Source of the DNA: Chloroflexota bacterium
GTDB taxonomy: Bacteria > Chloroflexota > Dehalococcoidia > Lucifugimonadales > UBA3495
DNA: 38,600 nucleotides
Direction of reading: 5' to 3'
Assembly: GCA_022566155.1 (NCBI GenBank)
Contig: JADFJS010000002.1
Span: forward strand, 1-38,600
Shown: positions 1 through 38,600 of the stretch, in pieces
Layout of the letters: each line of letters starts with the position of its first letter
Numbering within the stretch: the first letter of the stretch is position 1
Made by a program: the position numbers and the translations under genes
Notes under the pieces: model-generated
Told to the model about the DNA's origin: nothing
Seen by the model: only the letters and a program-made list of their open reading frames with translations
Database searches by the model: none

Positions 1-429
1 CTGTGCCGCCGTTTCGTCGAGCTCTCCCGAAAAGCCGGGCACAATGTAGCCATGTCCCAGATTCCTTTCTTCCGCTACTTCTACGTGGCCGCCACAGAGG
101 CTGAGGCCAGGAAGGACAGCCAAGACGCCCTCAACTGGACCCTGGACATGACACAGTGGCGCCGTACCTTCACCGTCGGCAGCGAAGTGAATCTACGGTT
201 GCAAGACTGGCGAGATACCCGCAGCGAGCTGCCCCCCAGCTACGACTATCTCTGCGAGCACCGGGCGATCATCGGCACGCCCGACCAGTGCGTGGCCAAG
301 ATCAAGGAGCTGCAGCGACAGGGCATAGAATATTTCGGGTGCAACTTTTCCTTCGGCGGCCTGGAGCACGAAAAGCTCTTGCGCTCCATGGAGCTATTCT
401 CCAAAGAGGTTATGCCCCACTTCAAGTAG
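1..429 (+). CDS. Luciferase-like (LLM class) flavin-dependent monooxygenase, 3' part; open from the window edge
   Basis: Frame is open from base 1. C-terminal IIGTPDQCVAKIKEL...RSMELFSKEVMPHF is typical of the LLM family. Confidence 0.85.
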   Translation: MCRRFVELSRKAGHNVAMSQIPFFRYFYVAATEAEARKDSQDALNWTLDMTQWRRTFTVGSEVNLRLQDWRDTRSELPPSYDYLCEHRAIIGTPDQCVAKIKELQRQGIEYFGCNFSFGGLEHEKLLRSMELFSKEVMPHFK

Positions 430-519
430 CAGAGACCGCGGGCGTCCCCTTTTTATAGAATGGGTCTGGGGGGGCTCCCAATCTTCTCTCAGCTTTGACC
501 CGTTCGCTGATCCTGGGCG

Positions 520-921
520 CTACCCCTCGGCACGCTCCGGATGGAACCCGGAATGGTCCTCAAATGCGCCCACGGCGGGGTAGATCTGCCGGTACAGGCC
601 TCGCATCCGCTCCCGGATGTAGCTGTGGGCCCGGTCCCTTAGCTGGCTGGGCCGGGCGTTCTGCGCCTGGTATTCCTGGCTCTGTAGCGGGCTGGCATCT
701 TCCAACTCCCAGATGCACAGGTATCTCAGCACACCCTGGCCCTCTTCCAGCAGGAAACGGCGGGCACTTACATAGCCGGGTATACCCAGGCGTTCCGGCA
801 GGTGCTCGTCGTTGTACCACCGATTGAATTCCTCATCGTGCTCCGGGTCCACGTCCATCATCACGACCATGATGGTGGAGCCGATGGATTGCTTTGGCTG
901 TTGGCTTTCTTTGGTTGACAT
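520..921 (-). CDS. EthD/DUF4286-like dimeric alpha-beta barrel protein
   Basis: Motif DVDPEHDEEFNRWYNDEHLPERLGIPGYVSARRF; GGAGGA RBS upstream. Confidence 0.7.
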   Translation of the reverse strand: MSTKESQQPKQSIGSTIMVVMMDVDPEHDEEFNRWYNDEHLPERLGIPGYVSARRFLLEEGQGVLRYLCIWELEDASPLQSQEYQAQNARPSQLRDRAHSYIRERMRGLYRQIYPAVGAFEDHSGFHPERAEG

Positions 922-1138
922 ACTATTTCCTCCACATAAGGCGAGATCTTAGGTGCGCAAAGATGCCGATATAGGGGGGCCATGGAAGCCACGATCTCAT
1001 CGACGGAAGTGTTGCGAGGACGTGCCGGACACACGGCGCCGGCCAGCTTGTCAGAAAATAAGGCCTAGTATACCATTGGGACGTTTAACGACCCTCAGGC
1101 TCAAAAATCCCCGGCCGGGATCACCAGCGAGGAACGGA

Positions 1139-1645
1139 TTGATTCAGCGAGTTAATCTCAAGGTCAACGGCCAGGACCACCAGTTAGACATCCCCGCCCG
1201 GCGCCTTCTGGTGGACTGCTTGCGTTACGAGCTGGGCCTCACCGGCACCAAGGAAGGGTGCAGCGTGGGTATCTGCGGCGCCTGTACCGTTCTGATCGAT
1301 GGAGAGATGGCGGCCTCCTGCATCACTCTGGCCGCGGCGGTGGATGGCGCCGAGATCACCACCATCGAAGGTCTGGCCGGCGAAGACGGCCGGTTACACC
1401 CGGTGCAGCAGGCGTTCATAGACCACGGCGGATTCCAATGCGGCATCTGCACCCCCGGCCAGGTCATGGCCGCCAAGGCCCTCTTGGACCAGAACCCCAG
1501 TCCCACCGAGGATGAGATCCGGGATTGGATGATGGGGAACCTGTGCCGGTGCACCGGTTACTATGGAATCCTGGACTCGGTGGTCAAAGCGGCTGAAGCG
1601 TCAGAAACGTCAAGGGGCGCCAATGCCAGCAACAACGCTCAATGA
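1139..1645 (+). CDS. coxS: CoxS/CutS-like 2x[2Fe-2S] small subunit of a molybdenum hydroxylase
   Basis: GTKEGCSVGICGACTV and QCGICTPG...NLCRCTGY motifs. TTG start at 1139 follows GAGGA; the ORF-track start at 953 looks over-extended. Confidence 0.9.
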   Translation: MIQRVNLKVNGQDHQLDIPARRLLVDCLRYELGLTGTKEGCSVGICGACTVLIDGEMAASCITLAAAVDGAEITTIEGLAGEDGRLHPVQQAFIDHGGFQCGICTPGQVMAAKALLDQNPSPTEDEIRDWMMGNLCRCTGYYGILDSVVKAAEASETSRGANASNNAQ

Positions 1646-2544
1646 TCGATTTTGAGTTTCACAGCCCCACCACCCTGGAGGAAGCCTTCGATCTGCTGGA
1701 GCAGTACGGAGAGGACGCCCGGGTGATAGCCGGCGGGACGGCGCTGGTGCTCCAGATGAAGCAGCGGTTCGCCCAGCCGGGCCACGTGATCGGCCTGAGA
1801 AAGATTCCGGGGTTGAACTCGATAGCGATTGAAGCTATGGGAAGCAACGGCGATACCGGCAGCGTGCGCATCGGGGCGCTGTGCACTCAACGATCTATCG
1901 AATATTCAGAGATCATTGGGCAGAAGCTGCCCCTCGTAGCGGAAACCTTCCGCCGGGTGGCCACCCCCAGGATACGCAGCATGGCAACCATCGGCGGCGG
2001 ACTGGTCCACGGCGACCCCAACCAAGACCCTCCGCCCACGCTGATCGCCCTGGGAGCGTCGGCGGTTTTGACCTCCAGCCGGGGCCAGCGCGTTGTGCCG
2101 GTGGCGGAACTGTTTCTCGACTACTTCGAGACAGACCTCCGGCCGGGGGAGATCCTTACCAGCGTGGTCGTACCCCAGGCGCCTCCGGGTTCCGGGGCAG
2201 CCTACCTCAAGTTCCTTCCCCGGACCGCCGACGATTACGCCACGGTGTCGGTCGCCGCGGTGGTTACCGCCGGAGAAGACAATATGTGCCGGGACGTCCG
2301 CATCGTACTGGGCTCTGTGGGCGTCACCCCGGTGCACGCGTCGGACGCCGAGGATAGCCTGCGAGGCCGGCCTCTCAACGAAGAAAATATCCGTGCCTGC
2401 GCCGCCATGGTCAGCGATCTGGTAGACCCTCTGGACGATTATCGCGGTTCTGCCGCATACAAGCGGGAGATGGCCCAGGTGTTTACCCGGCGGGCCATAC
2501 AGCAAGCAATGGCCGCTATGTCACCGGAAAAGAACAAGGATTAA
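1642..2544 (+). CDS. coxM: CoxM/CutM-like FAD-binding medium subunit
   Basis: AGGT and ATIGG FAD motifs, DYRGSAAYKR; ATGA overlap with coxS. Confidence 0.9.
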   Translation: MIDFEFHSPTTLEEAFDLLEQYGEDARVIAGGTALVLQMKQRFAQPGHVIGLRKIPGLNSIAIEAMGSNGDTGSVRIGALCTQRSIEYSEIIGQKLPLVAETFRRVATPRIRSMATIGGGLVHGDPNQDPPPTLIALGASAVLTSSRGQRVVPVAELFLDYFETDLRPGEILTSVVVPQAPPGSGAAYLKFLPRTADDYATVSVAAVVTAGEDNMCRDVRIVLGSVGVTPVHASDAEDSLRGRPLNEENIRACAAMVSDLVDPLDDYRGSAAYKREMAQVFTRRAIQQAMAAMSPEKNKD

Positions 2545-2559
2545 GCAAGGGATCATAGA

Positions 2560-3018
2560 TTGAAGCTGGAAAATCGCTGCCTGGTACCGGCGGACCTGGA
2601 CACCACCTGGGAATTGATCACCGACATTCCCCGGGCCGCCGCCTGCGTCCCCGGGGTAAAAGACGTTTTCCTCGAAGGGGAGAACCTGTACCGAGCCTCG
2701 CTTCAAGCGAGAGTTGGACCCATGGGATTCACCATGTCCGGGACCATCCTGGTGCTGGAGCAAGACCGGGAAAAGGGCGAGGCCAGGTTTCAGGTCAATG
2801 CCTCCGACCGGCGCCTGGGCGGCTCCATCCGGGCGGACATGACTTTGCGCCTGAGCGCTCAACCCCAGGGCCATACCGAGTTGCTCATCATCACCGACAC
2901 CACGTTTATGGGCAAGCTGGGAGAGATGGGACAACCCGTGATCCGCCGCAAGGCCAGCTCTACCCTGGAGCAGTTTGTCAAAAACCTGGCTAAATTATTA
3001 GAGACTCCCTCCGCCTGA
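2560..3018 (+). CDS. coxG: CoxG/SRPBCC family protein
   Basis: WELITDIPRAAACVPG and GKLGEMGQPVI motifs; position after coxSM. Confidence 0.8.
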   Translation: MKLENRCLVPADLDTTWELITDIPRAAACVPGVKDVFLEGENLYRASLQARVGPMGFTMSGTILVLEQDREKGEARFQVNASDRRLGGSIRADMTLRLSAQPQGHTELLIITDTTFMGKLGEMGQPVIRRKASSTLEQFVKNLAKLLETPSA

Positions 3019-3297
3019 CGCCTGTCCCGCCGCATCCTCCACTGTCCATCCCACGCCAAGCCGGAACGGAACGCCGGCACACCGCTATCTTTATCGACCG
3101 CAGGCTTTCTCTTTGTCCCTGAGTTAACGTATCGACCCTGGGCCTACATTGTCCTTTTTACCCTTTTCCCTCAACTCCCCTCTCGGTCCCGGAACGTAAT
3201 TGTTCCACACCGGGTCCCCCCAGCCACCCCACTCCAAGGTGCTGCCACCCACCCATAGGGTTTAACGCCCTGTGGGTAACCAAGGTGGCAACCCCGT

Positions 3298-3326
3298 GTG
3301 CCAGCGTTATGGGCCAACCCTACACT
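3298..3326 (+). promoter_or_regulatory. Candidate sigma70 promoter of the archaellum operon (GTGCCA-17 bp-TACACT)
   Basis: 4/6 and 4/6 matches to consensus with optimal 17-bp spacing. Predicted start about 3332 coincides with the base of a long hairpin. Confidence 0.45.
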
Positions 3327-3330
3327 TATC

Positions 3331-3417
3331 TGAACACCAGGGAACGGCGAGCCGCGGATGAGTGGGCCAGGGCAGAAGGCTTCCACATCCGCCGACAACG
3401 CCGTTCCTAGCGGTTCA
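3331..3417 (+). ncRNA. Structured 5' leader (long interrupted hairpin) upstream of arlB
   Basis: Nested pairings: TGAAC 3331-35 with GTTCA 3413-17; GGAACGGCG 3341-49 with CGCCGTTCC 3399-3407; GCGGATG 3354-60 with CATCCGC 3386-92. Confidence 0.5.
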
Positions 3418-3459
3418 CACATATGTGGGCAAATCTTAATTTCGAGAGGAGAGTTGACC

Positions 3460-4089
3460 ATGACCAGTATAAGGGGCAATTTTTTGCAGAGGCTACGGTC
3501 GCTGTTGCCCAGCCAACGAGGCATCACCGGACTTGAAACCGCCATCGTCTTGATCGCCTTCGTGGTGGTCTCGTCGGTGTTCGCCTTCGCGGCCCTGTCC
3601 ACCGGCCTGTTCTCCGCCGATAAAGCCAAAGACACCATTCAGGCAGGGCTTGCAGAGACCAGGGGCAGCATGGAGCTCAAAGGCTCTGTGGTGCTCACAT
3701 CGACCGTCGGCACCACCGGGGTTGTGTCCAACATCGCCTTCCAAGTGTCCAACGCCGCGGGCGGCGAGGCCATCGACCTGACCCCTGGCAAAACTATCAT
3801 CAAGTACAACGATGAAACCCAGTCGAGGATCTTCGACGCCGACAGTGGCTTTACCGTCACCCCAATCGGTAGTGCCGACAGCGACAAACTGCTTGAGCTA
3901 AAGGAGATCTACCAGATCGACATTATTAACCTTCATATCACCGGCGACAGTACCAGCAAGAATAATTTGTTGAACACGCTGGGTACCAACACGACCTTCA
4001 GCTTGGAAATAATTCCACCTAGGGGCGCAGTGCTCTTCATCGAACGCACCACGCCCGTTTACATGGACATCAGTACTTCGCTTGACTAA
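3460..4089 (+). CDS. arlB: Archaellin (archaeal flagellin ArlB/FlaB)
   Basis: Class III signal peptide QRG|ITGLETAIVLIAFVVVSSVFAF typical of archaellins; DSDKLLELKE motif; FSLEIIPPRGAVLFIERTTP C-terminus; GAGAGGAG RBS before ATG 3460. Confidence 0.93.
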   Translation: MTSIRGNFLQRLRSLLPSQRGITGLETAIVLIAFVVVSSVFAFAALSTGLFSADKAKDTIQAGLAETRGSMELKGSVVLTSTVGTTGVVSNIAFQVSNAAGGEAIDLTPGKTIIKYNDETQSRIFDADSGFTVTPIGSADSDKLLELKEIYQIDIINLHITGDSTSKNNLLNTLGTNTTFSLEIIPPRGAVLFIERTTPVYMDISTSLD

Positions 4090-4109
4090 CGGGCTACCTG
4101 TAAGTCGTG

Positions 4110-4138
4110 GGGCCGGTGGTACGCCAAGTACACCGGCC
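4110..4138 (+). terminator. GC-rich hairpin just after arlB (partial terminator or mRNA stabiliser)
   Basis: GGCCGGTG(G)TAC-GCCAA-GTACACCGGCC inverted repeat with no U-tract. Confidence 0.5.
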
Positions 4139-4280
4139 GGCACGGCAAATTCCGGCCCGGTCCAGCCAGCACAGTTAGTGGGCGCCTCACCCGAGCAGAC
4201 CTCGGCGGTGATATCCGTATCCCTGGAATCCACCACCGGGGCCTGTTCCCAAATACGACCTCCGGGCACAGGGATTCATC

Positions 4281-6065
4281 ATGGCGGATAAAGACACACG
4301 GGTAGACGCCCTGGAGGACGAGGTCAAGGTTCTCAAAGGCGAGGTCAGGCGGACGCTGGTGGACCTCCGGGCATTGCTGATGCGAGAGGACTCGCCCCTC
4401 AATGAAGGTTCGTTGGGACGCAGATCGACACCGATAGACTATGGCGCCGATGAAGGGCCTCCACAGGCACGAAAGGAAGTTACCGAGACGACAAAGGTGA
4501 TCGAGAACGAGCCGGCGGCGGCTGTACCGAGCGCCCCACAACCGGCTAATCCTGGTCAAGGAATCGGAAACGCCGCTCCACCATTTGCCGGTGTGGTCCC
4601 CGGTGGCATGTTTCCACCCCAAATGGGTCCTCAACCGGGGGCAGGTTGGCCCGGTCCTCAAGCAGTCCAAGCACCACCACCCCCAGCGCCAGCGCCAGCG
4701 CCAACACCACAAGCGTCGCCCGGCCTCGATGCGGCCATGGCCGAGCGAGAACGAAGGATGGTCGAACAGGAGCAAAGGATGGTGGAGCAGGAGCGGAGGA
4801 TCGCCGACCAGGAGCGGAAGATCGCCGACTCCGAGAGCGCCCGGGACCGCCGAGAACAGGACATCGCCAACGATGCAGTTAAACGGGAATCTCCCACTCC
4901 AGCCAGCCAGCCGGATTCCGTCGTGCCCGAAACAGTACGCACGTCTGTCGGAGGCAGGATGCAGGAAACGCCCACTCCAGCCAGCCAGCCGGATTCCAGC
5001 GTACCCGAAACAGTACGCACGCCTGACGAAGGCAGGATGCAAGAATCTACCCCTCCAGCCAACCAGCCGGACAGTGCATCCAAAACGGATCGCCCGCCCG
5101 AAGAAGTCAGGATGCAGGAAACACCGGCTCATGACAGGGAATCGGATCCTAGGCAGTCTGAGATGGAGCGCTCGTCCGTTGAAGTAGATCCGGAAATGAA
5201 CGGTATGGATCGGCCGGAGCCGCGGAAACGTCCTTCCGGCCGGATCCAAAACCAAGAACCCGAGGATGGTCAATCCGAGGAACCATCCCAGCCGAGACGG
5301 CTTGCCTCCCGTGGAGAACCCAGGCGTGAACCAGCGAACGACGATGTAGAGGTGGACTATGAGGATGGAGATCAGTTCGCCGGTAAGGATCAGATCGATG
5401 AACCCTATGATGACGAGTGGAACCAGCCGGACCGCGACATCTCATCTGGGCCCCGTCAAGAACAGCGGGGCCGGAAGCGAGTCTACTATGACGAAGACGC
5501 GGAGGCTGCCAGGCCTCGTTCCAGACTCCAGCATCAGGAGCAAGACTCGGCCGGCGCCTCTCAAGATTCTGATCGCCCTTCCCGCCGGCGGGTCAAGCCG
5601 GCGGAGTGGCGTCAACAGACCCAATCTGATAACGGACATGGTTACCATGAGAAATATGACGAGAATCAGAATATTAAACGCAACGGTACCGGCAGCCGGG
5701 TCTATGAAGAGTACTTTCAGCTCTTGTCTGAGACTGAGGAAAGCTACGAAGATAGCGGCGAAGCCTCCCCATCGGCGCCCATGGACATCAACCTGGTAGC
5801 CAGTTTGGTGCGCTGGGCATCGATCGCCAAACAAAGGGTGGGAGAGGACCGGTTATACGACATCCTGGAACTATACCTGCAATCGGGGCATGCTACCCCG
5901 GGGCTGCGCGAACTGCTAACACAAACCTCTGGGATGGCCGATGCTATGCCCCCTGAAACCAATCAAACCGCCCAAGAGTGTGTGGACCTGATATCCCACC
6001 TCCACGGCATACTCACCGGTTCCCTGGCCATCGCCAGAGTCCCACAGTTAAAGTTGCCGGCCTAG
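4281..6065 (+). CDS. ArlD/E (FlaD/E)-like archaellum accessory protein with a long disordered, repeat-containing middle
   Basis: N-terminal coiled coil; C-terminal LVRWASIAKQRVGEDRLYDILELYLQSG resembles the FlaD/E domain; lies between arlB and arlG. Confidence 0.7.
   Translation: MADKDTRVDALEDEVKVLKGEVRRTLVDLRALLMREDSPLNEGSLGRRSTPIDYGADEGPPQARKEVTETTKVIENEPAAAVPSAPQPANPGQGIGNAAPPFAGVVPGGMFPPQMGPQPGAGWPGPQAVQAPPPPAPAPAPTPQASPGLDAAMAERERRMVEQEQRMVEQERRIADQERKIADSESARDRREQDIANDAVKRESPTPASQPDSVVPETVRTSVGGRMQETPTPASQPDSSVPETVRTPDEGRMQESTPPANQPDSASKTDRPPEEVRMQETPAHDRESDPRQSEMERSSVEVDPEMNGMDRPEPRKRPSGRIQNQEPEDGQSEEPSQPRRLASRGEPRREPANDDVEVDYEDGDQFAGKDQIDEPYDDEWNQPDRDISSGPRQEQRGRKRVYYDEDAEAARPRSRLQHQEQDSAGASQDSDRPSRRRVKPAEWRQQTQSDNGHGYHEKYDENQNIKRNGTGSRVYEEYFQLLSETEESYEDSGEASPSAPMDINLVASLVRWASIAKQRVGEDRLYDILELYLQSGHATPGLRELLTQTSGMADAMPPETNQTAQECVDLISHLHGILTGSLAIARVPQLKLPA
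4749..4832 (+). repeat. Four 21-bp (heptad) coding repeats: ERRMVEQ/EQRMVEQ/ERRIADQ/ERKIADS
   Basis: Visible in both DNA and protein; coiled-coil register. Confidence 0.75.
4887..5125 (+). repeat. About 3 tandem 78-bp (26-aa) coding repeats
   Basis: CCCACTCCAGCCAGCCAGCCGGATTCC at 4893 and 4971, degenerate copy at about 5049; protein unit PTPASQPDSxVPETVRTxxxGRMQEx. Confidence 0.85.
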
Positions 6066-6098
6066 ATCGGCAGCCAATGAAATTCCCGGAGACATATC

Positions 6099-6566
6099 AT
6101 CGAAAAATCAATCTCCACAGCTATGTTCCTGATTGCCAGCGTAATCGCCGCGCTGGCCCTGACCAACGCGGTGCTGCCCGCAATGGGGAAAAGCGCCAGC
6201 GCCCTGGTTTCCGCCAATAAATCTGCCGCCGAGCGCATCAAGACCGATATTGCCATTGTTCACGCCACCGGAGACGCGGCCAATGACCAAGTCACCGTCT
6301 GGGTAAAGAATATTGGAACTCAATCAATCAAGCAAATCGACGCCAGCGACGTGTTTCTTACCACACCCAGCAGCGTGCTAAGACTGCCTTATGTAAGCAG
6401 TTGCGCCAGCGAGTGCTGGGATTATTCCATAGAAGGCGGCGGTGCCGCCTGGATCCAAGCGGTGACGGTCAAGTTTACTATAAAAACCAGCGTGGATACC
6501 GGCAATTACAATGTTTCCGTTGCCGTGGCCAACGCAGTTAGAGCCGACAAAGATTTCAGCGTCTAA
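6099..6566 (+). CDS. arlG: Archaellum stator protein ArlG (FlaG)
   Basis: N-terminal TM helix, ERIKTDIAIV and VWVKNIG motifs. First ATG is at 6123, but an in-frame ATC at 6099 follows the RBS CGGAGA. Confidence 0.85.
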   Translation: MEKSISTAMFLIASVIAALALTNAVLPAMGKSASALVSANKSAAERIKTDIAIVHATGDAANDQVTVWVKNIGTQSIKQIDASDVFLTTPSSVLRLPYVSSCASECWDYSIEGGGAAWIQAVTVKFTIKTSVDTGNYNVSVAVANAVRADKDFSV

Positions 6567-6612
6567 ATTTAACGTTTGGGGACGGAATCAACTTTGAGAA
6601 GAGGCAGGCCGC

Positions 6613-7131
6613 GTGGGCATCGTATTAGCGGGGTTTGTGGTAATCACCACCTTCTTGATGACCTCGGTGTTGATGTTTAGCGCATTTTTGTCCGCTTCTG
6701 TATCCCAGGGGGAATCATTGAGGGTGATCACTCACGTTAGCAGCGAAAGACTGGGCAGCGCACTATCCATAACTAGTGCATCCGTTGTCACCCCGGCTGG
6801 GCCGGACGTGGCGGTGCAGGTGGATAACAGTGGCAGCCAATCGGTGGTCCGCTTTGGCGAATTGGACGTGATCATAAAATACACCGATTCGGACAACACC
6901 GCGGCCCTGCGATACCTGGCGTATACCTCGGGCGCACTCGGCAACAACCAGTGGACGATCGCCACCACCGGGGTGCAGCCCGATAACTTCAACCCGGGGA
7001 TGTGGGACCCCGGTGAGACCCTGCCGATAGACCTGCGGGTGTCCCCAGCCATCAAGGCCGGGACCGCCGCAGAGGTAGTGGTGGGAACCCCATGGGGAGT
7101 AAACGATAAGAGTTCGATCGTCAACCCGTGA
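6613..7131 (+). CDS. arlF: Archaellum stator protein ArlF (FlaF)
   Basis: N-terminal TM helix, VQVDNSGS and FNPGMWDPGETL motifs; lies between arlG and arlH. Confidence 0.8.
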   Translation: MGIVLAGFVVITTFLMTSVLMFSAFLSASVSQGESLRVITHVSSERLGSALSITSASVVTPAGPDVAVQVDNSGSQSVVRFGELDVIIKYTDSDNTAALRYLAYTSGALGNNQWTIATTGVQPDNFNPGMWDPGETLPIDLRVSPAIKAGTAAEVVVGTPWGVNDKSSIVNP

Positions 7132-7210
7132 ACGTGCCGGTCCAATCCCGGTTAGTTGGCGAATGTGTCTACGTGCTGGCTGAAACGTATCCCCGAAAGG
7201 AGGTGACATC

Positions 7211-7933
7211 GTGACTACAGGCGCAATGGCGGATGCGGGAGGGATAATATCCACCGGAAGTAGCGAGATAGACAAGAAGCTGGGCGGCGGGATCCCTGTC
7301 GGGTCCCTGGTTCTGCTGGAGGGACAATCCGACTCCGGCAAGAGCGTCGTGTCTCAGCATTTCACCCATGGCTCATTGAACACTAGAATGTCGGCCGCCT
7401 ACTACACCACGGAAAACACGGTCAAGAGCCTGATGACCCAGATGGCCTCCCTTAACCTGGACGTCACCGATTACTTTCTGTGCGACCGATTGAGAGTTTA
7501 CCCCCTGGAGATGTCATCCACTAAGGAAAACGACACCAAGGAGGCGTTCCGGGTTCTTTTGGACCACTTCGACAGTTTACCCGTCAGGTTCAAACTGACG
7601 ATCGTGGACAGCCTTACCGGCCTGGTTTCCCACAGCGACGACCGGGCCATCATCGACTTCTTTGCCTCTTGTAAACAGCTCTGTGATCGAGGCCGCACGA
7701 TTATCGCCGTGGTCCACTCCTACGCCTTCGACGACCGCATGTTGATTCGTATACGTTCGCTGTGCGATGCACACCTGGTCCTGAAGGTGGACCAGGTGGG
7801 AGAGCGGTTGATCAAGATTATGGAGGTAGCGAAAGTTCGAAATGCCGACCAGTCCACGGGAAACATTATCAGCTTCGATGTGGAACCGGGTATGGGCATG
7901 AAAATCATCCCAATCTCAAAAGCTAAGGCTTAG
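7211..7933 (+). CDS. arlH: ArlH (FlaH) RecA/KaiC-like ATP-binding protein
   Basis: EIDKKLGGGIP, Walker A GQSDSGKS, YYTTENT, IVDSLT, FDVEPGMGMKIIP; GGAGGTG RBS. Confidence 0.95.
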   Translation: MTTGAMADAGGIISTGSSEIDKKLGGGIPVGSLVLLEGQSDSGKSVVSQHFTHGSLNTRMSAAYYTTENTVKSLMTQMASLNLDVTDYFLCDRLRVYPLEMSSTKENDTKEAFRVLLDHFDSLPVRFKLTIVDSLTGLVSHSDDRAIIDFFASCKQLCDRGRTIIAVVHSYAFDDRMLIRIRSLCDAHLVLKVDQVGERLIKIMEVAKVRNADQSTGNIISFDVEPGMGMKIIPISKAKA

Positions 7934-7936
7934 ATC

Positions 7937-9661
7937 ATGCCTGCAGGTGCTTTGCCATTCCCGGCCCAAAAAGGACACTCCCATAAGGGAGGAATCAAGA
8001 CTTGCCCGATGTTCAAGATGTTGCCGGCGGGTCTGCAAGAGGAGGCCAAGAAAAATGAGTTTTTACTGGACTACATCCACATGCTGCCGATGGACGAGGT
8101 GGGCATCCCGGAATATTACCCCGAACTGAATCGGGGCTTGGGGGATCTAAAAGACCCCAACCTTATCTATCCGGTGGGGGAACAAACCTACATTCACATC
8201 TTTGCCGACCAGACCGATAGCCGCGACTACTACATCGCCATCGAGCCCGGGATGACGCTGGATATGGACAGCCTGATGGAGGCCCTTGAAGACCGCCTGG
8301 TTGACTACGTAGACGAGCTGGACGACTTGGATGGCGCCCAAACGGACCGGGGGCAGGTGCTGCGGAACATCCTCGCCAAGGCCTGCATAGTTGTCGATGC
8401 CAAAGACCTCAAATCTCAACGGAAAAAGAACGAGAAGAAGGCCGCTGCCAGACTTCCGGTCAGCAAGGCCGAAATGGCTTCGCTACGGTACCAATTGATA
8501 CGCGACAAAGAAGGCATGGGCGTGATGGAGCCGTTGATCCTGGACCCTTACATCGAGGATATAAGCTGCAGCGGCCTGGGCTCATTGTTCCTGGAGCACA
8601 AGATCTTCAAGAGCCTGAAGACCAACATTTCATTCGGGTCCTTAGACGAGCTGGACACCTTTGTGATCCAACTGTCCGAAAAGATTGGGAAACCAGTCAC
8701 CTACCGAAACCCCATTGTAGACGCCGTTCTTCCCGACGGCTCCCGCATCAATCTCGTCTTCGGCGCCGACGTCTCCAAGCGGGGCAGCAATTTTACTATT
8801 CGAAAGTTCTCAGCCGAACCGTTGAGCATGATTGAGTTGGTGGAGTTCGGAGGGCTGACCTATGAAATGGCCGCCTACTTTTCTCTCGCCATGCTCCACG
8901 GCATGAACATGTTCATTGCCGGGGAAACGGCCTCGGGGAAAACCACGCTGATGAACGCCGTGACGGTATTTCTCCATCCAAATTCCAAGATTGTCAGCAT
9001 TGAGGACACACCCGAACTTCAGGTCCCTCATCCCAACTGGATCCGGGAGGTGATCAGGGGTAAGGCGGGAGACGACTCCTCTTCTTCGGTTACCATGTTT
9101 GACCTGCTGCGGGCGGCCCTAAGGCAGCGGCCCAACGAGATCATTATTGGCGAGATCCGAGGCGAGGAAGGGGCGATCGCATTCCAGGCGATGCAGACCG
9201 GCCATGCCTGCATGGCTACTTTCCACGCGGCTTCGGTCGAGAAGCTGATCCAACGCCTTACCGGCAGCCCCATCAACATTCCCAAGACTTATATCGACAA
9301 CCTCAACTTGGTGGTCATTCAGAGCTTGGTACGCCTGCCCAACGGCAAGGATGGCCGCCGGATCCTCAGCATAAATGAGATCGTAGGCTACGATTCGGCG
9401 ACAGATTCCTTCTCTTATATCGAAGTTTTTCACTGGAACCCTGTGGATGATTCCTACGAGTTTACCGGTTACATGAACAGCTACCTGCTGGAGGAGGTCA
9501 TCGCCTTCAAATTGGGTCTCCCTCCTCATCGAAAACGTGAAATCTACAAGGAGCTCAGCCGAAGGGCCACCATCCTGCGTAAGCTAAAAGATCAGGGAGT
9601 CACCGGGTTCTATGACCTCTTCAAAGTCATCTCGCAAGCGTCCCGCCAAGGTATCTTCTGA
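7937..9661 (+). CDS. arlI: ArlI (FlaI) archaellum assembly/rotation ATPase
   Basis: DPYIEDISC, Walker A GETASGKT, SIEDTPE, LRAALRQRPNEIIIGEIRG, AMQTGH...TFHA; FlaI-type N-domain NLIYPVG. Confidence 0.95.
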   Translation: MPAGALPFPAQKGHSHKGGIKTCPMFKMLPAGLQEEAKKNEFLLDYIHMLPMDEVGIPEYYPELNRGLGDLKDPNLIYPVGEQTYIHIFADQTDSRDYYIAIEPGMTLDMDSLMEALEDRLVDYVDELDDLDGAQTDRGQVLRNILAKACIVVDAKDLKSQRKKNEKKAAARLPVSKAEMASLRYQLIRDKEGMGVMEPLILDPYIEDISCSGLGSLFLEHKIFKSLKTNISFGSLDELDTFVIQLSEKIGKPVTYRNPIVDAVLPDGSRINLVFGADVSKRGSNFTIRKFSAEPLSMIELVEFGGLTYEMAAYFSLAMLHGMNMFIAGETASGKTTLMNAVTVFLHPNSKIVSIEDTPELQVPHPNWIREVIRGKAGDDSSSSVTMFDLLRAALRQRPNEIIIGEIRGEEGAIAFQAMQTGHACMATFHAASVEKLIQRLTGSPINIPKTYIDNLNLVVIQSLVRLPNGKDGRRILSINEIVGYDSATDSFSYIEVFHWNPVDDSYEFTGYMNSYLLEEVIAFKLGLPPHRKREIYKELSRRATILRKLKDQGVTGFYDLFKVISQASRQGIF

Positions 9662-11099
9662 TAACGCCGCAATCAGCTTCGATCTGCTGTCCAACCTCAC
9701 GTACATGGCCGCGTTGGCCACCGGCGGATCGGACCGCGACACGATTCTGAAATGGGCGATCAAGCAAGATTTCAAGACGGGCACCTTTTTCCGCCGCGTC
9801 TACCTCCTCTCCAAGCGGCTAGGGTTCGAGTACACCCGGTCATTTCGCATGGTTGCCGCCAAAGCCGGCGCCTCATCGGTAAAAAACCTTTTACTGCGGT
9901 TCGCGGGCGCCATCTCCTCCGGTGTCTCCGAGGCTGACTTTCTGGCCGAAGAGGCGAGGGTCGAACGGGACCTGTACATAAACGCCTATTACCGCAGCCT
10001 CGAAACCCTGACGAAGTGGGGAGATGCCTACGCGGCCCTGCTGGTGTCGGTTTCCCTGATAGTAGTAGTCGCGATGATGTCCACCATGATCAGCAACCTG
10101 GGTGCCACTTTCGTGATTATGCTTACCTCGACCATGGTCATGGTGTCTGCCTTTGGCGTATATATCATCTATCGGACCGCGCCATACGAAATCAAGACAT
10201 ATCAAAACAACCGTGGACCAGTGGAGAGGGTTTGGGCCAAGCGTCTGTTTTACGCGCTGGTACCCGCGAGTATCTTGATTGGCATATTTCTCGGCTACAT
10301 TTACGGCTTCCACTATTTCCTCTTCTCCTTGGGGATTGCTCTTTTCCCTTCGGGCTTCATGGCCTGGATGGACAATGGCAAGGTTAACCAGCGAGACCAG
10401 GAAGCCGCGACCTTCGTGCGTTCCCTTGGCAATGTAACAGCCTCCCTGGGCACTACGCTAGGCGCCGCATTGATAAAGATAGACCGGCGCTACCTGGGCA
10501 GTCTGGAACCGTCTATCAGACGTCTGCAAGTACGTCTTAGCAGGGGAATCAACACCCAAAAGTGTTGGGACGCCTTCCGGGACGAGGTGGGCAGCGAGCT
10601 GATGAACCGGACTTCGCGCATGTTTGTCGACGGTGTCAGCCTGGGTGGACCTCCGGAAAAGGTGGGCGCCATCGCGGCGGAATACTCCCAGGACGCCGCA
10701 ACCATGCGGGCCCGCCGCATGGTGTCGGCCGCTCCATTCTCCTTTCTAGTGATTCCCCTCCACTTCGCCATGACCGGGTTGATGACCTTCGTCCTGGAGA
10801 TAATCAGAGCGTTCAATACACGAATAGAGATCGCCTCGGCAGAGCTGGCAGCGCAGTCGGGCGACGGGGCAATGGGCCTGTTGCCGGACTTGCCGATCTT
10901 CCAGACTCAGGATATGACCTTGATGTCTAACATCACCCTGGTCGCTCTGATATCCATGACCGTATCCAATGCCCTGGCGCCCAAATTCGCGTTGGGGGGG
11001 CATTCCCTGATCGTCGGCGTATTCGGCTCGATCACCTGCTTGATGACGGCTTTCAACATGGCGGTGATCCCCCCCATTGCCGCCCAGGTGATGCTATAG
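9612..11099 (+). CDS. arlJ: ArlJ (FlaJ) polytopic membrane platform protein
   Basis: LTYMAALATGG, multiple TM segments, two cytoplasmic domains; directly follows arlI. Confidence 0.9.
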   Translation: MTSSKSSRKRPAKVSSDNAAISFDLLSNLTYMAALATGGSDRDTILKWAIKQDFKTGTFFRRVYLLSKRLGFEYTRSFRMVAAKAGASSVKNLLLRFAGAISSGVSEADFLAEEARVERDLYINAYYRSLETLTKWGDAYAALLVSVSLIVVVAMMSTMISNLGATFVIMLTSTMVMVSAFGVYIIYRTAPYEIKTYQNNRGPVERVWAKRLFYALVPASILIGIFLGYIYGFHYFLFSLGIALFPSGFMAWMDNGKVNQRDQEAATFVRSLGNVTASLGTTLGAALIKIDRRYLGSLEPSIRRLQVRLSRGINTQKCWDAFRDEVGSELMNRTSRMFVDGVSLGGPPEKVGAIAAEYSQDAATMRARRMVSAAPFSFLVIPLHFAMTGLMTFVLEIIRAFNTRIEIASAELAAQSGDGAMGLLPDLPIFQTQDMTLMSNITLVALISMTVSNALAPKFALGGHSLIVGVFGSITCLMTAFNMAVIPPIAAQVML

Positions 11100-11201
11100 G
11101 GTCAACTCGAACCACCTTTTCGCCCATGTTGGGTCACCACCGAAGCAGTAGAGGCGCTGCCTCCGAACCAAACAGGTAATCAATGCGAAGGAGTATCAGA
11201 G

Positions 11202-11915
11202 ATGGGCCTACTGGGCAAGATTATCAAACGGCAGAGTGCCGAGGACGCGGAAGATCTTGACTTCGAAGAAGAATTAGTCGATTCCCTGGACATGCCTGAC
11301 GAGGAGAGTGGCTCCAGTACCGGAATCCTGGGTAAAGTCCTGAAGTGGCGCGGGAAGGGTGACTCGGAAGATGCGGACGAGGACGAGGAGCCGGACGAGA
11401 TAGAGGATACGGATGAGACGGAGGATGCGGACGAAACGGATTCTGATGAGTACCCCAGCAACGCCGACGCTGCCGGCACCGCGGAAGAGGACCCTCCTGT
11501 CCAGGTAGTACGGTTGGAAGGTATTCCAGATGTACACCCTGTCGGTGATTCAAATACCAACATGACGCCGGGGCGGGGACCCGGGGCTGCCGCGGGCGCC
11601 GGGGGATCCGCCGGGCCCAGCGCTGGGCAGGATCCCGCTGCGGATTCTTCCCTGGAAGACGGCAACAATGCTGCCGAATCGCCCATAGCTGAGGTGGATG
11701 ACGCCGAGGGGGATGACACTAAAGAAGGCGACTCCAAGCAAGGCGGCGCCAGCGTACCAGACCTCGGCATTTCTTTGGAAGATATATTTGGGGAGGAGGA
11801 GGAGGTAGACGAAGCCCTTCGAGACCTCGCCGACTTCGTGGAAGATGTCGCGGCCAAAGATTTGGCCAGCGACCTGCAAGAGTTCTTAGAAGAACTGGAA
11901 GCCAGGCAGAAATGA
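11202..11915 (+). CDS. Highly acidic hypothetical protein at the end of the arl operon
   Basis: GAAGGAG RBS; D/E-rich; two amphipathic motifs (MGLLGKIIKR, GILGKVLKWR); helical C-terminus. Confidence 0.7.
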   Translation: MGLLGKIIKRQSAEDAEDLDFEEELVDSLDMPDEESGSSTGILGKVLKWRGKGDSEDADEDEEPDEIEDTDETEDADETDSDEYPSNADAAGTAEEDPPVQVVRLEGIPDVHPVGDSNTNMTPGRGPGAAAGAGGSAGPSAGQDPAADSSLEDGNNAAESPIAEVDDAEGDDTKEGDSKQGGASVPDLGISLEDIFGEEEEVDEALRDLADFVEDVAAKDLASDLQEFLEELEARQK

Positions 11916-11970
11916 CGAAGCTATCGCAGGATAGCAGGGCGTTGACATGGTGCGCCGCCGAGGTGCAATC

Positions 11971-12000
11971 TTGACATAAAAATGCAGGCCTGAATATACT
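11971..12000 (+). promoter_or_regulatory. sigma70 promoter of glmS (TTGACA-18 bp-TATACT)
   Basis: Perfect -35 and 5/6 -10. Confidence 0.7.
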
Positions 12001-12095
12001 AACCATAACAGGCCGGGGTTGGTATAAGACGGTTCTCGCCTTGGTCTGAGCCCTAATGCCGGACTGCTGTCCGAGTGGGTCTGCGAGGGGGAACT

Positions 12096-13958
12096 GTGTG
12101 TGGAATCGTTGGATACATAGGCCACCAGGATGCCTGGCCTATCATCCTTGAAGGGCTTCAGCGGCTGGAGTACCGGGGCTATGACAGCGCGGGTATCGCC
12201 ATCATAGACCATGCCGGAGAGTTACAGTTTCGGAAGACGGTGGGCAAAGTCAACGGGCTAATCTCCAACGGCCAAGAAGACTGGATCCAAGGCTCCATCG
12301 GTTTGGGGCACACCCGCTGGGCCACACACGGAAGACCGTCCCACGCCAACGCCCATCCCCATACCGATTGTAGCCGCCGCATCGCAGTGGTGCACAACGG
12401 CATCGTGGAAAATTTCCTGGAGCTCAAACGGGGTCTACTGGCCAGCGGCCATCGCTTCTCTTCCGAAACCGACTCCGAAGTTATCTCCCACCTCATCGAG
12501 GAGGGTATGGATCGGGGCCTCGATTTCGAGGCGGCGTTCCTTAACATGGGTCAAGCGGTGCAAGGCTCTTCGGCAATCACTGCCATGCTGCGTGGAGAGG
12601 AAGGCATGCTCTGCGCCCTCCGCCTGGGCTACGCCGGAGGGATCGTTGTGGCCCACCGGGAGAATCAAGGCATCATCGGCAGCGACCTGCCCGCGATCCT
12701 GCCACTGCTGCGCCTTCAACCCCTTGGGGAACCCGTCGGATTTCTAGACGCGGGTGAGATGGCTGTAGTTACCCGGGAAGGGGTCAAATACAGAGACCTG
12801 GCCGGGAACCACATAGACAAGCAGCTGCGCGTGGTCGTTCCGGAAGACGTCCTGATCGACAAGGGCGGCTATCGCCACTTCATGCTCAAGGAGATAATGG
12901 AGCAGCCCCAATCGGTGGCCGGCGCGTTAAGGGAACGGGTGGACTTCGAGGCGGGCCTGGTTGTGCTTCCGGATTTCCCTATCTCCGACCAGGATGTGAC
13001 CAACCTGCAGCGGGTGATGCTCATCGGCTGCGGCACCAGTCTCCACGCCGCCCAGGTGGGACGCCATCTGGTGGAGCGGCTGGCCGGCCTGCCCGCGGAG
13101 GCCGAAAGCGCCTCCGAGTTTCGCTACCGCGATCCTTACATCGACGAAAGGACCCTGGTGATCGCCGTTGCCCAGTCGGGCGAAACCGCCGACACCGTTT
13201 CAGCGATGCAGATGGTGCGTGAGAAGGGCGGACGGTTGATCACCATCTGCAATGTGGATGGCAGCCAGGCCACCCGTTTGGCCGAGGGCACCCTGCTGAT
13301 GCGTTCCGGCATCGAGATCGGTGTGGCCAGCACCAAGACGTTCATCACCGCGCTGACTCTGTTGAACCTGCTTGCCACCTATCTCGGTCAGGTCAGGGGA
13401 ACGCTGGACCGCCAGCAGTCACGCCAGATCGTGGATAGCCTGGCTCAATGTCCCCGGCTTATCGGCGAGATGCTGGCCGACACCACTTTGTACCAACGGC
13501 TGGCGCGGCGGTTTCATACCTACAACAATTTCCTATTTCTGGGCCGGGGAATCAACGCTCCCATCGCCATGGAGGGAGCGCTCAAGCTGAAGGAGATCAG
13601 CTACATCCACGCCGAAGGCTATCATGCTGGGGAGATGAAACACGGCCCCATCGCCCTCATCGACCAGGGGATGGCCACCCTGGCCCTGGCGCCTCGAGAT
13701 GCGCTATACGACAAGGTTGTGAACAATATCAAAGAGGTTAAAGCCCGGGATGGCGTGGTATTGGCCGTGGGCACCCAGGGCGATGAGGAGCTTGCCGGTA
13801 TGGTGGACGAAATGCTCCCCATCCCGGCTGCTCCCGAGATTCTCATCCCCTTGTTAGCCACCGTGCCTCTGCAACTGTTGGCCTACCACATCGCGCTGCA
13901 ACGGGGTTGCGATGTGGACCAGCCCCGCAACCTGGCCAAGACCGTGACCGTGGAGTAA
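12096..13958 (+). CDS. glmS: Glutamine--fructose-6-phosphate aminotransferase
   Basis: GTG start then catalytic CGIVG, EYRGYDSAG, GHTRWATHG, C-terminal DQPRNLAKTVTVE. Confidence 0.97.
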   Translation: MCGIVGYIGHQDAWPIILEGLQRLEYRGYDSAGIAIIDHAGELQFRKTVGKVNGLISNGQEDWIQGSIGLGHTRWATHGRPSHANAHPHTDCSRRIAVVHNGIVENFLELKRGLLASGHRFSSETDSEVISHLIEEGMDRGLDFEAAFLNMGQAVQGSSAITAMLRGEEGMLCALRLGYAGGIVVAHRENQGIIGSDLPAILPLLRLQPLGEPVGFLDAGEMAVVTREGVKYRDLAGNHIDKQLRVVVPEDVLIDKGGYRHFMLKEIMEQPQSVAGALRERVDFEAGLVVLPDFPISDQDVTNLQRVMLIGCGTSLHAAQVGRHLVERLAGLPAEAESASEFRYRDPYIDERTLVIAVAQSGETADTVSAMQMVREKGGRLITICNVDGSQATRLAEGTLLMRSGIEIGVASTKTFITALTLLNLLATYLGQVRGTLDRQQSRQIVDSLAQCPRLIGEMLADTTLYQRLARRFHTYNNFLFLGRGINAPIAMEGALKLKEISYIHAEGYHAGEMKHGPIALIDQGMATLALAPRDALYDKVVNNIKEVKARDGVVLAVGTQGDEELAGMVDEMLPIPAAPEILIPLLATVPLQLLAYHIALQRGCDVDQPRNLAKTVTVE

Positions 13959-13993
13959 CGACCGCTTCGATAGACGCCGGTTGAGCAATCTCC

Positions 13994-14028
13994 CCGGTCT
14001 CATCTCCGCATCCGGTTTCATCTCCGCA
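13994..14028 (+). repeat. Tandem 17-bp direct repeat (18-bp period) CCGGTYTCATCTCCGCA
   Basis: Copies at 13994-14010 and 14012-14028 with one mismatch. Confidence 0.7.
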
Positions 14029-14367
14029 CTTTGTTTCACCCACTCCCTGCCGGGACTCGCCAGAGTCGGGTTGCGGCACGAAAACTGCCTCTTTTCTGGG
14101 GACATACGCCCTCTGCCGGCCAAAATTCGTGTGAGCTTTCTACACCGACGAACTGCGCCAAAGTTCAAATTGACCGGTTTTTGGACCTTTTTCAGCAACT
14201 GCGTTATCATAACTGGACCGTGCTCACCGCTGATGACGCCGGAAATCCGTAAACGCGGGCGCACGAATGCTTGAACTATTGTTGGAGTGGTGAAATCATA
14301 TATGTAGGCAAAATCTGAGATGCTGCCGCGCACCTTTCGTGCCGGTTGAATGAGGTTAACCATCCAG

Positions 14368-15663
14368 ATGTATCACAAAGTCCTCCACCCGCCGGTGAGC
14401 ATCGACAGCTATCTTCCGTTCCTTTCTGACCAGTTTGCAGAAGAGCTAACCTCTCTTGCAAAGGAACTGGGTCACCTTCGGTTTGTGCACCTGAACAGCA
14501 CGGAAACCGGAGGTGGGGTGGCCGAGATCCTCCAGTCAATGGTCCCCCTGATGAACGCCCTGGGCATCGCCACGGAACGGATCGTAATTGACCCTCCCTC
14601 CGAATTTTTCCAGGTGACCAAGCGGATCCATAACCTGCTGCAAGGAGCGGAGGGCAGCCTATCGAAAGAGGAACTGGAGGTTTATTACGGAAGCGTCCGG
14701 CAAGTCGCCGACGATCTGCGCCGGCGGCCTGTGGCGGCCGACGTTTGGTTTTTCCACGATCCCCAGCTTCTTCCCCTGGCCGGGCTATTACCCCGGACGT
14801 CTCAGGAAATCCGCATCTGGATAGGGCACATAGACTTCACAACCCCCAATCCAAGCGTACTCGATACCTTGCTGCCGCTGGTCCATGATTACGACCGCCT
14901 GATCTTCTCGCTGCCTTCCTATGTACCAGCCCGGTTGAGCGAGACGCCACCGGTCTCCATCGCGCCCCCCGCCATCGACCCACTATCCGTTAAGAATGTT
15001 GCCCTGTCCGAGTCTGCGGCGGCCGATATAACCACCGCCCTGGGCATAGACCCGGCCAGGCCTCTGATCACCCAGGTTTCCCGCTTCGATCTGTGGAAGG
15101 ACCCCTGGGGAGTGATCGATGCCTTCCGGTTGGCCCGGAATCACGTGCCCGGGCTCCAACTTGCCCTGTTGGGATTGAGCCAAGCCACCGACGACCCCGA
15201 GGCGCTGGACGTTCTCGCCACCGTGTCTAACCACGCCGCGCAGGACCCTGACATTCACCTTTACTTCGATGCCAGCGTGCTAACCTGCTCGATCGACGAA
15301 GTCGTCAACGCCTTTCAAGTCGCTTCTCAGGTGGTGATCCAAAAGTCGACGCGGGAAGGCTTTGGTCTCACCGTAACCGAGGCCATGTGGAAAGCCAAAC
15401 CAGTTATCGGTGGCGACGTTGGGGGAATACGCATTCAGATCGATGACGCGGTCAACGGCTACCTGGTCAGCTCCCCGGAGGAGTGCGCCCAGCGTTTGGT
15501 GCAATTGTTGCAGGACCCTCAGTTGCGGGCCCGGTTGGGTGAAGCAGCGCGGGAGAGCGTTCGCGAGCGCTTCCTGATGCCGCGCCTGGCCTTCGACTAT
15601 CTTCAGGCGGCCAAAGCCCACGCCTTCAGTGCGGCCGAGACGGCCAGTACCCCGTCAACCTAA
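14368..15663 (+). CDS. treT: GT4 glycosyltransferase, trehalose synthase TreT-like
   Basis: HLNSTETGGGVAEIL, HDPQ, SRFDLWKDP, QKSTREGFGLTVTEA motifs. Start could also be 14350. Confidence 0.8.
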   Translation: MYHKVLHPPVSIDSYLPFLSDQFAEELTSLAKELGHLRFVHLNSTETGGGVAEILQSMVPLMNALGIATERIVIDPPSEFFQVTKRIHNLLQGAEGSLSKEELEVYYGSVRQVADDLRRRPVAADVWFFHDPQLLPLAGLLPRTSQEIRIWIGHIDFTTPNPSVLDTLLPLVHDYDRLIFSLPSYVPARLSETPPVSIAPPAIDPLSVKNVALSESAAADITTALGIDPARPLITQVSRFDLWKDPWGVIDAFRLARNHVPGLQLALLGLSQATDDPEALDVLATVSNHAAQDPDIHLYFDASVLTCSIDEVVNAFQVASQVVIQKSTREGFGLTVTEAMWKAKPVIGGDVGGIRIQIDDAVNGYLVSSPEECAQRLVQLLQDPQLRARLGEAARESVRERFLMPRLAFDYLQAAKAHAFSAAETASTPST

Positions 15664-15904
15664 CGTCGTCCTGCGGTCAATCAAACTGTTGGTACGCGCC
15701 TACCGTCAAGGGAATGGACAAGCTCCTTGCCCATAACGGAGAAAGGATAGACCCAGCCTCTCTTGCCTCATGGATAGATCGTTGCCGTGTTGCCGCCGCG
15801 CTTCAGATGGGTTAGAGTCTTAGGGGCGTGCCACCTCGCACCGCCGTTTGGAATCCTGTTGGCGGTCTTGAAAACGCATACTACGGACAGCAGAGGTCTT
15901 CGCC

Positions 15905-17005
15905 ATGGCTCAGACGACTGTAATAATCATGGTTGACGGTTTCGACCCAGAGTATCTGGACTATTGCCCCACGTCCAACCTCCGAAGCCTGGCCAAGCAG
16001 GGTTTTATGACCGAGGCCCGGGCGATGATGCCGACGGTGACCAACGTTAACAACGTGTCGCTGATCACCGCCAGCTACCCGGAGGTCCATGGCATAACCT
16101 CCAACTACTGGCTCAACCGCCAGACCGGAGAAGAAGCCTACATGGAGTCCGGCGATTACGTCTTGGCCGAAACAATGTTTCAACGCGCTACCAAGACCGG
16201 AGCCAGGTCTCTGTTGGTCACCGCCAAGGACAAACTGCGTCGACTGCTGGGCGACGGCGCCACACTGAGCGTTTCTTCGGAAGAGGCGCCGCAATGGGTT
16301 GTGGAGGGTGCAGGCCAACCGCCGCCGATCTACTCCTTGGAAGTCAACGAGTGGGTCATCGATGCCGGCCGCTACATCTTGAGCCAGGAGCATTACGACC
16401 TCGTCTACCTGACCACCACCGACTACGCCATGCACACCTACCCGCCGGAAGATCCCGAGTCCTCAAGGCACCTGGCCTTGTTGGACGAAGCCATCGGACG
16501 GCTGGTGGAGAGCCTGCCCGACGTTCAACTTCTGCTTACCGCCGACCACGGCATGTCTTCCAAGGACCGCCTGGTGCACCTTCCGGCGGAACTGGCCCGT
16601 CACGGGATCCAGGCGCAGGCCGTGCCAATCATCAAGGACAGATACACCGTCCACCATTCCAATCTTGGCGGATGCATCTATCTTTATCTGGGAGACGGAG
16701 ACATAGACCAAGCCCTGGCAGTTATCCGCCAGATCGATGGTGTAGATCAGGCCTTGAACCGGGAAGAGGCAGCCAAAACCTTCCGGCTGATGCCCGGCCG
16801 CATCGGTGACATCATGGTGCTGGGCGGTCCGGGAGTGGTCTTTGGCGACCCGGAGCAGGTGACATTGCCGCCCACGCTGCGCTCTCACGGCTCTTTGCAC
16901 GAGGAGCGGGTACCGATTATCGGTTACGGCGGTAATTTTGACGGCTTCGAGTTCAAAGAGAATAAGGACCTGGGCCGATTCGTATTTGAGCGAGTGCTGG
17001 GCTGA
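15905..17005 (+). CDS. phnA: Phosphonoacetate hydrolase-like alkaline phosphatase superfamily protein
   Basis: VDG.DPEY, MPTVTNVNNVS (Thr nucleophile), TTDYAMH, TADHGM, YTVHH, LRSHG motifs. Confidence 0.75.
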   Translation: MAQTTVIIMVDGFDPEYLDYCPTSNLRSLAKQGFMTEARAMMPTVTNVNNVSLITASYPEVHGITSNYWLNRQTGEEAYMESGDYVLAETMFQRATKTGARSLLVTAKDKLRRLLGDGATLSVSSEEAPQWVVEGAGQPPPIYSLEVNEWVIDAGRYILSQEHYDLVYLTTTDYAMHTYPPEDPESSRHLALLDEAIGRLVESLPDVQLLLTADHGMSSKDRLVHLPAELARHGIQAQAVPIIKDRYTVHHSNLGGCIYLYLGDGDIDQALAVIRQIDGVDQALNREEAAKTFRLMPGRIGDIMVLGGPGVVFGDPEQVTLPPTLRSHGSLHEERVPIIGYGGNFDGFEFKENKDLGRFVFERVLG

Positions 17006-17358
17006 AGGCCGGCCTTGTGACGTTGCGTAACCGGCCGTTTTAGCGGCAACATGGCGCTGACCGGCTACCCTACTTCAGCCGCCCGATTTCTACCACCTTG
17101 ATGCCGGCCGCTTAGAAAGCATCTTTTGCCCCATCTAATGGGATTGCGCCAAGGGGCGCGCAACCGATATCCTTGTCTGAAGCGTCTGACATAGTTCGCC
17201 GCCGAACACTTGAACAAGGCACAGCACCGGGCACTTCTGATCTGATCTCTCTCCCGCGCCTGTGCCCGACATGTTATGTAAATCGGTTTCGGCATGGCGA
17301 TTCCGTGTCCGCTCATCGTTGACGCCGGCGCCAGGCATCACCTGGCGGAAGGACGCAG

Positions 17359-18285
17359 TTGGATAAGGACGATCGACCCATCAGGGTAATGGCGCCCGCT
17401 ACCACGGCCAACCTGGGCCCGGGCTTCGACTGCCTGGGGCTCGCCCTGGACCTGTGGAACCAGTTAGACGTGCTACCCGGCGATCCCGGCGACGGCCCAG
17501 TGGTCGAGATAATCGGGGAAGGCGCCGATGAGCTGAGTACCGGCCAGGATAATCTGGTGTATCGGTCCATGGCTTTCCTGTTTAATGAGGCGGACCGGGA
17601 GCCACCCCCGATGAAGCTGCGATGCCACAACCAGATTCCCCTGGAGCGCGGCTTGGGTAGCAGCGCCGCCGCCATCGCCAGTGGTTTGGTGGCGGCCAAC
17701 GCGCTGTGCGGACACGCTTTCACCCCCAATGACCTGCTGGAGATGGCCGCCACCATAGAGGGGCACCCCGACAATGTGGCAGCCGCCGTGTTGGGCGGCC
17801 TGCAACTAGTGCTCGCCGAAGACCAGAAGATCTACACTGCTTCCATAAATGTGCCTCCGGAGCTTTATGCCGTCCTATTCATACCCGAGTTGCGCATCGC
17901 CACTTCCGATGCAAGAGCGGTTCTGCCCCAGTCGGTGAGCCGCGCCGACGCGTTGTATAATATGAGCCGCACCGCCTTGCTGGTAGCTGGAATGGCTGGC
18001 AACCACCCTGAATATCTATCGGTGGCGACTCAAGACCGGATGCACCAGCCATACCGCCTGCAATTGTTCCCGGCCATGAAACTGCTCTTCAAGGCGGCCC
18101 TAGATGCCGGCGCGCTGGGAGTGTTTCTCTCGGGCAGCGGTTCCACGGTGCTGGCCCTGACCCGGGGACGGGAGATGACCGTGGCCTACGAGATGGCCGA
18201 GGCGGCTCGTCAGGCGAGCGTACCCGGCCGATTGCAGATCACCCAACCAACCCTCCAGGGTGCCCACGAAGTGGCTATTGAGTAG
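17359..18285 (+). CDS. thrB: Homoserine kinase
   Basis: PATTANLGPGFD, PLERGLGSSAA, EGHPDN, SGSGST. Confidence 0.95.
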   Translation: MDKDDRPIRVMAPATTANLGPGFDCLGLALDLWNQLDVLPGDPGDGPVVEIIGEGADELSTGQDNLVYRSMAFLFNEADREPPPMKLRCHNQIPLERGLGSSAAAIASGLVAANALCGHAFTPNDLLEMAATIEGHPDNVAAAVLGGLQLVLAEDQKIYTASINVPPELYAVLFIPELRIATSDARAVLPQSVSRADALYNMSRTALLVAGMAGNHPEYLSVATQDRMHQPYRLQLFPAMKLLFKAALDAGALGVFLSGSGSTVLALTRGREMTVAYEMAEAARQASVPGRLQITQPTLQGAHEVAIE

Positions 18286-18327
18286 TGAGTGGACATTGAC
18301 TAGCCAGCGAAGAGGAATTGCCACTAG

Positions 18328-19554
18328 ATGCCTCTGGTAGTGCATAAATACGGCGGAACATCGGTGGCCGACGCCGCCAAGATCCTCAGCGTGGCCCGGG
18401 GGATCGGCAAGGTCAGGGATTCGGGTGTAGAGGTCGTCACCGTGGTGTCGGCCATGGGTAACACCACCGACGACCTGGTGCGGCTGGCGGAGACGATCTC
18501 TCCCGACCCGGACCCCCGGGAAATGGACCTTCTCCTGTCCACGGGCGAACTGGTGGCCTGCACCCTGATGACCATGGCCCTGAGATCCTTAGGCTATGAC
18601 GCGATAAGCCTGAGCGGGTCACAGGCCGGCATCCACACGGATACCGTCTATGGAAAGGCCCGCATCGACCGCATCGATACTGCCAGATTGAAAAAAGAGC
18701 TGGCCAAGGGCCGGGTCATCGTGGTAGCGGGGTTCCAGGGAATCACCGCCGACCAGGACATAACCACCTTGGGCCGGGGAGGGTCCGATACCACCGCTGT
18801 AGCCCTGGCTGCCGCTCTTGGGGCGGAACGATGTGAGATTTACACCGACGTGGAAGGCATATACTCCGCCGATCCAAAATTGGTGCCCGGTGCGCGTAAG
18901 CTGGCGGAAATTGGCTATCGCGAGATGCTGGAATTGGCAAGTTACGGCGCAAAGATGCATCCCCGGTCCATTGAGCTGGGGCGATACTATAATGTACCCA
19001 TCTACGTGTCTTCCAGCTTCAGCGACGCTTCCGGCACTCTAATCCATCAAGGACCGGATGAACAACCCATGGAAAACAGAGTCAAAATTGCCGGGATTAC
19101 CTGTGACACCAATGTGGCCAAGATCACAGTACGATCCGTATCGGACAGGCCTGGTATCGCCGCCGCGCTATTTGAACCCCTGGCCGACGCCGGCATGAGC
19201 GTAGACACGATAGTGCAGAACACCAGCCTGGACCGCACCACCGATATCAGCTTCACCGTCAGCCGCGGGGATCTGCCAGGCGCACTGCGCCAGGTGGAAA
19301 AAGTTTTGGAGACCATTGGCGCCCCGGATGTGGCCAGCGACTCGACTCTGGCCTCGGTGAGCATCATTGGCTCAGGCATGCAGAACACGCCCGGCTATGC
19401 CGCCCGCATGTTTCGTATCCTGGCCGAAGGCAACATCAACATCGACATGATTACGACTTCGGAGATCCGCATCTCCTGCATCGTCAAGGAAGAGCAAGTT
19501 GAAGAGGCGGTGCGTCTGCTGCACCGTGGCTTCGAGTTAGAGGAGGCGCAGTAG
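18328..19554 (+). CDS. lysC: Aspartate kinase
   Basis: KYGGTSV, VVSAMG, TTLGRGGSD, two ACT domains, ITTSEIRISC. Confidence 0.95.
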   Translation: MPLVVHKYGGTSVADAAKILSVARGIGKVRDSGVEVVTVVSAMGNTTDDLVRLAETISPDPDPREMDLLLSTGELVACTLMTMALRSLGYDAISLSGSQAGIHTDTVYGKARIDRIDTARLKKELAKGRVIVVAGFQGITADQDITTLGRGGSDTTAVALAAALGAERCEIYTDVEGIYSADPKLVPGARKLAEIGYREMLELASYGAKMHPRSIELGRYYNVPIYVSSSFSDASGTLIHQGPDEQPMENRVKIAGITCDTNVAKITVRSVSDRPGIAAALFEPLADAGMSVDTIVQNTSLDRTTDISFTVSRGDLPGALRQVEKVLETIGAPDVASDSTLASVSIIGSGMQNTPGYAARMFRILAEGNINIDMITTSEIRISCIVKEEQVEEAVRLLHRGFELEEAQ

Positions 19555-19560
19555 GGAATC

Positions 19561-20343
19561 TTGCGCCCCGTCTTTCTATCCATCGTAATCCCCACCTACA
19601 ACGAAGAAGCGCTGATCAGCGATACATTAGGGCAGGTGGCGGAATTCTTAAGTAACCGCGAGTACACCTGGGAGGTGGTGGTTGCCGACGACGGCAGCAC
19701 CGACGCCACGGCCCGGTTGGTCGAGGACTTTGCCAAAGACAACCCGCAGGTTCGCCTCCTCGGTCTGAGCCACCACGGCAAGGGCTGGGCCGTGCGGGAA
19801 GGTATGCTGCAAGCATGCGGCCAATACCGCTTCCTTTGTGATGCAGACCTCTCCATGCCCATAGAACAGGTGGAACGGTTCCTCCCTCCCCAGGCCGTTG
19901 GACTGGACCTGGCCATCGGCTCCAGGGAAGTTGCCGGAGCGCGGCGCATCGGCGAGCCGGCCTATAGACACATAATGGGCCGGTTTTACAACGCTCTGGT
20001 ACGCATACTTGTGGTGCCGGGTGTGCGGGATACCCAGTGCGGCTTCAAATGCTTTCGGAGCGATATTGTTCCGAGCCTCTTCCTGCGTCAGACGATGGAG
20101 GGTTTCGCCTTCGACGTCGAGATCTTGTTTCTTGCCCGCAAAGATAAGCTGAGTATCGGGGAGATCGGGATCGACTGGCACTTTCGGCAGGGAAGCAAAG
20201 TACATCCTCTGCGGGATTCGCTCGTCATGACACGTGACCTGCTCATTATCCGCTGGCGTAACTGGCGAGGCCGCTACGATCGAGGCTACCCCGGCAACGC
20301 AATGGAAGAAAACACGCCTGGAAATGACCGGGATGGGGGTTGA
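19561..20343 (+). CDS. GT2 polyprenyl/dolichyl-phosphate glycosyltransferase (DPG synthase-like)
   Basis: SIVIPTYNE, DDGSTD, GKGWAVREG, DADLS, DTQCGFK, FDVE motifs. Confidence 0.85.
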   Translation: MRPVFLSIVIPTYNEEALISDTLGQVAEFLSNREYTWEVVVADDGSTDATARLVEDFAKDNPQVRLLGLSHHGKGWAVREGMLQACGQYRFLCDADLSMPIEQVERFLPPQAVGLDLAIGSREVAGARRIGEPAYRHIMGRFYNALVRILVVPGVRDTQCGFKCFRSDIVPSLFLRQTMEGFAFDVEILFLARKDKLSIGEIGIDWHFRQGSKVHPLRDSLVMTRDLLIIRWRNWRGRYDRGYPGNAMEENTPGNDRDGG

Positions 20344-20658
20344 CCGCCAGTGTGATTTTAGTGTAACTAGATATTGGCGGGTATTATACATAACCAACGA
20401 ACAATGGAGTCGCCGGTAAAGTTACAGGGAGGTGGGGAGTTGATCACCGGCTGCTTGATCCCTGGCCTATAAATCTCGTCCTCTTCGCTCAAACCCAGCG
20501 GTAGAATTGCCTGCACAGGAGCTTGCGCGGTGGTGTGTGGAGGTTCAGGGATGGCGAATGTGGGGCGAACCAAACGCCGCGTTGTTTAGCCCGGACCAAT
20601 TTTGGTCAAATAAGGGTTAAAGCAATCCCATCGGGAAATGTTAAATTCTCTCAAAAAG

Positions 20659-20674
20659 TGTGTGCAAAGTCACA
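20659..20674. promoter_or_regulatory. CRP/FNR-family-like box TGTGT-N6-TCACA upstream of the TPR gene
   Basis: 9/10 match to TGTGA-N6-TCACA, intergenic. Confidence 0.5.
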
Positions 20675-20752
20675 GTTGATCAGCGTCATGGTATGTACCA
20701 TATACATAACAATAACTAGAGGAGGTAAGGCACCCCTTACCCTGGAAACACT

Positions 20753-21547
20753 ATGAATATGAATCTAACGAAATCATTGGATCAAAGCAGGCCTACACGG
20801 GAATTAAGTCGAGACGCAATCTCGCTGGCTCTGCAAGGCGAGTGGGAGCGCGCCGCCCAAGTGAACCAGCTTATACTGGATTCGAGCGCCGATGTCGACG
20901 CCATGAACCGCCTGGGCAAGGCTCTGATGGAGCTGATCCGATACGGCGAGGCCAGGGAAGTGCTGGACAAAGTGGTCAGCATTGCCCCGTACAATATTAT
21001 CGCCAAGAAGAACCTCGCCAGGTTAACCCAGTTGGAAAATACACCGTTGACCAGCAGGCAAGTCCGCAAGGCCGGCAGCGCACCTCAGCTATTCATTGAG
21101 GAGAGTGGCAAATCCGGAACGACCCTGCTTCAGAAGGTGTCCACGGGTCAGGTGGTAGCCCGGATCGCCCCCAGTGAGTCTACCGATCTGGTGGTGGAGA
21201 ATAACACCATCAAGGTATATACCCGGGATAACGAGTACCTGGGCCAGATTGAGCCGAAACTAGGCAGGCGGCTCATCAGGCTGATGCTGGGCGGCAACAG
21301 ATACGATTCCGCGATCATTGGCGTCAACAACCAGGGCATCTCAATAATCATCCGCGAAATATTCCGCCACCGCAGCCTGCATAACGTCTGTTCTTTCCCC
21401 ACCCGCACCAAGGAAGAACATCGGGTTTACCTGTCCGAAAGCATGGCCAAGTATATGGCCGGCGATGACCTGGAAGATGATGATGATGATGACGAAGCCG
21501 TCATCGAAGAAGACGAGCTTGAAACCGGCTGGAGCGAGAACGAATAG
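20753..21547 (+). CDS. Tetratricopeptide repeat protein with a C-terminal beta domain and acidic tail
   Basis: TPR helices (AMNRLGKALMEL...PYNIIAKKNLARL), FIEESGKS motif, D/E tail. Confidence 0.8.
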   Translation: MNMNLTKSLDQSRPTRELSRDAISLALQGEWERAAQVNQLILDSSADVDAMNRLGKALMELIRYGEAREVLDKVVSIAPYNIIAKKNLARLTQLENTPLTSRQVRKAGSAPQLFIEESGKSGTTLLQKVSTGQVVARIAPSESTDLVVENNTIKVYTRDNEYLGQIEPKLGRRLIRLMLGGNRYDSAIIGVNNQGISIIIREIFRHRSLHNVCSFPTRTKEEHRVYLSESMAKYMAGDDLEDDDDDDEAVIEEDELETGWSENE

Positions 21548-21670
21548 AGGCCGGCGGGCCAGGTCAAACGGGTTGCGCCGGGGACTGTATTTGTAGAAAT
21601 CCAACGACCGTGGCAGAAGAAAGCTGCCCCGGCGATGATTTAACGTTAAAGCGGACTATAGACTTTTGAT

Positions 21671-21703
21671 TCAGGGACGGGATTTTGCCGTCCCTGATTT
21701 ATT
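21671..21703 (+). terminator. Rho-independent terminator between the convergent TPR and pilus genes
   Basis: TCAGGGACGG-N7-CCGTCCCTGA followed by TTTATT. Confidence 0.65.
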
Positions 21704-21810
21704 GTCCGCTCTCTTGGGCCAAAGCTGCTACAGGCAGTATACATACGGAGATTTGAGCCTACCTTCAAGCTGCCACCCAGTCCGCAAAAGCAGAATACCG
21801 GCTATGTCTC

Positions 21811-24339
21811 CTACTGCGGCCAGTCTAGGATCGTGACTTCACCATCCGAGGTCACGATGGCCCGGTACTGGGTCACTGTGCCGTCGGGCGACACGGCGGT
21901 CATGTTGTACAGAGTGCCCCCGGTGCTGCTGCCGCCCTCGGCGGTTACCACGGTTTGGACCGCCGCCAGGGCCGCTTCCACGATCGCTCCGACCAGGTCG
22001 AGCAGAGCCTGGAAGTCGTCGGCGTGAAAAACGTGGTCCGAGTAGTAGGGGTCCGGGTTGGTGTCGTCGAATACAGCTTCGGGGTCGTCGGGGTCATAGG
22101 CGATCGCGAAGAGATCTTCTCCATCCACGTCGGCGGCCGCCCCTACGCCCACGGCAAAGACCTCGGCGCCGCTGCCGGCCGAGGCGTTGGCGATACTCTG
22201 GCCGGGCATGGATGACCCGTCAACGATCACGATCAAAAGGTTGGGAACCTCAGCGCGGTCCCCCAGGCCGCTGTCAAACTGGGTCCCGGTGACAAAGTTA
22301 AATGCCGACACCAGGTTAGCACCGCCGCCCTGGCTCGGCGCCGGCGCCAGATTCTCATCGATCCCGTCGTGCAATGGGAGGCTGCTGGAGGCGCCGGTGG
22401 TTATCTTCAAGAAGGATGAATGTTCGTCGGCGCCTCCCCAGCGGTATTGGAAAAGCCGTTGGTTGACATTGGACTTGTCGCTCCAGACCTCCACACGTAC
22501 TCGTAGCTTGTCTCCAACCTCCACGTCGATGCTTGACGGATGGGCGAAGGACAGCACTTCATCGTCGAAGTTGGGTGGTGTGGTGGCTGACGCGGTAGTG
22601 AAGACGGTGACAATGCCGCCGCCGTCCTCCACGAGCTGCAATTTCCACCGCCAGCGGTTCTGTGAGTGGCCCGACTCGATCCACTGGGTGAATGCCCACG
22701 TGGCCGCAGAAATCGAACCGGCGGAGCCGAAGGCGGTTGTTTCCCAGAAGTCCGAAACCTCTTCCCACTCACCTTCCACCGAGAAATCGGTCCCTTCGGC
22801 CGGGGTATGGCTGCCTTCGGTTGAAGCGCATCCTTGAACAGTGCCCAATGGATATGGAGAGCCGCCGCCACTATTTGGAAAATAAAGGGTCGCGTTGATG
22901 GGGGCTGGAGAGTGGGAGTCCACGTCGGTCATATCGGCCACGGAGCTGGACTGGCCGCCAAAACGAGTAAGGCCGATCCTTATCCTGCCCTCGGTCGTTT
23001 CCAGGCTAAACCCGTCAACCATCGCGTTGGCCGCTTGCCTGAGCTGGACTAACTGGCAGTCATCGACGCTGCCGCTGTTGTCCAGAAGGAGCACGGTGTC
23101 GGCAAACGCAATGGCCCAGCTGTTGAATCCGACCGGTTCATAGATCAACTGTATCTCGTTGAAGAAGGCCAAACCGGGGTCCGCCTTGGTGGTGGCTTTC
23201 AGCGTCTGGATAAGCTCCTGACCCGCGGCGATGGTGAACAGGGGAACATCGTCGTCCCCGGTCTCCCAGGTCAGCGTGCAACGCTGCAGGCCGGTTATAT
23301 CAGGGGGCTGGGTGCAAGGTGCCGGGACCGACGTTGGATCGGAGGAGCTGATGCCGCTGCTGGAGCCCGCCTGGTAGATGAATCCCGGGGGAAGGATGTC
23401 TACCATCTTGGTCACCGGCAGCGCGTTGGAGGTGACATTCTCAACGCTCACGGTGTAGGTAACTTCGGTCTCCCCCGGGGCCAAGATCCGAATATCTGTT
23501 ACCTTTTTACGCACCAATAGCTCCAGGTTGAAACCGCACTTTGTGCCGCCGTCCCCAACGGTTACCTCGGCGGTATAGGGCGTGTGGACCTCCACGGTGG
23601 AAGCCGGGTCCCCGATCAGGTAGCTCATGGTCACTTTGTTGTAGTAGATCCCGTCGGGCAGAGTCCCGGTCGCCTCGAATGTCAGCGTCTGAATATCCTG
23701 TGGGGCAATGACGATGACCGGTGAGAAATCCCAGGTTAGCTGGTCGGGTTCGTCCCCACAGCGTTGGTCTCCAGCGGCTAGGGAGATGTCCGGATTGCCG
23801 CTAAAATTAAGGACACCATTGAAGAAACCCTCGGTCGTGTTATCGGTGTACTGAAACAGCGGGGGCAGGTAATCGATGAGTTTCTCCAGGGATATCGAGC
23901 TGGTGCCCTGGTTTTTCAAGGTGATAGTGTAGGTGAAGGTGGTAAGGGTATTCAGCGTCGCCTTGTTGGGGGTAACCTCCTTGAAGCCGCTCTGTATCTC
24001 TTGAAAGCTGTAGCCTGGCGAATCGCCGGGCGACGCAGGCAGCTCGGTTGCCGTTAGCGTAATCTGGTCGTCGCAGAATGTGAGGGTTTCCTCGCCGCCG
24101 GGGTTGTCATCAAACCAGGCCAGCCAGCGTTCCGGATCAAGAGCCAGATAGCGTATATATTCACGTACGCCCAAGTCGCAATATTGGCGCTTGAGGATCT
24201 TGGTTTTGACCCGCGAGTCGATAGCGATGGTGCTGGACAAGCTCAAGGCCGCCGTAATGATGGGCACACCAAAGGCCATAAATGCCAGGACCAACAATAT
24301 GGCCACCCCACCTCTCTCGCCGGTCAACAGAGACCTCAT
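21811..24339 (-). CDS. Giant PilX-like minor pilin fused to two DUF11-like Ig domains and a vWA domain (putative tip adhesin)
   Basis: ERGG|VAILLVLAF prepilin lacking Glu5; two TYT(I/V)xxxN...DxLPPxFxY repeats; MIDAS DNSGS, IVIVDG, VFAVGVG. Confidence 0.75.
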   Translation of the reverse strand: MRSLLTGERGGVAILLVLAFMAFGVPIITAALSLSSTIAIDSRVKTKILKRQYCDLGVREYIRYLALDPERWLAWFDDNPGGEETLTFCDDQITLTATELPASPGDSPGYSFQEIQSGFKEVTPNKATLNTLTTFTYTITLKNQGTSSISLEKLIDYLPPLFQYTDNTTEGFFNGVLNFSGNPDISLAAGDQRCGDEPDQLTWDFSPVIVIAPQDIQTLTFEATGTLPDGIYYNKVTMSYLIGDPASTVEVHTPYTAEVTVGDGGTKCGFNLELLVRKKVTDIRILAPGETEVTYTVSVENVTSNALPVTKMVDILPPGFIYQAGSSSGISSSDPTSVPAPCTQPPDITGLQRCTLTWETGDDDVPLFTIAAGQELIQTLKATTKADPGLAFFNEIQLIYEPVGFNSWAIAFADTVLLLDNSGSVDDCQLVQLRQAANAMVDGFSLETTEGRIRIGLTRFGGQSSSVADMTDVDSHSPAPINATLYFPNSGGGSPYPLGTVQGCASTEGSHTPAEGTDFSVEGEWEEVSDFWETTAFGSAGSISAATWAFTQWIESGHSQNRWRWKLQLVEDGGGIVTVFTTASATTPPNFDDEVLSFAHPSSIDVEVGDKLRVRVEVWSDKSNVNQRLFQYRWGGADEHSSFLKITTGASSSLPLHDGIDENLAPAPSQGGGANLVSAFNFVTGTQFDSGLGDRAEVPNLLIVIVDGSSMPGQSIANASAGSGAEVFAVGVGAAADVDGEDLFAIAYDPDDPEAVFDDTNPDPYYSDHVFHADDFQALLDLVGAIVEAALAAVQTVVTAEGGSSTGGTLYNMTAVSPDGTVTQYRAIVTSDGEVTILDWPQ

Positions 24340-24881
24340 CAGTCCAGTTTCCTGATGTGGGTTGTGAGACTGATGCTTTCCGTTGTACCTCGATCGGCAT
24401 CAACCGCCAGGTCGAATTTGAGGTCGTTATTGCAAAGGGAGAAGCCCACGGACCCTGATACAACTTCCCTGGCTACGACGGTTGTTAAACCGTCATAGTC
24501 TCTGTTCAGGGTGTCGCCCGTCACCAGGTAGGTGACTACGTGGGACCCACTGCCGTCGCTCAGAATCAAGGTCACGCTGTTGGCTGGTGAGGTGGGATTA
24601 CAGGAGAGGTTGGTCCCAGCCGGAGGCGGCCCATCCAAGACATTTTCCGCTTTCAGAGCATCGCCGGCGAACCTGCTGCCGGCGTGGCGCAGCTCCATCG
24701 TGGCCACCGCGCCGTCGCGCCAGTACCTCTGAATGCTGTGGACCTGGAATAGCGCGCCGCCAATCATACCCGTGGCCATGGTGAGAAGGCCCACGGCAAT
24801 GACCAACTCTATCAGGGTGAATCCACCACCGCCGGCCAGAGTTGATTTCAAAGCCTTGGCTTTTTCCAGTATTGTCGCCAA
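24339..24881 (-). CDS. Minor type IV pilin (PilW/PulJ-like)
   Basis: GG|FTLIELVIAVGLL N-methylation motif. Confidence 0.85.
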   Translation of the reverse strand: MATILEKAKALKSTLAGGGGFTLIELVIAVGLLTMATGMIGGALFQVHSIQRYWRDGAVATMELRHAGSRFAGDALKAENVLDGPPPAGTNLSCNPTSPANSVTLILSDGSGSHVVTYLVTGDTLNRDYDGLTTVVAREVVSGSVGFSLCNNDLKFDLAVDADRGTTESISLTTHIRKLD

Positions 24882-25124
24882 CTGTTGCTGCTCCGTTGGG
24901 CACGGCGATCAAACTACCGATTACTCAGACATTGCCGGAGTTTCTACTACAGGTGCAATACTGTGCCCATCTGCCGAGTCGTAGCTTGGGAGGTCCCAGA
25001 CCGATCGTGGGAGAGATCGATAGGCCCTGCCGGCTCCGGTATTGCCACCAAACTTTGGTATGTGCAGTGTGCCGTTGGGCGGGATCTGGAACCGGAAATG
25101 CCCGGCAATGCCGTGCCGGAGAGG

Positions 25125-25619
25125 CTAGTTGGCCCTCAGCGTCTCCAATACCAGCACAGCCCGCCCCTCCACGCTGACGGTTACCACCACTCTTTCAACG
25201 GTCCCCTCGTAGCTGTCGGAGGCCTGCAACTCCAACGCTACGGCGCAGATGCTATAGCCGGTGGAGGAACCGCAGGCATTCGCCTCGGCGAGAGTATCGT
25301 ACGCCACGGGCTGGGACTCAGCGGGCTTGTAGGCCTGATTGAATACGGACTCCATCTGGTTGCGGGCGAGGCGCTCGGCGATTGAATGGTCTTCCACTAA
25401 ACTGGCCGAAATGTGGGCCGTGCGGACGCCCAGCACCACGGCCGTACCCACCGCTCCGAAAATAGTTATCGCCAGGACAACCTCTATCAACATCTGGCCC
25501 GAGGAATCCCGGGCCAGCCTCCAGGGTTCCAGCCAGAACCCCCGGCCCATCCGCCGCAGGAAGGCTAGTGCACGTGCTGAGCCAGTTGTTGCGATCCATT
25601 TAAAAGCTGGAAATAACAT
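25125..25619 (-). CDS. Minor type IV pilin (PilV/PulI-like); start uncertain (25550, 25619 or 25724)
   Basis: SG|QMLIEVVLAITIFG motif, AERLARNQME, C-terminal VERVVVTVS strand. Confidence 0.75.
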   Translation of the reverse strand: MLFPAFKWIATTGSARALAFLRRMGRGFWLEPWRLARDSSGQMLIEVVLAITIFGAVGTAVVLGVRTAHISASLVEDHSIAERLARNQMESVFNQAYKPAESQPVAYDTLAEANACGSSTGYSICAVALELQASDSYEGTVERVVVTVSVEGRAVLVLETLRAN

Positions 25620-25780
25620 TTTTGCTAGGTTCTTCCTGGTGCCGGCTCTTGCCCATCTTCTAAAGCCTAGGAACAGCAACGCCCGGCATTTGCTGCATAG
25701 TGCTGCCGGGCATTGCTGTCCCACTAACCTATCATCGATGGATGGCGCCCCACCGCCAGCTTAGAGCCCTTGGGGCACCG

Positions 25781-26158
25781 CTAGCAATCTGTTTGGGCTA
25801 GAAGTTTACCCGTAGTGTCCCAAGTGTAACAGTAGGCGGTGGAGTCGTCCCTGAAGTACTCGGCTATCAGTTGCCCACTGCCGAAGTCGGTGGTATTGGT
25901 GATCGCGGCGGCGGTGCCACCGGCCGTAACTGAGGTCAAATTGTTGTCGGTGATCATGAGATCAATGGCCGCTTGCACGTTATCGAACTCCGACTTCTTG
26001 GCGCCCTCTTCACCGCTTCCGGAGAACTTGATGACCGTGGGGACGATGACCGCGGCCAAGGCCACGATAATTCCCACCACGACGAGCATTTCGATAAGAG
26101 TAAACCCCTTTTGGCTCTTGCCCACCTTCTCTTGGATGTTTTTGAGCATTTTCCGCAT
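25781..26158 (-). CDS. pilA: Major type IV pilin
   Basis: Basic leader QKG|FTLIEMLVVVGII..P22; C-terminal Cys pair; strong AGGAGGT RBS; own upstream regulatory region. Confidence 0.88.
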   Translation of the reverse strand: MRKMLKNIQEKVGKSQKGFTLIEMLVVVGIIVALAAVIVPTVIKFSGSGEEGAKKSEFDNVQAAIDLMITDNNLTSVTAGGTAAAITNTTDFGSGQLIAEYFRDDSTAYCYTWDTTGKLLAQTDC

Positions 26159-26254
26159 TTCACTTACCTCCTGTGCGGCTATTGTTCCTGCCTATCGGTC
26201 TATGAAGTGTACCGAAGCATTGCCTAACATTCTAGCAGGATAACGGCGAGATTC

Positions 26255-26293
26255 TGTGACATTCTACACTGGAAGATTGTGCCTTTCGTCACA
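26255..26293. promoter_or_regulatory. Pair of CRP-family-like boxes upstream of the major pilin
   Basis: TGTGC-N6-TCACA at 26278-26293 (9/10) and weaker TGTGA-N6-ACACT at 26255-26270. Confidence 0.5.
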
Positions 26294-26428
26294 CTTCGCC
26301 GGGTCTCCTCTCGTATATTGATTCTACCGCGTCCGCTGCACGACGATGCCGGGAAAGTTGGATCTACCAGGCTGCCAAGGCGGCCCTGGTAATTGCCAAG
26401 TAGCGTCAGCCTGGATTATTCAGCTCCC

Positions 26429-28168
26429 TTACTCTTCTGCTTCGAGCACCGGGATTGTAGCCATGATGGCAAAGCTTACACCTCCCTTTTTTTCTTCGCT
26501 CACTTGCTGCACGGTGGCATTGGCGAAGGCAAGTTCATTGCGTAGGTTAGCCGAATATTCTCCGGTTTCATCTTGATATTTGTCGAAACCCTGCCTGGTA
26601 AACAGCCTGTATTGGCGTAGGCCGGCGGCATATTCGAGCACCTCCCCACTGTCGGATGCTATGCCGGTCAGAAGAAAATTACCATCCTGGGGGACCAAAG
26701 ACACGAGTTCAACACCTTCGGGCAGGGCTCTGCTGGTAACGGTCTCCAGCCTGACCAAAAGATCAGCCATGCTGCCGCTCATGTCCAGAAGTTGCGTCTC
26801 CAGCGCTTGGATCTCGATATCGGCCGCCTTCAAATCACGAGCAGTGGACCTCAATCGGTTGGAATCCAGGCGCAGACCCCGCTCCCCAGCCTCCTTGTCT
26901 GATTTTTCAGCGGATCGCAAGTCCGCATCCTGCACCGCCTCGGCGACGGGGCCAGCGACGCTGAAAGCAAGGCCCGCCAACAGGAAGAGTCCGATAAATA
27001 CGCCAATCGCTAAAAACGGGAATGGCCGCGGCCGGTAGCGCTCTGGCAGAATGTTGAGCACCGGGCCAGAATCACGCCAGGTTTTCCCCTTGGCCTTATC
27101 GCCCAGGAACAATCCAAGGTTTGCCGCATATTCGCTGGACGGGAAATCATCCGGGCAATCCAATGATGGCGTAAAGGGCAGCACGGGGCCCTGTAAAACC
27201 CGAGGGAGAGCTTCCGCCAACCGGCTGTTTGTAGCGAGTTGGCCGGTCAAGACAACCGGCAGGGTCTGGGTGACTTCCTCCGGGTCCACCATCTGATAAA
27301 AGCCCTCTACACGGTCCACGACCGACGCCACAGCCTCGGCTTGGTCCTCGGCAGAGGTGATGCCTTCGGGGAATTCCATCTGGTGGACTACCCTGGGCAT
27401 GCGGTCTCGCACCAGAACTACCGCCGTCTGAGCGCGTTCAATGTGAACTATGATGACGTCCGGCACGCCCACGGCGAAGGCCAGCGCCGCTTCTTTGGAG
27501 TACACGGCCTTGAGCGTCCCACCGGCTTCCTCGAAGAGCTGCACCTGAGTGTCCATCTTGCTTTTAGGCACCGCCGCCGCGATAACCTCATGGCCCGCGC
27601 TGTCCCGGCGGCGGAGCCAGTTGATATCCACTTCAAATGGATCGAATGGAATGCTATTCACGACCTCGGCGTGGATGATCTCTTCAAGGTGCGCTTTGCT
27701 GGTCCCGGGCAGACGCATGTGACGCATCAGGGGTATGTACAGGGGCAGGTCTGCCACCAACCGGCTACGCCTTTGCTGGATCTCCTCCAGCATGACGCTG
27801 AGCTCGCTCTTGGGCGGGGGGGCCGGCATATCATCGGAGCCCTCTTCGGGCGTGTCCTGTGCCGGTTTACCTTCCCCTGGCGGTTGCGCCTCAGATGCGG
27901 ACCCTTCTTTATCGAGAGATGCGCTTTCCAGAGAAGCCGATCTCCATCCGAGCACCTGGGCCCCCTTGAACACCACTGCCCGTACTTGACCGGACTCCAT
28001 GCTGAGGGTCACTGTCTGGGCGCGGAACCTCTGGGTTGACGCTTCCAGCCTCACGGATACACGGCGCCAGATCGGGCTTAACACGCGAGTTACGCCACCC
28101 AAAGCCCCCGCTATCGCTTGACGCAAGGTAGTGACGGCCCTGGCTATCGCTTGACGCATGGTAGTCAC
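26429..28168 (-). CDS. PilM-PilN fusion (actin-like PilM domain, TM helix, coiled coil, PilN domain)
   Basis: PilM-like IPFDPFEVDINW, VIAAAVPK, VVLTG; PilN-type LNILP motif before the TM helix; LLTGIA..VLEYAAGL. Confidence 0.7.
   Translation of the reverse strand: MTTMRQAIARAVTTLRQAIAGALGGVTRVLSPIWRRVSVRLEASTQRFRAQTVTLSMESGQVRAVVFKGAQVLGWRSASLESASLDKEGSASEAQPPGEGKPAQDTPEEGSDDMPAPPPKSELSVMLEEIQQRRSRLVADLPLYIPLMRHMRLPGTSKAHLEEIIHAEVVNSIPFDPFEVDINWLRRRDSAGHEVIAAAVPKSKMDTQVQLFEEAGGTLKAVYSKEAALAFAVGVPDVIIVHIERAQTAVVLVRDRMPRVVHQMEFPEGITSAEDQAEAVASVVDRVEGFYQMVDPEEVTQTLPVVLTGQLATNSRLAEALPRVLQGPVLPFTPSLDCPDDFPSSEYAANLGLFLGDKAKGKTWRDSGPVLNILPERYRPRPFPFLAIGVFIGLFLLAGLAFSVAGPVAEAVQDADLRSAEKSDKEAGERGLRLDSNRLRSTARDLKAADIEIQALETQLLDMSGSMADLLVRLETVTSRALPEGVELVSLVPQDGNFLLTGIASDSGEVLEYAAGLRQYRLFTRQGFDKYQDETGEYSANLRNELAFANATVQQVSEEKKGGVSFAIMATIPVLEAEE
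28110..28168 (-). repeat. 26-bp direct repeat (33-bp period) encoding TTMRQAIARAV/TTLRQAIAGAL
   Basis: GCTATCGCTTGACGCAWGGTAGTSAC at 28110 and 28143. Confidence 0.8.
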
Positions 28169-28977
28169 CGCCCCAGCCGCGGAGAGTGTCCTGTACTCCC
28201 CGCCGAACTTGAGGCTGCCGCCGGCCTAGGAGTAGACGTGGGGTGGGGCACCGCGGTTGCAACCGGCGGCTTTGGAGTGGCGGTCGGAACAGTAACCGGA
28301 GAAAGGAAGAACAGAAGCGTAACCTGAGCAGACGGGTCCTCGTCCAATTTAGAGAACCTGATGTCAGTGGCGGTGGCCACAGGGACCGTTTCCCGGAGCA
28401 GGGCTAGAAATTTAGAGAAATCGACCGGCCCTCCTCTCAAGTTCAAACCTACCCGCCCGACTTGGTAGTCCATGGGCCCCACATTCTCGATCTGCGACTC
28501 GCCAGACGAGATGGAGATCAGGGTCATTCCCGTTTCCAGGGCGGTATCGGCCACGATCTTCAGCAATTCGTCGGTGGAGGAGTACTGGAAAACGCCGTTG
28601 AGGGCCTTCAACTGTAAGCCCCCAGCTTCCAGCAGCAATTTTTTGGCTTCTAACTGCTGCTTCAGCGCGTCGATGTTTTCCTCTAGCAACAGCTTCCGGG
28701 CTTCAAACAGCAGTTCTCCGCCTTTCAGCTTTGGGTCCTCGGTTTGCAGCCGCACCTTCAGGGATTCTAATCTCCTCTCCGGGTCCTTCACCGGGGAGAG
28801 GGCGGCTATCTTGCGGTCAAGGACACTGATGTCCTTTTCCAGAGAGGACTCATCGGACTGAGCTTGATAGTACCGAAACCCCTGGTATGCGAAATAGCCG
28901 AGCAGTGCCACTCCCATGATGCCTGCGATGGCGATCCAAGGCTTGACTCTTTTCAGGAGTTGTCGTAGTTGGTCCAA
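28165..28977 (-). CDS. PilO-like alignment protein
   Basis: N-terminal TM helix, coiled coil, ferredoxin-like domain (LNLRGGPVDFSKFLALL), Pro/Thr tail. Confidence 0.65.
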   Translation of the reverse strand: MDQLRQLLKRVKPWIAIAGIMGVALLGYFAYQGFRYYQAQSDESSLEKDISVLDRKIAALSPVKDPERRLESLKVRLQTEDPKLKGGELLFEARKLLLEENIDALKQQLEAKKLLLEAGGLQLKALNGVFQYSSTDELLKIVADTALETGMTLISISSGESQIENVGPMDYQVGRVGLNLRGGPVDFSKFLALLRETVPVATATDIRFSKLDEDPSAQVTLLFFLSPVTVPTATPKPPVATAVPHPTSTPRPAAASSSAGSTGHSPRLGR

Positions 28978-29013
28978 TATCTATGGTGAAGGCACGAATA
29001 TGGTCTATCGGCG

Positions 29014-30225
29014 CTAGGGGGCTATGGCGTCCATTCCAGACATGATGGGCATGAACATGGACAGTGCCATAAACAGTACAACTCCCCCCACGGCGAAAGT
29101 AGACAAGGGCTCCATCAGGGATAGGATGGCGGCCAGCCGGTTCTCCACTTCAGCCTCGTATGCATTGGCCAGGTTTTCCAGTGTCTGGGGCAGGAAATTG
29201 TTTTCCTCCCCCACCATCACCAATTCCACCCAGAGCCTGGGTAGGACAGGGTATTCCTTGAGGGCTTGTGCCATACCGCGCCCGGCTAAAAGGCTCTGTT
29301 CTCCAGCCGCGAAGGCAGCATAAACCACCAGGTTCTTGCACCCGCCGATGGCCAGAGGCAGGGACTCGGCCAAGGATACACCGGCATTTAGCAGCATTGC
29401 GTTGGTGCGGGAAAATGCCGCTATCTCTTTGGACACCAACAGGCTACCGATGACGGGTAATTTGGTGCTCGCTAAGTGCATCTTGTAATGGATAGTGGGG
29501 ATACGGCTCCCAACCGCGTAAGCGACCGCCAGGAATACGATGACCCCGACTATGATCAATAGATTGTCCGAGATGAACCCCACAACGCCCATGGCGATGG
29601 CGGTGATCAGAGGGGTATCGGCGTCGAAGGCCTCGAAAGATTCGAGGAGGGGCGGCAGCATGACGGTCATCATGAGGACCAGCATCGCCACGGAGGAACC
29701 CATGGTGAAGAGGGGCATCATCATGGTCCGCTTGAACCGCTGAACCGCCTCGTGCTCCCGCTCCATGGAGTCGGACAGCTGCTCCAGGGCCGATGCAAGA
29801 CCGCCGGTGTGTTCGCCAACTTCCACCACGCTTACAAAACGGGCGTTGAACACCGCAGGGTGCTTGGCCATCCCAGAGGAAAGGCTGCCACCTTCGTCTA
29901 GGGTCTTGCGGATGCTGGCCAGGATCTTGCGTAATACTCTATTTTTGCTCTCAGACTCCAACATTTCAAGCGAGCGTTGAAGGCTGCTTCCGCCCAGTGT
30001 CATGGTGGCTAGCTGCCGGGACAGGCGCACCAGGTCCCCAGTTTTGACCTTGAACAGGGATGGGAAAATCTCGTCAATGGGAGGAAGCTTCCGCGCAGGT
30101 TTGAGCTGAAGCAGCCTCAACCCCCTGCCAAGGACCTCTTCCCGGGCCTCATACTCGTTCTCGGCATCCACCCGGCCTTTGATCACGCCCTGCTCCAGGG
30201 TGTAGGCCACATAGTTGAACTGCAT
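29014..30225 (-). CDS. pilC: Type IV pilus platform protein PilC (GspF family)
   Basis: RQLATM, EGGSLS, VGEHTGGL, LMEPL motifs; ATG 30225 follows GAGAGG. Confidence 0.92.
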   Translation of the reverse strand: MQFNYVAYTLEQGVIKGRVDAENEYEAREEVLGRGLRLLQLKPARKLPPIDEIFPSLFKVKTGDLVRLSRQLATMTLGGSSLQRSLEMLESESKNRVLRKILASIRKTLDEGGSLSSGMAKHPAVFNARFVSVVEVGEHTGGLASALEQLSDSMEREHEAVQRFKRTMMMPLFTMGSSVAMLVLMMTVMLPPLLESFEAFDADTPLITAIAMGVVGFISDNLLIIVGVIVFLAVAYAVGSRIPTIHYKMHLASTKLPVIGSLLVSKEIAAFSRTNAMLLNAGVSLAESLPLAIGGCKNLVVYAAFAAGEQSLLAGRGMAQALKEYPVLPRLWVELVMVGEENNFLPQTLENLANAYEAEVENRLAAILSLMEPLSTFAVGGVVLFMALSMFMPIMSGMDAIAP

Positions 30226-30237
30226 AGACAACCCTCT

Positions 30238-32019
30238 CTACTCCAACGTGAATAGAACCCGCATTACTTCGTAGGGAGTAGTGATTCCCGCATCCACCTT
30301 CTCCATGCCGTCACGCCGCAGATAGGTCATTCCGTCCTTGAGGGCCTGTTCCCAAAGCTTGTAACGGGGCGCGTCTTCCATGAAGAGCTGGCGGATTGCG
30401 TCGGTCATAGCCATAATCTCGAAGACGCCGGTGCGGCCCAGGTATCCAGTCTGGGCGCAAGCGTTGCAGCCGGCGCCATAGTAGAACCTCTCTCGGGTGC
30501 GTCCCATCTCTTCGGCAAAGACCTGCTGCTCAGCCAGTGGGCGTGAGGTCAACGCGCCGCAGGTGGAGCATACGCGACGCACCATTCTCTGGGCCACTAA
30601 ACCTGCCACCGAAGAAACGATCAGGTAGGGGGGCACGCCAAGGTCTCTGAGGCGTATCAGCGCCGAAACAGTGTCGTTGGCGTGCAGAGAGGTCAGCACC
30701 AAGTGGCCGGTCAGGGCGGCCTGGGTGGCGATGATCGCCGTCTCCTGGTCCCGGATCTCCCCGATCAGTATAACGTCTGGGTCCAAGCGCAGGATGCTGC
30801 GCAGCTGGGTGGCGAAGGTGATGCCGGCGTCATTATGAACTTGCATCTGATTAACGTCGGCCATATGGTATTCCACCGGGTCTTCAATGGAGATCATCTT
30901 GTTCTCCACCCGGTTCATCTGCATCAGCGAAGCGTAAAGGGTGGTGCTTTTCCCGGACCCGGTGGGGCCGCAGACGATAATCATGCCATAGGGAAGTTTC
31001 AGCAATTTCCGGTACTGCTCTTGAGATTCTTCATCGAATCCCAATTGCTCCAGACCCAATAGCGTGAATTTGGCGTTGTCCAGCAGGCGCAGCACCGCCA
31101 TCTCACCGGTAACGGTACCGCTAACGGCCACACGCACGTCGATCTCCCGCCCGTGGGCTTCAAAGTTAAGCTGCCCATCCTGAGGCCGCCGCCGCTCGGC
31201 GATGTTCATTCCGCACTCGATCTTCAGACGGGAGATGATGGTGGCATGCATGTCCATGGGCAGATTCATTACCTCATGCAGGATACCATCGATGCGAAAC
31301 CGGATTCGAAGCCGTTCCTCTGCCGGTTCGATGTGTATGTCCGAGGCCCGGTCCTGGAGCGCCTGACGCAGCAAAAGGTTGATCACCTGAGCCGGCCCCG
31401 CCTCTCGGACCTTCCGCGAGGTAACCCGCTCGTTGGGCTGGCCATCTTCGTCCACGTCGGTGGACTCCAGCGCCTCGCTAAGGCGATAGTAGAGGTCGAT
31501 GTGTTCCTGGATGTCGTCCCCAGTGGTGACCACCGGATCGATGATTCGACCGGTCCGGGCCGCCAGGTCTTGAAGGAGCTGAAGATCGGTGGGGTCGGCC
31601 ATGGCCACGGTCAGATGCCCATCCTTCTGGCTCAACGCAAGGACCATATACTTGCGCGCCACATCTTCGGGGACCAACCGGACCGCCGCACGGTCAATGG
31701 TCTCGGCTCGGAGTTCAACCATGGTCAGACCCAGGTGGAGGGCAGTCAGCGTGGCCAAGACCCTTGAGGCCACCAGGTCATCCCGCACCAGGATCTGCCC
31801 CAGAGGAAGACGCTCCCGCCGGGCCTCCTCCTGCGCTCGGTTCACCTGGTCGGAGGATAGAATACCTCCCTCCACCAGCATCTGCGCTAATGAAAATCCG
31901 CGAGCACGGCCAGCCGGTTTCGAAACCGGACTTGGCGCACTTAGAGTGGAAACCTCGGTTCCACCCAGGTCTGCGCTTCCGCCCCCGCCGTTGATTTCGA
32001 TGCCATTATCTTCGCGCAT
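30238..32019 (-). CDS. pilB: Type IV pilus extension ATPase PilB (GspE family)
   Basis: RASDIHIEP, Walker A GPTGSGKST, EDPVE, LRLDPDVILIGEIRD, Zn CxxC...CxxC. Confidence 0.93.
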   Translation of the reverse strand: MREDNGIEINGGGGSADLGGTEVSTLSAPSPVSKPAGRARGFSLAQMLVEGGILSSDQVNRAQEEARRERLPLGQILVRDDLVASRVLATLTALHLGLTMVELRAETIDRAAVRLVPEDVARKYMVLALSQKDGHLTVAMADPTDLQLLQDLAARTGRIIDPVVTTGDDIQEHIDLYYRLSEALESTDVDEDGQPNERVTSRKVREAGPAQVINLLLRQALQDRASDIHIEPAEERLRIRFRIDGILHEVMNLPMDMHATIISRLKIECGMNIAERRRPQDGQLNFEAHGREIDVRVAVSGTVTGEMAVLRLLDNAKFTLLGLEQLGFDEESQEQYRKLLKLPYGMIIVCGPTGSGKSTTLYASLMQMNRVENKMISIEDPVEYHMADVNQMQVHNDAGITFATQLRSILRLDPDVILIGEIRDQETAIIATQAALTGHLVLTSLHANDTVSALIRLRDLGVPPYLIVSSVAGLVAQRMVRRVCSTCGALTSRPLAEQQVFAEEMGRTRERFYYGAGCNACAQTGYLGRTGVFEIMAMTDAIRQLFMEDAPRYKLWEQALKDGMTYLRRDGMEKVDAGITTPYEVMRVLFTLE

Positions 32020-32087
32020 CTCGCTTTGATTCCCTCCGGGTGGCCAAATCGGTGACCCGTCAAAGGTGATCTGCCTGATATCCTCGT

Positions 32088-32861
32088 TCAGCCCAACGAC
32101 ACTTTAAGCTGACGCTCGTTGGAATCGGTGTCTATCCCATTGGGGGCGGCCACCTCGGACACACCTTCGATCTCGAGCAGGATGGTTCTAAGCGGCATGG
32201 GCTCCCTGAGCCTTAGCCATATGTCCATGCCCTCCCTCCGCTGGTCGGCGGTCAATCGCAACAGGTGAAAATGCTGATTGTTTCTGAGCTCGTCAACGAA
32301 CCGGATCATGGCCCTGATGTAACCGGCGCTCTTTATCATCAGCTTGACGGTACCTTCGTAGACCTCTTCGTCGACCGATGGAGCGGGTACATCCAGGTCG
32401 ATGGGGGGCGCTGGAGGCGGTTCCGGGACCACCAAAGGCTCCGGGATCACTCCCCCATCGTAGCGGCGCAAGACGGCCTTGACCCTTGCGGCCAGCTCAG
32501 CTATGGCGAAGGGTTTGGTCACATAATCATCGGCGCCCAACTCCAGGCCCCGCACCTTGTCCTCGTCCCGGTTTTCGCCGGTGACCATAATGATGGGAAC
32601 CTGGGAGAATTCTCGAATGCGCTGGCACGTGGTGAAACCGTCGATGCCAGGCATATTCACATCGAGCAAGATCAAAACCGGGCTAATAGTCTTGATGATC
32701 GCCAGCGCTTCCTCTCCACTGCCGACGGTCTCCACCGGGAATCCCTCTTCTTCCAGGACGAATTTTTCCAATCGCTGGGTGCGGGAATCGTCATCCACGA
32801 CGAGAACCAGGCCTTTCTGGGGGCCTTTTTCCTCGGCTTCGTTCGAGTTCGCTTGCGCCAT
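32088..32861 (-). CDS. Response regulator: OmpR-type receiver plus a non-wHTH C-terminal domain
   Basis: VVDDD, LLDVNMPGIDG, GADDYVTKPF; Pro-rich linker. Confidence 0.85.
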   Translation of the reverse strand: MAQANSNEAEEKGPQKGLVLVVDDDSRTQRLEKFVLEEEGFPVETVGSGEEALAIIKTISPVLILLDVNMPGIDGFTTCQRIREFSQVPIIMVTGENRDEDKVRGLELGADDYVTKPFAIAELAARVKAVLRRYDGGVIPEPLVVPEPPPAPPIDLDVPAPSVDEEVYEGTVKLMIKSAGYIRAMIRFVDELRNNQHFHLLRLTADQRREGMDIWLRLREPMPLRTILLEIEGVSEVAAPNGIDTDSNERQLKVSLG

Positions 32862-32947
32862 GGGGTGGAAATCCTCGCCTCAGTGTCTCATGATGACCAC
32901 TTTAGCAGTTTTCATTAGGGTTAACAGGGTTAACATTTCCGATTTCG

Positions 32948-32956
32948 ATTATATCA
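32948..32956 (-). promoter_or_regulatory. Extended -10 promoter TGATATAAT for the regulator/pil operon
   Basis: Perfect TGnTATAAT on the minus strand about 87 bp upstream of the ATG. Confidence 0.6.
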
Positions 32957-33016
32957 GGATTGCGGTATTCAGGCATTGTAAACGAGCCCGGCCGGACAGA
33001 GACCTGCGATTGGGTA

Positions 33017-33045
33017 TTGATTACGCAGGGGTATACCTATAGAAT
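33017..33045 (+). promoter_or_regulatory. sigma70 promoter of speDE (TTGATT-17 bp-TAGAAT)
   Basis: Consensus-like boxes with optimal spacing. Confidence 0.6.
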
Positions 33046-33091
33046 GAGGCGTTCCTTAGTTGGGGAAATACCAAGGGAGGAGGGCAGGTGA

Positions 33092-33457
33092 TTGAATGTA
33101 CTAGGTCTTCATCTTTTGCTGGAACTCAGGGATTGTAACTCCGGTCTTCTCAACGATCTCAACCACATCCGTTTGGCCATGCTCCGCGCCGCGGAAGACG
33201 CCGGCGCCCACGTTATCGGCGAGTCTTTCCACCAATTCAGCCCGCAGGGCGTAACTGGTATCCTGGCCATCGCGGAATCCCATATCTCGATCCATACCTG
33301 GCCCGAGTACGGATACGCGGCGGCCGATATCTTCACCTGCGGTTCCGGTGTCCAAGCCAGGAAAATCGCCGGTACATTGGTGGATGTGCTCGAATGCCGG
33401 GACCCAGAGATCACCGAAGTCGTCAGGGGTTTGCTTCACGAGTCCGCGGTCAGCTAA
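33092..33457 (+). CDS. speD: S-adenosylmethionine decarboxylase proenzyme
   Basis: HQFSPQGVTG, AE|SHISIHTWPE, DIFTCG. Confidence 0.93.
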   Translation: MNVLGLHLLLELRDCNSGLLNDLNHIRLAMLRAAEDAGAHVIGESFHQFSPQGVTGILAIAESHISIHTWPEYGYAAADIFTCGSGVQARKIAGTLVDVLECRDPEITEVVRGLLHESAVS

Positions 33458-33484
33458 CCTCCCGCTGCTAGGTCAGCGAGGTTT

Positions 33485-34396
33485 ATGGACATTTCCGGCA
33501 AATGGTTCCTTGAGACGGTCTTTCCGGACCTTGCTGTAATGCTCAAAGTCCGGAAGGTTCTCTATTCAGGCCACACAGCCTACCAGGCGGTGGAGATCCT
33601 GGAGTCGGAGGTGTTTGGGCGTAGCCTGGTTCTCGACGGCAAGACTCAGTCCACCGAGCGGGATGAGCACATCTACCACGAGGCCCTGGTCCATCCGGCC
33701 ATGCTTTTACACCCGGGGCCCCGCACCATATTCATTGGTGGCGGGGGCGAGGGCGGCACATTGCGTGAGGTGCTGGCCCACGAAGGTGTGGAGCGGGTAG
33801 TGATGCTGGACCTGGACCCGGAGGTGGTAGAATTGTGCCGCCGTTACCTGCCCCAGCACCATCAGGGCAGCTTCGATGACCCCCGGGTGGAGCTGCTGCA
33901 CCAGGACGCCCGGGAGTACCTGGCCGCCAGTTCCGAGACATTCGACGTTATGATTATGGACCTTGTCGATCCCATCGAAGGGGGGACAGCCTACCTGCTC
34001 TATACCGACGAATTCTACCGCATCGTCAAGGCCAGGATGAGCCCCGATAGTATCTTGGTCACCCAATCCGGTCCAGCCGGATTACTGAGCCATCAGGAAT
34101 GCTTTACCACAGTCTTCAACACTTTGACCGGCGTCTTTAACCACACCGCGCCAACCACGGTACACGTACCGGCTTTTCAGACCATGTGGGGCATGACGTT
34201 GGCGTCCGATTCGCCCTTCCCAACGCTGTCCGACGATCAGATCGATGGGTTGATCGCCCAGCGCATCGACAAGACCCTCAGATTTTACGATAGCGAAACC
34301 CACCGGAACATGTTTGCCCTACCCAAATACCTGCGGGAGAGCATCCGCTCGGAAAGCCGCGTCAACCGCGACGCCGATCCCGTCTTCATGATCTAA
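33485..34396 (+). CDS. speE: Polyamine aminopropyltransferase
   Basis: LVLDGKTQSTERDEHIYHEALVHP, GGGEGGTLREV, DLVDP. Confidence 0.92.
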   Translation: MDISGKWFLETVFPDLAVMLKVRKVLYSGHTAYQAVEILESEVFGRSLVLDGKTQSTERDEHIYHEALVHPAMLLHPGPRTIFIGGGGEGGTLREVLAHEGVERVVMLDLDPEVVELCRRYLPQHHQGSFDDPRVELLHQDAREYLAASSETFDVMIMDLVDPIEGGTAYLLYTDEFYRIVKARMSPDSILVTQSGPAGLLSHQECFTTVFNTLTGVFNHTAPTTVHVPAFQTMWGMTLASDSPFPTLSDDQIDGLIAQRIDKTLRFYDSETHRNMFALPKYLRESIRSESRVNRDADPVFMI

Positions 34397-34441
34397 GGCG
34401 GGTCGGCCGAGGTAACGTCGAGGCGAGATACTCCCCCTCCC

Positions 34442-36394
34442 CTACTCTTCTTCGCCGTACTGTTCCATCAATGCCTGAACCACCGCCGGGTCGGCCAGCG
34501 TAGTGGTGTCACCCAGGGTCCTGCCTTCAGCAATATCCCGCAGCAGACGGCGCATTATCTTGCCGCTGCGAGTCTTGGGAAGCTCGCCGGTGAAGTAGAT
34601 CTCGTCGGGACGGGCCATTGCCCCGATCTTGGTGGTAACGTGCCGCTTCAGCTCGGCGACGATCTCCTCACTACCGGTTACATGGTCCTTCAGGGTCACA
34701 AAGGCCACGATGGCCTGTCCCTTTATCTCGTCGGTCCTGCCGATGCAAGCGGCCTCGGCCACCTTTGAGTTGTCCACCAGGGCGCTCTCCACCTCCATGG
34801 TGCTGATGCGGTGGGCGGAAACGTTGATCACGTCATCCACCCGTCCCAGGAGCCAGAAATAGCCATCCTCGTCGATCTTCGCCCCGTCGGCGGTAAAGTA
34901 GATATCGGGGTAACGAGCCCAGTATTGCTCCACGTACCGGTCCGGGTCGCCGTAGAGGGTCCGCAGCATGGCCGGCCAGGGACGCTTGATGACCAGGTAC
35001 CCGCCGGCGCCCGGGCCCACGGGGGCGCCGGACTCGTCCACCACCTCGGCCTCAATGCCCGGAAAGGCCCGGGTAGCGGAGCCCGGCTTCAGCGTTGTGA
35101 TTCCCGGCAATGGGGTAATCAGCACCATACCCGTCTCGGTTTGCCACCAGGTGTCCACCACGGGGCAACGTCCGCCGCCGATGTTCTTCCAGTACCATAC
35201 CCAGGCTTCCGGGTTGATGGGCTCCCCCACCGTGCCCAGCAGCCGCAGCGACGTCAGGTCATGCCTCTCCGGGTACTCCTCGCCCCAACGCATAAAGGTG
35301 CGGATGGCGGTGGGGGCGGTGTAGCAGATGGTGATTCCATACTTGGCGATGATGGCCCAGAACCGGTCCCGGTCCGGCCAATCGGGAGAGCCCTCATACA
35401 TCACCGTCGTTGCGCCGTTTGCCAGGGGTCCGTAGACGATGTAGCTGTGGCCGGTGACCCAGCCGATGTCCGCCGTGCACCAGTAGACGTCGTCCTCCTT
35501 CAGGTCGAAGATCCACTTGGTGGTGGCATAGGTGCCCACCAGATACCCACCGGTGGTGTGTACGATGCCCTTGGGTTTGCCCGTGGTGCCGCTGGTGTAC
35601 AGCAGATACAGCATGTCCTCGCTGTCCATCGGCTCGGGTTCGCAGGTCAGCGGCTGGCCTTCCACCAGGTCGTGCCACCAGATATCGCGGCCGTCGACCA
35701 TATTTTCGTCGGCATGGCCGGTACGGCGCACCACAATCATCTTCTCCACGCTGGGGGCACCGTCGAGGGACTCATCCGCATTCTGCTTGAGCTGGATGAT
35801 GTTGCCCCGCCGGTAGCCTCCATCGGCGGTGATCAGTATCTTGGATTGAGAGTCGTTGAGCCGGTCGCGTATGGCTTCGGCGCTGAACCCGCCAAACACC
35901 ACGCTATGTGGCGCGCCGATGCGGGCGCAAGCCAGCATCGCGATGGGCAGCTCGGGGATCATGGGCAGGTAGATGGTGATGCGGTCACCCTTTTTGACCC
36001 CCAAGCTCTTTAATCCATTGGCGAACCGGCACACCTCCCGGTAGAGGTCCCAGTAGGTATAGACCTGCCGGTCCCCGGGTTCTCCCTCCCAGATTATCGC
36101 GGCCTTGTTGCGCCGGGCCGAGGTCAGATGCCGGTCGATGCAGTTGTAGGAGACATTGAGCTTGCCTCCAACGAACCATTGAGCATGGGGAGGGTCCCAC
36201 TGCAGGACTTTGTCCCATTTCTTGATCCAGTCCAGTTCGTCGGCGAATTTGGCCCAGAACGCTTCCGGGTCCTTTAGGGCCTCTTCGTATATATTGGGGT
36301 CCGATATGTTCGCTTGTTTCTTGAATTCCTCGGAGGGCGGGAAAGTACGGTCCTCATGCAGTAATGCCTCGATGCTTCCCGAGTCCTGTGCCAT
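34442..36394 (-). CDS. acs: Acetyl-CoA synthetase
   Basis: [38 protein letters not shown]; ATG 36394 follows GGAGG. Confidence 0.96.
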
Positions 36395-36589
36395 CTCAAA
36401 AACCTCCGGGGTTACGTTCTGCTTGCACCTGTTAGACGACGGACCCGCCTCGGCTGGGCCAGACTGCATAGGGTGCCTGACTCACGCATATTTAACACAA
36501 GGCGGCTGCCTTTGCAAACCTCGGTGTAACTCTATCCGATACGCGAGGCCCCAACAATTGGCATACGAATTGACGTACAATCTCTAACC

Positions 36590-38053
36590 ATGTCCATGCC
36601 CGCCGACAAGCACTCCGGCACGTTGAGTTCCACCACAGGAGGGCGCTGGGGTGAGGTCATGGTGGCAGTTGTCGCCGGCCTAGGCATGTTCCTGGGAGCC
36701 CTGGACATTGCGGTCAACGTCGGATTGCCCTCGATCACCACGGCCTTCAACACCGACCTGGAAACCGTGCAGTGGATCATCGTGTCATTCGTCGCCACCC
36801 GAGCCGGTCTGGTGATGGGCGCGGGCAGCTTCGCCGACCGGTTCGGGTTGCGGGAAGTCTACATCTTTGGCGCATCGGTTTACCTGGTGGCCATGATCTG
36901 CATCGCATTATCGCCCAACCTGGGATCGGTGGTGGGGTTTCGAGTCCTTCAGGCCCTGGGGACCGGGAGCTTGTTCGCCGTCTCCCCGGCCATACTCGTC
37001 AGGCTATTCCCGGCCGAACGGCGTGGGCTTAGCATGGGGTTTGCCACCGCCAGCCAGGCCCTGGGGATGCTGGCCGGCACGCTGGGCGCGGGCCTGCTGG
37101 TGCAGTGGACCGGGTGGCAGGCCGTGTTTTTGGGTAGGATTCCCTTCATCGTTTTGGCGCTGGTGCTCGCCGTCATGTTCCTGGGCCGGGAATCCCGGCC
37201 GAGGCTAAAGGCATCCTTCGACATCGCCGGGGCCACGTTGCTGATGGCCGCTCTCATATGCCTGGTTGTCGGCATGCGGCTGGGGCGTTCCCAAGGGTGG
37301 GACCACCCGGCGGTGCTAACCTTGCTGCCGCTGGCGCCCATACTCCTGGGAATATTCTGGTGGGCCGAGGGGCGAGCCCAGTGGCCGGTGCTGCCCCGGG
37401 AGTTTTTCAGAGTCAGAGGGGTCGTCTTCGCCGGCGCCAGCGTGTTTCTGGTACACCTGGGCGTGTTCGTCATCTGGTTCATCTTTCCCTTTTACGTATC
37501 CGACGGCTTGGGACGGGGACCGTTTACCCTGGGGGCCTTGCTGGCGGTGATGGCCGCCTTCAACGCCGTCTTTTCCGGAGTGGGAGGATGGTTGTGTGAC
37601 AAGGCCGGCACCATGCCCGTGGGGATGTGCGGCCTGATAATGCTAACCTTAGGGTTGGTTTACGTGGGATTCCTCGACAATGATTCCAGCCTGACCCAGG
37701 TAGGCCTTCGCATGGCCGCCGTCGGCGCGGGGATGGGGTTGTTTCAAGCGGCGGCCTACACGTTGATGATGAGCAGCGTTCCCGACCAGCGCTTTGGCAC
37801 GGCGGCCGCCTCTCTTTCCTTGGCCCAGTCTTTCGGCACGGTGCTGTCGGTGGCCGCCATCGGTGGCATCTTCACGCTGATCGAAGACCACCGCCTCGCC
37901 GGCCTCGTGTCGGCAAGCGTCACTACGACCCAGGCGATGGATCTGGCATTCGTGCTGGCCTTCCAGGACGTGTTCCGGCTGGGAGCGGTTTTAGTGGCCC
38001 TGGGCGCCGGCGTTTTCTTGTTCAGCCCCAGGCGGCGGAGGATGGTCCCGTAA
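36590..38053 (+). CDS. MFS transporter (DHA2/EmrB-like, about 14 TM)
   Basis: LDIAVNVGLP, GSFADRFGLR motif A, FDIAG. Confidence 0.88.
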   Translation: MSMPADKHSGTLSSTTGGRWGEVMVAVVAGLGMFLGALDIAVNVGLPSITTAFNTDLETVQWIIVSFVATRAGLVMGAGSFADRFGLREVYIFGASVYLVAMICIALSPNLGSVVGFRVLQALGTGSLFAVSPAILVRLFPAERRGLSMGFATASQALGMLAGTLGAGLLVQWTGWQAVFLGRIPFIVLALVLAVMFLGRESRPRLKASFDIAGATLLMAALICLVVGMRLGRSQGWDHPAVLTLLPLAPILLGIFWWAEGRAQWPVLPREFFRVRGVVFAGASVFLVHLGVFVIWFIFPFYVSDGLGRGPFTLGALLAVMAAFNAVFSGVGGWLCDKAGTMPVGMCGLIMLTLGLVYVGFLDNDSSLTQVGLRMAAVGAGMGLFQAAAYTLMMSSVPDQRFGTAAASLSLAQSFGTVLSVAAIGGIFTLIEDHRLAGLVSASVTTTQAMDLAFVLAFQDVFRLGAVLVALGAGVFLFSPRRRRMVP

Positions 38054-38132
38054 CGCTGGGCCGATGATCGCTTCAGGATGCCGGTGGTTTTGCCAGGTAA
38101 TCCATCGGCGCATTTCGTCGCGATTCATTGCC

Positions 38133-38161
38133 TTGACGCCCAATCGGGCCGTTGCTAAACT
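38133..38161 (+). promoter_or_regulatory. tRNA promoter TTGACG-17 bp-TAAACT (with TGn extension)
   Basis: Consensus-like, ends 10 bp upstream of the tRNA 5' end. Confidence 0.7.
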
Positions 38162-38171
38162 GCAAGAGCAT

Positions 38172-38212
38172 GGGCGGTTAGCTCAGCTGGTTAGAGCACT
38201 TGCTCGACACGC
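38172..38212 (+). pseudogene. 5' half of tRNA-Val(GAC), interrupted just after the anticodon loop
   Basis: GGGCGGT-TA-GCTC-AGCTGGTTA-GAGC-A-CTTGC-TCGACAC-GC then diverges (CTC instead of AAG); no T-arm or 3' acceptor strand in the window. Confidence 0.85.
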
Positions 38213-38280
38213 CTCCCGCTCTTAACGCTGTGCTTCCGTAGCTACAGCCCCCTTTAAAATGTGTCCAGTTATGTTCTCTA

Positions 38281-38311
38281 AAAAAGCCCGCGAATTAATC
38301 GCGGGCTTTTT
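38281..38311. terminator. Bidirectional rho-independent terminator
   Basis: AAAAAGCCCGCGA-ATTAA-TCGCGGGCTTTTT, perfect 13-bp inverted repeat. Confidence 0.85.
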
Positions 38312-38343
38312 GCTAACCAGGCAGTAATCAGGAAAGAAACTAC

Positions 38344-38600
38344 ATGGCACCAGCGACAGTACTCGAACTCGTGGATCGTCTTGAGGATGTGAAAAAGGCA
38401 ATCGGCCAGGCCCAGGCGTCTTTTGGCGCTGATTGGATCTCTAATAGCGATGTTCGCTCGCAGTGGTTCGATGGGGTTTTTAAGTCCCTCATAATTACAC
38501 AAGCCCACCTGCATCTGTATAAGAGCTATCTAGGCGATTACTCATGGTGGCAAACCATTGCACCCAAGATGCCACAGAGCCACATGTCGTGGATTCTGTC
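38344..38600 (+). CDS. Hypothetical protein, 5' part (runs off the window)
   Basis: Open frame MAPATVLELVDRLEDVKKAIGQAQASFGADW...MSWIL reaches the edge; AGGA upstream; absent from the ORF track because it has no stop. Confidence 0.55.
   Translation, partial: MAPATVLELVDRLEDVKKAIGQAQASFGADWISNSDVRSQWFDGVFKSLIITQAHLHLYKSYLGDYSWWQTIAPKMPQSHMSWIL

Follow-up and report, generated by a model that had tools for sequence, protein, structure and literature searches.

Archaellum genes in Chloroflexota are said to have been in print already with Hug 2013. The occurrence of this archaeal motility machine in Bacteria is striking but already published, and the portions of two recent reports used here document it well (Lim 2023, PMC10444878; Sivabalasarma 2025, PMC12488501), in line with an initial annotation of the DNA analysed here, which had called the concept recent rather than unprecedented. 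According to the portions of the latter report, archaella are encoded in 243 of 3,780 Chloroflexota genomes, follow the arl2 gene order and form a clade nested within archaeal archaella, which is attributed to horizontal transfer from euryarchaea (PMC12488501). The same portions describe swimming and a cryo-EM filament for Litorilinea aerophila, whose mature ArlB begins at Ile (PMC12488501).

The window, which is the whole stretch of 38,600 nucleotides analysed here, adds one carrier from marine sediment. Positions 3460-11915 are confirmed as an intact arl2-type archaellum operon of the Chloroflexota, belonging to a marine-sediment bacterium of the Dehalococcoidia/SAR202 group and consisting of eight intact open reading frames (ORFs) in a row on the + strand. 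Our main reading, to which we assign a probability of about 0.88, is that the operon encodes a genuine arl2-type archaellum and was vertically inherited at a site between coxG and glmS, with deletion in some relatives. The features are as follows.

3284..3333, + strand: conserved non-coding block, candidate promoter or regulatory site, ~130 nt upstream of arlB
3460-11915, + strand: operon in the order arlB, 594-aa scaffold-position protein, arlG, arlF, arlH, arlI, arlJ, acidic 237-aa last gene
3460..4089, + strand: arlB, archaellin (Arch_flagellin, TIGR02537, class III leader)
4281..6065, + strand: 594-aa protein in the ArlC/D/E or ArlX position (position, two-module architecture)
6123..6566, + strand: arlG, stator-type protein (NF052591, Arch_flagellin)
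6613..7131, + strand: arlF, stator-type protein (FlaF_Ig-like, NF052590)
7211..7933, + strand: arlH, KaiC-like ATP-binding regulator of ArlI (NF004723)
7937..9661, + strand: arlI, motor/assembly ATPase (NF058587, PDB FlaI)
9612..11099, + strand: arlJ, polytopic membrane platform (NF004703)
11202..11915, + strand: acidic 237-aa protein, last gene of the operon (conserved C-terminal module)

The intact arlB, arlG, arlF, arlH, arlI and arlJ of the initial annotation were all recovered with open ORFs, as was the arlG-before-arlF order, read directly off the sequence. Its arlD/E-like label for the 594-aa protein was not supported, as none of the Pfam and NCBIfam models matched, and its gene list was incomplete, leaving the further gene at 11202-11915 unnamed. 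When the HMM comparison it had proposed was run, ArlI, ArlH and ArlB scored above curated cut-offs, and ArlJ, ArlG and ArlF found the expected families as best matches but below the cut-offs. The bacterial flanks it had listed, coxSMG and glmS, were likewise found: the operon neighbours are coxS/M/G-like genes and glmS, with coxG and glmS as the adjoining ORFs. Together with the Chloroflexota-type record titles of all 80 best ArlI loci among GTDB genomes (80/80; MAGs, 50-78% identity), these flanks identify the contig as bacterial rather than archaeal. In tblastn searches of the same 80 loci, arlH was detected in 78, arlJ in 73, arlG in 63 and arlB in 58.

The source is a metagenome-assembled genome (MAG) that is 67% complete, comprises 179 contigs and has an estimated contamination of 2.6%, and absences from it are therefore weak. 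With this completeness, neither Flagellin_N, as a marker of a bacterial flagellum, nor CheW was found in the assembly, and no cheY, pilN or pilO was seen adjoining the operon. A bacterial type IV pilus system is present alongside the archaellum genes, including a bacterial pilin gene on the same contig.

The incompleteness, fragmentation and contamination of the MAG and a modest GC dip across the operon could be taken to indicate an assembly or binning artefact in which archaeal DNA was joined to a bacterial contig. The GC content of the operon is 56.8%, compared with 60.0 +/- 1.2% in equally long windows of the genome, of which 2 in 381 have a value this low, and its GC and tetranucleotide make-up fall within the extreme 0.5-1.5% of genome windows. 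The expectation of no composition break thus holds for third codon positions, where the arl genes have the same GC3 (0.71-0.74) as the flanks, and fails for overall GC. However, the coxS/M/G-arl-glmS-treT synteny recurs in four other Dehalococcoidia/SAR202 MAGs (L005-L008), and contigs from two DNA runs of two different studies bridge the left junction (2110-3572 and 2320-3572) as well as the right junction (11468-13000 and 5032-12193) with few mismatches. Furthermore, >=0.86 of the words sampled from the stretch are present in each of 15 DNA runs from 6 studies, and the empty site of one relative carries a scar of the operon, described below. Because the arrangement is shared by four MAGs and both edges are bridged by independent metagenome contigs, a chimeric junction is ruled out, and an artefact of this kind has a negligible probability.

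ArlI matches the equivalog model NF058587 with 662 bits (cut-off 550), a cut-off passed among 14 control genomes only by the 4 archaeal ones, and the next families reach <=180 bits. Its Walker A motif GETASGKT is invariant in a 37-row alignment, as are G43, K44 and S45 of the ArlH Walker A, which bears out the intact Walker motifs of the initial annotation. ArlH matches NF004723 (278.5 bits, cut-off 194) and falls just below the cut-off of NF052589 (209.9 bits, cut-off 215). ArlJ aligns with the ArlJ/FlaJ model NF004703 over residues 14-492 of 495 (376 bits, E 1.9e-112; below the equivalog cut-off of 570), contains several hydrophobic segments and matches no other family; its start is ambiguous between ATG 9612, which would overlap arlI by 50 nt, and ATG 9705. 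On the basis of family membership and of experiments in L. aerophila and archaea, ArlI hexamers on an ArlJ platform would first polymerize ArlB into a filament and then use ATP hydrolysis to drive its rotation, with ArlI possibly modulated by ArlH.

Like all ATPases of the superfamily, ArlI gives additional matches to T2SSE and TadA/BasE-type models, and the operon might accordingly be read as a Tad pilus, an archaeal-type adhesion pilus or a bindosome. The scores argue against this: TadA (TIGR03819) reaches 156 bits (cut-off 373) and BasE 180 bits (cut-off 1000), far from the ArlI equivalog score, and the top PDB match is Sulfolobus acidocaldarius FlaI with 421 bits versus 169 bits for CpaF. 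The grouping of ArlI with TadA that the initial annotation had put forward as a possible refutation is thus not what was found, as judged by score. In addition, the operon encodes ArlH, ArlF, ArlG and a filament protein of the Arch_flagellin family, and tblastn of ArlI against plasmids returned only haloarchaeal pilus ATPases and CpaF, the best plasmid-borne relatives sharing 39% identity across 70% of the query. A pilus in place of an archaellum is therefore very improbable.

ArlG finds NF052591 as its best match (41 bits, E 1.9e-10; below the cut-off of 110), has an archaellin-like domain (Arch_flagellin, 27.8-33 bits) and carries an N-terminal membrane helix formed by the hydrophobic segment of residues 1-22. 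The best match of ArlF is FlaF_Ig-like (26.2 bits, below the cut-off of 28.4), followed by NF052590 (E 1.8e-4), and an Ig-like domain lies behind its N-terminal membrane helix (hydrophobic residues 1-31). With one membrane helix and one Ig-like domain each, ArlF and ArlG would together form the stator in a monoderm envelope.

ArlB scores well above the cut-off of Pfam Arch_flagellin PF01917 (82.3 bits, cut-off 29.5) and that of the N-terminal domain model TIGR02537 (28 bits, cut-off 20) and, apart from the ArlG and ArlF matches, is the sole archaellin of the assembly. The class III signal peptide and Shine-Dalgarno site noted earlier are both recognizable: a predicted class III leader of 21 aa ends in Gly (Gly-1) and is followed by a mature N-terminus with Ile, Glu at +5 and a single hydrophobic N-terminal segment, and GAGAGGAGAG precedes the start codon ATG 3460, which aligns with the starts in L005-L008. 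The Gly-1/Glu+5 motif is common to the ArlB leader and the bacterial pilin of the window. Only one Peptidase_A24 gene was detected in the assembly, a bacterial PilD type with A24_N_bact on another contig (C76), and three ArlI-positive relatives likewise yielded a single Peptidase_A24 each, of the bacterial PilD type. Archaeal-type PibD was not found, a weak absence in an assembly that is 67% complete. We infer that pre-ArlB would be cut after Gly21 by this PilD, the only class III peptidase detected; as judged from sequence, this SAR202-related lineage seems to rely on a bacterial PilD for its archaeal filament protein.

The gene between arlB and arlG encodes a 594-aa protein in which a disordered linker of ~450 aa separates a coiled-coil motif at the N-terminus from a four-helix domain of ~88 aa at the C-terminus, two modules that are conserved across Chloroflexota arl loci. 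No Pfam or NCBIfam match was obtained, even when Pfam was searched at E values up to 10 with the whole protein and with its N-terminal and C-terminal parts separately. An HMM of the four-helix domain matched 65 of the 80 related loci and, in its own genome, this ORF only among 12,014. Exhaustive profile searching returned 633 cluster representatives of the family at E<=1e-3, the best 150 of the 633 all being close family, and a word-indexed profile search gave 66 matches, none with a Pfam domain. Arl models in Pfam or NCBIfam matched 0 of 28 family members, the family profile had no link to ArlC/D/E among PDB sequences, and an AF2 model of the C-terminal domain (pLDDT 84, four helices) resembled no PDB fold at E<=1e-3. 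Pfam searches of 53 members found PF04659 in one (E 0.0024); PF04659 gave nothing at E<=10 in the genome of the window and a single match (E 0.058) anywhere in five arl-bearing genomes. The identification as arlD/E was not supported, as none of the models tried recognized ArlC/D/E or ArlX, and a protein-atlas lead for ArlC/D/E or ArlX scored only 0.84. By position and architecture, the protein may fill the cytoplasmic scaffold role of ArlCDE/ArlX.

The last gene encodes an acidic protein in which a basic amphipathic peptide at the N-terminus is followed by a disordered acidic stretch and a conserved C-terminal helical module of ~40 aa, and it has no Pfam or NCBIfam match. Searched with an iterated HMM built from this module, 66 of the 80 related loci gave exactly one ORF each, always operon-terminal; among the 12,014 ORFs of the source genome only this one matched, even with the threshold relaxed to E<=10. 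Of 401 sampled genomes of the phylum, three gave a match, all of them ArlI-positive and with the matching ORF within ~2 kb downstream of arlI, and none of the ArlI-negative genomes did (0/394); as the profile is short (52 positions) and only 3 of the 7 ArlI-positive sample genomes were found, its sensitivity in whole genomes is limited. The family members found so far carry only Chloroflexota or Dehalococcoidales as source names. These results suggest that the protein accompanies the ArlHIJ core as an accessory throughout the lineage, with a membrane-tethered adaptor as the best guess. It is possible, although we lean against it, that the gene represents an undescribed, archaellum-dedicated family restricted to Chloroflexota and a bacterial addition needed to run an archaeal motor in a bacterial cell. 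As such an addition, the protein could be an adaptor replacing CheF or a tether between the membrane and ArlHIJ. To our knowledge, CheF is lacking in Chloroflexota. The field is explicitly in search of a component that couples the motor of these bacteria to signalling or the envelope.

The initial annotation had also proposed a sigma70-like promoter, which was not supported. Counts in a promoter and terminator scan were at chance level (5 sigma70-like sites observed vs 4.6 expected), and none lay upstream of arlB; yet the block at 3284-3333, which the scan did not call, is conserved there, with invariant columns across five syntenic loci and a TACACT -10-like hexamer at 3321-3326.

The distribution of the operon among relatives is patchy. 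Of 41 relatives, only 4 have an ArlI that exceeds the cut-off, and in five relatives coxG is immediately followed by glmS and arl genes are missing between them. In the empty site of one relative (G010), the region of the conserved upstream block is retained, and the arlB 5' region, the Shine-Dalgarno site and the ATG are fused to the final ~22 codons of the last gene. In a quick tree, the GlmS of this relative is sister to that of the arl-bearing L007 (SH-aLRT 99). The deletion scar therefore shows that clean loss of the complete operon accounts for at least part of the patchiness, and such loss in turn indicates that the operon is dispensable. Furthermore, pairwise identities of ArlH, ArlI and ArlJ parallel those of GlmS and CoxM among the five syntenic genomes. 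A long residence of the operon in the lineage fits these data, as the divergence of the core tracks that of the flanking genes, GC3 is host-like and the scar is present in G010.

Alternatively, the operon might move laterally within the family as a cassette, so that its patchiness would reflect gains instead of vertical inheritance with loss. This would be in agreement with the unusual GC and tetranucleotide composition, with the interspersion of arl-bearing and empty coxG-glmS sites in the GlmS quick tree, where well-supported branches force at least three changes, and with one relative (G006) whose site is empty, yet which encodes ArlI on another contig. However, the arlB start at the G010 site runs into what is left of the last gene, which marks a deletion and not an unoccupied target, and the parallel divergence, the host-like GC3 and the adjoining ORFs, which are coxG and glmS, all point away from a cassette. 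We consider such movement quite improbable and favour vertical inheritance with loss.

Instead of serving swimming, the operon might be intact but a silent or decaying relic, or its filament might be used for adhesion or another role, as no archaella were observed on cultured SAR202 isolates that carry arl clusters in the portions of the report used here (PMC10444878). The deletion of the whole operon in a close relative, the few relatives with ArlI above the cut-off and the failure to find CheW in an assembly of this completeness would fit such a role. On the other hand, all eight ORFs are open with invariant catalytic motifs, and the components specific to a rotary machine (ArlH, ArlF and ArlG) are present. 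Among 40 of 61 strain variants, none fell in arlG, arlF or arlH and four in arlI and arlJ together, compared with eight in arlB and ten in the gene of the 594-aa protein. In L. aerophila, archaella are described as forming only under inducing conditions in the portions of the source used (PMC12488501). Pieces of arlH, arlI and arlJ/the last gene occur in contigs of two RNA-Seq libraries, in which DNA carry-over is possible and which do not show transcription. Overall, a non-swimming role is unlikely, and an archaellum that would serve swimming is the reading that we favour.

New here are the PilD-type peptidase with the shared Gly-1/Glu+5 motif, the whole-operon deletion scar and two unassigned families, the scaffold-position protein and the acidic last gene, which lack curated models and occur only in Chloroflexota arl operons.

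The closest described system is that of L. aerophila and the Chloroflexota clade (portions of PMC12488501), in which arlB likewise precedes one locus where arlG comes first and arlF, arlH, arlI and arlJ follow. Further shared traits are a class III peptidase encoded elsewhere in the genome, a mature archaellin starting with Ile, bacterial flagellum genes that were not found, and a coexisting bacterial type IV pilus system. In contrast, L. aerophila belongs to the Caldilineales, whereas the present host is a Dehalococcoidia/SAR202-like marine-sediment MAG, and cheY, pilN and pilO neighbours were not seen at this operon. The same portions ascribe an archaeal-like PibD to SAR202 members, whereas only bacterial-type PilD was found here and in three ArlI-positive relatives. 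'Candidatus Lucifugimonas marina' of the SAR202 group shares the Dehalococcoidia affiliation, the flaGFHIJ order and a Peptidase_A24 candidate located elsewhere, but has six tandem and six scattered flaB copies compared with one arlB in this assembly; the portions of that report used here mention no gene between flaB and flaG or after flaJ (PMC10444878). The Tad pilus is the other archaeal type IV filament machine acquired by Bacteria according to the portions of PMC12488501, and its ATPase is distantly related; it lacks ArlH, ArlF, ArlG and archaellin, and TadA and CpaF score far below FlaI. Finally, the archaeal arl2-type operons of S. acidocaldarius and Archaeoglobus fulgidus share the order B-(X or D/E)-G-F-H-I-J, and S. 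acidocaldarius FlaI is matched by ArlI with the 421 bits given above. The operon of the window differs from them in a scaffold-position protein unmatched by Arch_fla_DE or any other model, in a bacterial-type PilD in place of PibD/ArlK, and in its additional acidic last gene.

Eight ORFs follow one another on the forward strand of the window at 3460-11915, with short gaps or overlaps between them, and all of them are intact. Six were named by HMM scans and are given here in order with the two others:

3460-4089, forward strand: ArlB (Arch_flagellin 82.3 bits, cut-off 29.5; archaellin/pilin N-terminal domain 28 bits, cut-off 20)
4281-6065, forward strand: 594-aa protein
6123-6566, forward strand: ArlG (NF052591, 41 bits, under cut-off)
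6613-7131, forward strand: ArlF (FlaF_Ig-like 26.2 bits, slightly under the cut-off of 28.4)
7211-7933, forward strand: ArlH (NF004723, 278.5 bits, cut-off 194)
7937-9661, forward strand: ArlI (NF058587, 662 bits, cut-off 550)
9612-11099, forward strand: ArlJ (NF004703, full length, E 1.9e-112, 376 bits, under the cut-off of 570)
11202-11915, forward strand: acidic 237-aa protein (last gene)

The HMM scores and intact ORFs confirm the archaellum operon recognized in the initial annotation and support its interpretation. The cut-off of the ArlI model was passed by four archaeal genomes only among 14 controls. The top solved relative of ArlI is FlaI of Sulfolobus acidocaldarius (421 bits), against 169 bits for the Tad ATPase CpaF and 156 bits with the TadA model; by score, ArlI sides with FlaI, and the grouping with TadA that the initial annotation had named as refuting its reading fails. 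The Walker A motifs, previously described as intact, are present in ArlH and ArlI and invariant in 37-row alignments. The start of arlB was assigned to ATG 3460, which is preceded by a Shine-Dalgarno site and matches the start position in alignments with four related loci; a longer ORF from 3358 was rejected as the gene.

The operon is flanked upstream by coxS/M/G-like genes and downstream by glmS, a gene for a trehalose-synthase-like glycosyltransferase and further housekeeping genes of bacterial type. The window is a complete contig of a MAG (1.87 Mb, 67% complete). Scanning one genome per GTDB species for ArlI yielded 108 confirmed relatives, and the best 80 of these are without exception titled Chloroflexota, Dehalococcoidia or SAR202 (identity 50-78%). 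The order coxS/M/G-arlB-...-arlJ-last gene-glmS-treT is complete in the window and in four of the related loci (L005-L008), which derive from MAGs with different isolate names. Furthermore, the stretch occurs nearly whole in 15 DNA runs from six studies, the majority with marine sediment metagenome labels, and contigs of two DNA runs from different studies bridge both the left (2110-3572 and 2320-3572) and the right junction (11468-13000 and 5032-12193) with few mismatches. Bacterial flanks, shared synteny and bridging contigs rule out that a junction is chimeric or that the contig is archaeal, and the operon's assignment to a bacterial chromosome stands.

The proposed absence of a composition break holds for GC3, which is equal in the arl genes and their flanks, but not for GC and tetranucleotides, where a mild break is apparent: operon GC is 56.8% versus 60.0 +/- 1.2%, with equally low values in 2 of 381 windows, and its tetranucleotide distance is exceeded in 2 of 137 windows. 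As GC3 is flank-like, the shift reflects amino-acid make-up rather than codon usage.

Within the family and order to which the window belongs, ArlI scored above cut-off in only four of 41 genomes, its own genome counted. glmS was identified in 38 of the 41, and 30 glmS loci were compared. The operon lies between coxG and glmS in the window's own locus and in one relative, G008, which shares an identical GlmS with L005. At five loci (G010, G020, G021, G022 and G006), coxM-coxG stand directly upstream of glmS without arl genes, yet G006 encodes ArlI on another contig; the remaining 23 contain no coxG inside the 1.5-kb flank. Occupied and empty sites are interspersed in a quick GlmS tree (33 rows, SH-aLRT support only), in which the arl-bearing L007 is sister to the empty G010 (support 99). 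The 681-nt spacer of G010 contains two pieces matching L007, namely the 310 nt directly upstream of arlB (74% identity) and the final 65 nt of the last gene with the pre-glmS region (81% identity). In the alignment, the Shine-Dalgarno site and ATG of arlB are fused to the final ~22 codons of the last gene, a scar left by deletion of the whole operon in one step. As this deletion spans arlB to the last gene, the acidic last gene is also marked as belonging to the operon unit. In the five syntenic genomes, ArlH/I/J identities run parallel to those of GlmS/CoxM (ArlI 89.5% and GlmS 87.7% for the pair L006-L008, ~70-78% for other pairs). Together with the scar, this depicts an operon inherited vertically at a single site over a long time and lost repeatedly, in agreement with the old, ameliorated acquisition initially envisaged. 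The original archaea-to-Chloroflexota transfer itself is taken from the literature, where an ArlIJ tree places a Chloroflexota clade within archaeal archaella (PMC12488501). Some Chloroflexota genomes encode two ArlI genes in tandem (G104:C1:1554455-1557806 and G170:C5:13210-16569), and in others two arl loci lie apart within a single MAG (locus pairs L005/L018, L013/L083 and L010/L081).

A sigma70-like operon promoter, suggested previously, was not recovered, as a generic promoter scan gave counts at chance level and called nothing upstream of arlB. All five syntenic loci share a conserved non-coding block ahead of arlB (3284-3333), which is kept even in the relative with the deleted operon; it may represent a promoter or operator. 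The top sigma70-like match of the region (11971-12000, 11/12, TTGACA-18-TATACT) is located directly upstream of glmS, which suggests glmS transcription independent of the arl operon.

The protein encoded by the last gene matched no Pfam or NCBIfam family. ORFs after the operon in related loci share a common design: the N-terminus is short, basic and amphipathic, the middle is acidic and disordered, and a similar helical stretch lies at the C-terminus. Starting from seven close sequences, an HMM was iterated to convergence and identified one ORF, and no more, in each of 66 out of 80 loci and in the window, on the operon strand and always in final position, either after arlJ (H-I-J order) or after arlI (J...H-I order); in split clusters, this ORF remains with arlHIJ. 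Besides the last gene itself, the model found no match at E<=10 among the 12,014 ORFs of the window's genome. In an even phylum sample of 401 genomes, seven contain ArlI above cut-off; the C-terminal profile matched in three of these, each time ~2 kb downstream of arlI, and in none of the 394 ArlI-negative genomes. The family has 183 matching database proteins, and among the matches listed all are "hypothetical", none carries a Pfam domain, and the few that are organism-named belong to Chloroflexota or Dehalococcoidales. No such gene was found in the available text of the literature on Chloroflexota archaella, and novelty is not claimed. CheF is described as absent in Chloroflexota in the available text of PMC12488501, where another component is suggested to couple signalling to the motor; the last-gene family is a candidate for this link in place of CheF. 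Contigs of both DNA runs carry a 6-nt in-frame insertion at 11374, in the acidic disordered region. In L015:4383-5909 and L024:11160-12689, the C-terminal module ends ~508-aa proteins, compared with the usual ~200 aa, which may be fusions or longer forms.

The 594-aa protein between arlB and arlG is composed of an N-terminal coiled-coil motif, a ~450-residue disordered stretch and an 88-residue C-terminal domain. Its earlier designation as "arlD/E-like" is upheld by position but not by family, as neither Arch_fla_DE nor any other Pfam or NCBIfam model matched it; the same applies to its relatives, except for 1 of 53 with PF04659 at E 0.0024. An HMM of the C-terminal domain matches 65 of 80 related loci and, among the 12,014 ORFs of the window's genome, this protein alone. 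The N-terminal motif is present in 64 of 81 sources, and in 27 loci also as a stand-alone ORF of 56-67 aa directly upstream of the family gene (e.g. L025:5986-6174, L027:6021-6224 and L049:5329-5502, with 24 further loci), reminiscent of the fused and split forms in which arlCDE has been reported to occur (PMC13705601). The C-terminal domain is confidently predicted to fold into four helices (pLDDT 84); no solved structural relative was found, and the protein-atlas neighbour of the protein serves as a lead only. Judged by these profiles, both modules are real and specific to the arl operon. By position the protein corresponds to ArlCDE/ArlX and probably fulfils that role; membership in these families is not claimed.

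The assembly contains one Peptidase_A24 gene, on contig C76, with the bacterial N-terminal domain A24_N_bact, a model that among controls matches bacterial genomes only. It is located near a PilS-like kinase and a PilB-like ATPase, the second such ATPase of the assembly. Three ArlI-positive relatives (89-92% complete) likewise each encode one peptidase of bacterial type. A bacterial type IV pilus cluster is present on the same contig as the operon (21811-32019, reverse strand), including several ORFs without family:

30238-32019, reverse strand: PilB with MshEN domain
29014-30231, reverse strand: PilC/T2SSF
25781-26158, reverse strand: N_methyl pilin
21811-24339, reverse strand: VWA/DUF11 protein, 842 aa

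The ArlB leader ends in ...QRG before the mature start ITGLE, and the pilin has ...QKG followed by FTLIE, with Gly-1 and Glu+5 in both. The simplest reading would be one bacterial PilD serving archaellum and pilus. Flagellin_N and CheW were not found in the window's genome (67% complete); archaella and flagella have been reported to be mutually exclusive (PMC12488501).

Two DNA runs contain 61 strain variants. Among the 40 listed, arlG, arlF and arlH have none and arlI and arlJ together four, compared with eight in arlB and ten in the 594-aa gene, a distribution that gives no more than a hint of use. Two RNA-Seq libraries from two studies contain short contigs identical or near-identical to arlH, arlI and the arlJ/last-gene region, although such contigs do not prove transcription. 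In RNA-library contigs from two runs, the match to arlI extends to 9610 and is followed at the arlI/arlJ overlap by 20 letters unlike the window, which may represent a strain variant. In the available text of PMC10444878, no archaella were observed in cultured SAR202 strains, and L. aerophila is reported to form them only on soft agar (PMC12488501). We estimate the probability that the window's organism swims at roughly two thirds.

In Chloroflexota, archaellum clusters were previously described from MAGs (Hug 2013) and cultured SAR202 strains (Lim 2023, PMC10444878), and Sivabalasarma et al. (2025; PMC12488501) reported the machinery in 243 of the 3,780 genomes of this phylum. According to the latter study, these clusters are of the arl2 type, with arlG ahead of arlF, the peptidase gene lies outside the arl locus, and L. 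aerophila swims, with its filament structure solved at 2.7 A. The window fits this description and is a further case of a known phenomenon. In contrast to SAR202 members reported to encode an archaeal-like PibD (PMC12488501), none was seen in the window's lineage, which counts a "SAR202 cluster" MAG among its nearest named relatives (window genome 67% complete). What appears new compared with these systems are two operon-specific protein families without family assignment, above all the acidic last gene. Also noteworthy are the putative reliance of this lineage on a bacterial PilD and the direct evidence of whole-operon loss.

Follow-up and report, generated by a model that had tools for sequence, protein, structure and literature searches.

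In archaea that have a single PibD, and in bacteria whose pili and type II secretion system share one PilD, subunits are understood to be sorted after cleavage. In Pseudomonas aeruginosa a single peptidase, PilD/XcpA, acts for the type IV pili as well as for type II secretion; in Sulfolobus, PibD, described by Albers et al. in 2003, reportedly processes archaellins, pilins and bindosome subunits alike. The closest described bacterial locus, that of Litorilinea aerophila, consists of arlB, an intervening gene, arlG before arlF, and then arlH-I-J; its ArlB has a signal peptide of class III, the cleavage site of which is conserved, the ArlB found in the filament begins at the predicted site, and the peptidase is encoded outside the operon (Nat Microbiol 2025, PMC12488501). 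The passages of the same report that deal with genome content place a bacterial-type PilD outside the arl locus in non-SAR202 Chloroflexota and state that some archaellum genomes of the phylum also hold type IVa or Tad pili (PMC12488501); the idea of a shared PilD is thus already published there as a genomic statement. PilD does not necessarily cleave across domains: according to Aly et al., the P. aeruginosa enzyme is inactive on a non-cognate archaeal substrate from M. voltae, a result mentioned there as data not shown (PMC3584216).

The locus described here resembles that of L. aerophila in its gene order, in the signal peptide and conserved cleavage site of its ArlB and in the absence of a peptidase from the operon, but it comes from an uncultivated, incomplete MAG of another lineage, and PilN/PilO-LysM genes are not seen beside the arl operon. 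The source organism is a Chloroflexota bacterium, as judged from its ArlB relatives, most of which bear Dehalococcoidia titles. In the window, by which we mean the whole stretch of 38,600 nucleotides analysed, an intact archaellum operon lies on the + strand in the order arlB, U594, arlG-F-H-I-J. The archaellin gene arlB (3460..4089) matches PF01917 (E 6e-23, 82.3 bits, cut-off 29.5) and the N-terminal domain TIGR02537 (28 bits, cut-off 20). The 21-residue leader of its product (MTSIRGNFLQRLRSLLPSQRG↓ITGLETAIVLIAF, the arrow marking the cleavage site) leaves Gly at -1, with Glu at +5; the cleavage region reads RG↓ITGLETAI, the form RG↓ITGLETAIVLIAF fits a signal peptide of class III, and the N-terminus is invariant across the alignment A1. 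The intervening gene, U594 (4281..6065, +), encodes a long protein that is mostly disordered, has a conserved C-terminal domain and matches nothing in Pfam or NCBIfam; its homologues occupy the equivalent position in relatives. An ESM Atlas lead points to a cluster with Arch_fla_DE in 21% of its members (score 0.85), and among the homologues this family was found at E<=1 in just one of 12 (E 0.019); U594 is possibly an ArlD/E-like protein.

The putative stator genes arlG (6123..6566, +; NF052591 E 1.9e-10, PF01917 E 3.8e-6) and arlF (6613..7131, +; FlaF_Ig-like E 1.1e-5, NF052590 E 1.8e-4) do not reach the curated cut-offs (41 bits for ArlG and 21.7 bits for ArlF, cut-off 110), their position and order agree with those in relatives, and a leader peptide is absent from both products. 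They are followed on the same strand by arlH (7211..7933), encoding a KaiC-like protein (NF004723, 278.5 bits, cut-off 194), by the motor ATPase gene arlI (7937..9661; NF058587, 662 bits, equivalog cut-off 550) and by arlJ (9612..11099), encoding a platform protein that matches NF004703 with 376 bits (E 1.9e-112), under the equivalog cut-off of 570. Directly after arlJ, the translation of U237 (11202..11915, +) is an acidic, low-complexity protein, and weak homologues of it are found downstream of arlJ in the related loci L058 and L060. As this is the position of the peptidase in other lineages, U237 was considered as a diverged A24 peptidase and rejected, being acidic, of low complexity and devoid of transmembrane segments or any family match. 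Genes assigned by Pfam to glmS, GT4, a phosphodiesterase-family protein, a GHMP kinase, an aspartokinase, GT2 and a TPR protein (12075..21547, +) fill the space that follows.

An archaellum encoded by such a locus might nevertheless be silent or decaying, so that the filament is not assembled and ArlB is never matured. Archaella were not observed in the cultured SAR202 strains covered by one report, though their loci are complete (PMC10444878), and among relatives of the window arlI/arlH are split in one genome (G130) and arlB is fragmented in one locus (L098). Here, in contrast, the seven arl genes all have open, full-length reading frames, and ArlI exceeds its equivalog cut-off. Moreover, the gene order coxSMG-arl-U237-glmS is the same in L058 and L060, which belong to G202 and G203, two of the three genomes (with G204) whose loci are most like the window in their ArlB or arl operon. 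Identity between the window and its orthologs in these two loci is 78% for ArlH, 73-74% for ArlI and 62-64% for ArlJ, compared with 72-73% for the flanking glmS, likewise downstream of the operon in both, and 72-73% for coxM; the arl genes are about as conserved as their neighbors. A silent locus consequently appears quite improbable.

The second machine in the window is a pilus operon on the - strand, 9.9-10.7 kb from ArlJ/U237, and the initial annotation of two type IV filament machines some 10 kb apart, an archaellum operon (+) and a PilB/PilC pilus operon (-), is confirmed for this stretch. Headed by a response regulator gene (32088..32861; Response_reg E 7.7e-31), it encodes the assembly ATPase PilB with an MshEN domain (30238..32019; T2SSE E 3.6e-121, 404.7 bits; MshEN E 3.5e-23; TIGR02538 E 1.1e-158, below cut-off) and the platform protein PilC with two T2SSF repeats (29014..30231; E 1.6e-40, 138.4 bits). 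While these two parts of the proposed PilB/C/MN/O set are strong, the PilM/PilN-like fusion (26429..28168) is weak, with sub-threshold matches to PilN (E 0.0013) and PilM_2 (E 0.0086), and a 270-residue protein with a transmembrane segment and a coiled coil (28165..28977), which has no family match, can be named PilO by position and topology only. Three pilin-like genes complete the set on this strand: a major-pilin-like one (25781..26158) with KSQKG↓FTLIEM (N_methyl 30.2 bits, cut-off 21.2; TIGR02532 27.9 bits, cut-off 16.3), a minor one (25125..25724) with SSG↓QMLIEV (GspI E 1.2e-4, below cut-off), whose true start is probably internal, and a third (24339..24881) recognized by N_methyl (E 0.0064) and by its motif GGGG↓FTLIEL. 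The operon ends with a gene for an 842-residue VWA/DUF11 protein (21811..24339; VWA E 5.9e-16, DUF11 E 2.1e-9), a candidate tip adhesin. A PilB ATPase, a PilC platform and GFxxxE pilins are therefore all present, and the G↓FTLIE of these pilins, like the G↓ITGLE of ArlB with Glu at +5, is read in the sequence as originally noted.

In order to locate the processing enzyme, PF01478 was run against all six frames of the whole source genome (G000; 67.45% complete, 179 contigs, contamination 2.6%) at E<=1, a search that, as a control, recovered the family from 12 of 14 reference genomes, the four archaeal ones (4/4) among them. The window, and the entire contig C140 to which it belongs, gave zero matches, in accordance with the first reading that a prepilin peptidase is absent from the window, and no class III signal peptidase was found in or near the arl locus on this contig. 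The assembled 67% of the genome holds a single match (C76:5684-6037), within the gene for a 267-residue PilD of the bacterial bifunctional type (C76:5537-6340; PF01478 45.9 bits, cut-off 26.5; A24_N_bact PF06750 99.5 bits, cut-off 23), which is also the sole PF06750 match; a separate gene for the PilD N-domain alone was not found in the assembled G000. For the P. aeruginosa PilD, the features named are a CxxC-X21-CxxC motif whose third Cys follows a Gly and a basic residue, and two Asp (PMC3584216); the C76 PilD displays C37xxC40-X21-C62xxC65 in its zinc-finger N-domain, Gly60-Arg61 preceding the third Cys, and the catalytic pair Asp114 (IDLE) and Asp187 (GGGDIK). A core-only (PibD/ArlK-like) A24 peptidase was not found in the assembled genome, where the short peptidase of a relative, used as query, matches just PilD; the suggested genome-wide search for A24 peptidases thus yielded one PilD and, in the assembled 67%, no enzyme of the PibD/FlaK type.

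A second PilB/PilC operon, which runs PilB-PilC-x-x-PilM-like-PilD-PilS-like kinase-LuxR regulator-pilins and includes two G↓FTLIEL pilins, contains the C76 PilD. Because of this operon, the count of two machines holds for the window and rises to three for the genome. PF00437 detects in the assembled genome two PilB, ArlI and one match of 21 bits, with no further ATPase and none that is TadA-like. C76 and C140 are linked by binning only, and their GC contents are 58.6% and 58.5%, respectively.

From the gene content, domain architecture and motifs observed here, and from the pattern in relatives described below, we infer, with a probability of roughly 0.7, that the arl locus itself encodes no peptidase and that the resident C76 PilD matures pre-ArlB as well as the pilins of both pilus operons, sorting being achieved after cleavage. 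The archaellum operon, horizontally derived and inherited vertically, would thus reside in a host that has two or more bacterial type IV pilus operons; pre-ArlB (MTSIRGNFLQRLRSLLPSQRG↓ITGLE...) would most likely be cut after Gly-1 by the single bifunctional PilD, and the same enzyme would mature the G↓FTLIE pilins encoded in the two pilus operons. Subunits may then be sorted downstream of cleavage by the platform protein and ATPase particular to each machine (ArlJ and ArlI, or PilC and PilB). As with the PilD/XcpA of P. aeruginosa and the PibD of Sulfolobus, one A24 enzyme would serve several type IV filament machines with sorting post-cleavage; here one of the substrates of a bacterial PilD would be an archaeal-type archaellin, and the C76 PilD is proposed to act on it, whereas the P. 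aeruginosa enzyme is reported as inactive on the M. voltae substrate (PMC3584216). Compared with the L. aerophila report, PilD is here placed inside a second pilus operon, in a genome with three filament machines.

Since the genome is 67.45% complete and in 179 contigs, a second peptidase could be unassembled, and a dedicated core-only A24 enzyme, PibD/ArlK-like or arl-linked, encoded in the missing third could process ArlB while PilD serves the pili only. Such enzymes are known in the phylum: of the 44 arl loci whose sequence extends 3 kb or more downstream of arlJ, 13 have an arl-linked peptidase, and in two Anaerolineae-group genomes an arl-linked A24 peptidase is accompanied by a second one. 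Nine relatives, none of which has PilB (0/9), carry a core-only peptidase of 179-223 residues. These genes, however, sit 0.5-2.6 kb downstream of arlJ, and here no A24 peptidase is present in the 27.5 kb downstream of arlJ or anywhere upstream on the contig. In addition, the strong matches in G202, G203 and G204 are all of the PilD type, one ortholog in each (58-61% identity), with the PilM-like/PilD/kinase context kept. Of 25 further genomes sampled from the same order and positive for ArlI, nine have a PilD-type peptidase; seven of these nine also have PilB and none has the short arl-linked type, so that no genome of the sample holds both. In two genomes (G098 and G001) ArlI, PilB and PilD share a contig. 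We consider a dedicated enzyme unlikely. Of the earlier proposal that one PilD encoded elsewhere processes both substrates, the enzyme itself has been found, as the sole A24 peptidase in the assembled 67% and with a single PilD-type counterpart in relatives that have the same type of locus; its action on both substrates is the predicted part.

In agreement with the PilD reading, G208 (locus L094, Dehalococcoidales), a record titled chromosome, has one A24 match, strong and of the PilD type (275 residues, CDAC...CRSC), about 0.5 Mb from its arl locus, and six T2SSE-family ATPase matches. Other arrangements and exceptions are found among the relatives of the window. The genome with the most similar arl operon in the order sample (G049; 93% complete, 12% contamination) combines an archaellum and PilB with no PilD, and its A24 proteins are three near-identical, CpaA-like copies of 152 residues. 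It may accordingly be asked whether ArlB is processed not by PilD but, as maybe in that genome, by a small, CpaA/TadV-like A24 peptidase belonging to a Tad-type or mobile system; in the assembled source genome neither such a gene nor a TadA-like ATPase is found, and we regard this as highly improbable. The ArlB most similar to that of the window (87%) is from G201, a genome with zero A24 matches, in which the arl genes look fragmented, and no A24 peptidase was detected in G030 (95% complete) or G062 (83%). In an unrooted ArlI tree, genomes of the PilD, arl-linked and short types are interleaved. An assignment of the short and arl-linked peptidases as archaeal was attempted and dropped; because searches of NCBIfam (10 proteins) and of PDB sequences gave nothing usable, they are called here only core-only, without A24_N_bact. 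In contrast to the PilB-less relatives with such a peptidase by arlJ, which may not belong to SAR202, the window organism has PilD and two PilB operons. Since other Chloroflexota do carry a core-only A24 peptidase beside arlJ, the suggestion that sharing of PilD is the general reason why an archaeal machine works in a bacterium is weakened, and we retain the resident PilD as the preferred explanation for this organism.

The ArlB N-terminus does not follow the type of peptidase. Independently of it, 17 of 20 ArlB ORFs of relatives begin with G↓(I/V)TGLET, two others being cut at the contig end and the last (G059) reading G↓FSRLES. Among the 17, only two belong to genomes of the short-peptidase type (G186 and G094), both reading KG↓ITGLETAIILIAF. 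Next to L. aerophila, the nearest comparison is with the archaellum of the SAR202 bacterium 'Ca. Lucifugimonas marina' (PMC10444878) and with these short-peptidase relatives, the latter sharing the ArlB N-terminus, as read in G186 and G094, and the core arl genes with the window. Glu+5 was considered as an adaptation of ArlB to PilD, and this was rejected because, where readable, the N-terminus is equal in the PilD-type genomes and in the two with a short peptidase. Given that Glu+5 and intact zinc-finger methylase determinants are both present, PilD may also N-methylate Ile+1. Extending this to the phylum, we may tentatively speculate that PilD-type Chloroflexota use a hybrid maturation of archaellin found in no archaeon, in which PilD both cleaves and N-methylates Ile+1, and that arl-linked core-only peptidases were lost repeatedly where PilD took over, a scenario that we hold as doubtful.

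As the basic point has already been published, the gain is incremental. The C76 PilD and the ArlB of the window provide a concrete enzyme-substrate pair for the proposed maturation of an archaeal-type archaellin by a bacterial PilD. In the sampled relatives, Chloroflexota appear to have at least two solutions, genomes without PilB placing a peptidase beside arlJ and genomes with type IV pili having a resident PilD, and this pattern offers a background for understanding how a horizontally acquired machine may be plugged into the maturation pathway of its host.

Prepilin peptidases were sought with the A24 family profile (PF01478) in six frames of the whole metagenome-assembled genome, G000 (1.87 Mb, 179 contigs, 67.45% complete, 2.62% contaminated), at E<=1, and a control search over 14 genomes detected this family in 12, all four archaea among them. 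No match was returned on C140, the 38.6-kb contig of which the window is the entirety, in agreement with the initial annotation, which had found no prepilin peptidase in the window, and the genome search that it had proposed gave one match genome-wide, a bacterial-type PilD on another contig, C76. The PilD ORF (C76:5537-6340, 267 aa) joins a PF06750 N-terminal domain (99.5 bits) to the A24 core, and displays the cysteines C37xxC40-X21-C62xxC65, the third preceded by Gly60-Arg61, together with Asp114 and, within GGGD, Asp187, an arrangement which is that of the bifunctional P. aeruginosa PilD in the available text of Aly et al. (PMC3584216). Nothing except this PilD was found in G000 when a short core-only peptidase of a relative (an A24 peptidase without the bacterial N-domain, A24_N_bact) was used as query, and no stand-alone PilD N-domain (PF06750) was found in the genome. 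PilD is encoded within a second pilus operon on C76, where PilB and PilC are followed by two small proteins and a PilM-like one, and PilD, which comes next, by a PilS-like kinase, a LuxR-type regulator and two pilins (GEG|FTLIEL and SSG|FTLIEL). Across G000, PilB and PilC each occur twice and ArlI once; no other T2SSE ATPase scored above cut-off, and every archaellin-family match falls within the window. The assembled genome, in which C76 and C140 are linked by binning alone, therefore encodes a single A24 peptidase alongside three type IV filament machines; the two machines initially annotated are both in the window, but the C76 operon adds a third.

The archaellum operon of the window, on the forward strand, comprises arlB (3460-4089; PF01917, E 6e-23), arlG (6123-6566), arlF (6613-7131), arlH (7211-7933; NF004723, 278.5 bits, cut-off 194), arlI (7937-9661; NF058587, 662 bits, cut-off 550) and arlJ (9612-11099; NF004703, E 1.9e-112). 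ArlG and ArlF begin directly with a hydrophobic segment and have no leader. Between arlB and arlG lies U594 (4281-6065, 594 aa), a proline- and charge-rich, mostly disordered protein with a coiled coil at the N-terminus and, at the C-terminus, a conserved domain of ~120 aa. Its homologues occupy the same slot in many relatives. One of 12 homologues matched Arch_fla_DE (E 0.019), and in the top Atlas cluster (score 0.85) this domain is found in 21% of members, weak leads to a putative ArlD/E-like domain. Directly after arlJ lies U237 (11202-11915, 237 aa), an acidic low-complexity ORF in the slot taken by the A24 peptidase in other lineages. Weak conservation of this ORF (39-46 aligned residues) is seen at the equivalent position of two related loci, L058 and L060.

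The pilus operon, likewise present as annotated, on the reverse strand, encodes a response regulator (32088-32861), PilB (30238-32019), PilC (29014-30231), a protein of 270 aa with TM and coiled-coil regions, a weakly matched PilM/N-like fusion, three pilin-like proteins (KSQKG|FTLIEM, SSG|QMLIEV and GGGG|FTLIEL) and, last, an 842-aa VWA and DUF11-repeat protein (21811-24339), a candidate adhesin for the pilus tip, of the PilY1/PilC type known from monoderm-type pili; the earlier label PilO is unsupported and MN is weak. Between the two operons lie seven genes (12075-21547) for the metabolism of sugars and amino acids. Those at 12075-20343 (glmS, a TreT-like GT4, a GT2, a GHMP kinase and a phosphodiesterase-family enzyme) might act in filament glycosylation, given that O-glycan density has been reported on L. 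aerophila ArlB; synteny is shown for glmS only.

The N-terminus of ArlB is MTSIRGNFLQRLRSLLPSQRG|ITGLETAIVLIAF, in which position -1 is Gly and position +5 is Glu. In the order-level sample G|(I/V)TGLET is present in 17 of 20 ArlB ORFs, among them both recovered from genomes with a short core-only peptidase (G186 and G094, KG|ITGLETAIILIAF), and of the others two are cut at contig ends and one, from G059, reads G|FSRLES; in the ArlB alignment G21-F34 is invariant save one I/V column. Since the N-terminus is shared across peptidase types, Glu+5 is a property of this archaellin clade: the likeness to G|FTLIE pilins noted initially holds for the residue, but carries no sign of adaptation to PilD. 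In the available text of Sivabalasarma et al. (PMC12488501) the L. aerophila filament subunit starts at the predicted cleavage site, Ile29; the string "methyl" does not occur in the main text.

ArlI was detected at E<=1e-60 in 26 of 201 genomes of the order, G000 included (22 above cut-off), and in none of seven same-family genomes. Among the other 25, nine encode a PilD-type peptidase (G001, G044, G053, G059, G081 with a weak N-domain, G098, G125, G130 and G143), and PilB (E<=1e-60) accompanies it in seven, being missing in G059 and G125. ArlI, PilB and PilD share a contig in G001 and in G098, there within ~42 kb. Another nine (G035, G047, G084, G092, G094, G121, G147, G168 and G186) have a short core-only peptidase of 179-223 aa, in all cases 0.46-2.6 kb downstream of arlJ, and PilB in none. 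No genome of the 25 combines PilD with a short arl-linked peptidase. Three genomes of one genus (G048, G093 and G122; loci L014, L008 and L017) have an archaellum, no PilB and a 274-288-aa A24 protein, with scattered cysteines and an N-terminal extension in which A24_N_bact is undetectable. An A24 match is absent from G030, G062 and G198, of which only G062 has PilB. G049 has PilB and an archaellum, and only three near-identical 152-aa CpaA/TadV-like A24 copies on one contig (L026, L028 and L029), which may belong to repeated mobile elements.

An ArlB relative is encoded in 556 of 614 candidate stretches, and of the 80 kept 79 are titled as Chloroflexota taxa, mostly Dehalococcoidia, and one as "Bacterium HR23". 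L058 and L060 share the gene order coxS-coxM-coxG-arlB-U594-arlG-F-H-I-J-U237-glmS with the window. Identities to the window (ArlI 73-74%, ArlH 78%, ArlJ 62-64%, ArlB 60-61%) are close to those of the flanking GlmS (72-73%), so that, given the shared order, the operon was inherited and conserved like its neighbours; as coxS-coxM-coxG (window 953-3018) and glmS (12075-13958) flank it in all three, the insertion site is conserved within the clade. In each of the respective genomes, G202 and G203, and in a further one, G204, the only strong A24 match is a PilD ortholog (58-61% identity) in the PilM-like/PilD/kinase context of C76; G202 has an additional match below threshold (17.8 bits), and G203, like G000, has ArlI and two PilB, one adjoining PilD. 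In the 2.30-Mb record of G208 (L094), titled chromosome, ~0.5 Mb separates the single A24 match (275 aa, CDAC...CRSC) from the arl locus; T2SSE-family ATPases give six matches in this genome. Split arlI/arlH or fragmented arlB/arlJ ORFs at L053 (G130), L098 and L071 (G201) and L093 could be assembly indels in long-read genomes or decaying loci.

Among the 44 named arl loci whose sequence extends 3 kb or more past the end of arlJ, 13 have an A24 gene within 5 kb. Of ten further A24 ORFs beside named arl loci, eight are core-only (142-247 aa, 0.5-1.4 kb downstream of arlJ), in records titled mostly Anaerolineae, Ardenticatenaceae or Candidatus filamentous taxa, two only Chloroflexota; G206 and G207 have a second core-only A24 elsewhere. 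Core-only genes occupy this position in many Chloroflexota, 0.5-2.6 kb downstream of arlJ at L037, L038, L040, L042-L044, L046, L050, L052, L082, L083, L086, L092, L095, L097, L116 and L128. In contrast, the available text of PMC12488501 (2025) places the class III peptidase outside the archaellum locus, a difference which may be a matter of locus definition, and assigns a bacterial-type PilD to non-SAR202 Chloroflexota. When ArlI was placed in an unrooted tree, genomes of the short type fell into a single clade and those of the Anaerolineae-linked type into a second, PilD-type genomes were scattered over several places, and the window clustered with G202 and G203 (SH-aLRT 100).

Based on these sequences, we consider it probable, at roughly 0.7, that maturation of ArlB and of the pilins of both pilus operons falls to the single resident PilD: this enzyme would cleave all of these substrates, and the platform and ATPase of each machine would sort its own subunits. 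The available text of Aly et al. (PMC3584216) reports, as data not shown, P. aeruginosa PilD to be inactive on a non-cognate archaeal substrate, and cross-domain cleavage is therefore not to be assumed; a literature search brought up no study in which a Chloroflexota PilD was directly tested on ArlB, and Lim et al. (PMC10444878), in the text available, predict a FlaK candidate in SAR202 isolates. The main caveats to a common PilD are the incomplete assembly and the binning-based linkage, and the counter-cases G049, with PilB and archaellum but no PilD, and G201, without an A24 match. Tad or type IVa pili also occur in some archaellum genomes according to the available text of PMC12488501. G000 is a further instance of an already published arrangement; new here are the location of PilD inside the second pilus operon, the mutually exclusive peptidase types among the sampled relatives and the finding that core-only peptidases are arl-linked.
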